Part shown: positions 1 to 64,000 of the stretch, piece after piece
Numbering within the stretch: position 1 is the stretch's first letter
How the letters are laid out: each line of letters starts with the position of its first letter
Source of the DNA: Candidatus Saccharimonadota bacterium
GTDB taxonomy: Bacteria > Patescibacteriota > Saccharimonadia > Saccharimonadales > UBA10212
Length of the DNA stretch: 64,000 nt
Direction: 5' to 3'
NCBI GenBank assembly: GCA_016187125.1
Contig: JACPKF010000007.1
Span: 835-64,834, forward strand
Notes under the pieces: generated by a model
Database searches by the model: none
Seen by the model: only the letters and a program-made list of their open reading frames with translations
Told to the model about the DNA's origin: nothing
Program-made: the position numbers and the translations under genes

Positions 1-378
1 CTCAAGCAGTGGGAGCGGTTGGAAAATTACTTTGTCAAAAAACCATTTATCGATAACAAATCAATCAGCGGTGAAGTGCCGGCCATGATCCCTAAAAAAC
101 GGCTGATTGATAGCTGGCGAAAAGAAATTGGCAGCTATTTTTACTCAACCCGACATTTTATAAGGCGCCTGGCCGTAAGGATGCTTAATTCGCGCCGAGC
201 TAAAGTCAGTACTTTGGTTGAGCACGTCCACTATGTGGCTGATCGCGGTGACCGGTATGCCTGGACGGTTCGTGGCACGATTGACTACATTTTAGTTAAG
301 ACCGCGACTGACACCTGGAAAATCTCTCAGATGATATTTAAGGTTACTGACCAAGCCGTGAGGCCTATTAGTGCTTAA
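1..378 (+). CDS. hypothetical protein, C-terminal part (ORF open at window start)
   Basis: Frame 1 has no stop from nt 1 to 378. No recognisable motif. Confidence 0.35.
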   Translation, partial: LKQWERLENYFVKKPFIDNKSISGEVPAMIPKKRLIDSWRKEIGSYFYSTRHFIRRLAVRMLNSRRAKVSTLVEHVHYVADRGDRYAWTVRGTIDYILVKTATDTWKISQMIFKVTDQAVRPISA

Positions 379-797
379 CGTATTAGGCTTTCTTCGCTAA
401 CGCCTTCAGCGACCAGATAGTTATAAAGAACCTCTCTGTCGGCTTCGTTTAAAATATATCTTTTGCCTTTATTATCTATTACCTCCCGCGTAGCATGGGC
501 TTGATAAGCCCAGTATCTACGGACAAACGTGGATACATCCTTGGGATGGATTCCAAAACTATCATAGTTTCTGAAATCCCCATAAAATTCTATATCTCTG
601 CCGAGATTTGGGTAGCCTTCTATCGCCCCATCTAGGTATCTGATAGCATACTGCGATTGTTGGTCCATTAAGACTGTAGCTATTCCATCAATACCGACAA
701 ATCCATCTGGGCCTAAGTCAAATTGTCTGCCTAGCTCATCGGTGTAGTGGTGGCCCCCTTCGGCTAATTTAAACTGCATAATTTTCAAACTATACAT
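375..797 (-). CDS. hypothetical protein (140 aa)
   Basis: Intact ORF convergent with the previous one. No motif recognised. Confidence 0.45.
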   Translation of the reverse strand: MYSLKIMQFKLAEGGHHYTDELGRQFDLGPDGFVGIDGIATVLMDQQSQYAIRYLDGAIEGYPNLGRDIEFYGDFRNYDSFGIHPKDVSTFVRRYWAYQAHATREVIDNKGKRYILNEADREVLYNYLVAEGVSEESLIR

Positions 798-872
798 TAA
801 AAATTAGCCTCTGTCAAAGATGAGCGTCTGAGCAAGTCTGCGTTACAATAAAGCAATAAAGGTGGGTACGAT

Positions 873-1541
873 TTGAACATACTGATTGTCTATGCGCACC
901 ATGAACCGTCGTCTTTTGTGGCGGCTATGAAGAACACCGCTATTGAGATTTTGTCCAGGGAAGGGCATAGTGTTGTAGTTAGTGACTTGTATGGACAAGG
1001 CTTTAGCGCGGTTGCCCAAAAGTGGGATTTTGTAACAACTTCAGGCAACCACTTTAACTATATGTTCGAGCAAAAACACGCCGCTAAGTTAGATTTAGCC
1101 TTTTCGCCTGATATTTTAAGCGAGATTCAGAAATTACAAACCGCCGATCTGGTGTTATTTGTATCACCGATATGGTGGTTTAGCGTCCCGGCAATCTTGA
1201 AAGGCTGGTTTGATCGGGTGCTGGCCATGGGCGTAGCTTGGGACGGTGGCAAAATTTATGAAAAAGGCCTACTGCGGGGCAAGCAAGCGATGCTGATAGT
1301 GGCTGGTGGCGGACCGACCGAGTATTACCAAGAAAGTGGTCGGCACAAAGCCACAGCGGTGCAAATTCTGCATCCCATCAACCACGGCACGCTGGCTTTT
1401 TGTGGCTTTGACGTCCATGATCCGTTTGTCGCCCTCAATGTTTTAGGCCTAAGCGATCAAGGCAGACTCAAACTTCTAACGGACCTGCAGTATAGGTTGC
1501 AGCATATGCTGGATAGCCCCAACTGGTTAATCCGATATTAA
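873..1541 (+). CDS. NAD(P)H dehydrogenase (quinone) / flavodoxin-like fold oxidoreductase
   Basis: N-terminus MNILIVYAHHEPSSF and the FVSPIWWFSVPAILKGWFDRV segment are typical of the Flavodoxin_2/NQO1-like family. SD aaggtggg precedes a TTG start. Confidence 0.75.
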   Translation: MNILIVYAHHEPSSFVAAMKNTAIEILSREGHSVVVSDLYGQGFSAVAQKWDFVTTSGNHFNYMFEQKHAAKLDLAFSPDILSEIQKLQTADLVLFVSPIWWFSVPAILKGWFDRVLAMGVAWDGGKIYEKGLLRGKQAMLIVAGGGPTEYYQESGRHKATAVQILHPINHGTLAFCGFDVHDPFVALNVLGLSDQGRLKLLTDLQYRLQHMLDSPNWLIRY

Positions 1542-1560
1542 ATAACAGATTAGAATATGT

Positions 1561-1661
1561 AAATAGATTCAGCGGGCCTACTTCGCCGTAGTAGCGCTTG
1601 GGCTACGATCCATTCTCCGTAGTACTACGAAGGATGAAAGGCTGAATCGCTGAATCTATTC
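1561..1661. repeat. MITE-like palindromic element with termini aaatagattcagcg / cgctgaatctatt
   Basis: Terminal inverted repeats enclose internal hairpins (cgtagtactacg). The same termini occur as a minimal hairpin at 41646-41683. The related core ttcagcgatcgctgaa occurs at 12792-12829 and 32187-32216. Confidence 0.7.
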
Positions 1662-1731
1662 CTAACCCTAAGTACTTGTCCGAACCAGCTTGCTACAAGG
1701 ATAATCCTTGTAGCACTCTTGTAGCACTAAC

Positions 1732-2011
1732 CTACTTTTCCAAAGTAGCAAACTATCCTACTTTTTGGTCCGTCAATCCGCCAGCTGGCGGAGCCGCAAA
1801 ACTCCCGGGATATTCGCAAAGCTAGATTGAGTCTAGTTGCAGACAAAAGCCGCACCAAAACAACTCCCTATGGTCGGTCTCGTTCTATTATCGGCGGAGG
1901 AACTCGACTCAGTTTTGGCTGGACTCGACTTTTGCCTGCCTAGCCTCATCTGTTTGCTCGAGTCCCGCAATTAAAAAAGGGTCCGCTCAGGGCTCAGCAG
2001 ATGCCCGGACC
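1732..2011 (+). repeat. copy A of a structured non-coding repeat family (A/B/C/D/E)
   Basis: Aligns block by block with 29683-29917 and 18340-18545: ctactttNNaaagtag, caaaactcccggg, gccgcNccNaaacaac, agtttNggNt, catctg...cagatgcccggacc. It ends 1 nt into the stop codon of the minus-strand ORF. Confidence 0.7.
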
Positions 2012-2355
2012 TACTTGTACTTACTGAGAAGTTCGTCTAGTTTTACTAGGATAGGGGAGCGCCAATCAAATTCAAGCTGTGTTCTTATAAACCGTACGAA
2101 CTCTTTATCTGTAGCCGATAAATTTTGTTTCTCTAACTGATGAATTTTACTAAGTATTTCGTAGTCTGTATCTGCGGCTAGGACATATTGATTAGCTTCT
2201 TCCGACGAAACTTCATTGCTTGCTTGAAGTTTTGACTTACGTTCTTTAAGAAGTTTTTGATATTCTCGATCATTTTCAAGTGCCTCGCGTAATTTATCAC
2301 CACTTAAGCCTTGATTAACGTAATAATTTTGCACTTGTTGGAGTGACTTAGACAT
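2011..2355 (-). CDS. hypothetical protein (114 aa), cassette-like ORF
   Basis: Intact ORF bracketed by direct repeats of gcccggacct (2003-2012 and 2511-2520). Confidence 0.5.
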   Translation of the reverse strand: MSKSLQQVQNYYVNQGLSGDKLREALENDREYQKLLKERKSKLQASNEVSSEEANQYVLAADTDYEILSKIHQLEKQNLSATDKEFVRFIRTQLEFDWRSPILVKLDELLSKYK

Positions 2356-2520
2356 GTCTCAATCATAGCAAATTCATCTGTCTGCTCCGGATCACAGCCT
2401 GAGCGGAGTAGCCCCGCCCATCTCGATAAGCGGGGTTATGGAGCTTCAAGTTTTAGTGCTCGGGTTTTTACTAATGCTTGCCGTGTAGTGAGCTTTGCTC
2501 TACTACTGCGGCCCGGACCT
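2356..2520 (+). repeat. copy D: 3' module only of the A/B/C/D/E repeat family
   Basis: Starts with tagcaaattcatctgtc and ends with gcggcccggacct. The central part is expanded relative to copy B. Confidence 0.6.
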
Positions 2521-2522
2521 GC

Positions 2523-3059
2523 TTAGCCGCTTTTTGTAATAGAAAGGGTTATTGAATTAGGAAGAGAGCCGAAAAGCTTGCCGGGCACAAGTAACTTTGA
2601 CTTCTTTATCCCACTACCGATTACCACTTTCTCTGTTTCTAGCACCGCAGTATCTACTAACAAAGACCAGTCAGCGGGTAGGCCGATCGGTGTAATACCG
2701 CCGAACTCCATTCTTGTTAGCAAGACGGCTTTATTCGTGGGTGCAAAAGAGGCTTTTCGCGCCTCCAAATGCCTGCGGATTATACCGTTAATATCGGCTC
2801 TAGCGGTTGCTAAAATCAGGCAGGCCGCGTACCACACTTTATCTGCCCGCTTTGCTTCAACTATTACGCAATTAGCCGATACTTCCATGTTTATATTGTA
2901 ATGCTTGCAGAAGGCTGCTGTATCTGTTAACTGAGGATTTATTTCTGCTACCAGTACATCAGTAAGATTATTTGTTTTGGTACTTTCATTAACCGAGCTT
3001 GCAATTAAATCTAATCGTTCCTCAACAGGAACGAACTCTAATTTACCAAGTTTCATCAT
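2523..3059 (-). CDS. YbaK/EbsC-like aminoacyl-tRNA editing (deacylase) domain protein
   Basis: The segment CVIVEAKRADKVWYAACLILATARADINGIIRRHL...FGGITPIGLP matches the YbaK/ProRS-associated domain pattern. Confidence 0.65.
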   Translation of the reverse strand: MMKLGKLEFVPVEERLDLIASSVNESTKTNNLTDVLVAEINPQLTDTAAFCKHYNINMEVSANCVIVEAKRADKVWYAACLILATARADINGIIRRHLEARKASFAPTNKAVLLTRMEFGGITPIGLPADWSLLVDTAVLETEKVVIGSGIKKSKLLVPGKLFGSLPNSITLSITKSG

Positions 3060-3274
3060 TACTCCTTAAATTTAAAATACTCCGATTTGATCGGATTTAA
3101 CTCAGACAGTCGGGGTAATTAGAATCCTTTAAATGTTGCCATGTTTATTAACATATTAGCAAAGCCTACTGTTTTTGGAAGGCGGTCCGGAGGCGGAGGA
3201 TTTCACCCAGCATTTTGTTAGGATTTTCATTTTGTAATAATCAGCCCGCAATAGCTAACCTATTGCCAGTAAAC

Positions 3275-3856
3275 TTACTTGGCGCGGGCAGCGCTAAGGG
3301 CGTCGCTGTACCACCTCAACTCCTCTAGCAGACTGTGCAGCGCTGCAGCCGGCCCGTAAGGCTGGGCTTTAACCTCTTCGCTTAGCTCTCCTTCCTCGTT
3401 AAGTTTTTCAGCAGCTGCGCTAAGTGCGACTTGGCGCGGTGTTATTGCCGCGCCCGACTCACTCAAAACTTCCTTTAAGTGGACAATCGCCCGGGCTCCG
3501 CCAACGGAGCCTTGCGACACCACGGTTGCCGGTTTCTTAGTAAGTTCTACGGTTATATAATCCAGAGCGTTTTTTAAGACTCCCGGGATTGAGTGGTTAT
3601 ATTCCGGCGTGACAAAAACGTAAGCCTCGCCCTCGGCAATTTTATCCATCCATTTTTGGACTACAACGCTTGGTTTTCTCTCGGGGTTGTAGCGTGGACT
3701 TTTGGGTTCGTCAAAAAGGGGCATAGGGTAGTCTTTGAGGTCAACTAAGTCTACTTTGGTACCAGGCAGGTTGGCAGCTTCTTTGGCCACCCATTTAGCA
3801 ACTCGCTCGCTTACACGTCCAGGGCGTGTGCTGCCGATAACTACTATTAGTTTCAT
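3275..3856 (-). CDS. NADPH-dependent FMN reductase
   Basis: N-terminus MKLIVVIGSTRPGRVSERVAKWV and the FVTPEYNHSIPGVLKNALD motif are typical of the FMN_red family. Confidence 0.8.
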   Translation of the reverse strand: MKLIVVIGSTRPGRVSERVAKWVAKEAANLPGTKVDLVDLKDYPMPLFDEPKSPRYNPERKPSVVVQKWMDKIAEGEAYVFVTPEYNHSIPGVLKNALDYITVELTKKPATVVSQGSVGGARAIVHLKEVLSESGAAITPRQVALSAAAEKLNEEGELSEEVKAQPYGPAAALHSLLEELRWYSDALSAARAK

Positions 3857-3869
3857 AAAATCCTTTCGA

Positions 3870-4157
3870 TTACAGTTTATTTACGTTAATGCCGCTACGC
3901 AGCAGCAGGGCTTTATTCAAAGTATAGTTTTTGGCTGCACCGGCCTTCGATTCTATAATTACTCCGGATTCAACCAGTCGTTGAAAATGATGGCTGAGCG
4001 TCGGCTGGCTGAGGATGCTTTTTTGGCACAGTGCCTCGCCGCTGGTGCCGGCAGGGCAGGCGGCTAATTTGCGCACCATCGAAAGGCGCGTTGGGTCGGC
4101 CAAGGCCTTCAAAACTTTAATTGTACCGCTTTGTTTGGGGGCCATTACTTGATTCAT
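3870..4157 (-). CDS. ArsR/SmtB-family winged-helix transcriptional regulator
   Basis: LKALADPTRLSMVRKLA ... QPTLSHHFQRLVESGVI is the ArsR HTH signature. The start was chosen at the internal Met (ORF extends to 4202). Confidence 0.75.
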   Translation of the reverse strand: MNQVMAPKQSGTIKVLKALADPTRLSMVRKLAACPAGTSGEALCQKSILSQPTLSHHFQRLVESGVIIESKAGAAKNYTLNKALLLRSGINVNKL

Positions 4158-4333
4158 TACTCTTACACTACTTACTCTACTTACTTTATATAAACATGTC
4201 AATATTTAAATATAGAAATGTTTCAATGAAATGAAGGAAGCTGTAGAAGTGTGTGCAAAAGTGAGAATGAAGAGAGGCAGAAAGTGAATACGATGCGGGG
4301 AGGGTGAGTTGAAACTGAGATATAATTCAAGAT

Positions 4334-5005
4334 ATGAGTTTAAGCGGGGTGGAAAAGAGATACTTGCAGATGCTGGGACTGCTCAGCGGGCTATGCCTGA
4401 GCTTATTTAGCCTTAGGCTGCTGGCAACGGGTGTGTCGCGCTACTGGTTTGTACCGGAAAACTTGCTGCTGGCCTGGTTGGCACTAATTTTTGGCTGGCT
4501 TTTGATGAGGCAGCTGGACCGTAGCGGTTGGCGCAACTGGCGGGCTCTTGTTTTAACTGGGTTTTGGCTACTATTCTTACCGAATGCTTGGTACGTCATG
4601 ACCGATTTTATCCATGTCTTTGACAGCGGGGAGATAAGCTATATTTATGATATTGCCATGATCAGCACGCTGACACTAACCGGTTTTTTGCTGGGCTTTA
4701 CCAGTTTATTTATGGTACATCGACAAATGCTCAGGCGTATGGGCTATTTATCGGGCTTTGTGGTGATAGAAATAGTCATATTGCTGGCCAGCTTTGCTAT
4801 TTATCTAGGCCGCGATCTCCGCTGGAACACCTGGGATATCCTAACTAACCCCAGCGGCTTGATCTTAAGCATTACCGACCGGCTGATAAATCCCTTTGGT
4901 TTTCCGCGAGCGGTGAACGTTACGGCCATTTTCTTTGTAGTTATCAGTATTATGTACCTAGCTATCTGGCTGTTCCTTAAGCCAGTCGCAACCAGAAAGA
5001 CCTAA
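4334..5005 (+). CDS. polytopic membrane protein, DUF1361-like
   Basis: Multiple hydrophobic helices. The LFLPNAWYVMTDFIHV motif resembles the DUF1361 PNAPY..TD..H motif. Confidence 0.6.
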   Translation: MSLSGVEKRYLQMLGLLSGLCLSLFSLRLLATGVSRYWFVPENLLLAWLALIFGWLLMRQLDRSGWRNWRALVLTGFWLLFLPNAWYVMTDFIHVFDSGEISYIYDIAMISTLTLTGFLLGFTSLFMVHRQMLRRMGYLSGFVVIEIVILLASFAIYLGRDLRWNTWDILTNPSGLILSITDRLINPFGFPRAVNVTAIFFVVISIMYLAIWLFLKPVATRKT

Positions 5006-5021
5006 CTGGTATGATATCTCC

Positions 5022-6755
5022 ATGGACGAGTTAAAGGAGGTAGTCAAAAAAGCCTCCAAAGATCTTTTTGGTGTTGATATTGAACCGGAACTGGCGCGGC
5101 CGGAAGAGCAGTTTGGCGATTACAGCACCAACGTGGCTTTGCAATTGGCCGCCCAACTAGATAATCCACCAGCAGGCGGACCTCGCGAAATCGCCGAGCA
5201 ACTAAGCAAAAGTGTGATAGGTTTAACCTATCACATTAAAAAGGTTAAGGTGGCTGGGCCAGGATTTATTAATTTTTGGTTGGCTGACAGTGTCTTGTTG
5301 GACGAGCTTAGTAAAGTAGACTCCAGTTATGGCAAAAACCAGCTTCACGCTGGCAAAACGGTAGTTGCTGAATATTCCGATCCAAATCCGTTTAAAGTTC
5401 TGCATGTAGGACATTTATATACCAGCGTGGTTGGTGACAGCATTGCCAAATTATTTGAAGCCGCTGGTGCCAATGTCCACCGTGTCAATTTTGGCGGCGA
5501 TGTTGGCCTTCATGTTGCCAAAACCATGTGGGCGATTATAGGTAAGTTAGAAGGAGAACATCCCGAAAAACTGGCAAAAATACCGGCCGAGAAACGCGCC
5601 GACTGGTTGGCCAAAGAATATGTCACAGGCAGTCTTGCGTATGGGGATGACAAGAGGATTGATGATGAAATCGAAGAACTGAACAAGCGAATTTATCAGA
5701 TACAAAATGACCAGGATAAAACTTCTGAGCTAGCCCGGATTTATTGGACTACTCGGCAGTGGAGCTACGACTATTTTGATGAATTTTATAAGCGTATTGG
5801 CTCAGGCTTTGAGAAATATTATCCAGAAAGTGCCACAGTTGAGCCTGGAATGAAAATAGTTAAAGCCAACATTGGCAAAGTTTTTGAAAAATCAGACGGT
5901 GCGGTTGTTTTTAAGGGCGAAGTCCACAACATGCATACTCGAGTATTCATAAATAGCCAAGGGCTGCCGACTTACGAGACTAAAGATGTTGGGCTAATCC
6001 TCAAAAAGTGGGAAGATTACCATTTTGATCGCTCGGTTGTAATTACGGCCAATGAAATCTATGAGTATATGCAGGTGGTTTTGAAAGCAGTTGAGCAGTT
6101 TGCACCCGATCTGGTTCAGAAAACTACTCATATTACGCATGGCTTAGTAAAGCTGGCTGCTGAAAGTCCTGAGCAAGGTCGAAGGAGCGGCACAAAAATG
6201 AGCAGCCGCAGTGGCAACATTATTGGGGCTGAGGAGGTGTTGGATGCGGCCATGACCGCTAATAAACAGATTAACCAGCAAGAAAATGCCGATACGGCTC
6301 TTGGTGCTGTCAAATATGCCTTTTTGAAAAATCGCATCGGCGCCGATATTATTTTTGACCCGGCCGAATCAGTCAGTCTGCAAGGTAACAGCGGGCCGTA
6401 TCTTCAATATGCGCTTGTTCGCGCAAAAAGTATTTTGCGCAAGTCCTCAGTCCCTAGTCCTCAGTCCCTAGCTAAAGACTCTCAGCTCACAGCTCTGAAC
6501 TCTTCCGAGCGATCTCTCGCTAGGAAGCTCGGTGAATACCCGGAAGTGGTTGAAAAAGCCGTAACCGAATTGATGCCGCATCATGTCTGTACCTATTTAT
6601 ATGAGCTGGCACAGATTTTTAATCGGTTTTATGAAAGTAATCACGTGATTGGCGATCCTCGGGAAAGTTTGCGCCTAAAACTTGTTCAAGCCTATGCCCA
6701 AGTTTTAAAAAATGGCCTGGGGTTGCTCAACATTCCAGCGCCAGAAAGGATGTAG
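5022..6755 (+). CDS. argS: arginine--tRNA ligase
   Basis: 577 aa with a class I HIGH motif (HVGHLYTSVVGD) and the ArgRS anticodon-binding C-terminus. It contains a tandem-repeat insert at 6441-6500. Confidence 0.95.
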   Translation: MDELKEVVKKASKDLFGVDIEPELARPEEQFGDYSTNVALQLAAQLDNPPAGGPREIAEQLSKSVIGLTYHIKKVKVAGPGFINFWLADSVLLDELSKVDSSYGKNQLHAGKTVVAEYSDPNPFKVLHVGHLYTSVVGDSIAKLFEAAGANVHRVNFGGDVGLHVAKTMWAIIGKLEGEHPEKLAKIPAEKRADWLAKEYVTGSLAYGDDKRIDDEIEELNKRIYQIQNDQDKTSELARIYWTTRQWSYDYFDEFYKRIGSGFEKYYPESATVEPGMKIVKANIGKVFEKSDGAVVFKGEVHNMHTRVFINSQGLPTYETKDVGLILKKWEDYHFDRSVVITANEIYEYMQVVLKAVEQFAPDLVQKTTHITHGLVKLAAESPEQGRRSGTKMSSRSGNIIGAEEVLDAAMTANKQINQQENADTALGAVKYAFLKNRIGADIIFDPAESVSLQGNSGPYLQYALVRAKSILRKSSVPSPQSLAKDSQLTALNSSERSLARKLGEYPEVVEKAVTELMPHHVCTYLYELAQIFNRFYESNHVIGDPRESLRLKLVQAYAQVLKNGLGLLNIPAPERM

Positions 6756-6883
6756 CACCCGCCGAAACTTTTTATCAGTAAATGTCGCGTGGGTCATACA
6801 AAGTAGCTGATTTTCATTTCGTTAAAGACAATAAGTAGTGAGAGAATCAATCCATAAGACGATAAAAAGTTTAGGAGGGTAAA

Positions 6884-7300
6884 ATGGCAAAGAAGTTTAG
6901 GGATGAAGAGTTAAAGAAAAAACTTACGCTGGAGCAGTACCATATCCTGCGCGAAAAGGGGACAGAGGCTCCATTTACCGGCAAATATCTCGACCACAAA
7001 GAAGCCGGCATGTACACCTGCGCTGTCTGCGGCGCGGAACTTTTCAGCTCAAAATCTAAGTTTGAGTCCACGGCTCCGGGTCTGGCCGGTTGGCCAAGCT
7101 TCAGTGAGGCGACTAGTAACAAAGCTTTGGAACTAAAAGAGGATAATAGCAATGACCTGAACAGGATAGAAGTTACATGTGCTAACTGCGGCAGCCACTT
7201 GGGACATCTCTTCAAGGATGCACCCGACCATCCCTCCGGCAGGCACTTTTGCATTAACTCTGCCTGTCTGGGATTTGCGCCGACTGAAGATAAAAAATGA
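6884..7300 (+). CDS. msrB: peptide-methionine (R)-S-oxide reductase
   Basis: Contains CAVCGAELFSS...GWPSF...CANCGSHLGHLF, i.e. the SelR/MsrB Zn-Cys and catalytic motifs. Confidence 0.9.
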   Translation: MAKKFRDEELKKKLTLEQYHILREKGTEAPFTGKYLDHKEAGMYTCAVCGAELFSSKSKFESTAPGLAGWPSFSEATSNKALELKEDNSNDLNRIEVTCANCGSHLGHLFKDAPDHPSGRHFCINSACLGFAPTEDKK

Positions 7301-7600
7301 AGCCTCCACGGGTTTACCCCACGCACCAGAAGGCCACCGACTCCTGTCGGTGGATGATAGTTGGCGCATTGGCCTTCGGTGCGGGGTTTCGCACCGTAAT
7401 CTGGGAAGCCGCCAACTCCTGTTGGCGGTGCTTCACACCCGTGGTATCCTTCATTTCTTCGGCGGAATCCGCCGAAGCACCCTCCTTCGCTTTCCAAGCT
7501 TCGGAGGGTCCACCGTTTGCCTTCATCCATGGGCTTAGGCCCATGGTCTTTGTGCGAATGCGGATAAGCATAAAGAGGTTGCTAATAAGTAGGCTTAGGC
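7301..7600. other. hairpin-dense GC-rich non-coding block (candidate structured RNA or nested small repeats)
   Basis: Hairpins: ccaccgac-TCCT-gtcggtgg (7334-7353), gccaac-TCCT-gttggc (7411-7426), cttcggcgg-aat-ccgccgaag (7457-7477), catgggcttaggcccatg. Overlapping ORFs on both strands have no coding signal. Confidence 0.5.
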
Positions 7601-7639
7601 GTACATTTACAGTATAAGTATTAAGGAGGGGCGAAGGTC

Positions 7640-7867
7640 ATGAACGAGTTCAATAAAATGTTAAAAAACCAAACAGTTAATAATCTTGCCACGGCTTTTA
7701 TTTTTGGGGGAGCCACGCTAGGCTTCTTTACTAGCGTTGGTAACACGCTCTTTGGTAGTCTATTTAGTACTGGTGCTACTTGGGAATGGAAGCCATTTTT
7801 TACTGAACTAGTCGTCTATGTAGTCCTCATCGGCATCGCTTGGTGGGTCAATTTACAAGCCCGATAA
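7640..7867 (+). CDS. small membrane protein (75 aa)
   Basis: Two hydrophobic helices. SD aaggagg lies upstream of the ATG. Confidence 0.45.
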   Translation: MNEFNKMLKNQTVNNLATAFIFGGATLGFFTSVGNTLFGSLFSTGATWEWKPFFTELVVYVVLIGIAWWVNLQAR

Positions 7868-7946
7868 GAAATTTGCGCTGTAACTGGAGCCCTTGACTTC
7901 TTCGATAGAAGGCAGTTAGTCAACGACATTTGTTAAAATTGGCTAT

Positions 7947-8282
7947 ATGACGCATAAGCAGGTGGAAAAATATATATTGAGTATGCCTGGCGCTGAGCTA
8001 GATTATCCGTTTGGCGAAGACGTGGCGGTATATAAAGTCGGTCCGGCAGCTGCCGGTAAAATGTTCGCGCTAATTGCTGAAAATAAAGAACCAGTCCAAC
8101 TAAGTCTAAAATGCGATCCGCTGCTGGCCGAAACCCTGCGTGCCAAATATGAAACCGTTCTGCCGGGCTATCACTTAAATAAAAAACACTGGAACACAAT
8201 TTTACTCACTGGCCAGCTTTCCTGGGACGAAATTGAGGACTTAATCCGTCATAGCTACAACCTCGTCGCAGACTCGAAGTAG
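7947..8282 (+). CDS. MmcQ/YjbR-family protein
   Basis: The pattern YILSMPGAELDYPFGEDVAVYKV...LPGYHLNKKHWNTI matches the YjbR family. Confidence 0.7.
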   Translation: MTHKQVEKYILSMPGAELDYPFGEDVAVYKVGPAAAGKMFALIAENKEPVQLSLKCDPLLAETLRAKYETVLPGYHLNKKHWNTILLTGQLSWDEIEDLIRHSYNLVADSK

Positions 8283-8291
8283 CTTGTTGTA

Positions 8292-8333
8292 AGTACCCCA
8301 CTTTTGGTCCGATCGGACCAAAAGTGGGGTACT
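8292..8333. terminator. bidirectional hairpin terminator, perfect 42-nt palindrome centred on CCGATCGG
   Basis: agtaccccacttttggtccga|tcggaccaaaagtggggtact lies between convergent genes. A sister palindrome is at 25249-25288. Confidence 0.7.
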
Positions 8334-8346
8334 TTAGTATCTTAAT

Positions 8347-8961
8347 CTATTTGAATTGGGGCGCTGATAGAATTTGCTGAGTGCTGCTATAAGCCTCTTT
8401 TAAGGTCACGCCTAAATCCTTAGGGGCGCTAGCGTAAGCATTGTTAAGAGCCGAACTATAGTCCGCTAAATTTGTTTTTAGGTAGTTCAAGTAGGTTTTG
8501 TCATAATTGTTATTTTGCGACGCGGCTTGCAACTCGTCATCAGTAGATTTATTATGCCTAGCGTTTAATTTTTTAGGATCGGTCTTTATTTTATGAGCTT
8601 TTAAATATTTGGCTATTTCCTGCTTCTCGCTACTTAAAGAGTCGCCGGTAGTTAGAGCTAGAGCTTTAGTGTCGTCGGCCGTAGCTTGCTGACGGGCAAG
8701 CGTACTGACACGGGAAATCTCCTGAGCTCGAGCCATAATATCAATTAACTGAGCACTATTACTTACCCGTTTGCCAAAAAGGAGCGAAAATAGCAGAATA
8801 CCTATAATTAAAACTAAAGACACTCCAGCTATCAGCACGGCCGGTTTTGGTAAGCCAGACCAAGGGAAATGCCGGGGAGGTTTAGGCGAATCTTTTAAAA
8901 TAAAATCAAATTGCCCAGGAGCGGGGGAAGCTGGCTGCGTGTTTTGAGATGACATAAGCAC
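8347..8961 (-). CDS. membrane-anchored hypothetical protein (204 aa)
   Basis: Single N-terminal TM helix (AVLIAGVSLVLIIGILLFSLLF) followed by a polar domain. Confidence 0.5.
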   Translation of the reverse strand: MLMSSQNTQPASPAPGQFDFILKDSPKPPRHFPWSGLPKPAVLIAGVSLVLIIGILLFSLLFGKRVSNSAQLIDIMARAQEISRVSTLARQQATADDTKALALTTGDSLSSEKQEIAKYLKAHKIKTDPKKLNARHNKSTDDELQAASQNNNYDKTYLNYLKTNLADYSSALNNAYASAPKDLGVTLKEAYSSTQQILSAPQFK

Positions 8962-9063
8962 TATTGTAACAGGGGATTAGTGCTTGTAGGTAGGTCGAAA
9001 ATAATACCGATATCAATGCTGCTTAAGCTGTACGCTGAACCCTTCACGCTGTACGCTATTTAT

Positions 9064-10881
9064 ATGGATGCGGTGAGCGAAGTAAAATCTAGACTGAATA
9101 TTGAAGACGTGATTTCAGAGTACGTCCAACTGAAGCGAGCCGGGCGAAACTTTAAAGGCTTGAGCCCCTGGACCAATGAAAAAACGCCGAGTTTTATAGT
9201 TAGTCCGGAAAAGCAAATCTGGCATGATTTTTCCTCTAGTCGGGGCGGCGACATGTTTAGCTTTGTTATGGAAATGGAAGGTCTTGATTTTCGCGGTGCG
9301 CTGGAGCATTTAGCCAGGAAAGCCGGAATAGATCTAGAACAATTCCAAAGCTCAACAGCCGGTGCCAATAGCAAGTTTAAGGCTCGGGTTAGTGAAGCTT
9401 TAAGCTTGGCTGCCAAATTTTATCAAAAGCAGCTAACAGTTAATTACGCGGCTCTTTCATATCTGTTGAGTGTTAGAAAATTTAGTAAAAAAACGCTGCT
9501 TGATTGGCAGTTGGGCTATAGTCCTAATACCAGCCGCGGGCTGACCGATTTTTTATCTAAAAAGGGCTTTGAAGCTAGTGAACTGAAAGCCGCTGGACTA
9601 ATTACACAACGCCGCGATGGTAGTAACGCTGATATGTTCCGTGGACGGATAATGATCCCGCTGTGCGACAGCCGCGGCAATGTAATTGGCTTTACAGCCC
9701 GGTTTTTAGAAACCAGCCTTTCGCCAGCTGGCGAAGCCCCCAAATATATTAATACGCCCAGTACCCCGCTTTATGATAAAAGCCGTCATGTATTCGGACT
9801 GCATTTGGCCAAAGAAACTACCCGCAAGGCCGGTTTTGTGGTGGTGGTCGAAGGCAATATGGACGTTATTGCTTCTCATCAAGCCGGCGTGACTAACGTT
9901 GTAGCTACTGCCGGTACAGCCATGACCACGCAGCATCTGCGTGAGCTTAAACGTTTTACAGGTGATATTCGTCTATGTTTTGATTCCGATCAAGCCGGCA
10001 TCACAGCTACCGAGCGGGTTATACCGTTGGCTCAAAAAGTTGGCGTAAACTTAAACATTGTTAGCATAGATTCCAAAGACGGTAAAGACGCTGATGAACT
10101 GGTTCAAAAAGACCCGCAGCTATGGCAAAAAGCTATCAAACAAGCCAAGTATGCGCCGGATTGGTTAATCGAACACTACAAAGATTCTCTGGATCTGTCT
10201 TCGGCGCAGGGCAAGCGGGCTTTTACCGACGCGCTGCTAGTGACTATCAGACGCTTGAGCGACCCGGTAGAGAAAGAACACTACCTAAAAACTATCGCCG
10301 AAGCCACTAACACTAGCCTAGAGGCGATTAAGTCAAAATTGAGTGCCAGTGTTTCAGACGACTCGTTCGTGCCAAGAAGAAAAGTAGCGCCTCAGTCTCA
10401 GATTTTGGATCAAAGCGCCGTAGAATACCAAAGACTGCAGGATCATTTTTTAGCCAATGTGCTTATGCAACCTAAATTACGCGACTTACTGGATAATCTT
10501 AAGCCTGAGTATTTTAGCGAGGGCCCAGCCCGAACCACTTTTAAGTTCCTAGAGAAATATCCTGACTTTAAAGGGTTAAAAAAGGCCGCCTCGCCCGCCA
10601 ATCCGTCCAAGGCGGATCAGGAGAGCAAGGAGTTGCAGGAGATTGCTGATTATGTTAAAATTATATCATTACAGTTTGAGGAGCTCTATCAAGATCTGAG
10701 CCTGGAAGATTTAAGAATTCAGGCAGCTAGTCTCAAGAAACGCTTAATAGAGCGCTACGTAAAAAGCCAAAAGAGGCAAATTTCAGTTGCCATGCAAACA
10801 GAGGTTGATGAAAAGAAGCTGCAGGGGCTTATCCAAAAAGTTGATCAACTTAACAAACTGATCAACCCGCCCAAAAAATGA
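9064..10881 (+). CDS. dnaG: DNA primase
   Basis: Zn-ribbon region (KGLSPWTNEKTPSFIVSPEKQIWHDFSS) plus TOPRIM (VVVVEGNMDVIASHQAG...DSDQAG). The start was set at the ATG at 9064 rather than the ORF-track start. Confidence 0.9.
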   Translation: MDAVSEVKSRLNIEDVISEYVQLKRAGRNFKGLSPWTNEKTPSFIVSPEKQIWHDFSSSRGGDMFSFVMEMEGLDFRGALEHLARKAGIDLEQFQSSTAGANSKFKARVSEALSLAAKFYQKQLTVNYAALSYLLSVRKFSKKTLLDWQLGYSPNTSRGLTDFLSKKGFEASELKAAGLITQRRDGSNADMFRGRIMIPLCDSRGNVIGFTARFLETSLSPAGEAPKYINTPSTPLYDKSRHVFGLHLAKETTRKAGFVVVVEGNMDVIASHQAGVTNVVATAGTAMTTQHLRELKRFTGDIRLCFDSDQAGITATERVIPLAQKVGVNLNIVSIDSKDGKDADELVQKDPQLWQKAIKQAKYAPDWLIEHYKDSLDLSSAQGKRAFTDALLVTIRRLSDPVEKEHYLKTIAEATNTSLEAIKSKLSASVSDDSFVPRRKVAPQSQILDQSAVEYQRLQDHFLANVLMQPKLRDLLDNLKPEYFSEGPARTTFKFLEKYPDFKGLKKAASPANPSKADQESKELQEIADYVKIISLQFEELYQDLSLEDLRIQAASLKKRLIERYVKSQKRQISVAMQTEVDEKKLQGLIQKVDQLNKLINPPKK

Positions 10882-10918
10882 TAGAAATTTTACCAGTTAG
10901 AGGACATAATTAACAATA

Positions 10919-12088
10919 ATGCTAAAAAAGAAGACTAACGATCAATCGGCTGCCAAGCCCGATAAAGTTAAAAAACCGGGGCGAACTCCAAGAATGAAAT
11001 CGTTCGACCGAGAAATGGAGCAGCTGGTTACTCGGGGCAAAAAAGAGGGCAAGATTGAGCAGCGCGATGTTTTTGAACTAATTCCAGACACTCCGGCCAA
11101 CCTTGAAGTTTTGGACCAGCTGTATAACGAGCTGGCGGAAGCCGAAATTGAACTTATAGAAGTTGTTGAACCCAGCGTTACCGAGATTAGTGATGAGTGG
11201 GAAGAAGACGAGCCGGCAGCTGTAGTAGCACCGGTCAATACCACTTATCTAGACGATGTTTCAGACGACTCGGTCCGGCTTTATCTGCGTGAAATCGGCA
11301 AAATTCCGCTTCTGACAGCCGAAGAGGAATTAGCCCTGGCCAAAAAAGTTGTTACCGGCGACAAGCGCGCCAAAGACGCCATGGCCGAGGCTAATATGCG
11401 CCTGGTGGTTTCGATTGCTAAACGCTACGTTGGCCGAGGACTGGATCTACTGGATCTTATTCAAGAGGGCAATACTGGTCTATTGCGGGCCGTCGAAAAA
11501 TTTGATCCGGACCGGGGCTTCAAGTTCAGTACTTATGCCACTTGGTGGATTCGCCAGGCTATAACTCGGGCCATTGCCGATCAAGCCCGCACCATCAGAA
11601 TTCCAGTGCACATGGTCGAGACCATTAACAAGCTGCTACGGACTCAGCGCCGCTTGACCCAAGAGCTCAACCGCGAGCCAACCAACGAAGAAATCGGCGC
11701 CGCTATGGAAATGGACGTTGATAAAGTTGAGCACATTATGAAAATCAAGCAGGATATTTCCAGTCTTGATGCCAGCGTCCGCGACGACGAAGAAGACAGC
11801 GTGCTGGGCGATTTTATAGAGGATGAAGACACTAAAACGCCTACCGAGTCAGCCTCCGAACAGTTGCTCAAAGAACAAGTTAAAAGGATTTTAGGCACAC
11901 TGACCGAGCGCGAGCAAAAAATCCTCAAGCTTCGCTTTGGACTGGAAGACGGCAAAAGCCACACGCTGGAAGAAGTTGGCCAGGAATTTAGCGTTACTCG
12001 CGAGCGCATCCGTCAAATCGAGGCTAAAGCTCTGGCCAAGTTAAGAAAACATAAGGACACTAGAAAGCTTCATGAATATCTTCAATAG
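10919..12088 (+). CDS. rpoD: RNA polymerase primary sigma factor (sigma-70 family)
   Basis: Regions 1.2-4.2 are present: [56 protein letters not shown]. Confidence 0.95.
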
Positions 12089-12173
12089 TCATAGCACAAA
12101 CCCCGCATATTTTCATGGCGTTTCGCAATCCGCCGCAGGCGGACTGCTCCACCCAGAAAATTGGCGGGGCAGG
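12089..12173 (+). repeat. 85-nt hairpin element (family F1) with core cgcaatccgccgNaggcggactgctccaccc
   Basis: Outer inverted repeat ccccgcatattttc / gaaaattggcgggg with an inner hairpin tccgcc/ggcgga. A second copy is at 14733-14808. It sits between the two rpoD 3'-end copies. Confidence 0.75.
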
Positions 12174-12206
12174 GACACCCGCAAGTTGCATGAGTATTTG
12201 CAGTAG
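12174..12206 (+). pseudogene. displaced duplicate of the rpoD 3' end ([10 protein letters not shown])
   Basis: gac acc cgc aag ttg cat gag tat ttg cag tag encodes the same 10 aa as 12056-12088. Six codons differ, all synonymously. Its TAG abuts the ATG of the next gene. Confidence 0.85.
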
Positions 12207-12776
12207 ATGAGAATTATTGGACTTGCCGGCACCAACGGTTCAGGGAAGGATAGTTTGGGCCAGATTTTGGCTGATGGTTATGGTTACATGTTTGTGTCGG
12301 TAGCTGATTTTTTAAGGGACGAGGCTAAAAAACGCGGCTTGCCGATTGAAAGGGAAGTTTTGCGGACAATCAGCGCCGAGTGGCGCCGTGAGTACGGACT
12401 GGGGGTTTTAGTTGATAGGGCAGTAGAATTATTCCAAAAATCCGGCAAGAACTATAAAGGTTTGGCAATCAGCCCGATGCGTAACGGCGGCGAGGCCGAC
12501 AGATTAAAAGAGCTAGGCGGCAGATTAGTTTGGATAGACGCTGATCCTAAAATTCGTTACGGGCGAATAACCAATCGTGCCCGTAGCACCGAAGATAAGA
12601 AAACTTATGAGCAATTTTTAGCCGAGGAACAAGCCGAAATGCAGCCCAGCGGCGACGAGGCCACCTTGAGCTTGAGCGATGTTAAAAAACGAGCCGACAT
12701 TTTTATTCAAAATGATGTTGAATCTTTGGAAGATTTCCGCCAAATCATCGACCAAAAATTAGCTCAACTTTTGTAA
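12207..12776 (+). CDS. P-loop nucleotide/nucleoside kinase-like protein (dephospho-CoA kinase / dNMP kinase-like)
   Basis: Walker A motif GLAGTNGSGKDS at the N-terminus in a small 189-aa protein. The exact substrate is not inferable. Confidence 0.55.
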   Translation: MRIIGLAGTNGSGKDSLGQILADGYGYMFVSVADFLRDEAKKRGLPIEREVLRTISAEWRREYGLGVLVDRAVELFQKSGKNYKGLAISPMRNGGEADRLKELGGRLVWIDADPKIRYGRITNRARSTEDKKTYEQFLAEEQAEMQPSGDEATLSLSDVKKRADIFIQNDVESLEDFRQIIDQKLAQLL

Positions 12777-12791
12777 TTAACAGATCAAATT

Positions 12792-12829
12792 ATAGGAATA
12801 AATTCAGCGATCGCTGAATTTATTCCTAT
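12792..12829. terminator. perfect 38-nt palindrome centred on GCGATCGC, likely terminator
   Basis: ataggaataaattcagcga|tcgctgaatttattcctat lies 16 nt after the kinase stop. Confidence 0.6.
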
Positions 12830-13091
12830 GCAGCCTATTGACGCAAGGCGGGAAAATGCTGTATAAACTGACGCATGAGTTATTTACTCAGTCAGAATCA
12901 ATTGTTTTTTAGCTCCTCACGCGGGGGCTTAGCTTCATTTTGTAAGTAAACATAACTAAATAAAGTCAATCACAAGCCCCCAACAGGGGCTTTTTTAATA
13001 TTTAAATTTAACCCGCCATCCGCCTGAGGTGGATTGCGGGCTTGGCCGCACAAACTTCCAAAGAAGTTTAGGTGGCCGAAGGGAGAAAGAA

Positions 13092-13979
13092 ATGATCGAA
13101 ACTTACCAAAATATTCCGGTATATCACGTTGGCTCCAACGGCTCATATAGTCAAATCAATGCTGAGCGCTTGTTTGCCACAACCAGAGGAATTGAGTTTG
13201 TCCCCCAGCGAACATTTGATGATATTGCCGATGCTTTGGCAGAGAACTCTCGAGCATTGGCAGTGCTTCCCATTGAAAATAATAGCTCTGGCCGTGTGCA
13301 CGAAGTATCGGATATTTTGTTCGAAAGAAGACTAATCGTAGTCGGTGCTAATTGGCTAAGGATTCCTATGCACCTAATAGGTGTAGAAGGTGCTTCGGAA
13401 GAAACTGCGCAGATTGTGGTGTCGCAAAACCAAGCTTTAAAACAATCCAAAATATATATAGATAGTATGGATTTGAAAAGAAAACGCTATGACAGTACTT
13501 CTGAAGCAGCTCAATTTGTCGCCGCGGAAAACGATCCGCGGGTTGTTTGTCTGGGTGGTTTAACATTGGCAAGAGAAGCAGGGCTGCAAGTCATAAGAGA
13601 GCATGTTGCAAATAAAGGCGAAAATAATAAGACTAAATTCTATGTTGTCCGTGGTCGGCAAGGTGATGAAGTTCCGGAAATTCCCAAACCGAATGGTGAC
13701 GATTTAATGGTAACAATGGTGGTCGGCTTGAAAGACCGCAAAGGCTCACTCGGCCACTTCTTAGTCGAACTAGAAGATTCTGACTTACGAACAACTGTAT
13801 CTAACCCAGACCCGGAAGACGATGGCAGCCATCCGGACGAAGGCGACCACCTGTTCTGGATAGATTTTCAGGCAGCAAGTTTGGACGTTAGAAGATTATT
13901 AGAAATAGCAAGAAATAGATCACACACATTTGATTTGTTAGGTGTATATAAGTTGGGCGAAGATCAATTTGCTGAATAG
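13092..13979 (+). CDS. prephenate dehydratase-like protein (PDT domain plus C-terminal regulatory-like domain)
   Basis: GSNGSYSQINAERLF ... ALAVLPIENNSSGRVHEV matches the PDT pattern (G.GS.S, P.ENS..G.V). The start was set at the ATG preceded by gaagggag. Confidence 0.65.
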   Translation: MIETYQNIPVYHVGSNGSYSQINAERLFATTRGIEFVPQRTFDDIADALAENSRALAVLPIENNSSGRVHEVSDILFERRLIVVGANWLRIPMHLIGVEGASEETAQIVVSQNQALKQSKIYIDSMDLKRKRYDSTSEAAQFVAAENDPRVVCLGGLTLAREAGLQVIREHVANKGENNKTKFYVVRGRQGDEVPEIPKPNGDDLMVTMVVGLKDRKGSLGHFLVELEDSDLRTTVSNPDPEDDGSHPDEGDHLFWIDFQAASLDVRRLLEIARNRSHTFDLLGVYKLGEDQFAE

Positions 13980-14077
13980 AGCATCTCCTTATGATGTACT
14001 TGGTATCTACAAACCCAGACAAACCTACCCCAGCGAGTAAGAGCAGTTTTTTACGACCTACATAAACCATTCTAATA

Positions 14078-14107
14078 TTCTTAAGAATAATAGAATAGGA
14101 ATAATTA
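14078..14107. repeat. copy of the ttctaatattcttaagaatattagaa palindrome family (imperfect)
   Basis: cattctaatattcttaagaataatagaata lies about 45 nt upstream of ORF 14153. Other copies are at 48498-48523, 48780-48807 and 51421-51452. Confidence 0.7.
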
Positions 14108-14152
14108 AAGCATAAGTAGTCGCCGAGAAAACCCTGGGTTTATAATTGAAAT

Positions 14153-14692
14153 ATGTCAGAGGATTACACAGGCCCACTTCAGGTAGAAGAAATTCCTTTT
14201 AACCCTTTAAACAAAACGGGTTGGGAAAAAGAAGACGGACAAATAAATGAAGTTGTGATACGAGGAGAGCGAAAGCCAGTTCATCCAACAAATAACCTTC
14301 GAATGATTTTCGGTTTCCATAAAAGGCTAATTAGTGGCGATCGTACCGATCCTTTTATGCAGGTATACAAAGGTGTATTTCAAACAAATAGGCTAGGTGA
14401 AATTTTGGAACACTTTGGTAAAAAGTTTCCTCTTCTATATGCAAGAATGAGTGAGATTAGCGAGCAACATTATCAGAACGCGCAAGATCGGAATAATGCA
14501 TTAGTGAAGCTTGGGCCCAACTCCCCAGAATATGAGACTTTTGTCAAAAAACAAGGGCGCACTGTCGAAGAAGCGGTTGAGCAAGATTACATTTTTTCCA
14601 TGGGCTATGATGGTTTAGCCGAGTCAGCGGTTGAACTTGATCCCGAATATCCAGTAGAAAATCTTCGGGTGCTCACCGGCTATAACGGCTAA
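14153..14692 (+). CDS. hypothetical protein (179 aa)
   Basis: Intact ORF. A TATAAT (14141-14146) lies 6 nt before the ATG. No motif recognised. Confidence 0.45.
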   Translation: MSEDYTGPLQVEEIPFNPLNKTGWEKEDGQINEVVIRGERKPVHPTNNLRMIFGFHKRLISGDRTDPFMQVYKGVFQTNRLGEILEHFGKKFPLLYARMSEISEQHYQNAQDRNNALVKLGPNSPEYETFVKKQGRTVEEAVEQDYIFSMGYDGLAESAVELDPEYPVENLRVLTGYNG

Positions 14693-14732
14693 AATACCTA
14701 CCTACTATCTGTCTGGCGTATAATTTTAAGTA

Positions 14733-14808
14733 ACCCGCAGATCTTTTTGGGGAGTTGCGCAATCCGCCGAAGGCGGACTGCTCCACCCTGAAAAGGTATG
14801 GGGCAAGT
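14733..14808 (+). repeat. second copy of the F1 hairpin element
   Basis: The core gcgcaatccgccgaaggcggactgctccaccc (14757-14788) and flanking inverted repeats align with 12089-12173. Confidence 0.75.
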
Positions 14809-14819
14809 GGCAGAGACTT

Positions 14820-14852
14820 ATGAGTGAAAGAAAGAAATTAGCGATTATAGAC
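14820..14852 (+). pseudogene. displaced duplicate of the polA 5' end (MSERKKLAIID)
   Basis: atg agt gaa aga aag aaa tta gcg att ata gac parallels the real start gtg agc cgt aag aaa ttg gct atc ata gac at 14953. Differences are synonymous, apart from ATG vs GTG at the start codon and one extra codon. Confidence 0.8.
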
Positions 14853-14927
14853 CCCAGCACCAAAATCTTGAAATTCTGCAATAGGGATATTCTCCCTCTT
14901 CTGCATTCAGGATTTGGTGCGGGGCAG
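14853..14927 (+). repeat. 75-nt MITE-like element (family F2), termini cccagcaccaaaatc / gatttggtgcggggcag
   Basis: Inverted termini. The first 20 nt (23 counting the preceding gac) and the last ~20 nt are near-identical to 24539-24611. The centre is variable. Confidence 0.8.
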
Positions 14928-14952
14928 GTCGCGGCTATAGAAAGTTGGCGAA

Positions 14953-17643
14953 GTGAGCCGTAAGAAATTGGCTATCATAGACGGAAAGAGCGTTTTCTAT
15001 AGAGGGTACTACGCCTTGCCGAATTTAAGTACCAAAGACGGAATTCCGACTGGTGGAGTTTATGGTTTCGCGTCTATGAGCCTGGAGCTTATTAAAAAAC
15101 TCAAACCGGATTATGTGGCCGTAGCTTGGGATAAACCCAAAACCAACATTAGAGCCCGGCTAAAAATGTATCCGGAGTATAAGGCCGGCCGCAAACCGGC
15201 GCCGCCGGATTTTTACACCCAAATCCCGATTTTGCATGAACTGCTAGAAGCCTTCGGTTGGCCACTGTATGAACTGGACGACTATGAAGCCGACGATATT
15301 ATGGGCACCTTGGCAGTCCAGGCCCGTAAAAAAAATATCGAAACCCAGCTTATAACCTCCGATCTTGACGCCCTGCAGCTGATCAACGGTCACGTCAAGG
15401 TCTATGCCCTAAAAAAAGGCTTCTCTAATATCGAAGAGTTTCATACCGAGAGTTTTGAAGCCAAATACGGCCTCAAAGCCGAGCAATTTTTGGATCTAAA
15501 ATCTCTAAAAGGTGACAGCTCCGATAATATTCCCGGCGTACCAGGCGTGGGTGAAAAAACAGCTATTGCTCTGCTTCAACAATACAAAACCCTGGACGGA
15601 GTTTACAAAAACTTGGAGTTAGTTAAAGACAGCCTACGCAAAAAACTTGAGGACGGCAAAGACTTAGCCTATTTGAGCAAGCAACTAGCTAAACTTTGGA
15701 CTAATGCGCCGCTTAAATTGAACCTGGAGGCGATGGACACCAGTAAATGTGATACCGACCGTCTGCGGAGTTTGCTGCAGGAACTGGAATTTCGCAGTTT
15801 GCTGAACAACTTGCCGGAGAATATGCGGGTTACACCCGCAGTAACAAGTAATATGCCCCAAGCAAAAAGCGGAGATAAATTAAAGCTCCAGGAACATAAA
15901 TTAATTGATTCAGACGCTAAACTGGCTGAAATCAAGTTGGCTGGCGATAAGATTTTTATTCATTCTCGAGCTGCCGGCCGGCACGGTGCCGACCCGCAGG
16001 TTTTGATTATCGGCACCGACAAAATTTCTTACACGCTTGATTTAACCAAGCTGGACCATAAAAAGGTCCAGCAAGCTATCAGCCATCAGCTAAAGGTTAG
16101 TAGTTCGGTGGTTGGCTATGACTTGAAATCTGATATTAAAGTTTTAAAAAACCTTGGTATCCAACCGCCGCCTGTGGCTCATGACGTCCTGGTAGCGGCC
16201 TTTTTGCTAAATCCCTTAATGCGAGTTCAAACTTTGACCGAACTGGCCACGGTAAATTTGGGCTACGGCGGCACGAGCTTAGAAGATTTGCCAACTGAAG
16301 ATTTTATAGAACGCTCCGCCGAGCTTATGGCAATTCTCATTAAGCTTTACCACGTCCAGCAACACGAATTTGGCGAGGCGCCAACGCTCGAGCGCTTAGC
16401 TAAACAAATCGAATGGCCGCTTATTCCGGTGTTAGCCGATATGGAATACCGCGGTATTAAACTCGACGTTAAGTATCTGAAAAATTTTTCCAAAAAAATA
16501 GAAGATTCGATTAGCGATCTGGAGCAAACCATTTATGGCCACGCCGACTACGAGTTTAATATCAGCTCGCCGGCCCAGCTAGCAGACGTACTATTTACCA
16601 AACTCAATCTTCCCAAGCAGGGAATTAAAAAAGGCAAAACCGGCTTGTCAACGGCGGCCAGCGAGCTGGAAAAATTGCGCGGCCTGCATCCGATTATTGA
16701 TTTAATTAGCCAGTACCGCGAAGTAACTAAGCTCAAAAATACCTACGTTGACGCCTTGCCGGCCTTAGTGGACGCCAGTAGCCGCATTCACACTACTTTT
16801 AATCTGACAGTTGCTCAAACCGGCCGGCTATCGAGTGCCGATCCGAATTTGCAAAATATTCCGGTCCGCACCGAGCTGGGTAAAAATATCCGCACCGCTT
16901 TTATAGCGGAGCGCGGCAATGTTTTTGTCAGTGCCGATTACAGCCAGTTCGAAATAAGGCTAGCGGCCGCCTTTTCGGGCGACCAAGATATGATTGACGC
17001 TTTTAACCAAGATATGGACATTCATGCCGAAACCGCCGCGCTGGTGTTGGGTATCCCGGTTGATAAGGTAACTAGCGAACAGCGTTATGCGGCTAAAGCC
17101 GTCAATTTTGGCATCATGTACGGCCAAGGCCCGCATGGTCTGAGTGTTGGTACGGGTATGGATTACACAGCGGCCCGGGAATTTATTGCCAGATATTTTG
17201 AAGTGCGGCCCAAACTCAAAGAATATATAGATTCGATTCGTAGGGAAGCCGAAGAGCAGGGCTTTGTAGAGACAATCCTAGGCCGCCGCCGGCCAACTCC
17301 GGACGTTAAATCTTCTAACTTCGCGGTCCGCGAGGCTGCTTATCGGGCGGCAATAAACATGCCATTGCAAGGCAGTGCCGCCGATCTCATGAAAATGGCG
17401 ATGGTAGCGGTGAACAAAGAATTTGAGAGCCGCTACCATCGCCATCCTGAGCGGAGCGATAGCAGAGTCGAGGGATGGCCTCGAATGTTACTTCAGATCC
17501 ATGACTCTATACTTGTTGAAACCCCTGAGTCGTTAACTAAACAAGTGGGCGATTTGCTTAAGGACACCATGGAAAACATCCACAAACTACCCGTGAAGTT
17601 GGCAGTAGATATTTCTGTAGGTAAAAATTGGGGCGAACTCTAG
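14953..17643 (+). CDS. polA: DNA polymerase I
   Basis: 896 aa with a 5' nuclease N-terminus, a 3'-5' exo-like domain and pol motifs (DYSQFEIRLAA, KAVNFGIMYG, QIHDS). GTG start. Confidence 0.95.
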   Translation: MSRKKLAIIDGKSVFYRGYYALPNLSTKDGIPTGGVYGFASMSLELIKKLKPDYVAVAWDKPKTNIRARLKMYPEYKAGRKPAPPDFYTQIPILHELLEAFGWPLYELDDYEADDIMGTLAVQARKKNIETQLITSDLDALQLINGHVKVYALKKGFSNIEEFHTESFEAKYGLKAEQFLDLKSLKGDSSDNIPGVPGVGEKTAIALLQQYKTLDGVYKNLELVKDSLRKKLEDGKDLAYLSKQLAKLWTNAPLKLNLEAMDTSKCDTDRLRSLLQELEFRSLLNNLPENMRVTPAVTSNMPQAKSGDKLKLQEHKLIDSDAKLAEIKLAGDKIFIHSRAAGRHGADPQVLIIGTDKISYTLDLTKLDHKKVQQAISHQLKVSSSVVGYDLKSDIKVLKNLGIQPPPVAHDVLVAAFLLNPLMRVQTLTELATVNLGYGGTSLEDLPTEDFIERSAELMAILIKLYHVQQHEFGEAPTLERLAKQIEWPLIPVLADMEYRGIKLDVKYLKNFSKKIEDSISDLEQTIYGHADYEFNISSPAQLADVLFTKLNLPKQGIKKGKTGLSTAASELEKLRGLHPIIDLISQYREVTKLKNTYVDALPALVDASSRIHTTFNLTVAQTGRLSSADPNLQNIPVRTELGKNIRTAFIAERGNVFVSADYSQFEIRLAAAFSGDQDMIDAFNQDMDIHAETAALVLGIPVDKVTSEQRYAAKAVNFGIMYGQGPHGLSVGTGMDYTAAREFIARYFEVRPKLKEYIDSIRREAEEQGFVETILGRRRPTPDVKSSNFAVREAAYRAAINMPLQGSAADLMKMAMVAVNKEFESRYHRHPERSDSRVEGWPRMLLQIHDSILVETPESLTKQVGDLLKDTMENIHKLPVKLAVDISVGKNWGEL
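17442..17478 (+). repeat. in-frame hairpin insert (family F4, CCTGAGC...GTCGARGG) inside polA
   Basis: ccatcctgagcggagcgatagcagagtcgagggatgg is translated as HPERSDSRVEGW just upstream of the QIHDS motif. Related units are at 24445-24508 and 62650-62790. Confidence 0.65.
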
Positions 17644-17646
17644 CTT

Positions 17647-18285
17647 ATGAATAACTCGATTCCTGATCAAAGAGATTTTTGGAATAGAAGACACGGTAAT
17701 GAGCTAGAGGAAGACAGAGACGTTAATCCATTCGCTATCCTTGCTGAGCAAAGTTTTCAACCGCATTCTAAAGTTTTAGATTTGGGCTGTGGAAGGGCAA
17801 GCGATGCGGTTTATTTTGCGAGTAAAGGCCACAGTGTTTTAGCAACTGACTTTTCAGAGACAGTAATCGATCATAACAAAAAAACTTTGAGTAATTCTGG
17901 AGTTGATTTTCAAGTTTTTGATTTACGCCAGTCGCTTCCAGCAGGATCGGAAAGCTTCGACGCCGTTTATTCTAGCCTATCTCTTCATTACTTTGGCGAT
18001 AAAATTACCAAAGGAATCTTTAGTGAGATTCACCGAGTACTCAAGACTGGCGCGACTTTTGCTTTTAGTTGCAAGTCTGTCAACGATCAGCACTACGGCG
18101 AAGGAAGCGAAATAGAAAAGAATGTTTTCATATCCCCTAAAGGCTACCTTAGACATTTCTTTTCTGAGAGTTATGTAAAAGAACTTTTAGCTGATGGCTT
18201 CGAAATTGATCTGCTTGAAGAAGTGCAAGAGGATTATGTGGGAGAGGATTCACATATTATCCACTGTATTGCCCGGAAGTTATAA
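17647..18285 (+). CDS. class I SAM-dependent methyltransferase (cassette between two polA 3' ends)
   Basis: Motif I is VLDLGCGRASDAVYFASKGHSVLATDFS. The ATG lies 3 nt after the polA stop. Confidence 0.85.
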   Translation: MNNSIPDQRDFWNRRHGNELEEDRDVNPFAILAEQSFQPHSKVLDLGCGRASDAVYFASKGHSVLATDFSETVIDHNKKTLSNSGVDFQVFDLRQSLPAGSESFDAVYSSLSLHYFGDKITKGIFSEIHRVLKTGATFAFSCKSVNDQHYGEGSEIEKNVFISPKGYLRHFFSESYVKELLADGFEIDLLEEVQEDYVGEDSHIIHCIARKL

Positions 18286-18291
18286 ATTGTA

Positions 18292-18339
18292 AAACTCAAA
18301 GTCGATATCTCCACCGGCAAAAACTGGGGCGAACTATAA
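18292..18339 (+). pseudogene. displaced duplicate of the polA 3' end (KLKVDISTGKNWGEL*)
   Basis: Parallels 17596-17643 (KLAVDISVGKNWGEL*) with 9 synonymous and 2 replacement codon differences. Confidence 0.85.
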
Positions 18340-18545
18340 ATATCTTCCATTTTGTTTCGGCAAAACGGAAGCCAAAAACCGACGGACATTCGAAAACACT
18401 ATCGAATTTACTAACGCTGTCTGCCGCGCCAAAACAACGCAAGCGGTCCCTCACTTTCTAGGGCAGAGGTTCGGGATTGAGTTTCGGCTGGACTCGCCAG
18501 CCAGCTACCAAATTCATCGGTTTTCTCGAGTCCGGAGACAGAAAG
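18340..18545 (+). repeat. copy C of the A/B/C/D/E structured repeat family
   Basis: ctgccgcgccaaaacaacgcaagcggtccctc ... gagtttcggctggactcgccagccagctaccaaattcatcggttttctcgagtccgg aligns with copies A and B. Confidence 0.65.
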
Positions 18546-18659
18546 ATTCTTTTGTTAGGACGGTTTAACACTAAATCCAGAGAAGATAATCTCTTCGATC
18601 TCTCAGGGTATAATTTGATTAAGGAGCCAGGTATAAATAACGACTTCATTTTGCCGGAA

Positions 18660-19646
18660 ATGCGATCAAGATTTTCTGAAATCCGTTTGGGATTTGAACA
18701 ACTTAAGATTATTGGCCTAGAAACTGGCGATCGTTTTTTTGAAACATATGGCCCAGGTAATTTAATTGAAGGAATGGATCGTCCATACGAAAGATTTCAC
18801 GACTACGAGCTGCTGCTAGTAATTATTCAGGGTATTGACCCAGATAAATACCTGCACATACATAAAGGTACACCTTTTTACTTTTTGGCTTGGTTGGCAT
18901 TTGCAATCAGGGATTACGAAAAGGCGGTATTTTATATGGACTCTGCGCTATCGGAAGACAAAAGAAAAAGCCCAACTGAGCAATTTTCTTCTTGGATACA
19001 AAACCCTGCTGGCAAATTTTTCTGCCTTAATCCAAAAGATCACACTGCGAGGATCATTACACAGCAGTTAAAGGACATACTAGAAAGTCAGTTTACGAGA
19101 TTCAATACAATTTCTAACTTGCCCACTCTGCTTAATGTTGATAGTTGGGTAGGAAATTTCGTACATCCTATGATAAAGGCGGAGAAGTTTCCTTTCGTAA
19201 CTTCAATTTATAGCTATCTTTTAGAGTTTAAAGACCGGCACCAGATGTTAAACCTCAAACCATTACTTGATGGATCTACCGAACCATATACAGTGCATCT
19301 TTTTAAGGGAGGTTTAATATTTGAATCTCTAATGAAACACTATTACGAATCTAGAGCCAAAAAACTCAGTGAATGCCTAAAGAATGAAGATTTTAAAAGG
19401 GACTTCTCTTTGAAATTAGTTGATACTTCAGCTAACAGCCTACGAGAAATACTTGATAAGATTATTGATAATACTGCAGCAACTAGCTTCAATACAACAT
19501 CAAAGCTTCGAAATACTACGGGGCACAAGCTAGTCTGGGATAAAGTCTTTAATCTGCCAGAAAACTACCAGAAACTGTTTGAGCAAGAACTTAACGCAAT
19601 TTTTTTCGTTATCGGGAAGCAAATTGAGAAAGGCCTAGCTATATAA
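18660..19646 (+). CDS. hypothetical protein with a C-terminal HEPN-like RNxxxH motif (AbiD/Abi_2-like signature)
   Basis: KLRNTTGHKLVWD resembles the hRNxxAHHxxLWN signature of Abi_2 HEPN proteins. The start is uncertain: the ORF extends to 18477 but overlaps repeat C. Confidence 0.45.
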   Translation: MRSRFSEIRLGFEQLKIIGLETGDRFFETYGPGNLIEGMDRPYERFHDYELLLVIIQGIDPDKYLHIHKGTPFYFLAWLAFAIRDYEKAVFYMDSALSEDKRKSPTEQFSSWIQNPAGKFFCLNPKDHTARIITQQLKDILESQFTRFNTISNLPTLLNVDSWVGNFVHPMIKAEKFPFVTSIYSYLLEFKDRHQMLNLKPLLDGSTEPYTVHLFKGGLIFESLMKHYYESRAKKLSECLKNEDFKRDFSLKLVDTSANSLREILDKIIDNTAATSFNTTSKLRNTTGHKLVWDKVFNLPENYQKLFEQELNAIFFVIGKQIEKGLAI

Positions 19647-19704
19647 AACTTACAGGATTTTGAATAAATCCAGCGAAAGTATGACCATTGGAGGAATATT
19701 CTCT

Positions 19705-20454
19705 TTATTCCTTTGTGAATGCTTGTTTGGCGATTTGAGGTGCAACAAATAGTTTGATTGTTTGCACGATATCTTCAATTTCGCTTTCCGTCATCTCAAT
19801 TTTCATGCCTTTTTTTATAAGACTTGATTGTTCTGCAGTTTTGACGGCTATTGTAGTGTTTTTCAGAATTGTGGGTTTGTTTAAGAGCATAGGCTTTCCG
19901 CCTACTAGATACTCCATATGATAAAGGTTCATCTTAATATCCTTTTGGGCAACACCTTTGTGATGTTCGATAGTGGATCGAAGATCGAAATACCCATCAA
20001 CTGCGTCAGCTAAAAATTTCTTCAGTTTTCCCAAAATAGCTATTTTCTGAGGTTTTGAAAGATGCCCATCCTTGCCAATCTTCTGTGCCTTCATAGATAT
20101 TTGCTGGCTTATGTATTCGTCGAGCTCGACTTTAGTATGGATATCTCTATCTACCTTCTGAGGCATGGAGCAGAGTTTTCTAATAGCAAGCAACTCATCA
20201 ATAAAATCATTAAAGGAACGAATAATTGAACAGTAGGCATTACGAATTTCATTTTGAGCAGCGATTGAACTATTAATTTGTCTAGTTATTGCTATATTCG
20301 TCGGGCTATTTTCAGAAAGTACTCCTCTCTCGGCATAGCCCCCGCTTTCAATAGAACGTAAAACGCTACGTAAAGACAGAAGTTGTTCATCGAGCCGGCG
20401 ATATAGTTGGTCAACGTAATGGTTAACATTGATATTAATATTCATCCCCCCCAT
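19705..20454 (-). CDS. hypothetical protein with an Rx4H motif (LRSTIEHH)
   Basis: Intact ORF convergent with the previous one. It contains a possible HEPN-type Rx4H motif. Start chosen at an internal Met. Confidence 0.4.
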   Translation of the reverse strand: MGGMNININVNHYVDQLYRRLDEQLLSLRSVLRSIESGGYAERGVLSENSPTNIAITRQINSSIAAQNEIRNAYCSIIRSFNDFIDELLAIRKLCSMPQKVDRDIHTKVELDEYISQQISMKAQKIGKDGHLSKPQKIAILGKLKKFLADAVDGYFDLRSTIEHHKGVAQKDIKMNLYHMEYLVGGKPMLLNKPTILKNTTIAVKTAEQSSLIKKGMKIEMTESEIEDIVQTIKLFVAPQIAKQAFTKE

Positions 20455-20602
20455 TCTATACCTACGGGTCTTTAAATAAATCCGGCAGAATAACACTTTA
20501 TGCGGCAGGTCTGGATTTGGGTTTGGGGAAGTAGCGGCGGAGACAAGGCAGATAGAAAACGGGTAATCCCACCCCGTTGGTACAAGTCCATGTAAAAGCG
20601 TG

Positions 20603-20632
20603 TTGACTTTTCAGGATACTTATTGTAAAAAT
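20603..20632 (+). promoter_or_regulatory. sigma-70-type promoter TTGACT-17-TAAAAA, 8 nt before the ATG
   Basis: TTGACT (20603-20608), 17-nt spacer, a TG-extended A/T-rich -10, then the ATG at 20640. Confidence 0.45.
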
Positions 20633-20639
20633 ATCAATT

Positions 20640-21257
20640 ATGAGCATCTCATCTCCAACGGATATGAAGGTATTTAACCCACGTGATCTTAATGGACAAC
20701 CTCAAACAGCGTTCATTGAAGCAACTAGGCAAGCTCATATGAGGTTTGGAGTATTCCCAGAATTCGTGGGTTTGGCGTTAAGAGGTTCTCTGACCAAGGG
20801 TTATTCAACTGAGGGCTCTGATGTTGACGCAATAATGCTGTGGGACTCATTTTTGTCTAGTCAAAAATTGGCTCTTCAAGAACTTGCGCAAGCTGACTTT
20901 AAGTTCATGGTGGATGGGACTCCAACAGTTAATCTACAAGCTGAAGACATAAATGTTGCAGTAATTTTAGAGGACGTTATGTATTATCCGTCCAAACTCT
21001 CTAATATTTTTCGGCCTGTAACAGGGAAAAAAGTAGATCTTTATAGAAAATACTGGGCAATTCACTTGGCTGGTTTGCCGGAGTCTGAAAGACAAATTAT
21101 AATTCGCGGAATGGCGATAAGCCTTGCAAGGGACGACCTTCTTGGGTGGAGTAAAATGGTTGAAAGAGTGTCATCTGTACCAGGTCCACAAGACTACCGT
21201 AGACATAGACTGGAACTCTGGCTTGGAAGACTAGACCACTTCTTAGCAGAGCAATAG
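20640..21257 (+). CDS. minimal nucleotidyltransferase (MNT/pol-beta superfamily) domain protein
   Basis: LRGSLTKGYSTEGSDVDAIML fits the GS-x10-DxD NTase signature. Confidence 0.65.
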   Translation: MSISSPTDMKVFNPRDLNGQPQTAFIEATRQAHMRFGVFPEFVGLALRGSLTKGYSTEGSDVDAIMLWDSFLSSQKLALQELAQADFKFMVDGTPTVNLQAEDINVAVILEDVMYYPSKLSNIFRPVTGKKVDLYRKYWAIHLAGLPESERQIIIRGMAISLARDDLLGWSKMVERVSSVPGPQDYRRHRLELWLGRLDHFLAEQ

Positions 21258-21355
21258 AGAAATATGTAAGTATAAGCCCGGTAGTAGACCTGCCTAGGGC
21301 GGACTCACTACCGGGTAAGCACCTAGTTTTTGTCGACATCCGTACCTAGGATTTA

Positions 21356-21958
21356 TTAAGGTTTTAGAATTACTCTTTTACTGTGTCCAGGAGAATGAGA
21401 TCTATCAAATCGCGCTATTGGAAACTCTGGAGTTCCGGATACCACTGCATCAGCAAACTCCATTAAATCTGAATCCTCGGGTGTATAACGAAAGGCCGCA
21501 ACCTTTCCTAAGTAGCGACTCACACCAAAGCCACTTGCTCTATGGCTCCTCCTCTCCAAAACGGCATAGCCGGTTTCTCCTAGGCCACGCTCGCCAAGGT
21601 CAGATAAACCAAATAAGTCTCTAATAGCTTCCCCTACCGGCCTTTCGGGCTGGTAGTGAAGCTCTGCTAGGTTAAAGTAGCCTAGCAACACATCTTTATT
21701 GGCGCCCATTGGTGTGAGGTCAACCCTATGGCGACCTACGCTAAAATCAGTATTTAAAACGCCCAGCTTAGGGTACTCTCTACTCCCATCATATTGGGCC
21801 ATAAAATTTGCAACTGAAGCTAGATGACCAACAGCTTGAAAACGCTCGAACAGAGCCCTCTCCGCTTCAGCAATATGAATAACTGGGAATCCCGCGTGGA
21901 ATTCAAGTGGTGGACTTTGAACACTCAAAACTCCTGATCTTTCTATAGTTTTTAGCAT
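21356..21958 (-). CDS. hypothetical protein (200 aa)
   Basis: Intact ORF. No motif recognised. Confidence 0.4.
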   Translation of the reverse strand: MLKTIERSGVLSVQSPPLEFHAGFPVIHIAEAERALFERFQAVGHLASVANFMAQYDGSREYPKLGVLNTDFSVGRHRVDLTPMGANKDVLLGYFNLAELHYQPERPVGEAIRDLFGLSDLGERGLGETGYAVLERRSHRASGFGVSRYLGKVAAFRYTPEDSDLMEFADAVVSGTPEFPIARFDRSHSPGHSKRVILKP

Positions 21959-22083
21959 ACTAACTCCTTTGAATAGATAATAGTCTAAAAAGCTAGGAAC
22001 GCAAGCATAAGCACCTCTGTTTTTTTGTTGAAATGAATGATGAAAATAATAAACAGGATATAATTATGTCCGAGCAGGAGTTT

Positions 22084-22902
22084 ATGAATATCCCAAATTT
22101 GAAGATGAATAACGAGCAGAAGATTCCGCAAGTTGGGCTGGGCCTTTGGATGAACAAAGACGGTGAGGCTTGCAGGCAATCAGTTAAATTCGCGCTGGAA
22201 GCCGGATATCGGCATTTTGATTCGGCTCAGGCTTATGATAATGAGCAATTTTTGGGTGAAGCTATCAAAAAGGGCGGGGTCCCGCGTGAAGAATTGTTTA
22301 TTACCACTAAAATCTTGAATGACAACCAGTGGTGGAACGATATTATTCCCAGTTTCGAAAAATCGCTGGAAAATTTACAGACGGACTACGTCGATTTACT
22401 GTTACTTCATTTTCCGGTCACCGAAACACGTCGGCCGGCTTGGCGCAGAATGGAAGAAATTTATAAATCCGGCCGGGCCAAATCCATCGGCGTTAGCAAT
22501 TATATGATCCATCATCTTGAGGAACTGCTAAAAGAAGGTGATATTAAACCGGCAGTTAACCAAGTTGAACTCCATGTCTTTCTGCAACAGCCAGAGCTAG
22601 TAAAGTTCTGCCAGAAAAACGACATCGTGGTTGAAGCTTATTCGCCGCTGGCTCACGGTAATGGAATGGATGACCCGGTGCTGGCTAGTATTGCCAAAAA
22701 ACACGGAAAATCCACGGCTCAAATTATGATCCGCTGGTGTATCGAGATGGGAACGGTGCCTCTGCCAAAATCGACTCATCAGGGACGTATAAAAGAGAAT
22801 ATTGATATTTTTAATTTTAAGCTTGATAAGCAAGACATGGCCGATATCGCCAAGCTTGACCGCGATTTTAGAACCTGCTGGGATCCAACTCACGTACCAT
22901 GA
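22084..22902 (+). CDS. aldo/keto reductase
   Basis: IPQVGLGLW, GYRHFDSAQAYDNE, LLLLHFP and AYSPLAHG are AKR signatures. The ORF extends to 22033 and the start was chosen by N-terminal length. Confidence 0.8.
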   Translation: MNIPNLKMNNEQKIPQVGLGLWMNKDGEACRQSVKFALEAGYRHFDSAQAYDNEQFLGEAIKKGGVPREELFITTKILNDNQWWNDIIPSFEKSLENLQTDYVDLLLLHFPVTETRRPAWRRMEEIYKSGRAKSIGVSNYMIHHLEELLKEGDIKPAVNQVELHVFLQQPELVKFCQKNDIVVEAYSPLAHGNGMDDPVLASIAKKHGKSTAQIMIRWCIEMGTVPLPKSTHQGRIKENIDIFNFKLDKQDMADIAKLDRDFRTCWDPTHVP

Positions 22903-23804
22903 TGACTACTCAAGATAACCAAAAATTTGTCGAGTTAATTAAGTCCCACGAGCCCACGGCTGGGGATATTGAGTTTGTAGAACATGGCTACGACAACATT
23001 GTGGCGGTTGTTGATCGCCAGAAAGTTTTCCGCTTTCCGCGAACCGAAGTTGATAAGTACCGTCTTTGGTTCGAGGCCGAGCTTTTACAAAAAATGGCTG
23101 GCAAAATACCTAAAACGCCGCGAGTTATTAGGCTCAATCAACGACCATTTTACGCAGTTTATAGCTATCTTCCGGGCAACCATCTAAGCGAGGAAGAGAT
23201 TGGCGGCTTATCTGCTAAAGACCAGGCGGAGATTGGCAATCAGTTAGCCGACTTTATAGCTAGCTTTAATAAACTTATTTCGCCCAGCGAAGTATTATCA
23301 CTGCGCAGCAGTTCAGGCCTAGCTGCCCAACCGGGTGAAGAAACTTGGCCAATTTATTTAAAACGGGTTCTTGGCGATTCTTCTTTCCCCAGCAACCCAA
23401 AAATCGAACAACTAGCTAAAGATTACTATCAAAAATGGCTAAATTTAAAAGACGATTTGCCAATAATTACCGTCCATGACGATTTACATGCCGGAAATTT
23501 ACTTTTTAGCGATGGCCAAATAAGCGGCATCTTTGATTTTGGCAATGCTAGCGCTGGTACGGCTACTCAAGAAATGCGCAACATATTGAGGTTGGGAGAC
23601 GATGTTTTACGAGCCTCAATAAGTCGTTACCAGGACTTAACAGGCCAGACAGTAGATCCGGAAAAAGCCCGTTTCTGGATGATTGTTAACGATCTAGCCT
23701 CTATTTGTCTGCGCCTATTAGACGGCAAAACAGATGCTCCTGGCTTTGCCCGGGCCCAAAAAAATCTAAAAAAATGGGGAGTAATAAGCGATGTGGCGGG
23801 ATAG
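22899..23804 (+). CDS. aminoglycoside/choline-kinase-type phosphotransferase (APH family)
   Basis: HDDLHAGNLLF and GIFDFGNA are the Brenner and DFG-like APH motifs. Confidence 0.75.
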   Translation: MMTTQDNQKFVELIKSHEPTAGDIEFVEHGYDNIVAVVDRQKVFRFPRTEVDKYRLWFEAELLQKMAGKIPKTPRVIRLNQRPFYAVYSYLPGNHLSEEEIGGLSAKDQAEIGNQLADFIASFNKLISPSEVLSLRSSSGLAAQPGEETWPIYLKRVLGDSSFPSNPKIEQLAKDYYQKWLNLKDDLPIITVHDDLHAGNLLFSDGQISGIFDFGNASAGTATQEMRNILRLGDDVLRASISRYQDLTGQTVDPEKARFWMIVNDLASICLRLLDGKTDAPGFARAQKNLKKWGVISDVAG

Positions 23805-24522
23805 AGCTGAAGCTGGGCAGGAACTAGCTGGAGCCCTTATGAAATATAAAGACAGGAACGCGGTGGTTTATGGGCTGCCGCGGGGCGGAGTAGTGGTAGC
23901 GGCCGAAGTTGCCCATGCACTTAACGCCCCTTTGGATCTGATTATTGCTAGAAAAATCGGTCATCCGGCTCACGCGGAATACGCCATCGCCGCCGTAACC
24001 GAGGACTCAGAACCTGTAGTAAATGAAGCAGAAGTTGCTTCGATTGGCAAAGACTGGTTTGAGCGAGCCCTAAAAGAACAAAGAGTCGAGGCCAAGCGCC
24101 GCCGGGAGCTTTATTTAGGTGGTCGCAGACATATTTCACCGAAAGGCAAAATCGCAATCGTGGTTGATGATGGTATAGCTACCGGTTTAACGCTCCAAGC
24201 GGCAATTAAGAGCTTAAAGCCCCGGCGTCCAGCTAAAATTGTGGTGGCCGTGCCAGTGGCGCCGGATGATACAGTAGCTGAAATAGAAGCTGAAGTAGAT
24301 GAGATGGTATGCTTGCATAAGGAAAAAGATTTTTTTGGCGCCGTTGGCAGCTATTATCAATTTTTTGAGCAAGTAGAAGACAGCGAAGTTATTGATCTTC
24401 TGCAAGAGTTTGATACGTACGACCCATTCGATAAAACTCAGGCTCGTCCTGAGCAACGTCGAACGGACGACGAGCTCAGTATCAATCCTGAGCATAGTCG
24501 AAGGATTGAAAATGAGCATTGA
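23791..24522 (+). CDS. phosphoribosyltransferase-family protein
   Basis: The PRPP loop IVVDDGIATGLT is present. The N-terminus RDRAEAGQELA..YGLPRGGVVVA is typical of putative PRTases. The C-terminal ~30 aa are encoded by F4 repeats. Confidence 0.7.
   Translation: MWRDRAEAGQELAGALMKYKDRNAVVYGLPRGGVVVAAEVAHALNAPLDLIIARKIGHPAHAEYAIAAVTEDSEPVVNEAEVASIGKDWFERALKEQRVEAKRRRELYLGGRRHISPKGKIAIVVDDGIATGLTLQAAIKSLKPRRPAKIVVAVPVAPDDTVAEIEAEVDEMVCLHKEKDFFGAVGSYYQFFEQVEDSEVIDLLQEFDTYDPFDKTQARPEQRRTDDELSINPEHSRRIENEH
24445..24508 (+). repeat. two tandem F4 hairpins forming the C-terminal tail of the PRTase
   Basis: The hairpins are cgtcctgagcaacgtcgaacggacg and caatcctgagcatagtcgaaggattg. Confidence 0.65.
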
Positions 24523-24538
24523 AGCCGTAATATTCGAC
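24512..24538 (+). pseudogene. displaced duplicate of the HAD-hydrolase 5' end (MSIEAVIFD)
   Basis: atg agc att gaa gcc gta ata ttc gac overlaps the stop of the upstream gene. It parallels the real start gtg att aaa gcc gtg ata ttt gac at 24630. Confidence 0.8.
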
Positions 24539-24611
24539 CCCAGCACCAAAATCTTGAAGCTCCATAATCTGATTGCAGACTACTTAAGCTCAGGATTTGG
24601 TGCGAGGCAAG
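24539..24611 (+). repeat. second copy of the F2 MITE-like element
   Basis: cccagcaccaaaatcttgaa ... tcaggatttggtgcgaggcaag has the same termini as 14853-14927. Confidence 0.8.
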
Positions 24612-24629
24612 TTGCTTTGGGGTATCGCA

Positions 24630-25202
24630 GTGATTAAAGCCGTGATATTTGACTGCTTCGGTGTCTTAACGAAGGATTGGTGGCGGGAATTTTGTGCCTC
24701 AGTACCGCCCGGCCCGGGTCTGCAAAAAGCCAAAGAGCTCAACCACCTCTATGACGCCGGACTTATAAGCTTGAAAGAATTTGTAGCCGGTGTTGAACAA
24801 GTCACGGGCCGTGAACCCCAACCGATCGAAGACATTTTTGCTAGTCCCGAGCCAATTAAAAACACTACTTTGCTTGAATATATAAAAAGCTTAAAAACTG
24901 GCTACAAGATTGGCATGATTAGCAACGTGGGCACTAATTGGGTGAGGGATTATTTTTTGAGCCCTGAGGAGCAAAGGCTTTTTGACGATATGGTGTTTTC
25001 TTTTGAGGTCGGAACTACCAAACCTGACCCCAGGATTTACGAGCTAGCTACCAAGCGTCTGGGCCTTAAGCCCCAGGACTGCGTTTTTATAGACGATATT
25101 GAAAGATATTGCGAAGCCGCTCGGGCCACAGGCATGAAGGCTATCCTATACAAAGACTTTGAACAGATGAAAACTGAGCTCGATAAGCTTCTTCAGGCCT
25201 GA
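24630..25202 (+). CDS. HAD-superfamily hydrolase (subfamily IA-like)
   Basis: Motif I AVIFDCFGVLT, later SNVG and the DD motif FIDDIERY. GTG start; the ORF track starts at 24597 inside the F2 element. Confidence 0.75.
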   Translation: MIKAVIFDCFGVLTKDWWREFCASVPPGPGLQKAKELNHLYDAGLISLKEFVAGVEQVTGREPQPIEDIFASPEPIKNTTLLEYIKSLKTGYKIGMISNVGTNWVRDYFLSPEEQRLFDDMVFSFEVGTTKPDPRIYELATKRLGLKPQDCVFIDDIERYCEAARATGMKAILYKDFEQMKTELDKLLQA

Positions 25203-25248
25203 CCTTTAGTTTTGAGTAATCACGAAAAGTTTGCTGGCAGATAGTAAA

Positions 25249-25288
25249 TTACCCCAAAAAGTGTCCGATCGGACACTTTTTGGGGTAA
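25249..25288. terminator. bidirectional hairpin terminator, perfect 40-nt palindrome centred on CCGATCGG
   Basis: ttaccccaaaaagtgtccga|tcggacactttttggggtaa lies between convergent genes. Confidence 0.7.
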
Positions 25289-25305
25289 AATCATACTTTG
25301 ATTAA

Positions 25306-25557
25306 CTAAGAACTGTTTCTGATAACTAATTTTTTACCACCCAAATTACACTTTTTTATAAGTAGTTGTTTTTCCAGCTGCAAGGTGGCGGCCAGGCCCG
25401 AGCCAGGCACACTCAGGATAAAAGCTTCACGCTCTAATTTAACTTTGCAGCTGACGTTATATTTCCGCCGAACGTAATCTTTAATTACTGCCATTTCGTC
25501 CGGTGGCAAGGCTATTTTTCGACTACCTAAAATTTTCCTTAAGCTTTCCACACTCAT
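25306..25557 (-). CDS. DUF721/DciA-like small protein
   Basis: An ~83-aa basic protein whose layout resembles DUF721. Start at the internal Met, with TGcTATACT 6 nt upstream. Confidence 0.45.
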   Translation of the reverse strand: MSVESLRKILGSRKIALPPDEMAVIKDYVRRKYNVSCKVKLEREAFILSVPGSGLAATLQLEKQLLIKKCNLGGKKLVIRNSS

Positions 25558-25651
25558 GCTGCCAGTATAGCAATATAGATCAGCTGAACCCCCCAATTTA
25601 TCTGAAAAAAAGATTGCTAAAATAGCTAATCTGTGCTATAATTTACTAACC

Positions 25652-26638
25652 GTGACACAAAATCCAAATAATTTAGGATCTACCACTTTACCGGAAAATT
25701 TTGCCGGCCAAGTTGAATTAAGAACGTCTTTTGGCGAACAAGGGTCAGTAAGTTACAAAATTTTTCAAGGCGATAACAGTAAACCACCGGTTTTTATTGT
25801 TCCGGGTTTTCCCTTAGGCACTACGCAACTTGATAACTTTGCAGCTACGCTTAACAGATTAGGCAACAGAACAGTTATTTCACCTAACGAAATAGATTTG
25901 AAGGGCTTCAATGCGCCAACAGTAGAGAAAGAGGCAGATTTATACTTAGGTATAATCCAGCGAGAGGGGTTGGCTGATAGTGATGTTCAAGTCGTAACCC
26001 ATTCTTACGGCGCTGCGGTCTTTTCGAAAATGGCTGAACAAGCCGACAATAAAATTATTGGATGTTTCAAAGGCGAACATTCACGTGTGGTTATGATTGC
26101 TCCAGTTGGTACAACCAGTGAAGAAAAGTTTCCAAAGCTAGCCAAACGACTCGGTCGGTTCTTAAAAACAGGCGTGTCAAATGGCATTATTTCCGACGTT
26201 TTGCTGGCCCCTAGTAGACCGAGTTTATATAAAGAAAATATTAGAACAATTGTAGCTCATCCATGGAAAACTGCGGGTGAAATTCGGGCAATTAAAAAAA
26301 CCAAACTTGATTTTGAAAAATTAGGTCAGCTTGCCTGTTCACCAGACATCTTAATTTACCCGGTTGATCCAATGTTCGGCGAGAGCGTGCCAGAGGTAAA
26401 AGAGGGAATAGAAGCTCAAGCTGAACATATTGCTGGTGTTAGTATGCCAGTAAGAATAGGTGAAAATCTAGCATATCCATATGCAAGCGAAACTTGGTCT
26501 TATAAAAACGGACTAAGGACAATCTCACGTTCGAGCCATCTTGCCAGGCATGATGAACTTATAATGGATCCTGAAAGTACAGCTGGCGCTGTGCTAAATT
26601 GTCTTGAGCCTGATAGGCTTTTAAAAAACATAGACTAA
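25652..26638 (+). CDS. alpha/beta-hydrolase-fold protein
   Basis: Nucleophile-elbow-like VVTHSYGAAVF with a lipase/esterase-like layout. Confidence 0.5.
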   Translation: MTQNPNNLGSTTLPENFAGQVELRTSFGEQGSVSYKIFQGDNSKPPVFIVPGFPLGTTQLDNFAATLNRLGNRTVISPNEIDLKGFNAPTVEKEADLYLGIIQREGLADSDVQVVTHSYGAAVFSKMAEQADNKIIGCFKGEHSRVVMIAPVGTTSEEKFPKLAKRLGRFLKTGVSNGIISDVLLAPSRPSLYKENIRTIVAHPWKTAGEIRAIKKTKLDFEKLGQLACSPDILIYPVDPMFGESVPEVKEGIEAQAEHIAGVSMPVRIGENLAYPYASETWSYKNGLRTISRSSHLARHDELIMDPESTAGAVLNCLEPDRLLKNID

Positions 26639-26683
26639 TTTTAACGCTGGCTAAGAAGTTTATGCGCTATATATAATTAGTAA

Positions 26684-27796
26684 ATGCCTGAGCTTCCTGA
26701 AGTTGAGATTATAAAACAAGGCTTATCTAAACTATTGCCCGGGCGGATTATTGCCGACGTTTGGCACAACTGGCAAAAATCTTTTCCGAACGCGCCAGCG
26801 GATGTGGCCCGATTTTTGGTGGATGCCAAGATCATATCAGTTAAACGTCGGGCCAAAGTCTTGATAATTGAACTTTCCAGCGGCTACTCGCTGGTTGTCC
26901 ATTTAAAAATGACAGGGCAACTAGTTTTTGTGCCAAAAACCAGCGAGCAAAAAGCCCGCCTTCGCCAAAGCTACGGTCGACAGGCAAAAAGCAAAAAGCA
27001 AAAAGCCGAAAAAAAGTTTGGTGGTGGGCATCCGACCAAAAGCTTAATAGGTAAGCTGCCGGACAAATCAACCCGAGTCATTGTTGAGTTTTACCCCCCG
27101 AAAGGCGCGCGGGACATACGCTTGAGTACGTTGCAAGGAAAAGTTGAGCAACGGACTAAGCCGTATATGAAATACGGTGAAGGAGTAGCGCAGACTTTGA
27201 CACAGCAAAGTGCCAAGAGTGTCGCCGGAGTGCCAGGGCGACAGCCCGAGCAGCAGGGCGACACGGCGCATGGTCCGCGACTTTTTTTTAATGATCAGCG
27301 TAAGTTTGGCTGGATGCGCCTGCTGCCGACGGTTGAGGTGCCCCAGATTGACTTTATGAAAAAAGTCGGCCCGGAGCCGCTGGAAGATAATTTTACGGTT
27401 GGTGTGTTTATTGAAAGACTCAACCGCCGAAAAAACAGCTCGATAAAAGCTATGCTGCTGGATCAAACCGTGCTGGCTGGAGTGGGGAATATCTATGCTG
27501 ACGAATCCTTATTTGCCGCTAAAATCCATCCAGCTACCCCGGTTTTTAAAGTTTCTAAAGCAAAATTAGTAATGCTCCATAATGCCCTGCGCCAAATACT
27601 GCAGCAGGCAATAGATAAAGGCGGCAGCACGGACCGAAATTACGTTGATGTCAAAGGTAAAAAGGGGAGTTATCTGAACTTTGCCCAGGTTTTTAGAAGA
27701 CAAGGCCAAGTGTGTTCCCGCTGCGGAGGCGTCATACAGAAGATACGCGTAGCTGGAAGAGGTACTCACATATGTCCAAGGTGTCAAAAACGTTAA
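26684..27796 (+). CDS. mutM: formamidopyrimidine-DNA glycosylase with a ~62-aa internal insert
   Basis: N-terminal MPELPEVE, H2TH (GVGNIYADESLF) and a C-terminal zinc finger (CSRCGG...CPRCQ). It is 370 aa against about 270-290 aa for typical Fpg. Confidence 0.88.
   Translation: MPELPEVEIIKQGLSKLLPGRIIADVWHNWQKSFPNAPADVARFLVDAKIISVKRRAKVLIIELSSGYSLVVHLKMTGQLVFVPKTSEQKARLRQSYGRQAKSKKQKAEKKFGGGHPTKSLIGKLPDKSTRVIVEFYPPKGARDIRLSTLQGKVEQRTKPYMKYGEGVAQTLTQQSAKSVAGVPGRQPEQQGDTAHGPRLFFNDQRKFGWMRLLPTVEVPQIDFMKKVGPEPLEDNFTVGVFIERLNRRKNSSIKAMLLDQTVLAGVGNIYADESLFAAKIHPATPVFKVSKAKLVMLHNALRQILQQAIDKGGSTDRNYVDVKGKKGSYLNFAQVFRRQGQVCSRCGGVIQKIRVAGRGTHICPRCQKR
27092..27277 (+). repeat. in-frame translated insertion element (family F3) inside fpg
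   Basis: The core gagtacgttgcaagg...ccgtatatgaaatacggtgaaggagtagcgcag aligns with 37493-37583 in the UDG gene. Contains hairpins ccgtatatgaaatacgg and gtcgccggagtgccagggcgac. Confidence 0.75.
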
Positions 27797-28257
27797 GTTT
27801 TAAGCTCTTTAGAGTAAAATCGGCGATGGGTAACAAACAATACACTTGCAAGCAAGAGTGTAACTGACAAAAACCGCAGGATACGTGCATCTGCGATGCT
27901 AGAAGTAATAATGGCATACATAGTAGTTGCTATACCGCCAAGCGCCACACCTTCGCCAATGACATCTGAGCGCTTCAACCAATATGAACCGCCAACCACA
28001 AACACCACGGCCAACGGTAGTACTGCCAGAGTTACATTACGCTGGTATGCTTTCTCTTTTTTATCATAGGCTTCGGTGGCTTTTTCAAATTCCTTTTGCT
28101 GCTGTTGGTAAACTGTGTCATCAGCTGAGACTGAATTGTAATTGGGATATTGGGGATACTTTGGCGGCTGGTAGAAGGAATAAATACCTAATCCAACAAA
28201 AGTAACTACTGCCCCCGCGATTAGCAGTGCGTATAATAATCTAATCAATGCGTTCAT
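27793..28257 (-). CDS. membrane protein (154 aa)
   Basis: Four predicted hydrophobic helices. No family recognised. Confidence 0.5.
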   Translation of the reverse strand: MNALIRLLYALLIAGAVVTFVGLGIYSFYQPPKYPQYPNYNSVSADDTVYQQQQKEFEKATEAYDKKEKAYQRNVTLAVLPLAVVFVVGGSYWLKRSDVIGEGVALGGIATTMYAIITSSIADARILRFLSVTLLLASVLFVTHRRFYSKELKT

Positions 28258-28332
28258 TCTTAAACTGCTTTCTAGGTAAGCTCAATTGTACACCAAGTAC
28301 ATTCTTAAACTATAGACTGTTAAAATATCCTT

Positions 28333-29247
28333 ATGATCTTTGCGTTGATCGGGAGTAATTCCTTTGCGCTGAAACGACGACTTGATGAACTTATAAGTGC
28401 TTTTGTTACAAAAAATGGGGGTTTGGCGCTGGAGCGGATTGACGGCGAAGAAGTCGAGCCTCAAGCTATTCTTGAGGCTTTGCAAAACCTGCCATTTCTG
28501 GCAAAAAAAAAGATGGTAATCGTCAGAGATCCAAGCAAAAATAAAAAAATAGTTGAACAAATCGAACAAATAATTAGCTCAACAAAAGACGATGTGGATT
28601 TGATTTTTGTAGATCCTGAGATAGATCGCCGGACCAGCTATTTTAAGGTGTTAAAATCCCGAACTCGACTCGAAGAATTTAATGAACTTGACAGTCCAGG
28701 CTTGGCAAGATGGCTGGTTAACGAAGCCAAAAAACGGGGCGGTCAACTTAACCTTTCTGATGCTATTTATATGGTTGAGCGGTTGGGCACCAACCAGGCT
28801 TTACTAGCTAATGAGTTAGATAAATTATTGATTTATAAACCAGAAATAACGCGGTCTACAATTGATCTACTGACCACCGCAAATCCGCAAAGTAAAATTT
28901 TTGAGCTTCTGGATGCTGCCTTTAACGGTAAAAAACAAGCGGCACTTGATCTATATGATGAGCAACGAGCCCAAAGAGTTGAACCGCAAGCCATACTGGC
29001 CATGATCAGCTGGCAGCTTCAACAGATTGCAATCGCTAAATACGCAGAAGGTAAATCAGCCGGGGAAATAGCTAAAGACAGCGGCATGAAAGATTATCCC
29101 GTGAGGAAAGCTATGGGTTTGGCAACCAAATTAGAAGCAGAAAAACTTAAAAAACTGGTATCGGCTGCCCTCAACATTGACTTAAAAGCTAAAACTAGTG
29201 GCCTAGACATGGACGAAGCCCTAAAAACTTACATTGCTACAATGTAG
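28333..29247 (+). CDS. holA: DNA polymerase III subunit delta
   Basis: The N-terminal pattern IFALIGSNSFALKRRLDEL...LPFLAKKKMVIVRD and the size (304 aa) fit HolA. Confidence 0.7.
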   Translation: MIFALIGSNSFALKRRLDELISAFVTKNGGLALERIDGEEVEPQAILEALQNLPFLAKKKMVIVRDPSKNKKIVEQIEQIISSTKDDVDLIFVDPEIDRRTSYFKVLKSRTRLEEFNELDSPGLARWLVNEAKKRGGQLNLSDAIYMVERLGTNQALLANELDKLLIYKPEITRSTIDLLTTANPQSKIFELLDAAFNGKKQAALDLYDEQRAQRVEPQAILAMISWQLQQIAIAKYAEGKSAGEIAKDSGMKDYPVRKAMGLATKLEAEKLKKLVSAALNIDLKAKTSGLDMDEALKTYIATM

Positions 29248-29268
29248 GTTACAGTTTACAGTTTACAG

Positions 29269-29643
29269 TTATTTTTTTGCAACAGGTTTCTTAGCAGGCT
29301 TTTTTGTGGCAGGCTTTTTGATCGGAGTTTTTTTAGCTGCTTTTGGCGTGATGACTTTAGGGGTAGCTTTGGAAGGTTTTACGCCGGCGGATTTGGCTTG
29401 GGAAGCTAATCTGGCTTTTTGGCGGGCGGCCTTATTTTTATGAATAACATTTTTCTTGGCTGCCGTATCAATAGCGCTCGTGGCCTGGTTTTGGGCTTTG
29501 ACAATACCGGCAGCTTTACCGCTCTCCATAGCTTTGGCAAAGCCTTTTAAGGCTTCACGCAAATTGCGCCTGGTCCTGGTATTGCGAGCATTAGCTTTGG
29601 CAGCTGTCTTGACGCGCTTTTTAGCAGACTTGATTATTGGCAT
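29269..29643 (-). CDS. rpsT: 30S ribosomal protein S20 with a Lys/Pro/Ala-rich C-terminal tail
   Basis: MPIIKSAKKRVKTAAKANARN is the S20 N-terminus. The protein is 124 aa and ends in PKAAKKTPIKKPATKKPAKKPVAKK. Confidence 0.9.
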   Translation of the reverse strand: MPIIKSAKKRVKTAAKANARNTRTRRNLREALKGFAKAMESGKAAGIVKAQNQATSAIDTAAKKNVIHKNKAARQKARLASQAKSAGVKPSKATPKVITPKAAKKTPIKKPATKKPAKKPVAKK

Positions 29644-29651
29644 AGGAGGTT

Positions 29652-29680
29652 ACTATACAGAGTGGAGCCCCTCTTGTCAA
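29652..29680 (-). promoter_or_regulatory. rpsT promoter TTGACA-17-TATAGT, 8 nt before the ATG (leaderless type)
   Basis: Minus strand reads ctcTTGACAagaggggctccactctgTATAGTaacctcctATG. No SD is present. Confidence 0.55.
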
Positions 29681-29682
29681 AG

Positions 29683-29917
29683 AGTCGGAAGACCTACTTT
29701 GTAAAGTAGGCAAACATTTCGCAACCTTTAACCGTAAAGGTTGCGCCAAACTCCCGGGCGCAGTAAAAACCAGATTGAATATGCCTCAACGGCGACTGCC
29801 GCGCCGAAACAACGACAAGCGGTCTCGTTCGTTAAACATCGGAGGAACGAGACAAAGTTTCGGTTTTACCCGCCAGCCACCTAGCAAATTCATCTGTTTT
29901 CACTGATGCCCGGACCC
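29683..29917 (+). repeat. copy B (most compact) of the A/B/C/D/E structured repeat family
   Basis: Hairpins cctactttgtaaagtagg, gcaacctttaaccgtaaaggttgc and gtctcgttc...gaacgagac. It ends with aattcatctgttttcactgatgcccggaccc. Confidence 0.7.
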
Positions 29918-29993
29918 AAGAAATTATCCTCTTGCGTACTCATACTCCTTATGGTACTGTTTGAGCATAAACTACAAAACTAAAAAATAAAAA

Positions 29994-30110
29994 ATGGATC
30001 CCGTTAGAACTCAAAAGACCAACAAAAATCACAAAGTGTTTGAAACCTCTACTGCTTTTCAATCGTTAATCAACACTAGAAAGTTAAGTGAGTTCTAACG
30101 GGATGGATCC
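29994..30110 (+). mobile_element. 101-nt MITE with 12-bp terminal inverted repeats and an 8-bp target-site duplication ATGGATCC
   Basis: Layout is ATGGATCC|cgttagaactca...tgagttctaacg(gg)|ATGGATCC. The right copy of the duplication is the start of the downstream gene. Confidence 0.7.
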
Positions 30111-31743
30111 AGCGGCAGCCAAGCAGCAAATAGTCGAGCGCATTAAACAAGCCTCTAATATTTTAGTGACGGTCAGTAATAATCCTTCGGTGGATCAACT
30201 GTCGGCTTGTATCGGCTTAACCTTGCTTTTAAACAAAATGGACAAGCATGCTACGGCTGTCTTTTCCGGGCAGGTTCCCTCGACTATCGAGTTTTTGCAA
30301 CCCGAGAAAACCATCGAAACCAACACCGACTCGCTGCAAGACTTCATAATTTCTCTCGATAAAAATAAAGCCGATAAACTGCGCTATAAAGTTGAAGATC
30401 AAGTAGTTCGCATATTTATAACACCGTATAAAACGTCTTTGAGTGAAAAAGATCTGGTGTTTAGCCTGGGTGACTTTAATGTCGAAGTGGTACTGGCTTT
30501 GGGTGTACAGGAACGCACTCAACTAGACGCCGCCATTACCACCCATGGCCGGATTTTGCATGATGCTACGGTTATCGCCCTGGAAGCCGGGAAGGGCAAT
30601 GCGCCCAACATTGGCCAAATTAATTGGCAAGATCCCACGGCCAGCAGCTTATCAGAGATGTTAGTTAGTATTAGCGAGGCTTTTGGTACGGGGCTGATTG
30701 ATAATCAGATGGCTACAGCCTTTTTAACCGGAATAGTAGCCGAGACCCATCGCTTCAGTAACGACAAAACCTCGCCTAGGGTTATGGCTATGGCTGCTCA
30801 ACTGATGGCCGCCGGCGCCAACCAACAGCTAATTGTTTCTAAACTAGAACCGCCACCGCCTCCAGCCGCACCGGTCGCCCAAAAATATACGCCGCCGCCC
30901 CCGCCGCCTGGGCCGTCCACCGGAGTCTTAAATGTTCCGCATAAGGCCGAGAAAGATGACAGCCAGGAAGTGGAAGTAAATTCCGGCGAGATTCACATAG
31001 ACGAAAAGGGCAACATTGTCAGCGATGAATTGCCAGCGGGGCCACCGCCTGGGCCCAAGATAACCCCAGCCCGAGCCTTACCAGAACCTGAGGATTTTAA
31101 GCCGCCAGCTCAGCCGATCTCTCAAAATACTCAAACGGCTATTCCTGGTCCTCATAGCTTACTCAATCCTCGTGAGCATCAACCGTCTATTAGCCCGCCA
31201 TTTACGGCTGACACCAAGCCGGAGTGGTACGATCCTTACAATACCGTGCCGCTTGACCCGTTAAGCGGTGTTTCCCGGCCGGACGACATCATTATTGACC
31301 AGGCAGGGAGCTTACAACCAGCCCAGGCAGAGCCAAGCGCTTCTTCTGGGCAGACTTCTGCGCCGACCGCGCCGACTGTTAACAGTAGTGAAACTGAGCC
31401 GCCATCTGATTTGCCTACCCAAGCCGGTACGGCACAGGCTCAATTACCGGCGGCTCCGCCTCCAATCAAAAACTCGGCGGGAACGCCTGGGATCGATAGC
31501 GCCAGGGGAGCAGTCCAAGGCGCAATAGATGCGGCACCATTTGACCCTAGCGGAAAGCCACTAACAGCTCTCGGGGCTCAACCCCTGAGCTCTGATTTAC
31601 ATGGTAAGATGGCGCCTCCAACCGATCAAAAGCCGGCTGATTCTTTGCCTCCACCGCCGCCTCTACCACCGCCTCTAACACCTTCACCTGGAGTGGTTAT
31701 TCCTGATCCGGCGCCTAGCGCAGGGCAGAATAAGCCAAAATAA
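30103..31743 (+). CDS. degenerate DHH-like N-terminal domain protein with a long proline-rich C-terminal region
   Basis: The N-terminal ~240 aa have an NrnA/DHH-like layout, but the DHH catalytic residues are not evident. The C-terminal part has PPPPP runs. The ORF track starts at GTG 30088. Confidence 0.45.
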   Translation: MDPAAAKQQIVERIKQASNILVTVSNNPSVDQLSACIGLTLLLNKMDKHATAVFSGQVPSTIEFLQPEKTIETNTDSLQDFIISLDKNKADKLRYKVEDQVVRIFITPYKTSLSEKDLVFSLGDFNVEVVLALGVQERTQLDAAITTHGRILHDATVIALEAGKGNAPNIGQINWQDPTASSLSEMLVSISEAFGTGLIDNQMATAFLTGIVAETHRFSNDKTSPRVMAMAAQLMAAGANQQLIVSKLEPPPPPAAPVAQKYTPPPPPPGPSTGVLNVPHKAEKDDSQEVEVNSGEIHIDEKGNIVSDELPAGPPPGPKITPARALPEPEDFKPPAQPISQNTQTAIPGPHSLLNPREHQPSISPPFTADTKPEWYDPYNTVPLDPLSGVSRPDDIIIDQAGSLQPAQAEPSASSGQTSAPTAPTVNSSETEPPSDLPTQAGTAQAQLPAAPPPIKNSAGTPGIDSARGAVQGAIDAAPFDPSGKPLTALGAQPLSSDLHGKMAPPTDQKPADSLPPPPPLPPPLTPSPGVVIPDPAPSAGQNKPK

Positions 31744-31822
31744 GCCAAAATAGAAGTAGAAAGACCGTATTTACAAGGAGGCTCCTTGTAAATACGGAAA
31801 ATATTGTATAGTAGCTAACCAC

Positions 31823-32593
31823 ATGGATGGATTTTTGTTAGTTGATAAGCCAATTGGTATGACGTCGCATGATATTGTAGCGAGAGTGCGCGGCGTGCTA
31901 CGCACAGTCGCCAGTCAATACTCAACAGTCGCCAGTCGAAAAAAACTAGGGACTAAGGACTATCGACTAGTGACTCCTTCGGCGAAGCCGAAGGTTGGTC
32001 ACACTGGAACTCTGGATCCGCTGGCCACGGGATTGATGATTTTAGTGATCGGCAGTTATTGTAAACGGGCTAGCGAATTTAGCAAATTGGACAAAACTTA
32101 TGAAGTAGAACTGACGTTAGGAGCTACCAGTACAACCGGTGATACCGAAGGTCACATAACTTCAACTTCAGATAAGCACAACCTAAACAGAATTCAGCGA
32201 TCGCTGAATTCTGTTCCGAAAATAACGGAGGTGCTTAAGACATTTATTGGCGAAATTAAACAGGTTCCTCCAGCCTATAGTGCCATCAAAGTGGGCGGAC
32301 AAAGGGCCTATAAATTGGCGCGGCAAGGGAAGCCAGTCAAAATTGAGCCGCGAAAGGTTATGATCTACGAAATACGATCTACGATCTACGAGTACCCGAA
32401 GCTGTGTTTCACAGCCAGGGTGTCTAGTGGTACATACATCCGGTCACTGGCCGAAGATATCGGTAAAAAACTCGGCACCGGCGCTTATGTTTCAGCTCTG
32501 CGCCGCACCAAAGTTGGAGGCCTTAATATAGAAAATGCTCTCGAAATTGACAAGTTCTCGCTTCCAAACATCGAAAATCACTTGCAAAAGTAG
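31823..32593 (+). CDS. truB: tRNA pseudouridine(55) synthase with repeat-derived inserts
   Basis: Contains GFLLVDKPIGMTSHDIV, KVGHTGTLDPLATG and SSGTYIRSLAEDIG. Confidence 0.9.
   Translation: MDGFLLVDKPIGMTSHDIVARVRGVLRTVASQYSTVASRKKLGTKDYRLVTPSAKPKVGHTGTLDPLATGLMILVIGSYCKRASEFSKLDKTYEVELTLGATSTTGDTEGHITSTSDKHNLNRIQRSLNSVPKITEVLKTFIGEIKQVPPAYSAIKVGGQRAYKLARQGKPVKIEPRKVMIYEIRSTIYEYPKLCFTARVSSGTYIRSLAEDIGKKLGTGAYVSALRRTKVGGLNIENALEIDKFSLPNIENHLQK
32187..32216. repeat. perfect 30-nt palindrome (aacagaattcagcga|tcgctgaattctgtt) inside the truB CDS
   Basis: It has the same ttcagcgatcgctgaa core as 12792-12829 and is translated as NRIQRSLNSV. Confidence 0.75.
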
Positions 32594-32633
32594 CCAAAGT
32601 GTGATACTATAGAGCAGTTAAATCAAGACAAAA

Positions 32634-33635
32634 ATGACAGAAAGATACACTACAGCTCTATCCGACCCAGTCGAGACAGCCCAACCTGTGGCCGAAACCA
32701 CTGGTAGGATGTCTAAAATCGGTCGCCTTAAGCAGAGACTGGGACGATCAACAGCTCTCCAGCAGCTGGCTTCCTCTAGGTTGTCGGTAACTGAAGATAA
32801 CAACTCTGGGATAACCGCTGATTTACACCCCGGCACCGACCCGGAACCTAGTAAAGTATCCGATTACGAAACTGAAACTCGGGAGGAAGCGGCTGAGGAA
32901 AAATTGCACAGAGAGGACTTAGTGCGTCCCACGCCAAAAGAGCAGGCTTTGCTTTCAGGCAATATTGTTCGTGAGGAGTTCCGTGGAGGAGGGCAGCATT
33001 ATGTGGAGCTGGATAACGGCGAAGCGGGGTTATATTGGCCAGACATGAACACAACTGGCGGTAAGTATCGCAACGAGCGGGCTACTTATTTGGTAGATCG
33101 CGCTTGGCAATTCGGACTAGTCCCAACAACGGTTATGAGAGAAGTTACATATAAGTATGGGAAGAAGGACACAGTCAGCTTCCAAGAGTATATTCCTGAT
33201 GCGATTGACTCCAGAGAAATTAAGGATTTTGAAGCCGCAGAACAATTCTATAATGATTTCTATAAATTATGGATTCTCAACTACAGTATATGGAATACGG
33301 ATCCCCATAAGGGCAACGTTATAGCAACTGATAGACTCTATGCAATTGACCACGAGCATGCCTTTTGGGAAAACAGTAATAGATGGCGCCACTCGTTTAT
33401 GGATATTTACATCTTGGGCGCTAGTGCACCAAAGGACGTAATAGCAGCAGCAGAAATATTTTTAAGTGATAAAGTTCGCCAGGAAGTGCTTGAAGAACAA
33501 CTAAAAGAGGCACTGCAGTGCCCTGATCACATTATCCAAGCTTGCTTGGCGCGCATGATACACGTAGCCGAGATTTTGACCACCAAAGGTAGAATCGAAA
33601 CTCTAGAGGAATTATCAGAATATTCACCAAACTAA
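32634..33635 (+). CDS. hypothetical protein, possible atypical kinase fold
   Basis: NTDPHKGNV ... YAIDHEHAF weakly resembles the DxHxxN / IDxG catalytic motifs of PI3/4-kinase-like proteins. Confidence 0.35.
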   Translation: MTERYTTALSDPVETAQPVAETTGRMSKIGRLKQRLGRSTALQQLASSRLSVTEDNNSGITADLHPGTDPEPSKVSDYETETREEAAEEKLHREDLVRPTPKEQALLSGNIVREEFRGGGQHYVELDNGEAGLYWPDMNTTGGKYRNERATYLVDRAWQFGLVPTTVMREVTYKYGKKDTVSFQEYIPDAIDSREIKDFEAAEQFYNDFYKLWILNYSIWNTDPHKGNVIATDRLYAIDHEHAFWENSNRWRHSFMDIYILGASAPKDVIAAAEIFLSDKVRQEVLEEQLKEALQCPDHIIQACLARMIHVAEILTTKGRIETLEELSEYSPN

Positions 33636-33680
33636 TTCTCGATTCAATAAGTTGACATAATACATAAGTTCAGAAACATA

Positions 33681-33709
33681 TTGTCAGGCTACCCCTAATG
33701 TGCTAGAAT
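33681..33709 (+). promoter_or_regulatory. rpsO promoter TTGTCA-17-TGcTAGAAT
   Basis: The -35 is at 33681-33686 and the extended -10 hexamer at 33704-33709. The ATG at 33721 follows, so the leader is very short. Confidence 0.5.
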
Positions 33710-33720
33710 TGAGTCCAAGA

Positions 33721-33987
33721 ATGATATCTAGCGAGAAGAAGGCCAAGATTGCTTCCGGTCTTGCCACCCACCAGAACGATACCGGCTCGCCGGCTGTGCA
33801 AGTTGGTATTATGACGGCCCGAATTGCCGAGCTAACAGATCATTTGAAAAAAAATAAGCACGACTACGCCGCCCGCCGAGCACTACTGCAGCTGGTTGGC
33901 AAACGAAAAAAACACCTTAAATACATCGCCGAAGGCAGCAGCGACGCCTATTTAGAACTTATTAAAAAACTTGGTATTAGACGTTAG
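33721..33987 (+). CDS. rpsO: 30S ribosomal protein S15
   Basis: Contains TGSPAVQVGIMTARIAELTDHLKKNKHDYAARRALLQLVGKRKKHLKYI. It is 88 aa from the internal ATG. Confidence 0.9.
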   Translation: MISSEKKAKIASGLATHQNDTGSPAVQVGIMTARIAELTDHLKKNKHDYAARRALLQLVGKRKKHLKYIAEGSSDAYLELIKKLGIRR

Positions 33988-34085
33988 AGCCTAGACGCTG
34001 GATGTTAGAAAACTAATATCCAAAATCTAGAAACTAAATTCTAGAATCATTAAATAATTTGGGTGATAAAGCACAGCTACTTCAA

Positions 34086-34167
34086 AGGTATAAGGTATGC
34101 CGTATGAGGTATAAAGTATTAGAAGAAAAATTCTATACCAAATACCTGATACCAAATACGAAATACG
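34086..34167 (+). promoter_or_regulatory. long imperfect hairpin in the rpsO-pnp intergenic leader, built from short repeats
   Basis: The left arm (ggtat/cgtat units) pairs with the right arm (atacc/atacg units) around the loop agaagaaaaattct. Confidence 0.5.
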
Positions 34168-34250
34168 CATTTGAATGGTTGGACCTTGTCACCCAATCGC
34201 CGAAATTTCAAAGAAATTTTTGCGAGTAAAAGAAAGGTGAATAAAAAATT

Positions 34251-36404
34251 ATGGCTGAGACCATAAACCCCTTTGGTAAAAAAGTAATTAGAGTATCAAC
34301 CGATTTTTGCGGCCGCGAGCTGTCACTAGAGGTAAATCGCGTTGGTTTCCGGACTTCAGCGTCTGTGCTGGCCCGTTATGGCGATACGGTGGTGCTGGGC
34401 ACGGCTATGGTTAGCGACGGCCAAGTACAGGGACTGGATTATTTCCCCTTGAGTATCGATTACGAAGAAAAATTTTATGCGGCTGGCAAAATCAGCGGCA
34501 GCCGTTTTATAAAAAGAGAGGGCCGTCCCAGCGATGAAGCCATTTTAATCGGCCGGTTAATCGATCGCCCAATCCGTCCGCTGTGGCCCAAAGGTTATCG
34601 TAACGAAGTTCAAGGTGTTGCAACGGTCCTTAGCATGGACCCGGGCTTCCGCCCCGACATGGTAGCCATGGTAGCCATGAGCGCCGCCTTTATGTTAACC
34701 GGAGCGCCGTTTGAAGGTCCGGTGGCCGGATTACGCATTGGTCTGGTTGATGGTCAACTTACGGCTTTTGCCAGTCCCGAGCAGCTGGATAAAGGCCCAC
34801 TGGACTTAGTAGTTGCTGGCACGAAGGACGGTATTATGATGGTTGAAGCCGGCGCCAATGAAGTTTCCGAGTCCCAAGTCGTTGAAGCTTTGGAATTTGC
34901 CCACAAGATGGTCCAGCCAGCCATTAAATTGCAGAAAGAACTGGTTGAAAAAGTCGGCGTGGTAGCCCGTGAATATGAACTGCTGAAGCCGGATAAGGAA
35001 ATTGTTGATCGGGTTGAGACTTGGCTAGCTGGAAAAATGGGCGCCAACCTTCGTGCCCCCCATCCGGAGCGCGGTGACATAGTTAAAAAGTTGCGCGATG
35101 CTATGTTTGAACATTTTGAAATGAATCCGCCAGCTGGCGGAGGTGATGATTTTGCCGCCCAAAAAGCCGACTTTGACGAAGCTTTTACTATGGCCCTGCA
35201 TCAAGATTTGCGCCAAGCGGTGCTGCATGAAAATATTCGTCCCGATGGCCGCAAGACTACCGAAATTCGGCCACTTTCCAGTGAAGTCGGCTTTTTGCCT
35301 CGAGCCCACGGCTCCAGCTTGTTTACCCGCGGCGTGACTCAGGCTATGAACATCGTTACCTTGGCGCCGCTTTCCTACGCCCAGATGGTAGACACTATGG
35401 AACGCCAGGGCGAACGACGCTATTTGCATCACTACAACGCGCCGGGCTATACGATAGGTGAAGTCCGACGACTGGGCAGCCCCGGCCGGCGTGAAATTGG
35501 CCATGGTTATTTGGCCGAGCGGGCCCTATTGCCGATGCTGCCAGACGAAGCCGATTTCCCATACACTATCCGCTCAGTAACCGAAATTATGAGTCAAAAC
35601 GGCTCAACTTCGATGGCTGCCACATGCTCCAGTACTTTGGCGCTGATGGACGCCGGGGTGCCGCTAAAAGCCCCAGTTAGCGGTATTGCCATGGGACTAA
35701 TGACCAATGGCACAAAGTCGGTAATTTTAAGTGATATTGCTGATGCCGAGGATTTTGCCGGCGATATGGATTTTAAAGTTGCCGGTACCACCAAAGGCAT
35801 CACAGCTCTGCAAATGGACATGAAAGTTCATGGCTTACCGGTAGAAACCTTGGCCAAGACATTGGAACAGGGCAAAGCCGGCCGGGCTGAGATTTTGCAG
35901 CACATGCTTAGCACTCTGCCTGAAGTCCGGCAACAAATGAGCCCCTACGCACCACGAGTTGAAACCATCATAATCAATCCCGAAAAAATCCGTGAAGTTA
36001 TCGGTAAAGGTGGTGAAACGATCAATAAAATCATTGCCGAAACCGGCGCCGAAATTGATATTAAAGATGACGGTATGGTGATGATTGCCAGTCCGGACAA
36101 AAAATCTATCGATGCCGCCCGCCAGTGGATAGAGAGCATCACGGCCGAACCGGAGGTCGGGCGTATTTACGAAAACGTACCAGTAGTTAACGTCATGGAT
36201 TTTGGCGCTTTTGTGCAGATTATGCCCGGTAAAGACGGACTGGTGCATGTCAGCGAAATGAGCGAGCAGCGGGTAGAAAAACCCAGCGACGTCGTTAAAG
36301 AAGGTGATAAAGTGACCGTTAAATTAGTCTCAATTGACGACCGTGGCCGCTTGCAGCTAAGCATGCGAGCGGCACAGCGAGAAATGAAAGAGAAGAAAGA
36401 CTAA
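34251..36404 (+). CDS. pnp: polyribonucleotide nucleotidyltransferase (PNPase)
   Basis: 717 aa with two RNase PH domains, KH (GKGGETINKI) and S1 (GAFVQIMPGKDGLVHVSE). Confidence 0.95.
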   Translation: MAETINPFGKKVIRVSTDFCGRELSLEVNRVGFRTSASVLARYGDTVVLGTAMVSDGQVQGLDYFPLSIDYEEKFYAAGKISGSRFIKREGRPSDEAILIGRLIDRPIRPLWPKGYRNEVQGVATVLSMDPGFRPDMVAMVAMSAAFMLTGAPFEGPVAGLRIGLVDGQLTAFASPEQLDKGPLDLVVAGTKDGIMMVEAGANEVSESQVVEALEFAHKMVQPAIKLQKELVEKVGVVAREYELLKPDKEIVDRVETWLAGKMGANLRAPHPERGDIVKKLRDAMFEHFEMNPPAGGGDDFAAQKADFDEAFTMALHQDLRQAVLHENIRPDGRKTTEIRPLSSEVGFLPRAHGSSLFTRGVTQAMNIVTLAPLSYAQMVDTMERQGERRYLHHYNAPGYTIGEVRRLGSPGRREIGHGYLAERALLPMLPDEADFPYTIRSVTEIMSQNGSTSMAATCSSTLALMDAGVPLKAPVSGIAMGLMTNGTKSVILSDIADAEDFAGDMDFKVAGTTKGITALQMDMKVHGLPVETLAKTLEQGKAGRAEILQHMLSTLPEVRQQMSPYAPRVETIIINPEKIREVIGKGGETINKIIAETGAEIDIKDDGMVMIASPDKKSIDAARQWIESITAEPEVGRIYENVPVVNVMDFGAFVQIMPGKDGLVHVSEMSEQRVEKPSDVVKEGDKVTVKLVSIDDRGRLQLSMRAAQREMKEKKD

Positions 36405-36422
36405 GCGCGGGGAATAAATAAT

Positions 36423-36710
36423 ATGAAACTCTTTAAAATGGGTCCAGAGCCAACTCCCCAAAAACAGTATGAGATGCAACAAAGAATAAGACGCTCAGAT
36501 AAATACATGATCCCTATTTTTATAGGCGGCGCAGTTATATCAGTTATTAATGTTCATAAATATGCTAGTAAGGGTGATGGTGGTAATGCGGTATGGGCTG
36601 CTGTCGCGGTGCTAGCTTTTGGCTTAATTATCGGTCAAATCATAGCCCAAAGAGCCCTAATGAAAGCCCTAAGTAATATAAGAAAAAAGAATGTTAAAAA
36701 AGATATTTGA
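36423..36710 (+). CDS. small membrane protein (95 aa)
   Basis: Two hydrophobic helices. SD-like ggggaataaataat lies upstream. Confidence 0.4.
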   Translation: MKLFKMGPEPTPQKQYEMQQRIRRSDKYMIPIFIGGAVISVINVHKYASKGDGGNAVWAAVAVLAFGLIIGQIIAQRALMKALSNIRKKNVKKDI

Positions 36711-36927
36711 ACAGACCCGAGGCCAGCAACTAATGCGCAAATGGTGGGGCAGGCTGCTACTGGCTGTAATCTTTTGGGCAATTTCCTATGGTTTTATTTC
36801 GCTGGCCATTGACTCCGGTAGCTTGATTGAATACGCCGCGACACTAATTTTCTTAGCCTACGGTGTCAAGTTTGCCATCCGCGCTATTTATCCAGACCAA
36901 AAAAGGTCCGACCTTGGGAAAAGATAG
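36691..36927 (+). CDS. small membrane protein (78 aa)
   Basis: Two hydrophobic helices. It overlaps the previous ORF by 20 nt, and its 3' end runs into repeat F7. Confidence 0.4.
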   Translation: MLKKIFEQTRGQQLMRKWWGRLLLAVIFWAISYGFISLAIDSGSLIEYAATLIFLAYGVKFAIRAIYPDQKRSDLGKR

Positions 36928-36981
36928 GTAAAATCTAGTGATTTTGCATAAAATCTCTTTGCTTTTTCCAAGGTCGGACCT
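36904..36981. repeat. 78-nt hairpin element (family F7): aggtccgaccttgggaaaag ... ctttttccaaggtcggacct
   Basis: 20-nt inverted arms around a ~38-nt centre beginning with aggtaaaa. A second copy is at 42733-42811. It ends directly at the SD of the UDG gene. Confidence 0.7.
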
Positions 36982-36992
36982 CAAGGAGTAAG

Positions 36993-37859
36993 ATGACCAA
37001 ACAAGAAGAACTTGCAAAAATTAAGGCTGATATTGTGAAGCAAAAAATTTGCCCAGACCTGGCCGCCGGTGCCACGCAACTGGTTTTTGGCGATGGTGAT
37101 CCGGACGCCGAGCTAGTCTTTATTGGTGAAGCGCCCGGTAAAAACGAAGATGAGCAAGGTCTGCCATTTGTCGGCGCGGCCGGTAAGTTTTTAAATGAGA
37201 TGCTAGCACTTATAGGGCTAAAACGTGAGGACGTATACATTACCAACATTGTTAAATATCGCCCGCCGGAAAATCGTGACCCATTGCCTGATGAAAAAAC
37301 GGTCTTTTTGCCGTTTTTGCATGCTCAGCTGGCAGTGATTAAGCCCAAAATTGTGGTAACGCTAGGCCGTCACAGCATGGAGTGCTTTTTGCCGGATCTG
37401 AAAATTAGTGTCTGTCACGGCCAAGCCAAAAGGATCAGAGTGGAGAATGGAGAGGGCAGAGTGAAGAAAGTCGTGGCAGGTGGCCAAGTGGCGAGTACGA
37501 TGCAAGGCGCAGGCGAGCAGCGGACTGAAACGTATGGAAAATACGGTGAAGGAGCAGCGCAGCCTGCAACACAGCAGCGTGCCGCAAGTGACAACAGTGT
37601 CGGTGGCTCTGCCGACGACCAGGTTGTTACGTCCTTGGTCATCCTGCCGTTGTTTCATCCGGCGGCGGCCTTATATAACGGCGGAATGCGCCAAACATTA
37701 ATAGACGATTTTATGAAGATACCGCGTATTTTAGCTAAACTTGAGCAGACGCCTAACTCTTTTGATAAACAAAAAACGCGGGAGGTGCAAGTTTCTGTCG
37801 TGTCTCAGCCAGAAGTTAAAAAAGCTGGCCCGAGCCAACTTCAATTAGGTATTAAGTGA
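36993..37859 (+). CDS. family-4 uracil-DNA glycosylase with a ~65-aa internal insert
   Basis: GEAPGKNEDEQGLPFVGAAGKFL and HPAAALYN are family-4 UDG motifs. It is 288 aa against about 190-210 aa typical. Confidence 0.85.
   Translation: MTKQEELAKIKADIVKQKICPDLAAGATQLVFGDGDPDAELVFIGEAPGKNEDEQGLPFVGAAGKFLNEMLALIGLKREDVYITNIVKYRPPENRDPLPDEKTVFLPFLHAQLAVIKPKIVVTLGRHSMECFLPDLKISVCHGQAKRIRVENGEGRVKKVVAGGQVASTMQGAGEQRTETYGKYGEGAAQPATQQRAASDNSVGGSADDQVVTSLVILPLFHPAAALYNGGMRQTLIDDFMKIPRILAKLEQTPNSFDKQKTREVQVSVVSQPEVKKAGPSQLQLGIK
37436..37638 (+). repeat. in-frame translated insertion element (family F3) inside the UDG gene
   Basis: gagtacgatgcaaggcgcaggcgagcagcggactgaaacgtatggaaaatacggtgaaggagcagcgcag is homologous to the fpg insert. 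The peptide is QGAGEQRTETYGKYGEGAAQ. Confidence 0.75.
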
Positions 37860-37863
37860 TGAA

Positions 37864-38059
37864 CCCATCTCACACCTCCACTCCAGCTTCGGAAACTTTG
37901 TGCGGCCTACAACAAGCATACCGCTCGCCCGGCCTTCGTAGCCAAGGCCACTTCGGCGGAGTAGGCTCACCATACCTTACAGGTATGCTTCCTCACCTGA
38001 TGCTTGTTTCGTCTACACCTAAAGGTTTCTCACTTAACAGACTGGAGATATGAAATGGG
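37864..38059. other. ~196-nt rod-like structured element (long imperfect terminal inverted repeats); ncRNA or MITE
   Basis: The 5' cccatctcacacctccactccagcttcggaaactttgtg pairs with the 3' cacctaaaggtttctc...gactggagatatgaaatggg. The internal module cgcccggccttcgtagccaaggccacttcggcggag recurs inverted at ~45940-45975. Confidence 0.5.
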
Positions 38060-38098
38060 CTCAATGAAAACTAAATTTAACAGGAAGGAAAATCATCA

Positions 38099-40186
38099 AT
38101 GGATGACAAAGCAAAAAATCTAGACAGTCAACCATCCAATCAGCCAAATAGTAGAACCGCGCCCGGTCGTAACTTGGTTACTTCAACCGGCCGAAATGTC
38201 TCTAGAGGGGCGGCCATCCGGGCCCAAAAACAAGCGGTTAACGATGCTAATCGGGTAGCTAGTCAATATCTTGATGCAGCCAATAAACATCCGCTGGCTA
38301 GCGGAGACCGGCCAAGACGTGCCAACGTTATTGATGATAATCCGCGGCTAAAAATTATTGGCTTGGGTGGCATGGATGGTGGCGGTTCTAAAAATATGCT
38401 GGTGATCGAATACCAAAATGATGCAATTGTGATTGATTGCGGCAATGATCTAGGCGTTGATCTGCCAGGCATTAACTACGGTATCGCTGATACGACTTAC
38501 CTCGATCAAATAAAAAATAAGCTAAGAGGTTTTGTCATAACCCATGGGCATCTGGACCACATGGGCGGCCTACCTCACATTTTACCCAAATATAACGTGC
38601 CGGTTTATGGCGGCCGTTTTACCATCGGACGGGTGGAGGAAATCTTTCAAAACTTTGGCCTGCCAATGCCCAAGGGCTTTGAGCTTAAAACTGTCATCAT
38701 GAACGAAACAACCCACGAACGTCTTAAAATTGGCGTGTTTTTCGTGGAATTGGTGCGAGTAACCCATGCCATCCCAGGCAGCACCATGGTAGTGGTTGAT
38801 ACACCGGTGGGTAGAATTATAAATACCGGTGACTTTCGCCTAGATCCCAATCCTTTGGATCACGAAAGAACGGATACGGCACGCATTGAGGAACTGTCTC
38901 GTGAAAATGTGCTGCTACTGATGAGCGAAAGTACTACCACCGAAACCCTTGGCCGTACGCTATCGGAAAGCCAAATCGAGAAAAGCTTTATAGACATTAT
39001 GGACCAGGCGCCCGGACGGATTTTCGTGGCTATTTTCTCGACCAATGTCAATCGCATCCAGATGATAGTTAACGCTGCTGTGCACCACGGGCGTAAAGTG
39101 GCGATTGATGGACGCAGCATGATTAGCACGCTGGAAATGGCCGTAAAAAACGGCTTTATGAAGATTCCCAAGGGTACATTTGTACCGATAGCTTCAGTGT
39201 CTAATCTCAAAGATGATCAAGTTGTGGTAGTCAGTACTGGAGCCCAAGGCGAACCGAACTCGGCGCTTCAACGCATGAGTACGGGGGATCATAAATACGT
39301 TGCATTAAAAGAACAAGACACCGTCATTCTGTCTAGCCGGGCTATTCCGTACACCGGCAATGACGCCTTAATACGCTCTATGGTTGATGAGCTCTTTAAA
39401 AAAGGAGTACACGTTTTTCGTCACGAAACCTACGAGCTGGACGGCGGTGGGCCACTGCACGTTTCCGGGCACGGCGGTCAAGAAGAATATCGGGATATGA
39501 TTAAAATGGTCAAACCAAAATTCTTTTTGCCCATTTACGGCGACTATACCGCCAAAAAATACCATATAGATATTGCTTTGGAGGAGGGAATTCCGCGGGT
39601 CAATACACTGAACGTTGACAACGGCCAAGTCATAACGCTTGCTAAAGACAAAATGCAGCTTGGTGGCGAGGTGCCGCATGGCACCATCTTGGTAGATCAA
39701 ACCGGGGCTGTGGTTAGCACGGTGGTGGTTAAAGACCGGGTCCTACTGGCCGAAGAGGGCGTAGTGGCGGTGGTGCTGACTATCGACAAAAAAACCGGCC
39801 AGCTTCTAACTAGCCCAGATATAATCAGCCGCGGCTTTATCTACATGAAAGAGAATGAAGAGCTAATGAATGCTTTTCGCGCCGAACTGCGCCGAGCGGT
39901 TAGCCAGCGCTTTAAGCGGGTTGATCTGGACCGCTTTAAGGCCGAGCTAAAAGACTACGTCACCCACTTTTTGTACGAGCAAACCCAACGCAGCCCAATT
40001 GTCATCCCAGTAGTTAACGTTATTGGCGGCCGGGCAGAAAAAGCCAATAATAATCTGCACGGTGCCGGCCAAGTTGCGCCCAGCGGTGAAACTCCCAAGA
40101 CGCCTGAAGAGATTGCTTTAGAACAGCAGCGCCGATTTGCACAGATGAGGCAACGACTGCTCAACCAAGACGCCCGTGTGGACTAA
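38099..40186 (+). CDS. rnj: ribonuclease J
   Basis: Metallo-beta-lactamase HGHLDHMGG, beta-CASP layout and the conserved HVSGHGGQEE. There is a ~90-aa polar N-terminal extension. Confidence 0.9.
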   Translation: MDDKAKNLDSQPSNQPNSRTAPGRNLVTSTGRNVSRGAAIRAQKQAVNDANRVASQYLDAANKHPLASGDRPRRANVIDDNPRLKIIGLGGMDGGGSKNMLVIEYQNDAIVIDCGNDLGVDLPGINYGIADTTYLDQIKNKLRGFVITHGHLDHMGGLPHILPKYNVPVYGGRFTIGRVEEIFQNFGLPMPKGFELKTVIMNETTHERLKIGVFFVELVRVTHAIPGSTMVVVDTPVGRIINTGDFRLDPNPLDHERTDTARIEELSRENVLLLMSESTTTETLGRTLSESQIEKSFIDIMDQAPGRIFVAIFSTNVNRIQMIVNAAVHHGRKVAIDGRSMISTLEMAVKNGFMKIPKGTFVPIASVSNLKDDQVVVVSTGAQGEPNSALQRMSTGDHKYVALKEQDTVILSSRAIPYTGNDALIRSMVDELFKKGVHVFRHETYELDGGGPLHVSGHGGQEEYRDMIKMVKPKFFLPIYGDYTAKKYHIDIALEEGIPRVNTLNVDNGQVITLAKDKMQLGGEVPHGTILVDQTGAVVSTVVVKDRVLLAEEGVVAVVLTIDKKTGQLLTSPDIISRGFIYMKENEELMNAFRAELRRAVSQRFKRVDLDRFKAELKDYVTHFLYEQTQRSPIVIPVVNVIGGRAEKANNNLHGAGQVAPSGETPKTPEEIALEQQRRFAQMRQRLLNQDARVD

Positions 40187-40354
40187 TATTTCCGGACGCT
40201 GCCTCGACTCGATATAGCTGTTGATTAAAAACAGGCTCGCTCGGGAACTCCTCGGAATTCATCCACTGGATAAATTCTTCGTCAAACAGCCCTCGCACCC
40301 AAGGACGCCTCTTTTCAACAACATCTACTCGGGCCTCGCCAGATGCCCGGAAAT
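40187..40354 (+). repeat. copy E (diverged) of the A/B/C/D/E repeat family, starting immediately after the rnj stop
   Basis: Begins atttccggacgctg and ends cgccagatgcccggaaat (inverted ends). It contains the aattcatcc module. Confidence 0.55.
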
Positions 40355-40475
40355 ATTAGTCCATCCTCCAAAAAATCGAAGCCAAGGACAGACTGTTTTA
40401 CGCTCGCCCGGCTTCAGGTTCGCTGCGCAGGCCTAGAATTCAAACCGTTGGCCACTCTATTGAAGGTTTAGAAAA

Positions 40476-40504
40476 TTGACAAAAGCACATAAATTTGCTA
40501 CAGT
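40476..40504 (+). promoter_or_regulatory. cassette-internal promoter TTGACA-17-TACAGT
   Basis: aaaaTTGACAaaagcacataaatttgcTACAGT is followed by the SD aaaagga and the ATG at 40531. Confidence 0.55.
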
Positions 40505-40530
40505 ATATCTATATTATAAAAAGGATACGT

Positions 40531-41019
40531 ATGACAACTCACGATCATCCACCTTCACCAGAACAACCAGCCACACCTAATTTACTTGGCCTTTTTGAAA
40601 GAGTTGGAATGCTAGTACAAGCGCAGACTGATGAGGACCGAGGTCTTTATCAATCAGACCCTCCTATTCATTATAAGGAGTTCACTCCTGATATAGAAGA
40701 TGGCGAAGACCGAGATCCGGATGTTACTAGCATCACTTGGCCGCTTAAACCTGAATATGATAAAGCCGACCGGTTTCTTCCTAGTGGAGAACTAATGGTA
40801 GGAACAGATGAAAAGGAAATTGTCTATACATTCGGTCGGGTAATCGCTGAAGATTTGGACCAACCAAATACACCAAAAATAAAGAAACGCCAAAAGCTTT
40901 ATAATGTTGCAAATCCCGAATGGGAATCGGAGAGAGAGTTGAGCGACGATGAAGTTGAAGAACTACAAGAAATTCAGAAAGTTCTAGCGGAAATCGAACA
41001 AAAATTAGCAGTAGACTAA
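40531..41019 (+). CDS. hypothetical acidic protein (162 aa), cassette 1 cargo
   Basis: Intact ORF with its own promoter and SD. No motif recognised. Confidence 0.5.
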   Translation: MTTHDHPPSPEQPATPNLLGLFERVGMLVQAQTDEDRGLYQSDPPIHYKEFTPDIEDGEDRDPDVTSITWPLKPEYDKADRFLPSGELMVGTDEKEIVYTFGRVIAEDLDQPNTPKIKKRQKLYNVANPEWESERELSDDEVEELQEIQKVLAEIEQKLAVD

Positions 41020-41020
41020 T

Positions 41021-41050
41021 CTTCTCAACCAAGACGCCCGGGTTGATTAG
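41021..41050 (+). pseudogene. second copy of the rnj 3' end (LLNQDARVD*)
   Basis: ctt ctc aac caa gac gcc cgg gtt gat tag versus the real ctg ctc aac caa gac gcc cgt gtg gac taa. All differences are silent. Confidence 0.85.
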
Positions 41051-41283
41051 CCCTGTTTGCGGTTCTTAAGGAATTCTTCGGTTGTTAGTCCAATATCTTT
41101 ACAAATCTGTCTGAGCAAAATTGGTGAGATATCCCGAGATCCATGAACCGGCACAGTTGTTGCCCGTCCGTCTGGATGCCTGAATTGTTGATGCGAACCG
41201 CGCTGGCGCGCCAAGCTAAAGCCCAGCCTTTCCAAAATGGCGATTACCCCTTTTGGCTTTAAGACAGGCAGCTTAACAGCCAT
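41047..41283 (-). CDS. hicA: HicA-family mRNA interferase toxin
   Basis: The pattern ILERLGFSLARQRGSHQQFRHPDGRATTVPVHGSRDISPILLRQICKDIG is the HicA (YcfA) pattern. Confidence 0.8.
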   Translation of the reverse strand: MAVKLPVLKPKGVIAILERLGFSLARQRGSHQQFRHPDGRATTVPVHGSRDISPILLRQICKDIGLTTEEFLKNRKQG

Positions 41284-41284
41284 T

Positions 41285-41503
41285 TTAGACTGCGACTAAT
41301 TGCGTACCGACGAAATATGATTCTGGCTTCTGGTTATTATCATCTTCGAGCACTAAAGCCACTACCTCTTTGAGATTTTTGTTCAATTCCTCCAGCGTTT
41401 CGCCCTGAGTGTGGGCGCCGGGCAAATCAGGCACATAGGCTACGTACAGACCAGTAGCTACATCCTTTTCAATAATTGCGGTATAGGCTTGCGCGGATTT
41501 CAT
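41285..41503 (-). CDS. hicB: HicB-like antitoxin (UPF0150 fold)
   Basis: YTAIIEKDVATGLYVAYVPDLPGAHTQGETLEELNKNLKEVVAL is the HicB N-domain pattern. It lies 1 nt upstream of hicA. TGtTATAAT is 7 nt before the ATG. Confidence 0.75.
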   Translation of the reverse strand: MKSAQAYTAIIEKDVATGLYVAYVPDLPGAHTQGETLEELNKNLKEVVALVLEDDNNQKPESYFVGTQLVAV

Positions 41504-41538
41504 AATAATAATTATAACACGTTTCGGCTGTGTTCGGG

Positions 41539-41595
41539 CGCCGCTTCGCCCAGATGCGCCAACGTCTGCTTAACCAAGACGCTCGCGTCGACTAG
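41539..41595 (+). pseudogene. third copy of the rnj 3' end (RRFAQMRQRLLNQDARVD*)
   Basis: Of 19 codons parallel to 40130-40186, 10 differ and all are silent (the stop changes TAA to TAG). Confidence 0.88.
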
Positions 41596-41645
41596 TCTCA
41601 ATCCGAGGTCCGAGACTTACTTCATAATAGATAACAGATCAAGAT

Positions 41646-41683
41646 ATGAGAATAGATTCAGCGTTCGCTGAATCTATTCTCAT
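41646..41683. terminator. palindromic hairpin atgagaatagattcagcg-tt-cgctgaatctattctcat
   Basis: An 18-bp stem 50 nt after the last rnj-end copy. It has the same termini as the element at 1561-1661. Confidence 0.6.
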
Positions 41684-41780
41684 ACTCTTTGTCCACCTGC
41701 AGAACCTAGTTATCGACGCGTCGAGTAAGTTAACTGCAAGGGAAGAGAATATTTAATTAGTTAAGTACTTAATGATTTAC

Positions 41781-42599
41781 CTAGTGCCTGCCCCATCTTC
41801 TGCCCAATTCAGCCTGTCTGTACTCCGTAAAAGAGTTGGCAAACCGCATTACCGGCCAACGAGTGAGGTGCGAGCTATCAGAATAGAGAACAAGCGGTGT
41901 ATCATCGAAAGGCCAAGTTTGGCAGAAATCTTTGCTTTTAAGCCAGACATGTAAGCTAGTTAGGTTGGCAAAGGATATTCTTGTCCCAGTCTCGGCAGTG
42001 TAACTTTGAAGGCGTTCGCCGAAGCCTATGCTAGTAACATCTGCTGCAATCCAGCTGACGGGCGTAGACCTAAGAGCTTCTTGAGTTCGGGCAAAACGAT
42101 CAAGATCGGTCCAGTGATAATCCCCATATTCACCAGCCTCTAAACCAATCATTTTTATCAAGTATTGAATATGTGAATAAGAATCTGAATTAGCTGGATC
42201 AAGCTTACTGCCTGCGTAGGCTTTATCCCACAAGCTCTTTATAACTTCGGCTGGCATATTGCTGTGACTAATAAGTTCAGCTAAATCTGCATTAAATGAC
42301 AAGACATGCGGGTTATAATCAACCATAAGTACTCTATCCAGCTGTAGCTCAGGCAAAATTGAAAGCATGCCCCCAGCGCCAATAAATAGACCTATCCCAC
42401 CTCTTATACTCCTTAGACGATCCTGAATAATAGGCGCCAAATCTTTAAAACCTTGATCATTTGATACTGCCCATTTTGGTTTGTCTGTTCTTAGACTTCC
42501 GTAGTCACCGGAAAGGCTAGGATCACCGGAAGAGAAATCGTCATTGTTTAGTCCTACTAAACCATCTATAGGGAAACGTTCAGGAGTAGGAGAATTCAT
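41781..42599 (-). CDS. hypothetical protein (272 aa)
   Basis: Intact ORF. A GxGG stretch (LFIGAGGMLS) hints at a Rossmann-like fold only. Confidence 0.45.
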   Translation of the reverse strand: MNSPTPERFPIDGLVGLNNDDFSSGDPSLSGDYGSLRTDKPKWAVSNDQGFKDLAPIIQDRLRSIRGGIGLFIGAGGMLSILPELQLDRVLMVDYNPHVLSFNADLAELISHSNMPAEVIKSLWDKAYAGSKLDPANSDSYSHIQYLIKMIGLEAGEYGDYHWTDLDRFARTQEALRSTPVSWIAADVTSIGFGERLQSYTAETGTRISFANLTSLHVWLKSKDFCQTWPFDDTPLVLYSDSSHLTRWPVMRFANSFTEYRQAELGRRWGRH

Positions 42600-42732
42600 A
42601 GTTTATAACTCTAGTATAATTTTATCAAATTGTCAAAAAGAAGGTTTTTGCCGGTTTTATTTTTTTTGAGGTCTGTCCTTGTAAAAAGCTAGGGAAGATG
42701 GTCCTGCCGCACCATACTTGACAGCTCACTTA

Positions 42733-42811
42733 GAGGTTCGACCTTAAGAAAAGAGAGGTAAAACCTTATAGTTTTATATTTTCAATCTTGCTTTTCCCAA
42801 GGACGGACCTC
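42733..42811. repeat. second copy of the F7 hairpin element
   Basis: gaggttcgaccttaagaaaag ... cttttcccaaggacggacctc. An extra half-site gaggtctgtccttgtaaaaag is at 42668-42688. Confidence 0.65.
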
Positions 42812-42863
42812 CTCACGCTGCCAGAACGGAAAATTGACAAAGGCAGCGTGAGTGTGTTATAAT
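42812..42863 (+). promoter_or_regulatory. ftsK promoter TTGACA-18-TATAAT with an 11-bp inverted repeat bracketing the -35
   Basis: ctcacgctgcc (42812-42822) and ggcagcgtgag (42842-42852) flank TTGACA (42834-42839). TATAAT is at 42858-42863. Confidence 0.5.
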
Positions 42864-42918
42864 TACAACATTATGCCTGCCTGTTTTGGCGGGCATAAAC
42901 GGGTTATAATAGGCAGGT

Positions 42919-45075
42919 ATGGCAAGAAAACGCAAATATACAAAACGCAAAAAAGCCGAGGATAAGCAAAAAACCTCTAATTTTTGGCGAGGTGTCGGCG
43001 GGGTTCTGCTAATAGTTGGCGGCGTTGTACTGGGTTTTGGCGCTTTTATCAATGCCCCAATCCCACAAGATTTCTGGCACGGCGCCTGGTGGGCCTTTGG
43101 CGTCGGTGCGGTAATTGCTCCCTTGGCGTTGATTTATCTTGGTTCACTAAAATTTCTGACCGAAGATCAACAGATACCTTTGCCAAAAATGCTTAGCGTC
43201 TTGGGGTTATTGACTTTTTTTGCCGCTTGGATGCACGTAGCCTTTGGGCGTGGCGGCAACGTCGGACAAACAGTAGGTGAGGTGCTAGAAAGCGCTATGG
43301 GGAACTTCTTGTCCTCGTTGGTCTTTTTTATTCTAAGTCTATTCTTTTTTTTGTTCACCTTGGCGATTGATCCCCGCTCACTACTTAAACTGGCAGCACT
43401 GTTTAAACGGCAGCCCCGTGAGGGTAAAGGAGAAGAAGACCTGGCGGCTTTAAAAAGTAAAATGAGTCCGGACTTTCAACTGCATGAGGGCGTGCCGGTA
43501 GAACATCACTCCGGCAGAGGTCTGAGCAGTCTGCGCAACACTGCCCAAAAACTGGCGCCTTCAGAAGACCACGCCGCGCTAACTGTAGCCAGCGATCCCG
43601 ACTGGCAATTTCCGCCGCTTAGTCTACTCAGTGATAAGCAAGATAAAGCCGACGCTGGTGATGTAACCGGCAATGCTCAAACCATAAAAGAAACTTTTAC
43701 CAACTTTAATATTGATGTGGAAGTCGAGGGCGCCAATGTCGGCCCGCGAGTGACTCAGTACACGCTTAAGCCGCCCACGGGCGTTAAATTGTCGCGTCTG
43801 ACGACTTTAGAAAACAACCTGGCGCTTGATTTGGCGGCCGACACCATCCGTATGGAGGCTCCGATTCCCGGTAAACGGGCGGTTGGCATTGAAGTGCCTA
43901 ATGTAAAAGCCGCCACAGTCTCGATTTATGGCCTACTGACCAGTTCGGAATGGCAAGAACTAAAGTCGCCGCTGGGAATTACCATCGGTAAAGACATTTC
44001 CGGGAACCCGGTGGTTGGCGATCTGGACAAAATGCCGCACTTGCTGATTGCTGGCCAAACCGGCTCTGGCAAAAGCGTTATGATCAACACCATACTAACC
44101 AGCTTACTTTATAAAAAGAGCCCATCCGAGCTTAAGCTTATCCTAGTTGATCCAAAGCAAGTTGAGATGAACCTTTATAGCGATATTCCCCATCTGTTGA
44201 GTCCAGTGATTCATGAGCCCGAAAAATGCATCAGCGCGCTTAAGTGGGCGGTAGCCGAGATGGAACGGCGCTTGAGAGCTTTTGCCGCGGTGGCTAAGCG
44301 CAACATCGGCGAATACAACGAGCTTAAGCAAGAAGAAGGCATGCCCTACATTGTTATTGTCATAGACGAGCTGGCCGATCTGATGATGATGGCGGCCCGC
44401 GATGTGGAGGCCCTAGTGGTACGTTTGGCCCAAAAATCCCGGGCGGCCGGCATACACCTAGTAATAGCTACCCAGCGGCCCAGCGTAGATGTTATTACCG
44501 GCCTGATTAAAGCTAACATCCCAGCTCGCATCGCCTTCACGGTTGTTAGCCAAGTGGACTCCAGGACTATTATCGACCAAGTAGGCGCCGAAAAATTGCT
44601 GGGCCGCGGCGATATGCTTTACAGCATTCCGGAATTTAGCAAGCCAAAGCGCCTGCAGGCCGCTCTTATCAGCGACGCCGAAACCAACAAAGTTTGTGAT
44701 TTTTTGCGCAATCAACGCCCGCCGCAATACGATGATGAGGTGGTCAGCCAGCCAGTTCAGCTAACTGGCCGAGCAGCCTCAGCCCTGAGCATGGAAGGGA
44801 CTGTAGATGATAGCGCCTGGAAAGACGCCGTTGAGGTTGTCATAAATAACAATAAGGCTAGTACTAGCTTGTTGCAGCGCAAGCTGCGGATTGGTTACGG
44901 CCGGGCTTCGCGTTTGATAGATATGATGGAGGAGCAGGATATAGTCGGGCCGTCCGAGGGCTCTCGTCCGCGGGCCGTTTTGGTCCGTAGTATCGATGAT
45001 GTTTTTGGCTCAAGTGAGACTGAGGCCTCTAAAGACGACATCTATGATGAGAATTTCCCCGACGAAAAAATCTAA
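42919..45075 (+). CDS. ftsK: DNA translocase FtsK
   Basis: N-terminal TM helices, Walker A GQTGSGKSV, Walker B IVIVIDELADLMM and the gamma domain LLQRKLRIGYGRASRLID. Confidence 0.92.
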   Translation: MARKRKYTKRKKAEDKQKTSNFWRGVGGVLLIVGGVVLGFGAFINAPIPQDFWHGAWWAFGVGAVIAPLALIYLGSLKFLTEDQQIPLPKMLSVLGLLTFFAAWMHVAFGRGGNVGQTVGEVLESAMGNFLSSLVFFILSLFFFLFTLAIDPRSLLKLAALFKRQPREGKGEEDLAALKSKMSPDFQLHEGVPVEHHSGRGLSSLRNTAQKLAPSEDHAALTVASDPDWQFPPLSLLSDKQDKADAGDVTGNAQTIKETFTNFNIDVEVEGANVGPRVTQYTLKPPTGVKLSRLTTLENNLALDLAADTIRMEAPIPGKRAVGIEVPNVKAATVSIYGLLTSSEWQELKSPLGITIGKDISGNPVVGDLDKMPHLLIAGQTGSGKSVMINTILTSLLYKKSPSELKLILVDPKQVEMNLYSDIPHLLSPVIHEPEKCISALKWAVAEMERRLRAFAAVAKRNIGEYNELKQEEGMPYIVIVIDELADLMMMAARDVEALVVRLAQKSRAAGIHLVIATQRPSVDVITGLIKANIPARIAFTVVSQVDSRTIIDQVGAEKLLGRGDMLYSIPEFSKPKRLQAALISDAETNKVCDFLRNQRPPQYDDEVVSQPVQLTGRAASALSMEGTVDDSAWKDAVEVVINNNKASTSLLQRKLRIGYGRASRLIDMMEEQDIVGPSEGSRPRAVLVRSIDDVFGSSETEASKDDIYDENFPDEKI

Positions 45076-45089
45076 AATTTTTAAACTGT

Positions 45090-45118
45090 TTGACAATTCG
45101 ACTGAATGCTGGTATTAT
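45090..45118 (+). promoter_or_regulatory. promoter TTGACA-17-TATTAT
   Basis: ctgTTTGACAattcgactgaatgctggTATTAT is followed by the SD aggag and the ATG at 45142. Confidence 0.55.
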
Positions 45119-45141
45119 CCTTTCAATAACAGGAGTAAAAT

Positions 45142-45687
45142 ATGAGTTCGATTGAAGAACTAGACCATATAGTCAACCCCGATTATCAAGCCTTTTCATC
45201 CGCAATATTCCCCGGTGGATTACCGGGGGAATATGATCCTATTTGGGAAGCCTATTGGCCCCTTGCGCCTGGGGTTGACGGTCAAGTTGTCCCTGTAGTA
45301 GAAGTTACGCTTGTTAAGGATCAATCAATCGAATTTCGTACTCAAGAAGAAATAGAACATATGTTAGCAACCAACGGCTTAAGAGCCACTGCATTGATTC
45401 GTGGTGGCAAACGACCCAAAGAAGCTTTACCACCAAAACACATCAGAGATGCCAGTCGAGAACCCAAGCTGCAACCTCCCACAAAAGAAGTAGAGGTGCG
45501 CGATGAAAAAACTGGAAAAGTCGTAAGATTGGAAACAGTCCCTATGAGACTTGATGAAAGGGCTAAGCCACCTAGCTATGCGAAACATGTGGGCGCAACA
45601 ATTACTCCCGAAGTACGAGAAAGTGCTATTGACGTACTTCAAAGAGACAGCGAAACACATAAAGACAATCGCCAAAGGGTTCGGTAA
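45142..45687 (+). CDS. hypothetical protein (181 aa)
   Basis: Intact ORF with a good promoter and SD. No motif recognised. Confidence 0.5.
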   Translation: MSSIEELDHIVNPDYQAFSSAIFPGGLPGEYDPIWEAYWPLAPGVDGQVVPVVEVTLVKDQSIEFRTQEEIEHMLATNGLRATALIRGGKRPKEALPPKHIRDASREPKLQPPTKEVEVRDEKTGKVVRLETVPMRLDERAKPPSYAKHVGATITPEVRESAIDVLQRDSETHKDNRQRVR

Positions 45688-45828
45688 GGCTCTATATCAT
45701 ATTTGACTAACAGGGGTAAGTTAGTTAAAATAAAACCATTGTCAACTCAGCTTGCGGCGAAAGGCGCGTAGGTCCACCCGCCTAAACTTCTTAGAAGTTT
45801 TGGTGGGCAAGTCTAAAGGAGGTTCTAT

Positions 45829-46488
45829 ATGAGTGCACGAGCAACGCAGACTGGTGCAATACAAGGCGCGGGTGAGGAGCGCAACGAAGATGTACAAAAT
45901 GGTACATCGAGTAAGCACCGCAGCCCGCAAGCCGACTCCGCCGAAGTAGCTTCGGCTACGAAGGCCGGGCGCACTAATGCGTCTGAAAGCGCTAGCAGAA
46001 TCGGCGGCTCAGCCAGTGAGCAGTACAGTGCGGTGCGTGGGTCGGTGAATCAATATGAGATTGCGGTGTTATACCATCCGGATCTGGAAATTGATCTGGG
46101 AAAAGCCTCTGCTAAGGTAGAACAGATCATCGCTACCAGCGGGGGTAAAATTACCAAAACTGACAATTGGGGCAAGCGCAAGCTGGCTTATCCCATTAAG
46201 AAAAATGACTTTGCGGTGTATGTTTTTTACGATGTGGCAATGGAACCATCAGGCGTAGCCAAAATCGAGCAAACTTTTAATATAACCGATGAGATTATCC
46301 GTTTTTTGATAACCCGGCCGGATTTTAAAGCCAAAGCCAAAGCCGAAGCTCTGGCCAAAGAAAAGGCTAAGAAAGCTGCCGAGAGAAGCGAAAAAGATGA
46401 CGAAGATAAGGACGACGAGCGAGAGACTGAAAAACCTCGTCGTAGTAGAATAATAGCTAAGAACTTGGGACTAGGGACTAAGGACTAA
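45829..46488 (+). CDS. rpsF: 30S ribosomal protein S6 with a repeat-derived 72-aa N-terminal extension (alternative start GTG 46045)
   Basis: The S6 core is YEIAVLYHPDLE...KTDNWGKRKLAYPIKK. A strong SD aaaggagg serves the ATG at 45829. The conventional S6 N-terminus begins at 46045. Confidence 0.85.
   Translation: MSARATQTGAIQGAGEERNEDVQNGTSSKHRSPQADSAEVASATKAGRTNASESASRIGGSASEQYSAVRGSVNQYEIAVLYHPDLEIDLGKASAKVEQIIATSGGKITKTDNWGKRKLAYPIKKNDFAVYVFYDVAMEPSGVAKIEQTFNITDEIIRFLITRPDFKAKAKAEALAKEKAKKAAERSEKDDEDKDDERETEKPRRSRIIAKNLGLGTKD
45832..46044 (+). repeat. F3-related insertion immediately after the rpsF start codon, in frame
   Basis: atacaaggcgcgggtgaggagcgcaacgaagatgtacaaaatggtacatc parallels the fpg/UDG insert core (peptide QGAGEER). 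It also carries the ctccgccgaagtagcttcggctacgaaggccgggcg module. Confidence 0.65.
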
Positions 46489-46523
46489 GGACTAAGGACT
46501 AAATCCGACAAAGGAGGATTTTT

Positions 46524-47042
46524 ATGGCACGAAGTTTTAATCAAGTAGTTTTGATGGGAAATCTCACCCGAGATCCGGATTTGCGGACTACGCCCAGCGG
46601 ACAAAGCGTCTGTAACTTTAGTTTAGCGCTGAACCGAAGCTATAAGGGCCAGGATGGTGAATGGAAAGAAATGACCGACTTTATTGACATTGTGGCTTGG
46701 GGTCCTTTGGGTGAGCGAGTCGCCCAATATTTAACTAAGGGCCGACCGGCGCTGGTTAGCGGCCGGCTGCAAAGCCGCAGCTGGGAGCAAGACGGCCAAA
46801 AGCGTAACAAAGTGGAAGTGGTAGCTCAGGATGTAACATTCTTGGGCAGTCCCAGCGGATCGGCGGCTAGTAGCCTAGCAACGGATGAGCCGACAGCCGC
46901 GGCAAGCGATGATAAAAAAGCCGTTCCGAAAAAGAAAAAAGATGATAAAAATCCGCCAGCTGTCGGAACTAAAGACGAGGAAGATGTTGTGATTGAGGAC
47001 ATCGGCGACGAACCGATTAATTTGGATGATATACCATTCTAA
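46524..47042 (+). CDS. ssb: single-stranded DNA-binding protein
   Basis: OB-fold N-terminus NQVVLMGNLTRDPDLRTTPSGQSV and an acidic tail ending in DDIPF. Confidence 0.92.
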   Translation: MARSFNQVVLMGNLTRDPDLRTTPSGQSVCNFSLALNRSYKGQDGEWKEMTDFIDIVAWGPLGERVAQYLTKGRPALVSGRLQSRSWEQDGQKRNKVEVVAQDVTFLGSPSGSAASSLATDEPTAAASDDKKAVPKKKKDDKNPPAVGTKDEEDVVIEDIGDEPINLDDIPF

Positions 47043-47180
47043 CAATTTTCAATGTCTAATTTTCAATTTTTATTCAATCTTCAAACCACTAATTTACAAA
47101 CGTTTGAGACATTGAGAATTGGATCATTGATTGAAAACTGGTAATTGTAAATTGATAATTCTCGACTGAAAGGAGCATAA
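47043..47180 (+). repeat. ssb-rpsR spacer made of short A/T-rich repeats forming a long hairpin
   Basis: The left arm ttttcaatgtct... pairs with agacattgagaa... Its right part (47121-47160) is the inverted complement of the rpsR-efp spacer (47390-47431). Confidence 0.6.
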
Positions 47181-47384
47181 ATGGCTAAAATATTTAAACA
47201 CCGAACCGACGTAGCTTTTTTTGACTACAAGGATTTTAAAACCTTGCAGCGCTATGTCAACCAATATGGACAGATAGAGCAACGTAAAAAGACTGGTTTA
47301 ACTGAAAGTAAACAACGCCAGCTGGCGCGGGCTATCAAACGTGCTCGCCACATCGCGCTGCTGCCGTTTGTATCTAACGGCTAG
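47181..47384 (+). CDS. rpsR: 30S ribosomal protein S18
   Basis: FFDYKDFKTLQRYVNQYGQIEQRKKTGLTESKQRQLARAIKRARHIALLPF is the S18 pattern. Confidence 0.92.
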   Translation: MAKIFKHRTDVAFFDYKDFKTLQRYVNQYGQIEQRKKTGLTESKQRQLARAIKRARHIALLPFVSNG

Positions 47385-47446
47385 TAAAGCAATTTACAAT
47401 TCTCAATTCACAATTTTCAATCAATGATCGATAACCAATTTTCAAA

Positions 47447-48013
47447 ATGGCTTTAAGTATTACGGAACTCAAGAAGGGGACTATATTTCAGATGGATGGA
47501 ATCCCATACCGAGTTATCGAGTACAGTCAAAAAGTGATGGGGCGGGGCGGTTCGACCGTTAACGTTAAAATTAAAAGTTTGGTTGATGGCAAAGTTCTAG
47601 CCAAAACTTTCCATGGCGGGGAAAAACTAGACTCTGCCGACATAGCTAACCGGCCGGTCCAGTATCTATACGAAAAAGGTGGGCAGTACCATTTCATGGA
47701 CGTTGAAAATTACGACCAGTTCAGTCTGTCGACCGAAGACACGGAGGGCAAAGGGGGATATTTGAAAGAGGGAGATACAGTGACTGCCCAATTTTTTGGC
47801 GGGCGGGTGATAAGCATCGAACTGCCCAAAAACGTGCCGCTAAAAGTTACTTATACTGAAGACGCAGTGAGAGGGGACACCAGCTCGTCTATCACCAAAG
47901 ACGCAACATTGGAAACTGGCGCGACTGTTAAGGTACCAGCTTTTATCAAACAAGGCGATATAATCTCGGTGGATACAACCAATGGCACCTACAAGCAGCG
48001 CGTCAAAAACTAA
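47447..48013 (+). CDS. efp: elongation factor P
   Basis: 188 aa. Contains ELKKGTIFQMDGIPYRVIEY and KVPAFIKQGDII. Confidence 0.95.
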   Translation: MALSITELKKGTIFQMDGIPYRVIEYSQKVMGRGGSTVNVKIKSLVDGKVLAKTFHGGEKLDSADIANRPVQYLYEKGGQYHFMDVENYDQFSLSTEDTEGKGGYLKEGDTVTAQFFGGRVISIELPKNVPLKVTYTEDAVRGDTSSSITKDATLETGATVKVPAFIKQGDIISVDTTNGTYKQRVKN

Positions 48014-48491
48014 CCAGCATCGCTACCTTATTGCCTACTTGTTAGATAGTTTAGAGATTGGAGACAAGTTCCAGCCCTCAGCGCTACATATTACAATTCT
48101 ACCGTGGTTCGCATTGGAAACGGATGAAGGGCCATTTTTGACATGGTTTTATGACCATTTTGACAGAGTGCCGGCTTTTAATGCCGAGGTTGGTACCAGA
48201 AAATTATTTGGCCCTGACAAAGACGTGCCGGTAAGTCTGATGGAGCCAGAGCGTAAGTTTATGCAGCTGCACCTGTTGGCACTGAGCTGGTTTGGCAAAG
48301 TTGGCGCCCGTTGGGCAGAGAAGGATCCCTACGTTGGTAATGATTATATACCCCACGTTGCTCAACGACGGGGTTTTGTTCTCAACGAGGGCGATATTTT
48401 ACCCATATCTTCACTAACCCTGTTTAAAGCCGCCCGTCGCGAAGACCAAATCCGCCGAGTCGCTGCCAAAGCCGTACTTAAACAAGGATAA
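47982..48491 (+). CDS. hypothetical protein, possibly 2H-phosphoesterase-like
   Basis: One clear HxT motif (LHITILPWF) and a weaker second one (PHVAQ). The start is uncertain and overlaps the efp end. Confidence 0.35.
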   Translation: MAPTSSASKTNQHRYLIAYLLDSLEIGDKFQPSALHITILPWFALETDEGPFLTWFYDHFDRVPAFNAEVGTRKLFGPDKDVPVSLMEPERKFMQLHLLALSWFGKVGARWAEKDPYVGNDYIPHVAQRRGFVLNEGDILPISSLTLFKAARREDQIRRVAAKAVLKQG

Positions 48492-48497
48492 CCAATT

Positions 48498-48523
48498 TTC
48501 TAATATTCTTAAGAATATTAGAA
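48498..48523. repeat. perfect 26-nt palindrome ttctaatattctt|aagaatattagaa just upstream of the HTH gene
   Basis: It ends 7 nt before the ATG at 48531 and belongs to the 4-copy palindrome family. Confidence 0.8.
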
Positions 48524-48530
48524 TGTAACT

Positions 48531-48809
48531 ATGAAAACTATCTATTCTTCTCAAGATCTAGCAGATATTTTAAAAGGGGGAGCCAATCATCACAGAATTA
48601 ATATCCTTTTTTTGCTTGATAAGCGAGGCAAGCTAACACTCGACGAAGTTGCTGAGGCATTAAGGGCAAATTATAAAACTATTGCTGTCCACCTTAGCCG
48701 CCTACATAAAAGTGGGCTGGTTACCAAGCGCTATAAAGCTTCAGCTGTCGAGCATGATTTAACACCACGTGCTCGCCATATTCTAAATTTCTTAAGAATA
48801 TTAGAATGA
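48531..48809 (+). CDS. small winged-helix (ArsR-like) DNA-binding protein
   Basis: A 92-aa protein with HHRINILFLLDKRGKLTLDEVAEALRANYKTIAVHLSRLHKSGLV, an HTH pattern. The gene is bracketed by two copies of the palindrome. Confidence 0.6.
   Translation: MKTIYSSQDLADILKGGANHHRINILFLLDKRGKLTLDEVAEALRANYKTIAVHLSRLHKSGLVTKRYKASAVEHDLTPRARHILNFLRILE
48780..48807. repeat. imperfect copy of the palindrome spanning the HTH gene stop and the tlyA start
   Basis: attctaaatttcttaagaatattagaat encodes ILNFLRILE* and contains the tlyA ATG (48806). Confidence 0.75.
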
Positions 48810-49531
48810 CGAGTCTTAAAAGGGTAAGATTGGATCAAAGACTAGTGCAGCTTAGATATACTCCGACGCGTAGCCAGGCAGAAAATTATATTCGACTGGG
48901 TTTTGTAGAAGTCAATGAAAAAGCAGTAACTAAAGCCGGCTTTTTTGTTGCGGATAAAGACAAAATTAGATTAACTAACCCTGAGCATTATGTTAGCCGG
49001 GCCGGTTTAAAACTATCCGATGCTAACAAGTATCTAAAAGTAGACTTTAGCAATAAAGTAGTGCTTGATGTAGGTAGCAGCACGGGTGGTTTTACGGACT
49101 ATGCTCTGCACAAGGGGGCCAAAAAAGTTATTGCCGTGGATGTCGGTACCGACCAACTGCATCTAAAACTTCGTGCAGATGAAAGAATTGAGCTTTACGA
49201 AAAAACCGATATTAGAGACTTTAAGCTAAAATCTGCCCCCGACATTATTATGGTGGATGTCTCGTTTATTTCACTAAATTTGATATTACCTCATTTAGCA
49301 CGATTAAGCAGTTCCAAGACTATAATCATAACCTTACTTAAACCCCAATTTGAGGCTGGAAATGAGCAAATTAACAGGGGTATCATCAAAAATGATAGTA
49401 TACGCCGGACTATCCTAAAGGATTTCGAAAATTGGACAAAAAATTTGTTCAATATTGTCGGCAAAGTTGATAGTAATATTACCGGCTCCAAAGGCAATCG
49501 GGAGCGTTTTTACTTACTTAAAAAACTATAA
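48806..49531 (+). CDS. tlyA: TlyA-family rRNA 2'-O-methyltransferase
   Basis: S4-like N-terminus RLDQRLVQLRYTPTRSQAENYI and FtsJ motif VLDVGSSTGGFTDYALHKGAKKVIAVDVG. Confidence 0.85.
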   Translation: MTSLKRVRLDQRLVQLRYTPTRSQAENYIRLGFVEVNEKAVTKAGFFVADKDKIRLTNPEHYVSRAGLKLSDANKYLKVDFSNKVVLDVGSSTGGFTDYALHKGAKKVIAVDVGTDQLHLKLRADERIELYEKTDIRDFKLKSAPDIIMVDVSFISLNLILPHLARLSSSKTIIITLLKPQFEAGNEQINRGIIKNDSIRRTILKDFENWTKNLFNIVGKVDSNITGSKGNRERFYLLKKL

Positions 49532-49571
49532 GTACTTTTGATAGCCGTTTTTGTTTGTTTAAATTAACGTC

Positions 49572-50759
49572 ATGAGTCAGTCAAAGCAGCAAATAATATT
49601 TTCGCTTATTGGACTACTCCTATTAGTAAGTGGACTTTTCTTTTTAAGAACGTTTCATATTTTCGGAATATTTCCCAAGCAGGATTCTGCTTTAACCGAT
49701 CAACCCAAAACTTCACCACCTACTAAAACTTCTATCATGCAAGCAAGTTATCTAATCTCTGGCGATGTTTTTTGGGGAAGGGGCATTGATTACTTTGCCC
49801 AACAGAGCCCACTTAAATATGATTGGCCGTTTTCTCGCCTTAGTGAGTTTAACCCCGATAAATATGATGGCTGGATCGCCGACATAGAGTGCCCGGTAAC
49901 GGATAAGAAAATTCCATATCAAGTTCAGGTTGATTCATTAATTTTTGCTTGTTCGCCGGATTATTTGCCGGCAGCCAGCAAGTGGTTTGATGTTTTTACA
50001 CTTGCCAATAACCACACCAGCAATACCGGTCCTGACGGATTTGCCGATACCCGCACCAATCTGGCCAAAGCCGGGCGGCAGTTTTTTGGCCATTGGGATT
50101 TGTCCCAAAGACAGGATCTTTGTGAAGTAATAGCGCTTAAGGTAAAAGTTGATAGCCAAGCCAAAAAACTGCCGATTGCCATGTGCGGCTACCACTGGTT
50201 AGCCCGAATGCCCTCGGACGATGAACTGGCTCAAATTAGCCAATACGCGGCTTATTTCCCGGTTTGGGTTTTTCCACACGGGGGAACTGAATATTCCACC
50301 GTCGCCACGCCTGCTCAACAGGAACTGTACCGCAAGATGATTGATCTCGGTGCCGACGCTGTTTTTGCGGATCATCCTCATGTTGTAGAGCCAACCGAGG
50401 CTTACAAAGGCAAGTTAATCGTCTACAACTTGGGCAATCTAATCTTTGATCAGTGGTTTGATCAAGAAGTAACTAAGTCGTTAATTGTTAATGTGGCGCT
50501 GTCAGCTAGCGTGGATAAGAATCTTCAAGCTTATTTGGATATGGGCGAGTCCTGCGCAGTCTTTAAGGACAACTGTCTTGAGACCGCTCAAACTAAGGGA
50601 CTTAAAGCTTATAAGTTAAAATATTCATATAGTATTATTGCCGGTGATAGCTCAAACGCCAGCAGTGATGATCGCCTCAAACACCTCGGTAGCCCCACGG
50701 TTCAGGAGTGGCTGCTTAAGCGGACTAATTGGCCAACAACTCTCTCCGGTCTAAATTGA
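49572..50759 (+). CDS. CapA/PGA_cap-family metallophosphatase-like protein, membrane anchored
   Basis: N-terminal TM helix, LANNHTSNTGPDGFADT and the later FPHGGTEY, ADHPHV motifs typical of CapA. Confidence 0.7.
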   Translation: MSQSKQQIIFSLIGLLLLVSGLFFLRTFHIFGIFPKQDSALTDQPKTSPPTKTSIMQASYLISGDVFWGRGIDYFAQQSPLKYDWPFSRLSEFNPDKYDGWIADIECPVTDKKIPYQVQVDSLIFACSPDYLPAASKWFDVFTLANNHTSNTGPDGFADTRTNLAKAGRQFFGHWDLSQRQDLCEVIALKVKVDSQAKKLPIAMCGYHWLARMPSDDELAQISQYAAYFPVWVFPHGGTEYSTVATPAQQELYRKMIDLGADAVFADHPHVVEPTEAYKGKLIVYNLGNLIFDQWFDQEVTKSLIVNVALSASVDKNLQAYLDMGESCAVFKDNCLETAQTKGLKAYKLKYSYSIIAGDSSNASSDDRLKHLGSPTVQEWLLKRTNWPTTLSGLN

Positions 50760-50884
50760 TCTTAAACTATCGGGAAAATAGCCCGAGATGCGGATTCATT
50801 CCGCACCCGGCGTGATAATCGGGGTCCCCATGAAATTTATTTCATGGGGTATGGTAAGAAACCCCGAAGGGGTGTCTTATAGTT

Positions 50885-52021
50885 CTAGACATTGAAACGG
50901 AATTCGACTACGTCGTCGGGTTGCATAATGTAGTCTTTACCCTCGGTGCGCACCTTGCCAGCGGCCCGGGCGCCCGCTACTGAACCGGCAGTAATTAAAT
51001 CCTGGTAATTTATGACTTGAGCGGCGATGAAACCTCTCTGAAAGTCGGAATGAATAACCCCTGCGGCTTGTGGGGCAGTGGACCCTTTGCTAATTGTCCA
51101 GGCCCGAACTTCTTTTTCGCCGGCGGTCAAGAAACTCTGCAAGCCCAAAACACCATATGCGGCATGAATTAACTGAATTAGCCCACTCTCATTTTGTCCA
51201 TAACTGGCAAGGAGTTCCTGACGGTCAGTTTCGTCAAGTCCCCGTAGCTCACTTTCTAATTTTGCGCAAATAAATACGGCTTTTGCGGGCGCAATTAGAT
51301 CTGTTAATTCCTTTTGCAGGGATTGTCCCTGCAAACTGGCTTCGTCGATGTTAAACACGTAAATTACTGGCTTAGCAGTTAGCAGCTGGAGTTCGTCCAA
51401 GAAAACTGACTGGTCCTTATCCATTCTAATATTCTTAAGAATATTAGAATGGGACAGGGAAGAGTTGGTTTGTAGGTGGGTATTGATAGAATTTAGGGCG
51501 TCGAGTTGAGGTTTTAGTTTTGGGTTGGCTTTAGTTTCTTTTTCCAAACGGGGCAGGCGTTTATCAACCGTTTGCAGGTCGGCAAGTACCAGTTCGGTAT
51601 TTATTATTTCTATATCCTCCGACGCTCCGACCACTAAGTCGGAAGTCGGAGCCCCGATCGAAGCGTCGGGGTTTTTCACGCGGGCTACATTTGGATCATC
51701 AAAGGCTCTTACTACGTGGCAAATGGCATTTGCTTGTCTAATGTGGGATAAAAATTGGTTGCCCAAACCCTCGCCTTGGCTGGCGCCAGCGACTAAACCG
51801 GCAATATCTACAAATGTCACCGTGGCTGGCACGATTTTTTCGGTTTTATAAATCTCGGCCAGTTTTTGCAAGCGCGAGTCGGGAATCGGCACGATGCCGG
51901 TATTTGGCTCAATGGTCGCAAAAGGGTAATTAGCAATCAGGGCATTAGCGTCTGTCAACGCATTAAACAGCGTAGACTTACCGACATTGGGGAGGCCAAT
52001 AATTCCAATACTAAGACTCAA
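50885..52021 (-). CDS. ychF: redox-regulated ATPase YchF
   Basis: GIIGLPNVGKSTLFNALT, the TGS domain and the C-terminal DDVVEFRFNV. It carries a palindrome insert at 51421-51452. Confidence 0.95.
   Translation of the reverse strand: MSLSIGIIGLPNVGKSTLFNALTDANALIANYPFATIEPNTGIVPIPDSRLQKLAEIYKTEKIVPATVTFVDIAGLVAGASQGEGLGNQFLSHIRQANAICHVVRAFDDPNVARVKNPDASIGAPTSDLVVGASEDIEIINTELVLADLQTVDKRLPRLEKETKANPKLKPQLDALNSINTHLQTNSSLSHSNILKNIRMDKDQSVFLDELQLLTAKPVIYVFNIDEASLQGQSLQKELTDLIAPAKAVFICAKLESELRGLDETDRQELLASYGQNESGLIQLIHAAYGVLGLQSFLTAGEKEVRAWTISKGSTAPQAAGVIHSDFQRGFIAAQVINYQDLITAGSVAGARAAGKVRTEGKDYIMQPDDVVEFRFNV
51421..51452. repeat. perfect 32-nt palindrome ccattctaatattctt|aagaatattagaatgg inside the ychF CDS
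   Basis: It is translated on the minus strand as SHSNILKNIRMD in the helical insertion domain and belongs to the same family as the 48.5-kb copies. Confidence 0.85.
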
Positions 52022-52208
52022 AATTGACTCCTATATTCATCTGTTAATCATAGCACGATAGGGAAAACACTTGCAAAAATAGAGAAAACGTGCTATTTTA
52101 TATATGAGAGTTAAGTAATAAACAAAAATGGCAATATCGTATTCACAAGATAAAATAACCCCATCGTTATTATTTGTGCTAATGTAACAACATAGGATAA
52201 ATACAAAA

Positions 52209-53837
52209 ATGTCTACTTTGCCTATAGAAGTGTTGCGCGGAGAAACAAATGGTCTTCGTCTGGGCGATCCGGCTCCTCGTATTCTACCGGGCGAGCGTAT
52301 ACTCTCAATAGTATATCCAGGTATTTCATATCCAAAAGAGCACCCTCCTGCAACTGTCGTTCTTATGCAATTAACGGGAGTAAAAAAGCCTGAGGATATT
52401 GGCAACAATGGTCCCAGCATTGCTGCTACAGCCAGTGCCGAAAATGAGCATATAGAAATCCTGAATAATCTTAAGGCTTTATATGGCAGAGATTCATTAA
52501 TAGTAGGTAATTATGTAAGCGGGATTTTCCCCAAACTGCAGCAAGCAACTGTAATAAGGTTGGCTGAACTTCAAGGCATTGATTATAATTCTCTAGCCGA
52601 AGAAGAGCCTGGCCGTATTATTCATGAAGATCGCCCACCAGACAGTCCCATAGCCGTCCAAGCCACCGAAAAGTCTGGTTGGCAGTGGCCATATTATGGC
52701 AGCATTGACGCCACACCTTTATTCATAAGTGCTACTATTGATTGCACAAAAAACGAAATTCTCTTTCTTAAGAGACGGTTTGAGGGACGCGATGGTAAAA
52801 CCCATACGCTAGAAGAAAGCCTAGAAAATTCAGTTGGCTGGTTGATGCGTAAGCTGGATAGCAATCAGGAGAGTTTACTGGAATTTAAGCCGAGCTTTGA
52901 TGGTAGTATAGAAAATCAGGCTTGGAAGGATTCCTGGGATTCATATTTCCATAAAGATGGCACCATTGCTAATCACAGGCAAGGCATTGCTTCGGTTGAG
53001 GTCCAAGCCTTCGCCTATGACGCTTTATTGGATGTAGTAGAATTTTATAACTCTCGTTTAGAGGCTATTACTGATCCTTCAGAGAAATCGGTATTACAGC
53101 AAAAGATTGAAGGCCTGCAGTTACGAGCTGACAAACTAAAGCGGACAGTAATGGACAAGTTCTGGGTTGAAGATGAGAGGGGTGGTTATTTTGCTCTCGG
53201 CACGGATCGTGATGAAGATGGTAAATTGCGGCCTCTAGAAATCAGAACTTCCAACATGGGCTATTTGCTGGATTCGCGAATGTTAGACAGCAATGATCCG
53301 GAAATTGTTAGGCGGCGTGAGGAAGTTATAAAAACTTTGTTCTCTGAAGAGATGCTGGCTGAAGCTGGTATTCGAACACTTTCAAATCGGGAAGTGCGTT
53401 TTCGATCAGGGGCTTATCATAATGGTAGTGTTTGGCCGCATGATACTTACCGTATAAGCCGCGGTTTGGCTAAATGCGGCTACTACGGGCTAGCCTATGA
53501 TTTAGTTCAACGGATTAAAGGGGTCGTAGAGAAAACAAATATGTACGTAGAATTTGCCCGCGGCGGTGAGTCTGGGGATGAGCCCATAAACCGGCGAATA
53601 GTTGATGTATGGGATGAAAAATTAAGCCGGGAAAATAGAATTGAGGAACCGCCTAAAGAGCCCCAAGCTTGGGATGTTGCCGCAAATGTGGCGATTGACT
53701 ACTTTTACAATTCGTCAAGCCCCAAAAAGGCGTTACCAACACAAGCCACCGATCCAGCAAAGCAATTGTTTGAAGAAGCAATTCTATCTCAAATTCACAG
53801 ATCATATCCCCACCCCGAACGCCTACTAGCGGGTTAG
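52209..53837 (+). CDS. amylo-alpha-1,6-glucosidase / glycogen-debranching-enzyme-like (GDE_C) protein
   Basis: YGSIDATPLFI, ENQAWKDSWDS, GIASVEVQAFAYDAL and AYHNGSVWPHDT are typical of the six-hairpin GDE_C family. The N-terminal start is uncertain. Confidence 0.7.
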   Translation: MSTLPIEVLRGETNGLRLGDPAPRILPGERILSIVYPGISYPKEHPPATVVLMQLTGVKKPEDIGNNGPSIAATASAENEHIEILNNLKALYGRDSLIVGNYVSGIFPKLQQATVIRLAELQGIDYNSLAEEEPGRIIHEDRPPDSPIAVQATEKSGWQWPYYGSIDATPLFISATIDCTKNEILFLKRRFEGRDGKTHTLEESLENSVGWLMRKLDSNQESLLEFKPSFDGSIENQAWKDSWDSYFHKDGTIANHRQGIASVEVQAFAYDALLDVVEFYNSRLEAITDPSEKSVLQQKIEGLQLRADKLKRTVMDKFWVEDERGGYFALGTDRDEDGKLRPLEIRTSNMGYLLDSRMLDSNDPEIVRRREEVIKTLFSEEMLAEAGIRTLSNREVRFRSGAYHNGSVWPHDTYRISRGLAKCGYYGLAYDLVQRIKGVVEKTNMYVEFARGGESGDEPINRRIVDVWDEKLSRENRIEEPPKEPQAWDVAANVAIDYFYNSSSPKKALPTQATDPAKQLFEEAILSQIHRSYPHPERLLAG

Positions 53838-54020
53838 CTATTTAGTGGACGTAGAGTTGTGATTTTAACTTTAATATCCTCGGAAAGTACAGCCCGTCTT
53901 TGGTTTGGGGGTGAGCAGGAGCGGTCCCACTCAATTTGAATCAAATTGGGTGGGATTCGGACTTATTCCGAAAGCGACGATGAGAGAGGGAGTCGCCGCC
54001 TCTCATGAGCCGAAGGTGCT

Positions 54021-55655
54021 TTAGTGGGCATAAAAACCGCGGGCGGTGGCGTCGGGCAGAGTATAAAAAGCCACGCCGGCTTTTTTTAAGGCTTCGACTA
54101 CTTTATGGTCATTAACGGAGCCACGGGTGGCAAATATGGCCTTGATGCCGGCTTTGGCCAGCGTTTCCGCACCGTCAGGGAACGGAAAGAAACTGTCGCT
54201 ATAGGCTACGGCTCCATCGGTGTCGTGGCCAGCATCCCGGGTGCGTTTGAGCGCCAGCTGGGCCGCCGAAACTCTATCTTGCTGGCCGACGCCGTTGCCA
54301 ATTAACATGCCATTTTTAACTAAGGTTATAGTGTTGCTGTTACTGGTGCTGCCGATGGCCCAAGCTAGCAGCATATCTTTCTCCTCGTTTGCGAGACCGG
54401 GCCTCGCAAACGAGGATTGGCTGGCTTTTTCCAGCTCGGCTGATTTAAAATCTAGAACAAAGTCGTAGTTTTGCTGGGCCAAAACGCCGCCGCGGACGTA
54501 TCTAAAACGCCGTGCAATATCGAGTGATTTTTGGTTTAACTGCCCGAGAGCCGAGTTTTTAACCAGGCGTAGTTTGCCGCCCCTTCTTTGCAAAATTTCC
54601 ATGGCTTTATCCGTAAAGTCGGCAGCTGCCACTACGTCCAAAAGTCGTTTACCGCCGTTCATGGCATGCTCAAGTAGCAAGTTTGCTTCATCTTCATCAA
54701 CCGCAAAATTGATCATAACGCAGCCGCCAAAAATCGCTCGGCTGTCTCCTTCCAGCATTTTTTTAATAGCTTCATCCGGATTTTCTGAAACGGCAGCCCC
54801 GCAGACATTGCCGTGCTTGGCCCCCAGTGCAATCGCCGGTACTTGGTTAAAGTTTTTATCGAAGCCGGCGGCTATATGGGTAATGGTTTGCAGCAGCCGA
54901 TCAATATCAGCGTAGTTGTTATAGCTAAGCCCGGTGCCGCCAACTTGTGCAAAGTTGGCAATGGACAGAGGGTCTTGATCACTCCGTCTGGCATAAAGTC
55001 CGGCGCCACCTTGCCACGGATTTTCGCCGTATTTAGCCTGGGCGATTTGATTGCCTATAAAGCCAAAGGCTTCTGAGCCGTTTAGGTATTTAGCCGACTC
55101 TAAGATGTAGCGAGCAACTTCTAGTTCCGCGGCGGCGGCTAAGCTTTTAATAAATTGCTGCTCGTTCGGCCGGCCGGCTTTTAGCCAATCTAACACTGTT
55201 TGTCTTTGGCTGGGTTTGGATAGCACTATGCGGCGGCCTTTGGCCGCCGCATGTAGCAGAGTCGGGCCGCCGACATCGGTTTTTTCTATAATTTCGCTTT
55301 CTGGGGCTCCGTTGTTGATGGCCTCAGTCAGTGGGTACATATCAACACAAACTAAATCAATCCGCGGAATCCCCAAGCGTTTTAGTTCGGCGGCTTGCTG
55401 TTTGGTGTTATCGGCCAAAATGCCGGCGTGGATCTCGCGCGACAGAGTTACCACTCGGTGGCCTAAAATGGCCTGGCCACCGACCAGCTCGGAAACATCA
55501 GTAACTTTAACACCAGATTTTTTAATTGCTTGGGCCGTGCCACCGGACGCGTAAATTTTCCAGCCCAAATCAGCCAGTCCGTGGGCAAATTCCTCTATGC
55601 CGGTTTTGTCATAAACCGAAATAAGAGCATTAGGCTGGACTTGGTTCTCCATCAT
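54021..55655 (-). CDS. purH: bifunctional AICAR formyltransferase / IMP cyclohydrolase
   Basis: MGS-like N-terminus ALISVYDKTGIEEFA...ASGGTA and the AICARFT domain. The C-terminus ends in RGFYAH. Confidence 0.9.
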   Translation of the reverse strand: MMENQVQPNALISVYDKTGIEEFAHGLADLGWKIYASGGTAQAIKKSGVKVTDVSELVGGQAILGHRVVTLSREIHAGILADNTKQQAAELKRLGIPRIDLVCVDMYPLTEAINNGAPESEIIEKTDVGGPTLLHAAAKGRRIVLSKPSQRQTVLDWLKAGRPNEQQFIKSLAAAAELEVARYILESAKYLNGSEAFGFIGNQIAQAKYGENPWQGGAGLYARRSDQDPLSIANFAQVGGTGLSYNNYADIDRLLQTITHIAAGFDKNFNQVPAIALGAKHGNVCGAAVSENPDEAIKKMLEGDSRAIFGGCVMINFAVDEDEANLLLEHAMNGGKRLLDVVAAADFTDKAMEILQRRGGKLRLVKNSALGQLNQKSLDIARRFRYVRGGVLAQQNYDFVLDFKSAELEKASQSSFARPGLANEEKDMLLAWAIGSTSNSNTITLVKNGMLIGNGVGQQDRVSAAQLALKRTRDAGHDTDGAVAYSDSFFPFPDGAETLAKAGIKAIFATRGSVNDHKVVEALKKAGVAFYTLPDATARGFYAH

Positions 55656-55703
55656 CTAATCTAATTATTGGGGAGCTGAGCAGGGAATACAAGCTCAATT
55701 CTG

Positions 55704-56222
55704 TTATGCAGCTAGAGCTTCTGGCTCTGGTATATAAATACCGGCAATCCTAGCAAATGAACGGAATAAACGGGCATTGGCTGGATCCAGAGCTACAGCA
55801 GCTTGCTTTGCGTAGTCTCTCTCGACTACGTACCCCAAAATTTCTCTTGGTTTTAACTGACTAACGTTGCCCGGCCGCCTATTGGGCCGATCATTGTTGA
55901 ATATCAGACCGAGACGGTTAAAATACTCAGTTGGTGTATTTGCGTATTGACCTTTGAGCATTAAATTTGTCCAACGCAGGTCCAAAGCCGTCCATCCAAT
56001 CCGTTGATTGTTGGGATTGATATTGGCTACTACGGGAGCAAATTCTACTGCGTATGTCTTAACATCACTTAGTGCGTGGCGCAAAACACCAAGCTCTTGG
56101 CCATTTCTTACTCTTTTCTCAAGTACATCCAACCGCACGGCATGTGCTGTCCCAGCTAGAAACTCCTCGGGAGAAACAACGCCCTGATAAAAAATGGGCA
56201 GGGATTCTGGAGGTAAACTCAT
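55704..56222 (-). CDS. hypothetical protein (172 aa)
   Basis: Intact ORF. No motif recognised. Confidence 0.45.
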   Translation of the reverse strand: MSLPPESLPIFYQGVVSPEEFLAGTAHAVRLDVLEKRVRNGQELGVLRHALSDVKTYAVEFAPVVANINPNNQRIGWTALDLRWTNLMLKGQYANTPTEYFNRLGLIFNNDRPNRRPGNVSQLKPREILGYVVERDYAKQAAVALDPANARLFRSFARIAGIYIPEPEALAA

Positions 56223-56311
56223 AATATTAGCTCTATCTTATAACTTTAGACGTGATAGATTATCACAATTTAGCACAAGACGCAACGCTTGTAGTGGTCC
56301 AATACACTTGC

Positions 56312-56340
56312 TTGCGCCTGTAGGAGTAGCAACTTATAAT
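56312..56340 (+). promoter_or_regulatory. promoter TTGCGC-17-TATAAT, 8 nt before the ATG at 56349 (leaderless type)
   Basis: cTTGCGCctgtaggagtagcaactTATAATgcttatgtATG. Confidence 0.45.
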
Positions 56341-56348
56341 GCTTATGT

Positions 56349-57605
56349 ATGTCCAGTAGTAGACCCCGTAGTGAGCTTTTGCGACCATCCGCTAAAGCGG
56401 ATGCTAAGCCAACCTTCGGTTGGCAACGCAAAAGTCTACTACGGGGCTCACTACTGGATATGAAACGAGCCAAAAAAATCTCGGCTCTGGCCTTAGGCAT
56501 TATCTATTTATTTCTTAGTTCTGGCTTGGCTTTGGCCGACAGCCGGCCGTATTTTAAAGTTTTTGGCGGCGATGTCTTTAGTGGCGGCTGGTTCAATAGC
56601 GGCACCAACTGCGATACAGCCACTAGCTCTTTTTACCAATACCCTAGTTATCAGCCGGCCGGTTATAATCAAGACGATCGAACTGGCGGCATTTTGAGTT
56701 TTGCCAAGCAAAACGGTGATGGCAATTCGCTGGGCGGTGCCAGCTCGCAATATGGCGCTTTTGCCCTAGGCATTATTGAAGGCTCTGCCGCTGGTGATGC
56801 CAGTAGCCACGGATTTTATAGCGCTGGCGCCCAAGCGGCCACCGGGACACCTACCTCAAGAAATTTGCTAAGTTTTGCTAACGCTGGTAGCTCGGCTAGC
56901 GTCTGGGGCGGTAAGTTTGATGGCGATGTGCCTCAAAGTAATTGCATCGCAGATTATTATGCTAAATTCCCAGATCCCGCGCCGCCGGCTCTGGCTTCAC
57001 TTGATTCGTCTACGGCTTCGGGGGTCTATAGCGCATCGGCTGGCAGTGGCACGACTTATAGTCTAAACGTCTCAGCCGTTAGTTTAAGACCTGGCACCAA
57101 AATAACCATTTACGTTAACGGCAATGTGTTTATAAGCCAAAATATTGTTTATCAGCTTGACAAGGTAGACAACGTGCCCAAGTTCGCACTAGTAGCCAAG
57201 GGTAATATCTATATAGATCCGGGTGTTACTCAACTAGACGGAGTTTATATCGCCCAACCCACAAGCGGCACCGACGGCGGTGATATCTGGACTTGCCATC
57301 CCAATAACACCGACGTTGTGTTATACACCTATCCCAGTAGCTGCACCAACCAGTTAGTGGTTAACGGATCTTTGATAGCCAAACGGGTAGCCTTGCTGCG
57401 GATCAAAGGCGACGTGACCGCCGCCTCAACCAGTGAGGATAATCTCAGTACTGTCGCGGCTTGCACGTCTGCTCCTGGCAGTTGCAATATCGCCGAGATA
57501 ATTAACTATCCGCCGGCCATGGTTGTAGGCGGACCGTTTTTCAACCCGCCTCCGCCCCCCGGCTTGCCAGTTGATAGCCTGATTGCTTTACCACCGGTGT
57601 TTTAA
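56349..57605 (+). CDS. secreted/cell-surface protein preceded by a repeat-encoded 37-aa extension (alternative start ATG 56460)
   Basis: A signal-peptide-like MKRAKKISALALGIIYLFLSSGLALA begins at 56460. A Gly/Ser/Thr-rich body follows, with a PPPPPG C-terminus. It lies directly upstream of the pilus genes. Confidence 0.55.
   Translation: MSSSRPRSELLRPSAKADAKPTFGWQRKSLLRGSLLDMKRAKKISALALGIIYLFLSSGLALADSRPYFKVFGGDVFSGGWFNSGTNCDTATSSFYQYPSYQPAGYNQDDRTGGILSFAKQNGDGNSLGGASSQYGAFALGIIEGSAAGDASSHGFYSAGAQAATGTPTSRNLLSFANAGSSASVWGGKFDGDVPQSNCIADYYAKFPDPAPPALASLDSSTASGVYSASAGSGTTYSLNVSAVSLRPGTKITIYVNGNVFISQNIVYQLDKVDNVPKFALVAKGNIYIDPGVTQLDGVYIAQPTSGTDGGDIWTCHPNNTDVVLYTYPSSCTNQLVVNGSLIAKRVALLRIKGDVTAASTSEDNLSTVAACTSAPGSCNIAEIINYPPAMVVGGPFFNPPPPPGLPVDSLIALPPVF
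56353..56457 (+). repeat. 105-nt three-way-junction element inserted right after the ATG at 56349
   Basis: Outer arms ccagtagtagaccccgtagtgagc / tctactacggggctcactactgg, then stem ttttgcg/cgcaaaa, then hairpins catccgc-taaa-gcggatg and gccaacc-ttc-ggttggc. Confidence 0.7.
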
Positions 57606-57680
57606 GGAGCAAAACTAGCAAGCAACAGGGGAAGGAAAGATTAAGAAAGCACAGCGCTCATGCTATAATCGGAATCAATT

Positions 57681-58721
57681 ATGCATATACTAGGTGGGAC
57701 GTCGGACTTCTTTGGCTTAGACATGGGAGTCAGCGCAGTTAGGGTAGTGCAACTCAAAGGAACAGGACCCACTAAGACGCTGGATCGCTACGGGCAGACG
57801 CCTATCACTGGCACTGTGGCTCTGAGTGACTCTAAGGCCGACCGCCAAAGGATCGCCCAGGTGATCCATGAGTTAACGACGCGGGTAGGTATATCAACTA
57901 AAAATGTGGCGGCTAATTTACCCTCTAGCCGGGTGTTTACGACAGTTATTGATATAGATCGTCTACCGCCTGAAGAGCTTGCCAAGACCATAAGCTATCA
58001 AGCCGAGTCGTATATTCCGACTCCCTTGTCTCAGTCTAAAATTGACTGGGCAATTATTGGTAACTCGCCTAAAGACCCTGGCAAAATTGAACTCCTGCTA
58101 TCTAGTGTGCCCAATGATTTCATCGAAAGGCGGCTCGAGATATTGGAATCCATAGGTCTCAATGTAGTGGCTTTTGAGCCTGATAACATGGCTCTAGTGC
58201 GAGCTATTACTTCACCTGATACGGCTGCTCCTTGGCTAATACTTGATATTGGCAATGCTGCGACGGATTTGGTAGTTGTAGTTGGCGGTATGCCACACTT
58301 GGCTCGTTCTATTCCTATGGGTCAGCAAGCTTTTGTCCGGGCAGCTATTCAAGGTTTGGGAGTTGATCCTTCTCAGGCGGAGCAGTTTGTGTTTAAGTTT
58401 GGCCTGTCTCGCGACAAGCTAGAAGGCCAGGTCTATGACGCCATAATTGGGACTATTGACGGTCTGGTGGCGGAGATCGAAAAATCTATTAAATTCTTTG
58501 GCGAGCGCTACAGAGGCGCCAAGTTGGAGGGGATAGTTGTAACTGGTGGCGCTTCGACATTACCTGAACTGCCGCTTTATCTGGCTAATAAATTTAACTT
58601 GAATGTCGAAATTGGCAACGCTTGGCGGAATGTTAATGTGCCAACCGAACGGCAAAACGAGGTGCTGGCGGTTTCTAACCACTTTGCCGTAGCCGTAGGC
58701 CTGGCGGAGAGAGAGACATGA
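57681..58721 (+). CDS. pilM: type IV pilus assembly protein PilM
   Basis: Actin-like ATPase fold: FGLDMGVSAVRVVQLKG ... LDIGNAATDLVVV ... VVTGGAS. Confidence 0.85.
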   Translation: MHILGGTSDFFGLDMGVSAVRVVQLKGTGPTKTLDRYGQTPITGTVALSDSKADRQRIAQVIHELTTRVGISTKNVAANLPSSRVFTTVIDIDRLPPEELAKTISYQAESYIPTPLSQSKIDWAIIGNSPKDPGKIELLLSSVPNDFIERRLEILESIGLNVVAFEPDNMALVRAITSPDTAAPWLILDIGNAATDLVVVVGGMPHLARSIPMGQQAFVRAAIQGLGVDPSQAEQFVFKFGLSRDKLEGQVYDAIIGTIDGLVAEIEKSIKFFGERYRGAKLEGIVVTGGASTLPELPLYLANKFNLNVEIGNAWRNVNVPTERQNEVLAVSNHFAVAVGLAERET

Positions 58722-58844
58722 CTACGTCATTCCCGTTCACCGTTCACCGTGCACCGTTCACCGTTAATACATGGTCAACGGTCAATGGCAAATGTAAGGT
58801 AAATGGTAGATGGCTAATTGTAAATGCCTCCGAAGGAGGATCTT
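58722..58844 (+). repeat. pilM-pilN spacer: (ttcaccg)n / (cggtaaa-like)n heptad hairpin plus an SD-sequestering hairpin
   Basis: tcccgttcaccgttcaccgtgcaccgttcaccgtta ... caacggtcaatggcaaatgtaaggtaaatggtagatgg, then cctcc-gaa-ggagg (58827-58839). It is homologous to 63863-63997. Confidence 0.75.
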
Positions 58845-59555
58845 GTGGCTAGGATTCAATTTAACCTGCTGCCGGACGTTAAACTGCAATTTGATAAGGC
58901 CAAACGTGTCCAGAATCTAGTCTTTAGGGTAGCTACTGCTGCCAGCGCTACCATGCTGGGTCTCTTTTTGGTGATGCTGGTCGTGGTCCATGTAGTCCAA
59001 AAATCGCAGCTCAGTAGCGCTGCTAAGGCCCAAGATACACTTAGTAGCCAACTAAGCAATATCCCAAATCTAGGACAAATTATAACTATTCAGAATCAGC
59101 TCAAGACATTGGTTGGGTTGCATCAAGCCAAGCACGTTAGCTCGCGCATCTTTACATACTTACCCCAGGTAACTCCGTCAAATGCCAGTATTGGCAAGCT
59201 CGATATAGATCTGGCGGGCAGTACTATGAGCATATCGGGCAATGCCGATTCACAAAAAACGGTTAATACCTTCATTGATACTCTAAAGTTCACGACTTAC
59301 ATGGTTGGTGACCAAGATACCCCTCATAGCGCTTTTACTTCAGTGGTGGAAAGTACCTTTGCCATTAATGCCACCAATGTTAGCTATACCTTAGACATTA
59401 GCTTTGACCCCCAGCTTTTTGCCAACAACTTACTTGACAGCCAAGATCATCCCCAGGAGCCTAAGTTGTCCGTGCCTAAACTTACGACTACCAAGTCGGG
59501 AGTTAATGATGCCAACAATCCAATATTTAAAACTCAATCTGGCGGAGGACAATAA
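58845..59555 (+). CDS. pilN: type IV pilus assembly protein PilN-like
   Basis: N-terminus VARIQFNLLPD followed by a TM helix. GTG start 5 nt after the SD aaggagga. The ORF track start at 58824 lies inside the hairpin. Confidence 0.7.
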   Translation: MARIQFNLLPDVKLQFDKAKRVQNLVFRVATAASATMLGLFLVMLVVVHVVQKSQLSSAAKAQDTLSSQLSNIPNLGQIITIQNQLKTLVGLHQAKHVSSRIFTYLPQVTPSNASIGKLDIDLAGSTMSISGNADSQKTVNTFIDTLKFTTYMVGDQDTPHSAFTSVVESTFAINATNVSYTLDISFDPQLFANNLLDSQDHPQEPKLSVPKLTTTKSGVNDANNPIFKTQSGGGQ

Positions 59556-60238
59556 TGGCAATCGTTTTATCTAAAAAACGACTACAAATAGACAAAACTC
59601 AGTCTAGAATGCTGATAGTAATTGCCCTGTCTACGGTAGTCATTGTTTTTTGCTTGGTGAGCGCTAAAGCACTGCTGGCCCGCGCTACTTACCAAAACCG
59701 GGTGATTAATGCCCGCCACGCAGCCATTAAACAAATCGAGCAGAATATTAAAAACGCGAACACTTTAGTTACTCAATATAATGATGTTTTTGTAGGTACT
59801 AACCCAACTAATATCATTGGCGGGAAGAATGATCCTAGCCCCAATGCCTTGCCGCCAGACGGCGATAACGGCCGGATTGTGCTTGACGCCCTGCCGATAA
59901 GCTATGACTTTCCAGCGTTGCTGACAAGCGTCTCTAAAATACTGGCCAATAATAGTATAGGTGGACCGGCGATTGGCGGCAGCGATCAAAGCTCGGCGGT
60001 AAATAGCGACCCCTCAGCTCACCCAAGTCCAGCTAAAATCGACTTGTCAATTAGCGGCGGCGGCAGTTACCAGGGCGCCCAGACTCTCATTAAAGATTTC
60101 GAAAGATCTATCCGGCCTTTTGATATTACTAAACTATCGCTTTCGGGCAGCGAATCCAGTCTGGCTATAACGATTGGCCTTAATACTTATTTCCAACCGG
60201 CCAAGTCCCTAATGATAACTAGCAAGGAGATCCGCTAG
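59555..60238 (+). CDS. PilO-like pilus assembly membrane protein
   Basis: N-terminal TM helix, a coiled segment and an operon position after pilN. Assignment is by context only. Confidence 0.45.
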   Translation: MAIVLSKKRLQIDKTQSRMLIVIALSTVVIVFCLVSAKALLARATYQNRVINARHAAIKQIEQNIKNANTLVTQYNDVFVGTNPTNIIGGKNDPSPNALPPDGDNGRIVLDALPISYDFPALLTSVSKILANNSIGGPAIGGSDQSSAVNSDPSAHPSPAKIDLSISGGGSYQGAQTLIKDFERSIRPFDITKLSLSGSESSLAITIGLNTYFQPAKSLMITSKEIR

Positions 60239-60505
60239 ATGAAACACAAGGACATGGCAGTTTTAATTACGGTGGCTGTTATCACTGGCTTTATTTCCTT
60301 GATAATGGCCAGCATTTTCTTTAGCGTACCCCAAACCCGAAGCTCCAAAGTACCAGTGGTCGACACTATTACCACGTCCTTGCCTGATATTAAAAATGAG
60401 CCTGTTTATCAATCTATTTTTAACTCCAAGGCGCTCGATCCGGCCCAGCCGGTCCAAATCGGCAATACTCAAAACAACACGCCCTTCAACAGCCGTGGAC
60501 GCTAA
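60239..60505 (+). CDS. small membrane-anchored protein (88 aa) in the pilus operon
   Basis: Single TM helix AVLITVAVITGFISLIMASIFF. The ATG abuts the previous stop. Confidence 0.45.
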   Translation: MKHKDMAVLITVAVITGFISLIMASIFFSVPQTRSSKVPVVDTITTSLPDIKNEPVYQSIFNSKALDPAQPVQIGNTQNNTPFNSRGR

Positions 60506-60777
60506 GTTTGATAACGGAAGATTAGTAGCATGAATCCTATTAGACTCCAAAAAGATACGGGGGGGATTAATCCCGTTAGACCTATAGCAGAGAATTTCAC
60601 ATTTCACATTTCACATTTCACATTTATTTTACATTTACCATTTGACAGTTTAGACCAATGGTCAATGCTAAATACCAAATCATTGTCTTCGACTCTGAGG
60701 GATGAGACCTCAGGCTCAGACTCGAACGAGAAAATTGGTAATTGTAAATTGGTAATTGCCTCCAAAGGAGGCTGGGG
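60506..60777 (+). repeat. spacer upstream of pilB with (tttcaca)n heptads, an F4-like unit and an SD-sequestering hairpin
   Basis: Contains tttcacatttcacatttcacattt, gactctgagggatgagacctcaggctcagactcgaa and gcctcc-aaa-ggaggc (60758-60772) before the ATG at 60778. Confidence 0.7.
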
Positions 60778-62568
60778 ATGAATATTTTATCGCCTACAAC
60801 TCAACAAAACGTGGAAGGCGAGCTGATTGCTGACGGTCTGGTGTCCGAAAACCAACTTAATCTTTTAAAGAATGAAGCCAAAAAACAAAACCAATCAATC
60901 TTTAGCTTTCTTATTAAAGAGGGTCATATAACTGACGAACAGCTGACTAAAGCGCTAGCCGGTGCCAGCAATGTCCCATATGTAAATTTAAGCCGTGCCC
61001 GAATTAACCCGGCAATACTGGACTTGCTGCCTCAAGATATAGCCTCACGTTACATGGCTGTCCCCTTAGGAGAAATGCAAAATCGTTTAGTGGTGGCTAT
61101 GCTGGATGCCGACAATGTGCAGGCGGTGGATTTCTTGAGTAATAAAATCGGCCGTCCGCTGAAGGTTTACGTCGCCAGCGAAGCTGGTATTCGTTACGTG
61201 CTTGGACAATACGACAGCGCTAGGAGCATTAATAAAATGCTGAATCTGCCTAAAGAGGTAGAGGCCGAAACTAAGGCCGCGTCGGTCTCGCACGTCGGCA
61301 CACCCAATCAAAAAATTCAAACAATCGTTCAAGACTCGCCAATTAGCAAGGCTCTTAGCGCCATCATGGATTACGCCGCCAAAAACCGGGCTAGTGACAT
61401 CCATATCGAGCCGCTGGAAAAGGAATTAAAAATCCGCTGCCGAGTTGACGGTGTTCTGCGTGAAGTCATGAAATTGCCCAAAAGCGCCGAACTGCCACTG
61501 ATCAGCCGCATTAAAATATTGGCCAACCTAAAAATTGACGAGCACCGTATTCCTCAAGACGGCCAATTTTCGATTTCTGCCAGCGGACGGCCGATAGACA
61601 TCCGTGTGGCCATTAGCCCCACCGTTTGGGGAGAGCAGGTGGTTTTGCGGTTGCTGGATAAAACCGGTACTAGCATGCAGCTGGAAGACATGGGCTATAT
61701 CGGTCGGGCCTTACGCATGATTCGTCTAGGCTTGCAGCAGCCTCATGGCATGATCTTAACATCAGGACCGACGGGCTCTGGTAAATCTACTTCGATGTAC
61801 GCCATGATTTCTGAAATAAAGACCGACTCGGTTAATATAGTTACTCTTGAGGACCCGGTTGAATATAAGATTGAAGGCGTCAACCAGATTCAGGTAAATC
61901 CCGACGTCGGCTTAACTTTTGCTACCGGCCTGCGTTCGATTCTGCGTCAGGACCCCGACGTGGTCATGGTAGGTGAAATTCGCGATCGCGAAACAGCCAG
62001 TCTAGCGGTCCAGTCGGCCCTAACCGGACATCTAGTTTTTAGCACCTTGCACACCAATTCGGCAGCTGGCATTTTGCCCAGGTTGCTTGATATGGGCATC
62101 GAACCTTTCTTAATCGCCAGTACAGTTCATACGGTAATTGGCCAGCGTCTACTGCGCCGAACTGTGCCCGGCGGTGAAACTTATTCATCAAGCCTTAGTG
62201 AAACTAAGGCCATCAAAGCTACCATTGGTCATCTATTGCCTAAAACTCCAGCCGAAGTAAAACCGGTAGGCGAGAATCTAGGTTACAGTAACTTGCCACT
62301 AGCCGGCCAAAGCGCTTATACTTTGGTTAAGGGAAAGCCCACGCCCGAAAATAAATTGGGCCTGTCTGGACGCATGGGCCTTTATGAGGTATTTACTGTT
62401 ACTGATAAGATCCAGGATTTAATCTTAAAAAGGGCCACTAGCAATATGATCCAGCAAGTAGCCATTGCCGAGGGTATGATCACCATGCGTCAGGACGGCT
62501 ACCTCAAAGCCCTGGCCGGCCTAACTACTTTACTGGAAGTTAATCGAGTGGCATCAATAGAAGCCTAA
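60778..62568 (+). CDS. pilB: type IV pilus assembly ATPase PilB (GspE family)
   Basis: T2SSE N-domain, Walker A SGPTGSGKSTS, Asp box, Walker B VVMVGEIRD and His box TGHLVFSTLHTN. Confidence 0.9.
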   Translation: MNILSPTTQQNVEGELIADGLVSENQLNLLKNEAKKQNQSIFSFLIKEGHITDEQLTKALAGASNVPYVNLSRARINPAILDLLPQDIASRYMAVPLGEMQNRLVVAMLDADNVQAVDFLSNKIGRPLKVYVASEAGIRYVLGQYDSARSINKMLNLPKEVEAETKAASVSHVGTPNQKIQTIVQDSPISKALSAIMDYAAKNRASDIHIEPLEKELKIRCRVDGVLREVMKLPKSAELPLISRIKILANLKIDEHRIPQDGQFSISASGRPIDIRVAISPTVWGEQVVLRLLDKTGTSMQLEDMGYIGRALRMIRLGLQQPHGMILTSGPTGSGKSTSMYAMISEIKTDSVNIVTLEDPVEYKIEGVNQIQVNPDVGLTFATGLRSILRQDPDVVMVGEIRDRETASLAVQSALTGHLVFSTLHTNSAAGILPRLLDMGIEPFLIASTVHTVIGQRLLRRTVPGGETYSSSLSETKAIKATIGHLLPKTPAEVKPVGENLGYSNLPLAGQSAYTLVKGKPTPENKLGLSGRMGLYEVFTVTDKIQDLILKRATSNMIQQVAIAEGMITMRQDGYLKALAGLTTLLEVNRVASIEA

Positions 62569-62797
62569 AGACAATGAACAAAGAACAATGAACACAGAAC
62601 AAAGAATCTGCAGCCCACTGCTCACTGCTCACTGCTCACTGCTTATTGTAGCGACCGGTCATTCGACTCTGCCCATTCGACATGCTCAGGGCAGCCTGAG
62701 CGATAGTCGAAGGCTGAGGGATGGGCTCTCCGTTCGACGGCCTGAGGCCGCTCACGGCTCGAAGGCAGGCTCAGACTCGAAGAGAGGGAGCGTCTAA
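62569..62797 (+). repeat. pilB-pilT spacer with (gaacaaa)n and (cactgct)n heptads and three F4-like units
   Basis: Contains gaacaaagaacaatgaacacagaacaaag, cccactgctcactgctcactgctcactgct and gcctgagcgatagtcgaaggc. Confidence 0.7.
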
Positions 62798-63862
62798 ATG
62801 CAGCAACCAAAAATTGAAAGCCTGCTCGACGAGGTAGTCAAGCGCAAGGCATCTGATCTGCATCTTCAGGTAGGTTTGCCGGCTGTGATTCGGATTGATG
62901 GTAGTTTGACTTTCTCTCAAAACACCACTGCCTTGAGCGAGCAGATGGTCGAGGTAATGGTTTTCTCACTGCTTGATGAAGACCAAAAACAGATTCTGCT
63001 GCGCGACAAAGAGTTTGATTTTAGTTTTGCCTTTGGTGATCTAGGCCGTTTTCGCGTCAACGCCTTCCATGAACGCGGTAATCTGGCCGCCGCTATGCGT
63101 CTGATTCCTAACGAAATCCGGTCTATCGAACAGCTTGGCTTGCCTAAGGTCCTCAACAGTTTTGCCGACTATCCCCGGGGCTTGGTCCTGGTTACCGGTC
63201 CTACCGGTTCGGGTAAATCCTCGACTCTGGCGGCTTTGATAGACAAGATAAATAACGAACGGCCGGTACATATTATTACTGTCGAAGATCCTATTGAGTA
63301 CACCCATAAGTCCAAAAAAGCGGTGGTGGTGCAAAGGGAGGTTCACTATGACACCTATAGTTTTTCGGCAGCCCTTAGGTCAGCTCTACGCGAAGATCCA
63401 GATGTTGTTTTAATTGGCGAAATGCGCGACCTAGAAACAATTGCCGCCGCCATCACGATTGCCGAAACCGGCCATCTGGTGTTTGCCACCCTCCATACCA
63501 ACAGCGCCAGCCAAAGCATTGATCGCATAGTCGATGTTTTCCCGCCGCACCAACAGCCGCAAGTCCGGTCGCAACTAGGTAATATTTTAATGGCCGTGGT
63601 TTCCCAACGCCTGATTCCGGCGCTCGGTGGCGGCCGGGTGCCAGCCACCGAAATTATGGTTGCCACACCCGCCGTCCGCAATATTATCCGCGAAGGTAAA
63701 AACTATCAACTAGACGCTGTTATCCAAACTGGTGCTGAAGCCGGCATGCAAAGCATGGACAAAACGCTGGTTAGTATGATTCATTCTGGAGTGGTAAGTT
63801 ATGACGAAGCTCGAAATGTAGCTGTTGACGTTGAAGAACTTGACCGTCTGATGAGAGGCTAA
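62798..63862 (+). CDS. pilT: twitching-motility ATPase PilT
   Basis: 354 aa. Walker A TGPTGSGKSST, VVLIGEMRD, TGHLVFATLHTNSA and the PilT-type AIRNIIREGK-like motif AVRNIIREGK. Confidence 0.95.
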   Translation: MQQPKIESLLDEVVKRKASDLHLQVGLPAVIRIDGSLTFSQNTTALSEQMVEVMVFSLLDEDQKQILLRDKEFDFSFAFGDLGRFRVNAFHERGNLAAAMRLIPNEIRSIEQLGLPKVLNSFADYPRGLVLVTGPTGSGKSSTLAALIDKINNERPVHIITVEDPIEYTHKSKKAVVVQREVHYDTYSFSAALRSALREDPDVVLIGEMRDLETIAAAITIAETGHLVFATLHTNSASQSIDRIVDVFPPHQQPQVRSQLGNILMAVVSQRLIPALGGGRVPATEIMVATPAVRNIIREGKNYQLDAVIQTGAEAGMQSMDKTLVSMIHSGVVSYDEARNVAVDVEELDRLMRG

Positions 63863-63997
63863 AGTCGTGACTGCGTCACTCCCGTTCACCGTTCACTGTT
63901 CACCGTTCACCATTAAGGCACGGGTAATAGTTAACGGTAAATGCACGGTAAATGGTAAAAGGCTAATGGTAAATGTGGCTTCGAAGGGAGCCGTCTG
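63863..63997 (+). repeat. spacer after pilT, paralogous to the pilM-pilN spacer
   Basis: tcccgttcaccgttcactgttcaccgttcaccatta ... ttaacggtaaatgcacggtaaatggtaaaagg, then ggcttc-gaag-ggagcc (63977-63992) sequestering the SD before the ATG at 63998. Confidence 0.75.
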
Positions 63998-64000
63998 ATG

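Follow-up and report, generated by a model that had tools for sequence, protein, structure and literature searches.

In a 64-kb stretch of DNA (the window) from a metagenome-assembled genome of a Saccharibacteria (TM7) species, a tiny-genome bacterium, small accessory genes and hairpin repeats adjoin essential genes and are bracketed by differently spelled copies of the gene ends. The genes concerned are rpoD, polA, rnj, and one encoding a HAD hydrolase, with their first or last 8 to 19 codons duplicated; between the copies lies a cassette that consists of a MITE, an accessory gene, or a toxin-antitoxin pair. One copy continues the gene body, so that the protein stays whole, and the displaced copy retains the original junction with the neighboring gene, together with the ribosome-binding region or overlapping start of that neighbor. 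We put at about 55% the probability that these cassettes are the footprints of homology-dependent insertion and exchange at highly conserved gene termini in a naturally transformable host; the machinery is most likely ordinary homologous recombination rather than a dedicated integrase. Comparisons with related genomes suggest that duplicated-end cassettes are the way in which distant lineages swap extra DNA.

Duplicated gene ends in the window

A sequence-only reading of this DNA had described seven junctions at five loci, and all seven are present, at the positions listed below. At the 3′ end of rpoD, the two tails are separated by a hairpin, a second copy of which lies upstream of polA:

12056-12088, plus strand: rpoD tail A, the functional last 10 codons and stop
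12099-12173, plus strand: MITE-like hairpin D7-1, AACCCCGCA...GGCGGGGCAGG, its right end abutting tail B
12174-12206, plus strand: rpoD tail B, the displaced copy, its TAG followed directly by the ATG of a kinase gene
14732-14808, plus strand: second D7 hairpin copy, between a hypothetical ORF (14153-14692) and polA head A

The rpoD tails encode the same 10 residues and differ at 9 of 33 nt, with no identical run longer than 5 nt. D7-1 has a folding dG of −38.5 kcal/mol (z −4.6). In the related genome L088, the rpoD 3′ end is an empty site with a tight junction. As proposed, the displaced copy has preserved the tight ancestral junction both here (TAGATG at 12204-12209) and at the HAD hydrolase gene, where the ATG at 24512 overlaps the upstream stop at 24520-24522. 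That gene and polA have duplicated 5′ ends, or heads, around TIR hairpin MITEs:

14820-14852, plus strand: polA head A, the displaced start ATG and 10 codons, MSERKKLAIID
14850-14928, plus strand: TIR hairpin MITE of subfamily 1, GACCCCAGCACCAAAATCTTGA...TCAGGATTTGGTGCGGGGCAGG, with a close copy in a 5′UTR of L192
14820-14963, plus strand: polA leader ORF of 47 codons, from the displaced ATG through the MITE, ending at a TAA (14961-14963) 9 nt into polA
14953-14982, plus strand: polA head B, the functional GTG start and 9 codons, VSRKKLAIID
24512-24538, plus strand: HAD hydrolase head A, MSIEAVIFD, with a displaced ATG that overlaps the upstream stop codon
24536-24611, plus strand: TIR hairpin MITE of subfamily 2, its nearest copy at the uvrA 5′ end of L190
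24512-24637, plus strand: HAD leader ORF of 41 codons, running through the MITE to a TAA (24635-24637) just past the GTG start of the HAD gene
24630-24653, plus strand: HAD head B, the functional GTG start, VIKAVIFD

The HAD pair is the weakest of the duplicated pairs. At the 3′ end of polA, the cargo is a methyltransferase (MTase) gene:

17605-17643, plus strand: polA tail A, the functional last 12 codons and stop, VDISVGKNWGEL
17647-18285, plus strand: cargo, a class I SAM-dependent methyltransferase gene
18301-18339, plus strand: polA tail B, the displaced copy, VDISTGKNWGEL and stop, in the MTase frame, 5 codons past the MTase stop

These tails differ at 10 of 39 nt, with seven silent changes and one V/T change. 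The 3′ end of rnj carries an array of three tails with two cargoes:

40130-40186, plus strand: rnj tail copy 1, the functional last 18 codons and stop
40179-40363, plus strand: 185-nt hairpin, its perfect 17-nt arms taking in the rnj stop codon
40531-41019, plus strand: cargo 1, a hypothetical ORF of 162 aa, without matches in Pfam or PHROG
41021-41050, plus strand: rnj tail copy 2, LLNQDARVD and stop, the stop overlapping that of hicA on the opposite strand
41047-41503, minus strand: cargo 2, a hicA and hicB toxin-antitoxin pair
41539-41595, plus strand: rnj tail copy 3, 18 codons and stop, followed by terminator-like hairpins

The 185-nt inverted repeat was considered as inserted cargo and rejected, since its conserved position in L094 marks it as a structure of the rnj 3′ end. 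The first bases after the rnj stop are also shared by L095 and L103.

Across the duplicated ends, 35 of the 66 codons compared differed silently and 1 of the 66 changed the amino acid, whereas a random single-base change in them has only a 21% chance of being silent; simulated random changes never gave an all-silent outcome. On recount, the differences claimed for rnj (10 of 19 codons between copies 1 and 3) and rpoD (6 codons) were all silent. We thus concur that the copies are not fresh target-site duplications, their divergence being almost purely silent. Repeated 7-residue peptides lying near each other numbered 62, a count that takes in repeats unrelated to the gene-end copies, against 0 or 1 in mononucleotide-shuffled windows.

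Cassettes shared with other genomes

The MTase cassette is found in other genomes, and there it is far more similar to that of the window than the polA gene beside it. At the DNA level, the MTase gene is 95.5% identical to the window in L088 (95% at third codon positions), 88% in L092, and 81% in L090. By contrast, polA as a whole is ~74% identical in L088 (73.6% for the overall alignment of polA plus MTase), the last 207 nt of polA are 69% identical in L092, and the polA 3′ end is 71 to 75% identical in L090. The left edge of high identity falls in the final ~10 to 20 nt of polA, so that the distal part of tail A (AATTGGGG..CTCTAG) travels with the cassette. In both L092 and L090, a further polA tail follows the MTase gene, and past that tail the sequences are no longer related. 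Of the 39 nt of tail B in L092, 36 agree with tail B of the window, and the similarity ends at the stop codon. The discordance between MTase and polA identity, together with the common second tail, shows that a unit bounded by two tails has been exchanged horizontally, and it bears out the earlier proposal that the inserted units are mobile. Both limits of the similarity between MTase cassettes of different genomes fall within the conserved segment of the polA tail, where homologous exchange would place them. Tails A and B of L090 have identical proximal 29-nt segments, which fits a fresh duplication at insertion, or gene conversion, and counts against our preferred reading.

Mosaicism is also seen inside genes. 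One near-identical patch lies within polA and another in argS (6591-6730), both genes being otherwise ~70% identical between the genomes, which shows frequent short-tract recombination between lineages. The polA patch is as follows:

17384-17483, plus strand: patch inside polA that contains an in-frame HPERSDSRVEGW hairpin element, with windows up to 100% identical to L088

The same architecture recurs with other contents. The polA 3′ tail is duplicated in L013 (two cassettes), L017, and L038, the rnj 3′ tail in L093, L099, and L172, and the 5′ end of truB in L039; the same hicA/hicB cassette lies between two rnj tails in L093. Alternative cargo, which the sequence-only reading had proposed to look for in related genomes, was therefore found at both the polA and rnj 3′ ends. 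In one and the same scan, there were four tail duplications in 80 other Saccharibacteria polA loci (1.44 Mb) and four in the 64-kb window, making the density of junctions per kilobase ~20 times higher in the window; a generic host process alone leaves this excess unexplained. The DNA of the polA tail is almost invariant across 78 species, the gene that follows polA differs nearly everywhere, and the distance from polA to the HAD gene ranges from 125 to 7923 nt. The nearest PolA relative is 77% identical; the relatives compared were not at strain level, and for most junctions we saw among them neither a true empty/filled polymorphism nor recombination breakpoints.

Mechanism and competing explanations

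In Saccharibacteria, linear DNA is imported and then integrated through homologous recombination, a process that depends on comEC (PMC10633639), and we infer that RecA and competence supply the machinery here. Because such gene ends are conserved across lineages, a duplicated terminus could act as a portable homology arm. Host RecA-type recombination would then move the unit made up of distal tail A, cargo, and tail B into any genome with that gene, or replace a unit already there, either by a double crossover on transforming linear DNA or by a single crossover of a circularised cassette. The two copies would come from different lineages, and they would differ only silently because each had served as a working gene end in its own lineage. 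The first duplication most likely arose by an illegitimate join inside the terminal codons of the recipient, with the conserved gene as the homologous anchor (homology-facilitated illegitimate recombination [HFIR]); at the three MITE junctions, the join lies exactly at the MITE end.

The joints at MITE ends, at these three junctions and at uvrA of L190, look like the work of an element-specific enzyme and not like a random illegitimate join. A single MITE family, with termini ACCCC(A)GCA...GCGGGGCAGG common to the D7 and TIR hairpins, occupies the three window junctions, and a fourth copy splits the uvrA 5′ end in another metagenome (L190) with the same architecture, such that a dedicated mobilising enzyme for this family is possible. 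A transposase or nuclease encoded elsewhere might insert the element 10 to 13 codons inside gene termini, the replacement terminus being either a co-mobilised flank (through one-ended or aberrant excision and then homology-guided integration) or an added rescue; the gene cassettes at the polA and rnj 3′ ends would then be a separate, recombination-based phenomenon. The displaced copy directly abuts one MITE end in four of four cases (rpoD 3′, polA 5′, HAD 5′, and uvrA 5′ of L190), with the opposite MITE end 10 to 28 nt from the functional terminus; the L192 copy, 6 nt upstream of a start codon and without a duplication, is the expected donor state; and each of the two subfamilies is common to the window genome and other metagenomes. 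Against this, the duplications are bounded by a start or stop codon, vary in length, and have diverged almost only at silent sites, so that they are not mechanical target-site duplications, and only six copies of the family are known. Furthermore, domain searches of the ~50 window ORFs revealed no recognisable transposase, integrase, or recombinase, in line with what the sequence-only reading had said of recombinases. We therefore regard MITE-specific mobilisation as possible but doubtful.

The absence of such a domain from the window also bears on a model in which a tyrosine or serine recombinase acting in trans integrates the micro-cassettes site-specifically; the gene-end copies would then represent attL and attR, with a replacement end on every micro-cassette. 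This topology is that of gene-end-integrating elements, the arrays in which every cassette ends in the same tail (L013 and rnj) resemble integron arrays, and the 11-nt identical runs present between the polA copies and between the rnj copies could be a core. The rpoD copies, however, with their short identical runs, offer no crossover core, and the targets, at least six in number (rpoD, polA 5′, polA 3′, HAD, rnj, and uvrA or truB elsewhere), lack any common sequence. In addition, an 85-nt cargo is too small for arm sites, and ordinary homologous exchange explains the identity boundaries. We consider this explanation unlikely. Thus, of the trans-mobilised micro-cassettes proposed earlier, horizontal mobility and recurrence with other cargo stand, but integration in the attL/attR manner of an integrase is not supported.

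It is very improbable that the copies are old in-place duplications lacking any mobility, with the displaced copy retained only for the translation signals (ribosome-binding site or stop/start overlap) of the neighboring gene. Such retention would account for the repeated polA tails of L013, L017, L038, and L092, into which the cargo ORFs run in frame and which overlap the start of the next gene in the ATGA or GTGA manner, and for the window leader ORFs, which end just beyond the new start codons. Selection on translation signals would not, however, keep the identity of 19 codons with purely silent change. After polA tail B, the window has ATAA and a hairpin rather than a gene. The rnj tail B of L172 abuts a convergent gene, so that a downstream ribosome-binding site cannot be the general reason for retention, a point that weighs against our preferred reading too. 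The far greater likeness of the cassettes than of their flanks between genomes contradicts this reading.

Contigs of Logan single-run assemblies were 100% identical to the window over 8305-12821 (three runs), 12800-17418 (up to five runs), and 40291-42768 (three or four runs). The rpoD and polA 5′ junctions and rnj copy 2 to copy 3 therefore recur in separate runs; polA tail B, rnj copy 1, and the HAD 5′ junction lie outside these matches. Although the window comes from a metagenome and the per-run contigs end near repeats (12800-12821, 17418, and ~40291), an assembly artefact joining two coexisting strains in tandem at strain-variable sites is scarcely credible, given these three to five separate runs, the equal architecture in unrelated assemblies from other studies (L013, L017, L038, L090 to L093, L172, and L190), and the real reads that joins of cargo to copy require.

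Relation to known systems

The hairpins resemble MITEs, REPIN-like elements, and the palindromic elements of Rickettsia, which sit inside coding regions: they are imperfect hairpins of 75 to 90 nt with conserved inverted termini, occur in several copies and subfamilies common to different genomes, and are tolerated in or beside coding sequence. Unlike those elements, they are flanked not by a short fixed target-site duplication but by a repeated, silently diverged head or tail of 8 to 13 codons specific to each gene. In Allomyces atp6, mobile endonuclease elements at the 3′ end of the mitochondrial gene carry a duplicated foreign C-terminal coding piece; there too the gene has acquired a foreign terminus by fusion, with its own pushed downstream as a pseudo-end, but those elements encode a homing endonuclease, whereas our cassettes have no nuclease gene. 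Among integrative elements that insert at a gene end and bring a replacement for it are phage 21 and e14 in icd, dusA-specific islands, SXT in prfC, and tRNA and tmRNA islands. As in our cassettes, two end copies flank the insert and one of them, a foreign, silently diverged surrogate, keeps the gene intact; here, in contrast, there is no integrase and no common core, the cargo is 85 to 830 nt, and many targets lie within 30 kb.

Integration through a single homologous gene-end segment also duplicates that segment, as in Campbell-type integration of lacZ-end plasmids in E. coli (PMC3240628). The direct duplication of a gene end around an insert, without a site-specific enzyme, is the same, but the segments here are 24 to 57 nt rather than 109 to 950 bp, and no circular intermediate was seen. 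HFIR has been proposed for displacement arrays, namely, the T6SS effector-immunity arrays of Vibrio cholerae and orphan rhs/cdiA ends (PMC5361080). In those arrays, as here, the conserved upstream gene is the anchor, new DNA enters beside it, the old end is displaced downstream and kept, and serial events build arrays (rnj copies 1 to 3; L013). The displaced piece here is only the last 8 to 19 codons of a housekeeping gene rather than a toxin domain and its immunity gene, and the joint is often at a MITE end.

The minimal mobile elements of Neisseria are cassette regions between conserved genes that are exchanged by transformation and homologous recombination (PMC3082526, PMC1538595). They share with the cassettes described here variable, lineage-specific content at a fixed place beside conserved genes (as in the polA-HAD interval), the lack of a recombinase or insertion sequence, a naturally competent host, and cassettes that are more alike between genomes than their flanks. 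In our case, by contrast, a silently diverged copy of the terminus brackets the cassette, such that one gene provides both arms, exchange occurs across lineages with only ~70 to 75% flank identity, and 5′ ends are used as well.

Gene ends duplicated around small inserts

The sequence-only reading had claimed that several inserts in this window are bracketed by duplicated ends of their host genes, and every duplication that it listed is present. Tail A and head B denote the copy joined to the gene body, and tail B and head A denote the displaced copy by the neighboring gene.

Duplicated gene termini in the window
12056-12088 and 12174-12206: rpoD 3' end, same 10-residue peptide in both copies
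14820-14852 and 14953-14982: polA 5' end, MSERKKLAIID and VSRKKLAIID
17605-17643 and 18301-18339: polA 3' end, VDISVGKNWGEL and VDISTGKNWGEL, each followed by a stop codon
24512-24538 and 24630-24653: HAD gene 5' end, MSIEAVIFD and VIKAVIFD
40130-40186, 41021-41050 and 41539-41595: rnj 3' end, RRFAQMRQRLLNQDARVD in copies 1 and 3 and LLNQDARVD in copy 2, each followed by a stop codon

Over 66 aligned codons, 43 of 198 nt differed, with 35 codons changed silently and a single amino acid change. A random single-base change in these codons would be silent in only 21% of cases, and none of 20,000 trials of random changes at the observed density gave an all-silent outcome. Because the divergence is almost purely silent, each copy must once have been a working gene end in some lineage. 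Furthermore, 62 nearby repeated 7-residue peptides were observed (a count that includes some unrelated repeats) versus 0 to 1 in shuffled sequence. The weakest pair is that at the HAD 5' end, in which five residues are identical, one position differs (E/K) and there is an indel. The longest identical run between the rpoD copies is 5 nt, and the polA 3' and rnj copies share 11-nt runs.

Direct repeats of the target gene end thus flank each insert, and one of the two copies is a surrogate. The rpoD copies are separated by an 85-nt gap containing a 75-nt hairpin, and the cargo at the polA and HAD 5' ends consists of ~80-nt hairpins with inverted termini. At the polA 3' end, the cargo is a gene for a SAM-dependent methyltransferase (MTase; 17647-18285), the protein product of which has no exact sequence on record, and at rnj it is a 162-amino-acid ORFan together with a hicAB toxin-antitoxin pair.

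A strain-chimeric join could in principle generate such duplications. Logan single-run contigs (SRR12113383, -384, -385, -420, and -424) matched the window at 100% identity over 8305-12821, which spans the rpoD junction, over 12800-17418, which spans the polA 5' junction, and over 40291-42768, which spans rnj copy 2, hicAB and copy 3; polA tail B, rnj copy 1 and the HAD junction fell outside the contigs compared. Since the same architecture also occurs in unrelated assemblies, as described below, an assembly artifact is very unlikely.

No integrase, transposase or resolvase domain was found in Pfam searches of ~50 window ORFs or in PHROGs searches of 10 ORFans, bearing out the claim that the window holds no recombinase. 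FtsK is present among the ORFs, and those at 60778-63862 are putative PilB/PilT-like ATPases, assigned from a Walker-A motif (GPTGSGKS) alone. A tRNA/tmRNA scan found no tRNA gene in the window, and Rfam gave no family at gathering score across the window and nothing relevant in E-value mode over 18300-18600; together, these scans ruled out tRNA- or tmRNA-type att sites and known ribozymes.

Cassettes at the polA and rnj 3' ends of relatives

We compared the window with the best 80 polA loci of GTDB species, almost all of them from Saccharibacteria. The PolA of the window is 100% identical to an NCBI protein of a Candidatus Saccharibacteria MAG; the closest other PolA is 77% identical to that of the window, and the closest Rnj is 87 to 88% identical. 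Strain-level relatives with empty sites were looked for and none was found; locus L088 (GCA_016187175.1; PolA 75% identical) is only a distant empty-site reference, for the rpoD 3' and polA 5' sites. Across 1.44 Mb from polA loci of other Saccharibacteria, C-terminal tails were repeated downstream in only four loci, three of them at the polA 3' end itself (L013, L017, and L038) plus one further case (L057). The same scan found four tail repeats in the 64 kb of the window, a 20-fold excess.

The polA 3' end emerged as a hot spot. Its tail DNA (GGCAAAAACTGGGGCGAACTNTGA) is near-invariant across 78 loci, the gene 3' of polA is different in nearly all of them and often overlaps the polA stop codon, and the distance from polA to the conserved HAD gene varies from 125 to 7,923 nt. 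In the window, this interval is 7 kb and is edged by the polA 3' and HAD 5' duplications. Between polA tail B and an aldo-keto reductase gene, which lies close to polA in relatives, there is a low-GC island (18340-22030; GC content, 0.36 to 0.41) with four ORFans (18477-19646, 19705-20496, 20640-21257, and 21356-21958) that have no Pfam or PHROG match.

In L013, which has two cassettes 3' of polA, and in L017 and L038, every cargo ORF has the repeated tail as its in-frame end (NWGEL and stop), and the next gene opens by an ATGA or GTGA overlap. Because of this in-frame ending, the cargo proteins of L013 and L038 (the latter at 7560-8130) carry a PolA-derived C terminus. The L013 cargo (12600-13740) comprises a ~190-amino-acid protein and a second, possibly NUDIX-like ORF.

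Among 80 JGI metagenome rnj loci, tail duplications were found in three, with cargo that varies among them and the window: L093 has the order rnj-tail-hicAB-tail, L099 has two tail copies, and L172 carries a 335-amino-acid membrane protein, its tail B adjoining a convergent purH gene. A truB 5' duplication around ~100 nt was found in L039. What looked like HAD 5' duplications at L031 and L047 proved in each to be two complete HAD paralogues on either side of a methyltransferase, and most other peptide repeats in the comparison loci were tandem sigma factor paralogues and repeat proteins.

For the MTase cassette, L088 has the same junction (polA-CTCTAG-CTT-ATG-MTase), and its MTase DNA is 95.5% identical to that of the window (95% at third positions), versus 73.6% for the whole polA-plus-MTase alignment; high identity begins inside the last ~10 to 20 nt of polA. 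The same cassette is present in L092 (88%) and L090/L091 (81%), versus 69 to 75% for the adjacent polA 3' end, and in these loci a second polA tail again lies 3' of it. Tail B of L092 equals that of the window at 36 of 39 nt and ends in the ATGA start of an aldo-keto reductase gene; past the tail B stop codon, similarity between genomes is lost. In the window, tail B is similar to functional tails from the nearest relatives (35/39 nt), and tail A is nearest to tail A of the MTase-bearing locus L092. In L090, the proximal 29 bases of tails A and B are identical. Likewise, the hicAB cassette at rnj is 82.6% identical to that of L093, versus 76% for rnj. The identity boundaries fall in the conserved tail DNA. 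Because cassette and flanks are discordant in identity, these alignments show that the tail-bounded unit moves between lineages.

Near-identical patches between the window and L088 also occur within genes that are otherwise ~70% identical, namely, argS (6591-6730) and polA (17384-17483). The argS patch, in the 3' part of the gene, is ~97 to 100% identical versus 73% for the whole gene, and the last 35 nt have diverged again, mostly silently; it is one more recombination patch located at a gene terminus. Between its patch and the tail, polA is most similar to L089, a third lineage. Diverged lineages therefore exchange short tracts frequently here.

A hairpin family at the junctions and other repeats

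Four hairpins of one family lie in the window, sharing the termini ACCCC(A)GCA...GCGGGGCAGG.

Hairpins and leader ORFs
12099-12173 and 14732-14808: two copies of D7, a MITE-like hairpin
14850-14928: TIR hairpin, subfamily 1
24536-24611: TIR hairpin, subfamily 2
14820-14963: 47-codon leader ORF opened by the displaced polA start
24512-24637: 41-codon leader ORF opened by the displaced HAD start

These are short, noncoding, multicopy elements with terminal inverted repeats and strong hairpins, as expected of MITEs. Searching 1.84 billion proteins with a profile built from the two leader peptides added two copies, in L190 and L192. In L190, the 5' end of uvrA is split by the element in the same manner (MAEKIVIQGAREH, the hairpin, 11 nt, and then MSEYITIQGAREHNLKN), and the leader stop codon overlaps the new uvrA ATG; the L192 copy lies 6 nt 5' of a start codon without a clear gene start duplication. 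In the four duplicated cases, one MITE end directly adjoins the displaced copy and the other lies 10 to 28 nt from the functional terminus. The joins come after GAC or CAC beside the MITE end ACCCC. Both leader ORFs of the window run through the MITE and terminate at a TAA a short way into the new gene, which suggests that the new starts may be coupled to them by termination-reinitiation.

Neither a fixed-length target site duplication nor a related autonomous transposon was found, the window ORFs including no transposase; the repeats flanking the MITEs are diverged, gene-specific heads or tails of 24 to 39 nt, limited by a start or stop codon. No true copies of the hairpin cores were found in 172 fetched loci or in IMG/VR, where 12 matches to an 18-mer of the core were unrelated phage coding sequence. 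A promoter/terminator scan ruled out the D7 and TIR hairpins as intrinsic terminators, there being no 3' T-run. A 185-nt element with 17-nt perfect arms 3' of rnj was rejected as an inserted MITE because its presence at the same place in L094 marks it as an rnj 3' structure.

Other repeats were noted in the window. A ~190-nt noncoding element forming one long imperfect hairpin is present in three copies (18340-18560, 29716-29936, and 1775-1995), one directly 3' of polA tail B; RNAalifold gives 62 pairs, 21 with compensatory changes, and Rfam has no match. A terminator-like hairpin family (GAATAAATTCAGCGATCGCTGAATTTATTC) occurs at 1535-1574, 12770-12829 and 41624-41684, including 3' of a kinase gene and of rnj tail copy 3, and the per-run assemblies break at its 12.8-kb copy. 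The AT-rich perfect palindrome TTCTAATATTCTTAAGAATATTAGAA, with five intergenic copies (14067-14100, 48495-48528, 48778-48811, 51421-51454, and 59929-59962), is a candidate operator or bidirectional terminator. Two short similar palindromes, CCACCGACTCCTGTCGGTGG (7334-7354) and CCGCCAACTCCTGTTGGCGG (7409-7429), lie 75 nt apart in a minus-strand ORF (6871-7530).

Some repeats are coding. A 98-nt repeat (27124-27221 and 37493-37590; 77% identical) lies in the same codon phase in two unrelated DNA repair genes, an Fpg-like ORF (26684-27796) and a uracil-DNA glycosylase ORF (36993-37859), and encodes a common ~33-amino-acid segment (including QGKVEQRTKPYMKYGEGVAQ and QGAGEQRTETYGKYGEGAAQ); its appearance is that of a mobile insertion that keeps the reading frame. 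A small hairpin element encodes PE(R/H)S.S(R/G)VEG in frame in the polA thumb/loop region (window 17384-17483; L088 10430-10530), and related motifs are found in mini-ORFs lying between polA tails (L017 12640-12715; L090 1220-1320) and at the 3' end of a phosphoribosyltransferase gene (window 24440-24510). The peptide VEPQAIL occurs twice in frame (28453-28473 and 28978-28998) in a holA-like ORF (28333-29247), with seven nucleotide differences, all silent.

Possible routes of insertion and comparison with known systems

We favor homology-dependent insertion and exchange of cassettes by host homologous recombination, with homology-facilitated illegitimate recombination (HFIR) producing the first duplication, at a probability of roughly 0.55. 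Host recombination acting on DNA gained by competence would be the simplest machinery; cultivated Saccharibacteria take up linear DNA and recombine it homologously in a comEC-dependent manner (PMC10633639). A tail-bracketed cassette would pair through gene body and tail A at one end and through tail B at the opposite end, so that the tail parts facing the cargo would be donor DNA and the outer ones recipient DNA. Alternatively, a single crossover of a circularized cassette, an event known to duplicate a gene end segment (PMC3240628), would give the same product. The first duplication at each site would be a nonhomologous join inside the terminal codons, for which HFIR, proposed for displacement arrays in Vibrio (PMC5361080), would fit, with conserved genes as plausible anchors; it would explain why the rpoD copies need no shared core. 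Because only joins that duplicate the terminus would keep both the essential gene and the neighbor's translation signals intact, the observed products would be favored in a genome of overlapping genes.

Homology-driven exchange accounts poorly for three features: the 20-fold excess in the window, the four joins exactly at the end of one MITE family, and the 29 identical proximal bases of the L090 tails. For this reason, we keep some weight on a mechanism specific to the MITE, although we consider it unlikely, and on a recombinase acting in trans, which is quite unlikely given that the window has no integrase domain and the rpoD copies no identical core. A further reading, also quite improbable, is that the hairpins are self-rescuing insertion elements, a natural counterpart of "home-and-rescue" gene drive designs, that would enter the first or last 10 to 13 codons of conserved genes (rpoD, polA, HAD, and uvrA) and bring a recoded terminus and translation signals, so that the gene stays functional; the nuclease or transposase would be encoded elsewhere, and the polA 3' and rnj 3' gene cassettes would follow the same route. 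A dedicated mechanism behind the MITE association, if real, would make this a new type of self-rescuing mobile element.

The genomes of Saccharibacteria and other CPR bacteria are tiny and densely packed, and stop codons overlap start codons in them; to our knowledge, it is poorly understood how accessory genes can be acquired in such genomes while essential operons stay intact. The pattern suggests a simple, enzyme-free solution in which the duplicated conserved end of an essential gene serves as a homology arm across distant lineages, a safeguard of that gene, and a carrier of the neighbor's translation signals. Silently diverged terminal duplications also offer a sequence signature for genome-wide searches by which gene flow among uncultivated lineages can be mapped, and the terminus sites mark natural locations at which genetic tools could be integrated into transformable Saccharibacteria.

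In the literature on Saccharibacteria, we found no prior account of this MITE family or of cassettes bracketed by gene termini, and we likewise found none of terminus duplication linked to translational coupling. In topology, the closest known systems are integrative elements that target gene ends, with which the window shares a repeat-bracketed insert carrying a surrogate end. However, such elements need a tyrosine or serine recombinase in or near the element, and none is among the window ORFs; they also need an identical attL/attR core, whereas the rpoD copies share at most 5 nt in a row, although the polA 3' and rnj copies do have 11-nt runs in common. What the sequence-only reading inferred of surrogate ends from other lineages and of mobile microcassettes without a local recombinase therefore stands, but its attL/attR integrase mechanism does not. 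Integron cassettes combine an attC palindrome with intI and attI, whereas the repeat unit here is the coding tail of the host gene and differs at each locus; the window has no IntI-like ORF and no Rfam matches. In function, the closest system is the minimal mobile element of Neisseria: a fixed site holds differing cassettes (the polA-HAD interval and the rnj 3' cargo), and cassettes appear to be exchanged horizontally through conserved flanks (MTase, 95.5% versus ~74% for polA, with boundaries at the tails). The closest mechanistic precedents are HFIR displacement arrays and Campbell-type single crossovers. We classify the window pattern as a variant of the known exchange of cassettes by recombination, and there is a real chance of its MITE component being something more specific.

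Follow-up and report, generated by a model that had tools for sequence, protein, structure and literature searches.

Why should the gene for a primary sigma factor end twice? In the stretch of DNA analysed here (64 kb, hereafter the window), rpoD closes on ten codons and a stop and, after a short non-coding interval, the same ten codons and stop are met again, differently spelled, at the threshold of the following gene. The locus thus raises the question of which of the two ends is the native one and how the other came to stand beside it. We have approached it through the layout of the region, the spelling of the rpoD end among related genomes and the recurrence of similar structures at other genes of the window.

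A doubled rpoD terminus around a hairpin repeat

The product of rpoD matches the Pfam domains Sigma70 r1_1, r1_2, r2, r3 and r4, of which region 4 ends at residue 377; the duplicated stretch, residues 380-389, lies past that end. A spacer, a hairpin and a trailing cagg make up the 85 nt (12089-12173) between the two rpoD tails, and the working tail, this element and the downstream copy (the relic) together form a 151-nt region (Table 1). Both copies encode an identical terminal decapeptide followed by a stop. They agree at 24 of 33 positions, and the 9 nucleotides that differ fall in six codons (T, R, L, E, L and Q), every change being silent. The first-pass annotation had described a rpoD 3' end doubled around an 85-nt hairpin, with identical peptides and six silently altered codons, and all of this is borne out. 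Because the relic stands in frame +1 relative to rpoD, it lies outside the reading of RpoD; an in-frame extension of RpoD, or read-through into the relic, was rejected on the ground that the 85-nt element shifts the relic to that frame. Two other candidates were set aside. A diversity-generating retroelement does not fit the differences between working tail and relic (T/C, A/C, A/C, C/T, T/G, A/G, C/T, T/G, A/G), which have no adenine specificity, and an attC-like reading of the region was rejected from the sequence itself.

Table 1. Features of the rpoD locus and of the other duplicated gene termini, in window positions.
Feature	Position	Strand	Particulars
rpoD, primary sigma-70 factor	10919..12088	+	Complete ORF, ending in the working tail
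Working rpoD end (F tail)	12056..12088	+	gac act aga aag ctt cat gaa tat ctt caa tag
Bridging ORF, 44 codons	12072..12206	+	ATG inside ctt cAT Gaa, through the hairpin, to the relic stop
Spacer	12089..12100	+	tcatagcacaaa; 12 nt between rpoD stop and hairpin
E1 hairpin repeat element	12101..12173	+	69-nt imperfect stem-loop CCCCGC...GCGGGG (12101-12169) plus cagg
Relic rpoD end	12174..12206	+	gac acc cgc aag ttg cat gag tat ttg cag tag
Kinase-like gene	12207..12776	+	AAA_18/AAA_17 (Pfam), 189 aa; ATG at 12207 adjoins the relic stop
Hairpin E2, second E1-type copy	14732-14805
polA start, consensus-like copy	14820-14852		MSERKKLAIID; ATG AGT GAA AGA AAG AAA TTA GCG ATT ATA GAC
Hairpin E3a	14853-14928		Followed by 24 nt resembling a diverged promoter copy (TATAGA)
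polA working start	14953		GTG AGC CGT AAG AAA TTG GCT ATC ATA GAC
HAD-hydrolase old start	24512-24538		ATG AGC ATT GAA GCC GTA ATA TTC GAC
Hairpin E3b	24539-24611		Both ends near-identical to those of E3a; apical part is that of the E1 homolog in L092
HAD-hydrolase working start	24630		18 nt past E3b; GTG ATT AAA GCC GTG ATA TTT GAC
polA end, two copies	17596-17643 and 18292-18339		KLAVDISVGKNWGEL and KLKVDISTGKNWGEL, each with a stop; 212-aa methyltransferase gene between
RNase J end	40130 and 41539		RRFAQMRQRLLNQDARVD with a stop; 11 silent differences
RNase J end, third copy	41021		LLNQDARVD with a stop; three copies around two cassettes

The passage from rpoD through E1 into the relic recurs with 0 differences in six separate Logan assemblies of different runs (L081-L085 and L123), so that it is no assembly artefact. 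When the tails of all ORFs were compared with the full length of the window, chance matches never reached 9/9 residues, which the real duplicates alone did, and coincidental similarity is thereby excluded. The contig does derive from a metagenome, from which a chimera of two strain alleles might be feared, or else a fortuitous likeness of the two tails; but with an identical junction in six independent assemblies, the same architecture in the unrelated metagenome contigs L092 and L122 and no chance peptide match of such length in the window, the probability of either is negligible. The identity of the decapeptide is in itself less striking than it seems, because the last 120 residues of RpoD are near-invariant across the clade and any two of its members will therefore show silent differences only. 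The window belongs to a Saccharibacteria (TM7) genome, and the nearest rpoD loci in the genome collection are without exception from Saccharibacteria MAGs. Exact-protein look-ups with the kinase, RpoD, the methyltransferase and HicA recovered only the same population, always with the insertion present and with no empty-site strain; for the methyltransferase of the polA-end insert, this look-up gave no record.

As RNA, E1 is predicted to fold at -38.5 kcal/mol on the + strand (z -4.6) and at -45.7 on the - strand (z -5.8), in both cases well beyond what shuffled sequence attains. Searched against Rfam, the window had 0 matches at gathering score, and E1 by itself had none at E<=1. An intrinsic terminator was considered and rejected, the hairpin being followed by cagggacaccc with no T-run and being absent from the list of the terminator scan. 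The first-pass annotation had proposed a covariance search for the hairpin elsewhere, and the search, run within the 64-kb window, did find it to recur: the E1 model, among whose training sequences are both E1 (108.5 bits) and E2 (93.4 bits), has two matches outside its training set, at 24527-24611 (25.2 bits) and 14845-14928 (18.5 bits). On 51 related loci the same model matched in L092 alone, and viral contigs scanned for the E1 core gave 0 matches.

The E1 homolog of L092, 82 nt long, occupies the same site, and its apical stem has been swapped yet is still paired, with compensatory changes. The window and L092 agree in about 90% of E1 but in only about 55% of the third positions of rpoD. 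The element of L122 belongs to a different hairpin family and is homologous to window positions 56349-56462, where a MITE-like element has inverted arms of about 35 nt and a 4-bp target duplication, TATG; E1 has no short target duplication apart from a shared GAC. Stem bases are common to the hairpins (CCCCGYA...TRCGGGG), and the spacer that follows the rpoD stop is conserved in L092 and partly so in L122. In each of the three hairpin cases in the window, relic and hairpin base meet without a gap, always with a GAC triplet at the meeting point, and donor-like spacer DNA stands between the working copy and the hairpin. The recurrence of this junction between GAC and hairpin base hints that the joint may be non-random.

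Spelling of the rpoD end among relatives

Metagenome contigs were searched for any codon spelling of the terminal decapeptide plus stop, which gave 31 loci; contigs fetched by way of the kinase added more, and the spelling comparison comprises 34 distinct tails. The 33-nt repeat is single-copy in the 31 other distinct tails (L086-L121). In element-free genomes the working rpoD end has a relic-like spelling, with its stop 0-17 nt before the next gene, and in L104, L107, L114, L118 and L120 the rpoD stop lies 0-3 nt from the kinase ATG. Most element-free genomes share one dominant spelling, gaY acc cgc aaa ctc cac gaa taY ttg cag taa. From the working end of L099, which stands 1 nt from its kinase ATG, the relic differs at 3 of 33 positions and the working tail of the window at 12; from the working end of L119 the corresponding counts are 5 of 33 and 8. 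The single tail of L119 is chimeric in its spelling, gat act aga aag being followed by ttg cac gag. The 12-mer AGAAAGCTTCAT is confined to three of the 34 distinct tails, those of the window, L092 and L122, all with a hairpin insertion and a relic, and the spelling AGA-AAG-CTT-CAT is likewise exclusive to the three genomes with a hairpin insertion at the rpoD end.

The strength of this association needs to be read with care. The three working tails are mutually 4-5/30 apart, a distance nowise exceptional in the clade (permutation p 0.25), because one dominant spelling is common to most of its members; overall distances being unremarkable, the link with insertion rests on the shared specific spelling, which was picked after the data had been seen. 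The 9 silent changes in ten codons that separate working tail from relic exceed the mean clade distance of 6.1/30. Codon usage is uninformative (log-likelihood difference between working tail and relic, 0.18), since the bias of the genome is weak. No longer imported tract was found upstream of the working tail by sliding identity or by third-position identity, the profile being flat, and the neighbour-joining tree of the rpoD 3' half is star-like and cannot alone place the insertions, for which protein signatures were used instead. The source state, an F-type tail with a hairpin and no relic, was found in no genome compared.

The first-pass annotation had taken the downstream copy for the ancestral end, and the relic-like working ends that adjoin the next gene in element-free relatives support it in this. 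When the rpoD junctions of relatives were examined, as it had suggested, the upstream spelling was found in none of the 34 tails without an insertion, and relic-like spellings proved to be in use. Its further claim, that the functional end came with the element, is best taken as joint arrival of the two from a diverged relative; a hairpin that carries gene ends as its cargo is the poorer wording. These comparisons, then, support the downstream copy as the old rpoD end, with the working end having come in together with the hairpin.

Insertions at the same site in two further contigs bear on this directly. In L092 the working tail (gat act aga aag ctt cat gag tac ctt cag tag) is followed by the E1 homolog and by a relic that reads gac acc TGC aaa ctc cac gaa tac ttg caa taa, with an R to C change; the next gene, whose ATG lies 9 nt past this relic, is a second sigma gene and not the kinase. 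In L122 the tail gac acc aga aag ctt cat gag tac tta caa tag is followed by a 160-nt hairpin and a relic, aaa ctc cac gaa tac ctg caa tag, from which the first three codons have been lost. To judge by these changes, R to C in the one and truncation in the other, both relics behave like displaced copies. By protein signature, with five residues differing in 120, the rpoD of L122 belongs to another subgroup than those of the window and L092. The nearest relatives of L122 are L109 and L110. Its relic is 2/24 away from theirs, and its rpoD body matches its nearest relatives as well; with body and relic both local, the working tail and its hairpin are the odd piece. That tail differs from L109 at 7 of 24 positions, plus AGA for CGC, as counted from the alignment.

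The relics of the window and L092 are 9/33 apart, with 7 of the differences at third, 2 at first and 0 at second codon positions. Differences of so coding-like a kind mean that the two diverged as coding sequence and not neutrally after one old insertion, and up to a fairly recent time, it appears, each relic still served as the end of a working gene. The junction of hairpin and relic is identical in the window and L092 (cagg/GACAC), which needs either common descent with later replacement of the relic or a preference for this junction; a purely random joint would give neither. The three F-type tails (window, L092 and L122) are not mutually independent. A link between insertions and the CAT spelling that creates an ATG was down-weighted for this reason, and also because the 'insert' of L087 resembles a remnant of the second sigma gene.

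Recurrence at other genes and reading frames across the hairpins

A repeated-peptide self-scan and the hairpin covariance model brought out further cases in the 64-kb window, at both ends of polA, at the start of a HAD-hydrolase gene and at the end of the RNase J gene (Table 1). The native leaderless promoter of polA, ggcgTATAATtttaagta, matches that of L117, L114 and L088, in which it adjoins the ATG; in the window, E2 separates this promoter from the consensus-like polA start. At the other end of polA the second copy is the clade consensus, its peptide being identical to that of L114 and its nucleotides matching L099 at 20/20. The cassettes at the RNase J end contain a 174-aa ORF and a HicA/HicB pair, and the region with its two downstream copies is reproduced in independent assemblies. 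L088 has a small duplication of its own at the polA end.

Where relatives allow comparison, it is the working copy that departs from the consensus, and the copy in native surroundings that resembles it. The length of the duplication varies at one and the same gene (33 vs 24 nt for rpoD, 48 vs about 22 nt in L088 for the polA end, 30 vs 57 nt for RNase J), which fits a process without site specificity; together with the presence of some hairpin-free inserts, such variation makes a single fixed attachment site unlikely. At least six events of this kind are present in 64 kb, and more in the relatives.

Reading frames pass through the hairpins as well. The bridging ORF at rpoD (Table 1) has open equivalents in L092 and L122, each with an ATG that arises from the cat-gaR spelling, in the frame of the relic and with its stop beside the next gene. 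Within the 160-nt element of L122 the bridging frame has 0 stops and the other frames 3 and 5, and in this element, as in E3a and E3b, the bridging frame alone is stop-free. In the polA and HAD cases the old ATG opens an ORF that crosses hairpin and spacer and whose stop lies 8 nt (polA) or 5 nt (HAD) past the beginning of the new GTG. The element at 56349-56462 precedes the true start of a gene for a secreted protein; a duplicated ATG lies ahead of the element, which keeps the frame between the two. For five elements, the shuffle probabilities of the bridging frame have a product of about 1e-4, in a test devised after the pattern had been seen. The arrangement suggests that ribosomes may be handed across the hairpins, keeping translational coupling to the kinase or other next gene despite the insertion. 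The relic itself may still be of use, since its stop beside the kinase start could keep the kinase coupled.

Origin of the region and its place among known systems

On a modest balance of probability, we regard the 151-nt region as a scar of recombination with DNA from a diverged relative, left by homologous exchange in rpoD and a non-homologous joint at the hairpin base. The donor unit would comprise the last ten rpoD codons of the relative, 12 nt of its intergenic DNA and a hairpin repeat sitting after its rpoD stop. DNA in which the hairpin lay just outside the gene would be taken up from this relative, the incoming strand would pair with the resident rpoD in ordinary homologous recombination, and the non-homologous far end would be joined illegitimately, with the hairpin base meeting the resident gene 33 nt before its stop. 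The donor tail would then complete RpoD, and the resident tail would be displaced as the relic, still directly before the kinase ATG. That the differences are silent only would be explained by both copies having evolved as working rpoD ends in separate lineages, one of them foreign. Saccharibacteria are naturally competent (PMC10633639). At the joint of hairpin and relic, microhomology is at the AGG/GAC level only, and the upstream boundary of the tract is not detectable. We infer the direction of transfer, with the working tail as the xenologous one, and likewise the mechanism of recombination and the role in coupling, from the comparisons set out above.

Locally, the structure is symmetric, and either polarity would yield it. 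The working tail and E1 might thus be native, E1 being an ordinary intergenic hairpin, and the relic with the kinase region foreign and joined illegitimately at the hairpin base, through a recombination anchored downstream; the 'relic' would then never have served this genome. Between the window and L092 the working tails differ at 4/33 positions and the rest of rpoD by about 17%, which is about alike, and it is past the relic that the two diverge, with the kinase in one and the second sigma gene in the other and relics 9/33 apart, all as such a history would have it. We nevertheless think it unlikely, for L122 resembles its nearest relatives in rpoD body and relic alike, with the working tail and its hairpin as sole outlier, the spelling of the working tail occurs in no uninterrupted genome among the 34 tails compared, and at the end and start of polA it is the deviant copy that is fused to the gene body, with the consensus-like copy beside the native flanks. 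A miniature site-specific element strikes us as improbable too; here an integrase or HUH-type enzyme encoded elsewhere would, acting in trans, move a 118-nt unit of tail and hairpin that has its att core near AAGGACAC. The unit holds neither a recombinase nor a protein-sized ORF, and the Pfam-scanned neighbouring ORFs (kinase, PDT, methyltransferase, HicA, HicB and unknowns) include no recombinase. Such an element would account for the junction shared by the window and L092, for the GAC triplet at every hairpin-relic junction in the window and for the spelling of the working tail that accompanies the insertion, and it has a precedent in e14, where icd extends into the element and an icdC fragment lies at the far end (PMC13626634). 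However, the rpoD duplication measures 33 nt from GAC in the window and L092 and 24 nt from AAA in L122, beside another hairpin family; one hairpin family (E3a and E3b) flanks duplicates of two unrelated genes, so that the gene-specific part is not a fixed cargo; and the cassettes at the polA and RNase J ends are without any hairpin.

Foreign DNA would not be called for at all if the hairpin had inserted with a 33-nt target duplication, the translated copy thereafter drifting silently and the relic staying near-unchanged. A selected copy is indeed expected to gather silent differences alone, and the MITE-like element at 56349-56462 has a true target duplication, though of just 4 bp. An unselected relic, on the other hand, should change the faster of the two and at all codon positions, yet the relic is consensus-like (3/33 from L099) and the working tail is the outlier. 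Duplication in place is also at odds with the number of silent changes, 9 in ten codons as against the typical clade distance, with the coding-like differences between the relics of the window and L092 and with the presence of the same odd spelling in the different rpoD background of L122, and we allow it a slim chance at best. Doubtful, in turn, is a hitherto undescribed route of insertion at gene termini in Saccharibacteria of this clade, in which translatable hairpins (CCCCGYA...TRCGGGG, with GAC) mark or make the joint, the terminus of a relative is captured with or without its promoter, and relics serve as parts of the coupling. The hairpins would here play an active role in making the joint, for instance if an enzyme's one-ended cleavage were coupled to homologous recombination, and a stop-free ORF through the hairpin would lead ribosomes on either to the downstream gene or to that part of the gene which has been displaced.

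If the recombination scar is the correct reading, such scars record gene flow between diverged Saccharibacteria lineages, and ultra-small, compact genomes would be seen to take insertions at gene boundaries while rpoD and polA stay unbroken and the next gene remains coupled. The density of events suggests a frequent process, which annotation pipelines overlook and may mistake for small ORFs. Its signature, a silently respelled terminal duplicate around an insert, is searchable and could allow cassette gain driven by recombination to be charted throughout the Candidate Phyla Radiation. A systematic survey is warranted by the hairpin family, by the bridging ORFs and by how often these events occur in the present lineage.

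Several known systems resemble parts of this picture. The MITE and REP-like hairpin repeats include translated palindromic elements such as the Rickettsia RPEs. The present hairpins are like them in being short, multi-copy and non-coding, in their shared stem bases, in their position at gene termini and in having one frame open. One member (56349-56462) has terminal inverted repeats and a 4-bp duplication, whereas E1 is without a visible short duplication. We know of no transposase partner for these hairpins, and flanking by respelled copies of a gene terminus is, to our knowledge, not a described property of any MITE or REP family.

The architecture at rpoD corresponds to that of insertion with long target duplication, reportedly a finding of Nobusato et al. 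in 2000 and taken up by Furuta et al. in 2010 (PMC2853133). Such insertions have no mobility gene, are bounded by direct repeats of >30 bp that are single-copy in relatives, and are found mostly in naturally competent species; the repeats often overlap the 3' end of a gene, and their lengths vary (PMC2853133). The insert at rpoD is alike in its want of a mobility gene, its 33-nt repeats and the single copy of these in relatives. The published repeats are near-identical (44/46, for example) and the cargo is restriction-modification, whereas here the cargo ranges from an 85-nt hairpin up to a methyltransferase gene and a HicAB pair, and the repeats are 73-85% identical with differences all or nearly all silent, for which reason one copy would be foreign.

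At icd, e14 supplies the working 3' end, an icdC fragment remains, and excision causes parallel silent changes (PMC13626634). The likeness to e14 and phage 21 lies in an insert that completes rpoD, a displaced native end that survives and differences that are mostly silent. Whereas e14 is a prophage of 15 kb that brings its own integrase and uses a fixed att site, the unit at rpoD is non-coding and 118 nt long, and the junction positions vary between genomes. Homology-facilitated illegitimate recombination, for its part, is defined by experiment, whereas our case is read from sequence alone, and the recurrent joint of hairpin base and GAC is outside its description. The rpoD terminus would nonetheless share with that process one homologous anchor, one non-homologous joint, foreign DNA beside a conserved gene and a host phylum that is competent.

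Duplicated gene starts at polA and the HAD-hydrolase gene

The 5' end of polA is present twice in the window (14820-14982). The old start, which is consensus-like, is followed directly by hairpin E3a and a promoter-like spacer, after which the gene opens at a new GTG. A second, separate feature lies at the same gene: hairpin E2 (14732-14805), another copy of the element found at the rpoD tail, exactly separates the native leaderless promoter TATAATtttaagta from the old ATG. The 5' end of the HAD-hydrolase gene is likewise present on both sides of a hairpin, E3b (region 24512-24653), and the two loci share their architecture and have nearly identical hairpin ends. The old HAD-hydrolase ATG overlaps the stop codon of the upstream gene, and the ORF that begins there ends at GTGATTAA.

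Features of the window and their coordinates
Feature	Position	Remarks
Old polA start	14820-14852	MSERKKLAIID; consensus-like
Hairpin E3a	14853-14928	directly after old polA start
Spacer		24 nt, promoter-like; between E3a and new polA start
New polA start	14953	GTG
SAM-methyltransferase gene	17647-18285	212 aa; between two polA 3' ends
Hairpin E3b	24539-24611	
New HAD-hydrolase start	24630	GTG
Perfect palindromes, distinct family	12792-12829, 41645-41684, 32186-32215, 1553-1661	...aTTCAGCG(nn)CGCTGAAt...; at gene ends
AT-rich 28-nt repeat	48498-48525, 51424-51451	identical; also near 14069
MITE-like element	56349-56462	114 nt; inverted arms of ~35 nt, TATG duplication
Two T2SSE-family ATPases	60778-63862	PilB-like (596 aa), PilT-like (354 aa)

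Duplicated gene ends and the rpoD tails of relatives

Gene ends are also repeated around entire cassettes. The 3' end of polA occurs twice (17596-18339) as 48-nt copies that differ at 2 residues, with a methyltransferase gene between them; the working copy deviates from the clade consensus, with which the downstream copy agrees. A small duplication of the polA end is present in a contig of a relative (L088, 15080-15165), in which GQNWGQL-stop, 19 nt and KNWGEL-stop are followed directly by the next gene. The RNase J 3' end occurs in three copies (40130-41595) of 57, 30 and 57 nt, all of whose differences are silent and which bracket a cassette made up of a 174-aa ORF and, on the opposite strand, a HicA/HicB toxin-antitoxin pair. 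These copies look like the outcome of serial insertion at a single gene end.

Among the relatives, the working rpoD tail of L119 and L112 is gat act aga aag ttg cac gag tat ttg cag tag, the first 12 nt of which are those of the F-type tail that works in the window, while the last 21 nt are those of the window's relic, the presumed old rpoD end, with 1 difference. From its sequence, this tail reads like a chimera of the two types, the expected leftover if a hairpin were lost via recombination between two tail copies. In another relative, L087 (region 9779-10025), an 80-aa ORF lies between rpoD and the kinase gene; its C-terminal part is similar to sigma region 4, and the ORF may have been left over from the second sigma gene found in L088 and L092. 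The L087 kinase bears an N-terminal extension, MVRDTVKL, that may represent a decayed rpoD-tail relic.

Other repeats and possible type IV pilus genes

The MITE-like element, which folds at -71.6 kcal/mol (z -12.5), sits between a TATAAT box and the start codon (ATG) of a gene for a signal-peptide protein and is in frame without stops. It is a homologue of the hairpin that L122, a relative, carries at its rpoD tail. The perfect palindromes look like bidirectional terminators; at the one at 12792-12829 the same-population assemblies break, contigs L081-L085 stopping at window position 12821. The AT-rich repeat is palindromic at 51421-51452. A pair of GC-rich arms ~75 nt apart within overlapping ORFs (7334-7428), coding for PPTPVGG and, on the other strand, for PPTGVGG, is probably a further hairpin element.

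The PilB-like and PilT-like ATPases are consistent with a type IV pilus, the machinery for DNA uptake.

What the first reader, a model, noticed from the sequence alone, without database searches (positions are those of the whole stretch)
14733..14985. polA 5' end duplicated around a 75-nt MITE, with an F1 element just upstream
A pseudo-start ATG AGT GAA AGA AAG AAA TTA GCG ATT ATA GAC (14820-14852) is cut off after the Asp codon by the F2 element (14853-14927). After 25 nt the real start follows: GTG AGC CGT AAG AAA TTG GCT ATC ATA GAC GGA. Differences are silent, apart from ATG vs GTG at the start codon and one extra Glu codon. An F1 copy lies 12 nt upstream of the pseudo-start, so two different small elements stack at one gene start.
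Basis: seen in the sequence. Interest (0 to 1): 0.7.

Follow-up and report, generated by a model that had tools for sequence, protein, structure and literature searches.

The report
Hairpin element flanked by recoded gene-ends
A 75-base hairpin-forming mobile element sits between a dead copy and the live copy of the first ten codons of the DNA polymerase I gene. Its relatives do the same at other gene starts and ends in Saccharibacteria, and the two copies differ almost only at silent codon positions, which appears to be an undescribed way for selfish DNA to enter essential genes harmlessly.

Summary
ATG 14820 to GAC 14852 (MSERKKLAIID) is cut off by a 75-nt hairpin element, F2 (14853-14927). 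Twenty-five nt later the annotated polA starts at GTG 14953 (MSRKKLAIIDG). F1 (14731-14809) lies 12 nt upstream of the pseudo-start.

The arrangement is not unique to polA. A second F2 (24539-24611) splits a HAD hydrolase start the same way. A second F1 (12098-12175) separates two copies of the last 10 codons plus stop of the sigma-70 gene. Five further copies in other Saccharibacteria contigs duplicate gene 3' ends.

Across eight coding duplications there are 57 nt differences (42 at third codon positions) but only 9 amino-acid changes, against about 37 expected if differences fell at random. The two copies are as far apart as orthologues from different genomes. F2 itself is 83-97% identical between genomes whose housekeeping genes are 65-79% identical.

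Best reading: F1 and F2 belong to one superfamily of MITE-like hairpin elements. They insert at gene boundaries with a long target duplication that regenerates the gene end. They then spread horizontally together with one duplicate copy. The horizontal step is inferred, not shown.

An ORF from the dead start reads through F2 and stops 8 nt into polA. Nothing supports an intron, translational bypass or a known RNA family.

The parts
14716..14725 (+). GGCGTATAAT: -10-like box of the native polA leader, left copy of the duplication
   Evidence: The same box lies 8-11 nt upstream of the polA ATG in the empty-site relatives L001 and L003. The strict promoter scan does not call it.
14731..14809 (+). 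F1 hairpin element, inserted between the -10-like box and the pseudo-start
   Evidence: Covariance-model hit of 59.1 bits, E = 4e-11. Hairpin fold. Second copy at 12098-12175.
14820..14852 (+). Ghost polA start: ATG plus 10 codons (MSERKKLAIID), cut off by F2 exactly after GAC
   Evidence: It matches the clade consensus M[AS]ERKKLAIID.
14820..14963 (+). 47-codon bridging ORF: ghost start plus F2 read as PSTKIL...SGFGAGQ, stopping at TAA 8 nt inside polA
   Evidence: The same layout occurs at the HAD gene.
14853..14927 (+). F2 hairpin element (termini CCCAGCACCAAAATC / GATTTGGTGCGGGG, tail CAG)
   Evidence: Covariance-model hit at 14850-14930, 84.8 bits. 20 exact-pattern matches (15 distinct loci) in other Patescibacteria contigs, besides the two in this window.
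14928..14952 (+). Spacer that looks like the duplicated polA leader (GGCTATAGAAAGT|TGGCGAA), an empty site for F1
   Evidence: Read from the sequence and the alignment. Suggestive only.
14953..17643 (+). Functional polA (GTG start, 896 aa)
24513..24538 (+). Ghost start of the HAD hydrolase gene (MSIEAVIFD). Its ATG overlaps the stop of the upstream phosphoribosyltransferase gene.
24539..24611 (+). Second F2 copy
   Evidence: 84.3 bits. 97% identical to copies in L007 and L010.
24630..25202 (+). Functional HAD hydrolase gene, GTG start (MIKAVIFDCFGVL). The bridging ORF 24513-24637 stops 5 nt after the GTG.
   Evidence: The orthologue in L003 starts MIKAIIFDCFGVLT.
12056..12088 (+). Functional last 10 codons plus stop of the sigma-70 gene ([10 protein letters not shown])
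12098..12175 (+). Second F1 copy
   Evidence: 58.7 bits.
12174..12206 (+). Ghost copy of the sigma-70 3' end ([10 protein letters not shown]). It differs at 9 nt, all synonymous, and abuts the ATG of the next gene (12207).
2379..2466 (-). Degenerate F2-like copy
   Evidence: Covariance-model hit of 19.8 bits, E = 0.06. Sequence inspected.

Best explanation
F2 and F1 belong to one superfamily of roughly 75-85-nt hairpin-forming, non-coding mobile elements (MITE-like) found in Saccharibacteria and some other Patescibacteria.

At polA, F2 lies between two copies of the polA 5' region, which runs from about the -10 box to codon 11.
- The upstream copy is a dead remnant. It still starts a 47-codon ORF that reads through F2 and terminates 8 nt inside polA.
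- The downstream copy provides the working GTG start. It probably uses its own leader and/or re-initiation after the bridging ORF.

The long duplication of target sequence (17 to about 60 nt) lets the element sit within the first or last ten codons of essential, tightly packed genes without damage. One copy completes the gene. The other stays attached to the neighbouring signals.

The two copies differ like orthologues from separate lineages. I therefore infer that the insertion did not arise in this genome. The element and one copy of its target duplication were imported from a diverged lineage. The most likely route is homologous recombination of an occupied allele into an empty orthologous site, with the heterologous loop being the element plus one duplicate. 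The other copy is the host's own.

Shown: the anatomy; the family and its distribution; presence/absence at orthologous sites; the synonymous, saturated divergence; the element being more conserved than the genes around it.

Inferred: transposition with a long target duplication; the horizontal step; translational coupling through the bridging ORF.
For: Anatomy.

Hairpin folds with compensatory changes between F1 and F2.

Dispersed copies: 5 in the window, 15 distinct exact-pattern F2 loci (two of them the window's own) from 8 genome-contig and 12 metagenome-contig matches, plus further covariance-model hits.

Empty orthologous sites: the polA start in L001 and L003, and the pnp 3' end in this window against L023.

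Flanking direct repeats above shuffled controls at polA, HAD, L010, L011, L009 (at the 95th percentile) and L023, and by inspection (no shuffled control) at L020b and L025b.

Pooled over 8 coding duplications: 216 nt, 57 differences distributed 10/5/42 by codon position, 9 amino-acid differences against 36.8 +/- 2.7 expected for random placement (0 of 20000 simulations).

Sigma-70 end: real versus ghost 24/33 identical. That equals real versus orthologue L003 (24/33) and L001 (23/33). Both orthologues encode the identical [10 protein letters not shown].

Ghost peptides are natural orthologue variants: polA MSERKK, YchF VVEFKFNV.

F2 is 83-97% identical between genomes whose shared genes are 65-79% identical.

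No duplication is identical in about 20 loci. Intergenic copies mostly show none. This is expected if the similarity between copies mirrors conservation between lineages.

Bridging ORFs end at the next start at polA, HAD, sigma-to-kinase, L023 and L025.
Against: - No copy with an identical, fresh duplication was found, and no autonomous partner or transposase. The transposition step is therefore inferred.
- Homologous recombination between lineages only 65-79% identical should be very inefficient.
- No close relative exists in the databases (polA at most 77%, YchF at most 75% amino-acid identity). Neither donor nor recipient state could be observed.
- Some copies sit exactly between two stop codons with no recognisable duplication (L013). 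One is an in-frame insertion with none (L021). The duplication length is therefore not fixed.
- Copy-to-copy distance is 1 mod 3 in 7 of 8 coding cases. This model does not explain that.
- Codon usage does not tell which copy is foreign.
Confidence: 0.5

Rival explanations
1. Xenologous gene-end or gene replacement. A foreign fragment carrying polA (or sigma-70, ychF and so on) with an F element next to the gene end entered by transformation. It recombined homologously inside the conserved gene, and its F-terminated end was joined illegitimately a few codons inside the native gene. The ghost is then what is left of the native gene, and the element marks the junction.
For: - The ghost always abuts one element end sharply, at RAC|CCCAGC or at the CARG tail. 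The live copy is separated from the other end by 2-44 nt of unrelated sequence in several cases: sigma 12 nt, L009 10 nt, L010 44 nt.
- Divergence between the copies is at orthologue level.
- The interval from sigma-70 to polA is rearranged relative to L001 and L003 and is bounded by the two F1 copies.
Against: - Ghosts are always short (18-60 nt). Random illegitimate joints would give a broad length range.
- At polA, L011 and L020b both copies are flush with the two element ends, as in a true target duplication.
- No phylogenetic discordance could be demonstrated.
Confidence: 0.17
2. An old in-situ target duplication in which the ghost is kept by selection, either because it is translated within the bridging ORF or because it serves the neighbouring gene's initiation region. 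Only synonymous drift in the live copy then separates the two copies.
For: - ORFs read the ghost in its own frame at polA, HAD, sigma, L010 (from an ATG inside F2), L011 and L023, and end at or next to the next start at polA, HAD, sigma and L023.
- Ghosts look ancestral or consensus-like.
- The bias of copy-to-copy distance towards 1 mod 3 hints at a constraint linked to translation.
Against: - At L009 and L010 the ghost frame is closed by stop codons inside the element.
- At L010 and L011 the ghost lies in a 3' region with no downstream start.
- Insertions are not shared between genera. The sites are empty in relatives.
- The element is far less diverged than the genes, which argues against great age.
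- The 12 nt that would be the ghost of the next gene's start at the sigma site have no similarity left, while the sigma ghost is intact.
Confidence: 0.13
3. Adaptive recoding. After a recent insertion with identical repeats, the live copy was driven to change at every tolerated position. The pressure would be to stop repeat-mediated deletion, or to escape targeting by an element-plus-ghost guide RNA.
For: All differences are tolerated ones, and the ghost resembles the consensus.
Against: - The pattern is ordinary saturation (about 85% of 4- and 6-fold codons and about 44% of 2-fold codons differ; my count from the codon pairs). It is not maximal recoding.
- In-frame codon indels and a three-step K/R change (AAG versus CGT) look like long orthologous divergence.
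- Precise loss of the element is not harmful, so selection for stabilising it should be weak.
- No nuclease partner is known.
Confidence: 0.06
4. F2 is removed or skipped, so that the upstream ATG is the real start. The route would be an intron-like element or programmed translational bypass from GAC 14850 to GAC 14980.
For: Matching GAC codons flank the gap, and a stable hairpin starts right after the first GAC.
Against: - The downstream ORF has its own start and a complete, orthologue-length N-terminus.
- The gap would be 130 nt, against 50 nt in T4 gene 60 (my own knowledge).
- No stop codon follows the take-off codon.
- The same element duplicates 3' ends, where the first copy already carries the stop codon, so skipping would serve no purpose.
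- No Rfam intron or ribozyme match.
Confidence: 0.03
5. Assembly artefact: strain variants collapsed or joined at a repeat.
For: The window comes from a metagenome-assembled genome.
Against: The same architecture occurs at three sites in this contig. It also occurs in independent assemblies from different studies and samples: L009, L010/L020, L011, L020b, L023.
Confidence: 0.02

Closest known systems
Bacterial MITEs and small palindromic repeats (Correia/NEMIS, RUP, ERIC, REPIN)
   Same: Small (75-85 nt) and non-coding, with terminal inverted repeats and a whole-length hairpin. Many dispersed copies at gene boundaries, co-transcribed with genes, present or absent at orthologous sites.
   Different: - Classical MITEs have short target duplications of fixed length. 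Here the flanking repeats are 17 to about 60 nt, never identical, and diverged like orthologues.
- No cognate IS was found.
- The element is more conserved across genera than housekeeping genes.
Rickettsia palindromic elements (RPE)
   Same: Palindromic elements with open reading frames that enter protein-coding genes (review PMC10969869). F2 is open in one frame on each strand in nearly all copies. It is an in-frame insertion in a murB-like ORF in L021.
   Different: At polA, HAD, sigma-70, ychF and pnp the element is not translated as part of the protein. The gene end is duplicated instead, and the element lies outside the functional ORF.
IS1634 / IS1549 (long, variable direct repeats on insertion)
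   Same: Long target duplications of variable length (8-514 bp reported; PMC2266710).
   Different: Those are 1.5-2 kb autonomous IS elements whose fresh duplications are identical. There is no sequence relationship and no transposase here.
Integrative elements that carry a replacement gene end (phage 21 and e14 in icd; islands in tRNA or rlmH 3' ends). From my own knowledge.
   Same: A gene terminus is duplicated on both sides of the inserted DNA. The two copies differ mainly at synonymous sites because one comes from elsewhere, and the gene stays functional.
   Different: Those are kilobase-scale elements with an integrase and one fixed target gene. Here the insert is about 75 nt with no gene, the same element occurs at many different gene ends, and it occurs at both 5' and 3' ends.
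Programmed translational bypass (T4 gene 60; mitochondrial byp elements). From my own knowledge.
   Same: Hairpin-containing insert between matching codons (GAC...GAC).
   Different: The gap is 130 nt, the downstream copy has its own start codon, and the same elements sit after stop codons. Bypass is unnecessary and unsupported.

Membership tests
MITE (non-autonomous TIR element) | Small size with no coding capacity of its own | tested here: met
   75-85 nt.
MITE (non-autonomous TIR element) | Terminal inverted repeats | tested here: met
   CCCAGCACCAAA / TTTGGTGCGGGG, 92% complementary. Whole-length hairpins. 16 conserved pairs, 7 of them with compensatory changes.
MITE (non-autonomous TIR element) | Multiple dispersed copies, present or absent at orthologous sites | tested here: met
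   Copies. Empty sites.
MITE (non-autonomous TIR element) | Short target-site duplication of fixed length | tested here: not met
   Flanking repeats are 0 to about 60 nt and 67-86% identical.
MITE (non-autonomous TIR element) | Cognate autonomous IS with the same ends | not tested
   None turned up, but coverage was partial. Only 28 of 63 window ORFs were scanned against Pfam. Collection scans were exhausted.
Rickettsia-type in-frame palindromic element | Inserted in frame and translated within the host protein | tested here: not met
   At polA and HAD the frame through F2 ends in a stop, and the gene restarts. The feature is met only at L021.
Translational bypass element | Matched take-off and landing codons, short gap (about 50 nt or less), and a downstream part that lacks its own start | tested here: not met
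   GAC/GAC is present, but the gap is 130 nt. The downstream ORF starts at GTG with an orthologue-length N-terminus.
Group I/II intron or known ribozyme/RNA family | Match to a curated covariance model | tested here: not met
   No hit at gathering score in the window. Only chance-level hits at E of 0.3 or more in 14650-15050.
Intrinsic terminator / REP-like terminator hairpin | GC-rich hairpin followed by a T-run | tested here: not met
   No terminator-like site in 14600-15100. The tails are GGGGCARG.
Integrative element with a replacement gene end | Gene-terminus duplication with mainly synonymous differences | tested here: met
Integrative element with a replacement gene end | Element encodes or accompanies a site-specific recombinase and has a fixed target gene | tested here: not met
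   The insert is about 75 nt. At least nine different genes are targeted.
IS1634-type long-repeat transposition | Long direct repeats of variable length generated at insertion | tested here: inconclusive
   Length and variability fit. No identical, fresh repeat and no transposase were seen.

The most novel reading that the evidence does not exclude
The element plus the adjoining gene-end copy is itself the mobile unit. This would be a self-rescuing 'homing cassette' that carries a copy of its target's terminus, possibly used as a targeting arm or guide. It would install itself inside the termini of essential genes across deeply diverged lineages while keeping the gene intact and the neighbouring gene translationally coupled through an ORF that crosses the hairpin.
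Probability: 0.1. Interest if true: 0.9.

Novelty: new variant of a known kind. Interest (0 to 1): 0.66.

Why it matters
Saccharibacteria and other CPR bacteria have tiny, tightly packed genomes in which almost any insertion should hit a gene. This element family shows a way round that. The insertion comes with a second copy of the gene terminus, so essential genes such as polA, sigma-70, ychF and pnp stay whole.

The orthologue-like, silent divergence of the two copies, together with an element that is more conserved than housekeeping genes, implies DNA exchange between lineages far more diverged than homologous recombination is normally thought to bridge. If so, these elements are markers of gene flow in an uncultivated phylum.

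There are practical consequences for annotation. Ghost starts and ends can mislead gene callers. The real starts are GTG codons preceded by a coupled upstream ORF.

I found no description of the family in Rfam or in the searchable literature.

Tried and rejected
- Exact or 3-mismatch search for F2 in the window finds only itself. blastn-short and a covariance model were needed to find the other copies.
- Rfam at gathering score and at permissive E-value: nothing. No tRNAs.
- Promoter and terminator consensus scan of 14600-15100: nothing. The '-10 box' therefore rests only on conservation in relatives.
- Viral-contig scans for F2 and F1: zero hits.
- A protein search with concatenated F2-encoded peptides found one protein only, P0241. 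F2 is therefore rarely inside called ORFs.
- Search for close relatives to obtain filled and empty allele pairs: nearest polA is 77% and nearest YchF 75% identical, so no such pair was available.
- tblastx of all element flanks against each other: no two genomes carry an insertion at the same gene. The prediction that ghosts are shared heirlooms could not be tested.
- Codon usage of ghost versus live copy against 17,318 window codons: no discrimination.
- The idea that the ghost is always translated (ghost frame open through the element) fails at L009 and L010.
- The idea that copy-to-copy distance is strictly 3n+1 fails at L023, where it is 113.
- A resemblance to integron attC sites (RYYYAAC ... 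GTTRRRY) was examined by eye in the flanks. It is inconsistent across copies.
- Partial Pfam survey of window ORFs (28 of 63): no transposase or recombinase.
Full report
**1. The observation**

The sequence is as described.
- ATG AGT GAA AGA AAG AAA TTA GCG ATT ATA GAC lies at 14820-14852.
- It is followed directly by CCCAGCACCAAAATC...GATTTGGTGCGGGGCAG at 14853-14927.
- A 25-nt spacer follows.
- Then comes GTG AGC CGT AAG AAA TTG GCT ATC ATA GAC GGA from 14953.

The GTG opens an 896-codon ORF. It is 100% identical to an NCBI DNA polymerase I entry of a Candidatus Saccharibacteria bacterium. The upstream ATG opens a 47-codon ORF (14820-14963) that runs through F2 and stops at TAA, 8 nt inside polA.

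In the nine aligned codons there are 6 nucleotide differences and no amino-acid difference. Beyond that there is ATG versus GTG and one extra GAA. The repeat scores above all 100 shuffled controls. F2 folds into one long hairpin (z = -5.3). F1 (14731-14809) ends 12 nt before the pseudo-start.

**2. Which start is real**

Most of the 119 polA homologues (all 77% identical or less, all Saccharibacteria) begin M[AS]ERKKLAIIDGKSVFYRGYY. The GTG product MSRKKLAIIDGKS... therefore has a complete N-terminus. The GTG is the first start codon after an in-frame TAG at 14938-14940. The upstream copy MSERKKLAIID looks like the clade consensus but is cut after Asp11.

Two relatives have the same locus with neither element. 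In them a GCGTATAAT/GCGTATACT box lies 8-11 nt before the ATG. In the window the same box sits at 14716-14725, and F1 is inserted between it and the ghost ATG.

The 25-nt spacer before the GTG (GGCTATAGAAAGT|TGGCGAA) resembles this leader with F1 absent. The duplication therefore probably spans the leader as well and is flush with the F2 tail. I treat that as suggestive only, because the strict promoter scan finds nothing.

**3. The same architecture elsewhere in the window**

- A second F2 lies at 24539-24611. It sits between ATG AGC ATT GAA GCC GTA ATA TTC GAC (a ghost whose ATG overlaps the stop of the upstream phosphoribosyltransferase gene) and GTG ATT AAA GCC GTG ATA TTT GAC TGC TTC GGT, the start of a HAD hydrolase. 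The orthologue in L003 starts MIKAIIFDCFGVLT, so here too the GTG copy is the real start. Again the ORF from the ghost ATG reads through F2 in the same frame (PSTKIL...SGFGA.Q) and stops 5 nt after the GTG.
- A second F1 lies at 12098-12175. It sits between GAC ACT AGA AAG CTT CAT GAA TAT CTT CAA TAG, the true end of the sigma-70 gene, and GAC ACC CGC AAG TTG CAT GAG TAT TTG CAG TAG. The second copy directly abuts the ATG of the next gene. The two differ at nine nucleotides, all synonymous.

**4. The family**

F1 and F2 share several features:
- the ends AACCCC(A)GC ... GCGGGGCARG;
- a conserved basal stem with compensatory changes between the two families;
- a variable apical hairpin;
- the motif ACT(A/G)CTCC on the 3' side of that hairpin.

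One pattern scan of species-representative genomes gave 8 loci, and one scan of JGI metagenomes gave 12. Together with the window's two copies they make 15 distinct F2 loci in Saccharimonadales MAGs, one 'Patescibacteria group' MAG and one Taylorbacteria MAG. A covariance model added further copies.

F2 copies are 83-97% identical between genomes whose shared housekeeping genes are only 65-79% identical at the nucleotide level. In one species the same locus carries two different apical modules between identical flanks (L005/L019/L022 versus L014). Most copies lie within about 35 nt of a gene end.

No Rfam family matches. There is no T-run terminator and there are no viral copies. I found no paper describing such elements in Saccharibacteria or Patescibacteria.

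**5. Gene-end duplication is general**

- L010: an ADI/DDAH-like gene end, VKCLTLELDL*, 10 differences, all synonymous.
- L011: the ychF end, VIEFRFNV* versus VVEFKFNV*.
- L009: AEIKM*.
- L020b: YIDKAGSGSRV* versus a decaying copy.
- L023: the pnp end, RAVAREK... versus RAVAKEK...
- L025b: a non-coding duplication of the -35/CIRCE region of hrcA.

 The window itself is the empty orthologue of the L023 site.

Pooled over eight coding cases:
- 216 nt compared, 57 differences;
- 10, 5 and 42 differences at codon positions 1, 2 and 3;
- 9 amino-acid differences against 36.8 +/- 2.7 expected if the differences fell at random (0 of 20000 simulations).

Roughly 85% of four- and six-fold codons and 44% of two-fold codons differ. 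That is ordinary saturation. In-frame codon indels and a three-step K/R change (AAG versus CGT) also occur (all read from the codon pairs).

For sigma-70, real versus ghost (24/33 identical) is the same distance as real versus the orthologues in L003 (24/33) and L001 (23/33). Both orthologues encode the identical [10 protein letters not shown]. The ghost peptides are natural orthologue variants.

The ghost always abuts one end of the element sharply. At polA, L011 and L020b both copies are flush with the two element ends, which is the geometry of a target duplication.

No duplication is identical. Intergenic copies mostly show none. One copy (L013) sits exactly between two stop codons, and one (L021) is an in-frame insertion in a murB-like ORF.

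**6. Interpretation**

A neutral, decaying target duplication cannot give third-position-only differences at saturation.

Selection on the ghost in place is unlikely, for three reasons:
- some ghost frames are closed by stops inside the element (L009, L010);
- some ghosts lie in 3' regions with nothing downstream;
- at the sigma site, the 12 nt that should be the ghost of the next gene's start retain no similarity while the sigma ghost is intact.

The insertions are not shared between genera, yet the element is far less diverged than the genes around it. The simplest reading is that the two copies come from two lineages in each of which the sequence was a working gene end.

My preferred mechanism, which is inferred, has three steps:
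1. The element transposes with a long, variable target duplication. IS1634 and IS1549 are the precedent, with 8-514 bp (PMC2266710).
2. Insertions within the terminal codons survive only when the duplication regenerates the gene end.
3. The occupied allele then spreads to empty orthologous sites of diverged lineages by recombination. What is added is the heterologous loop, the element plus one repeat, which keeps the donor's sequence. The other repeat is the recipient's own.

This also explains why similarity between the repeats is visible only where orthologues are conserved: coding termini, a -35 box, an RBS.

A close rival is xenologous replacement of the gene with the element at the illegitimate joint. 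I could not separate the two, because no close relatives exist in the databases.

**7. Likely consequence for expression (inferred)**

At polA and HAD the ghost start, with the native upstream signals, opens an ORF that crosses F2 in its stop-free frame and terminates on top of the real GTG. That layout is classical for termination and re-initiation coupling.

Comparable bridging ORFs link:
- sigma-70 to the kinase gene (ATG 12072 to TAG 12206, then ATG 12207);
- pnp to the next gene in L023;
- an 86-codon ORF to gmk in L025.

 F2 is open in one frame on each strand in nearly all copies.

**8. What it is not**

It is not an intron, a ribozyme or a known RNA family. It is not a terminator.

It is not a bypass element. 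The gap would be 130 nt, the downstream copy has its own start, and the same elements follow stop codons.

It is not an assembly artefact. The architecture occurs at three sites here and in several independent assemblies.

**9. Unexplained**

Copy-to-copy distances are 130, 115, 118, 100, 142, 109, 115 and 113 nt. Seven of the eight are 1 mod 3, which is about 0.8% by chance for any one class (my own binomial estimate, not computed by a tool). No model above predicts this.

**10. Verdict**

The finding generalises into an apparently undescribed variant of bacterial MITE biology: hairpin elements in CPR bacteria flanked by long, orthologue-like recoded duplications of gene termini. I rate it as a new variant of a known kind, with interest 0.66.

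Noticed in passing
window 7290-7540 (minus strand): A hairpin-rich stretch of about 250 nt (MFE -121 kcal/mol, z = -6.6) ending in a U-run. There is no Rfam match even at E <= 1, and the overlapping ORF has no Pfam family. It looks like an unannotated structured ncRNA.
   Followed up: partly
window 12098-14809: The two F1 copies, in the same orientation, bracket the interval from the sigma-70 ghost end to the polA leader. Relatives have a second sigma-70 gene here. They also lack the prephenate dehydratase gene (13029-13979) and the unknown gene 14153-14692. The interval is therefore rearranged between the two elements.
   Followed up: partly
L005/L019/L022 versus L014 (same locus, different samples): The flanks and the basal stem are identical, but the apical hairpin of F2 differs (CCCCGCCAGAGGCGGG versus TCTGATTACAG). 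The apical module is exchanged between strains.
   Followed up: no
all eight coding duplications (window 12056/12174, 14829/14959, 24518/24633; L009, L010, L011, L020, L023): The copy-to-copy distance is 1 mod 3 in 7 of 8 cases (130, 115, 118, 100, 142, 109, 115; the exception is 113). This is unexplained.
   Followed up: partly
L021 208-287: F2 lies in frame inside a murB-like ORF (...KYPGIKGW-TQHQNLDNQNRGIPSLQSSGFGAGQAQDD-KVKISAGWLLEEAGF). This is an RPE-like translated insertion without an obvious duplication.
   Followed up: partly
L025 11263-11339: An F-family copy sits just upstream of the hrcA promoter and CIRCE operator. It is flanked by GTTTGTTAGCACTCTTGAC and GTTTTTGGCAGTCTTGAC, so the -35 region is duplicated and the upstream copy carries a perfect CIRCE half-site.
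   Followed up: no
L012 2893-2968: An F2 copy with the same 14-nt and 10-nt arm sequences occurs in a Candidatus Taylorbacteria MAG, a different Patescibacteria class. This suggests transfer well beyond Saccharibacteria.
   Followed up: no
window 2379-2466 (minus strand): A degenerate F2-like copy with an intact 5' arm and apical hairpin but a decayed 3' arm lies between two minus-strand genes.
   Followed up: partly
L001 3001 and L003 3001 (polA gene calls of P0006, P0012 and similar): Several database polA entries start at internal codons (MAIIDGK..., MPNLSTK...) even though the DNA has a normal ATG GCN GAG/GGT AGG AAA start. These are start-codon miscalls, not insertions.
   Followed up: yes
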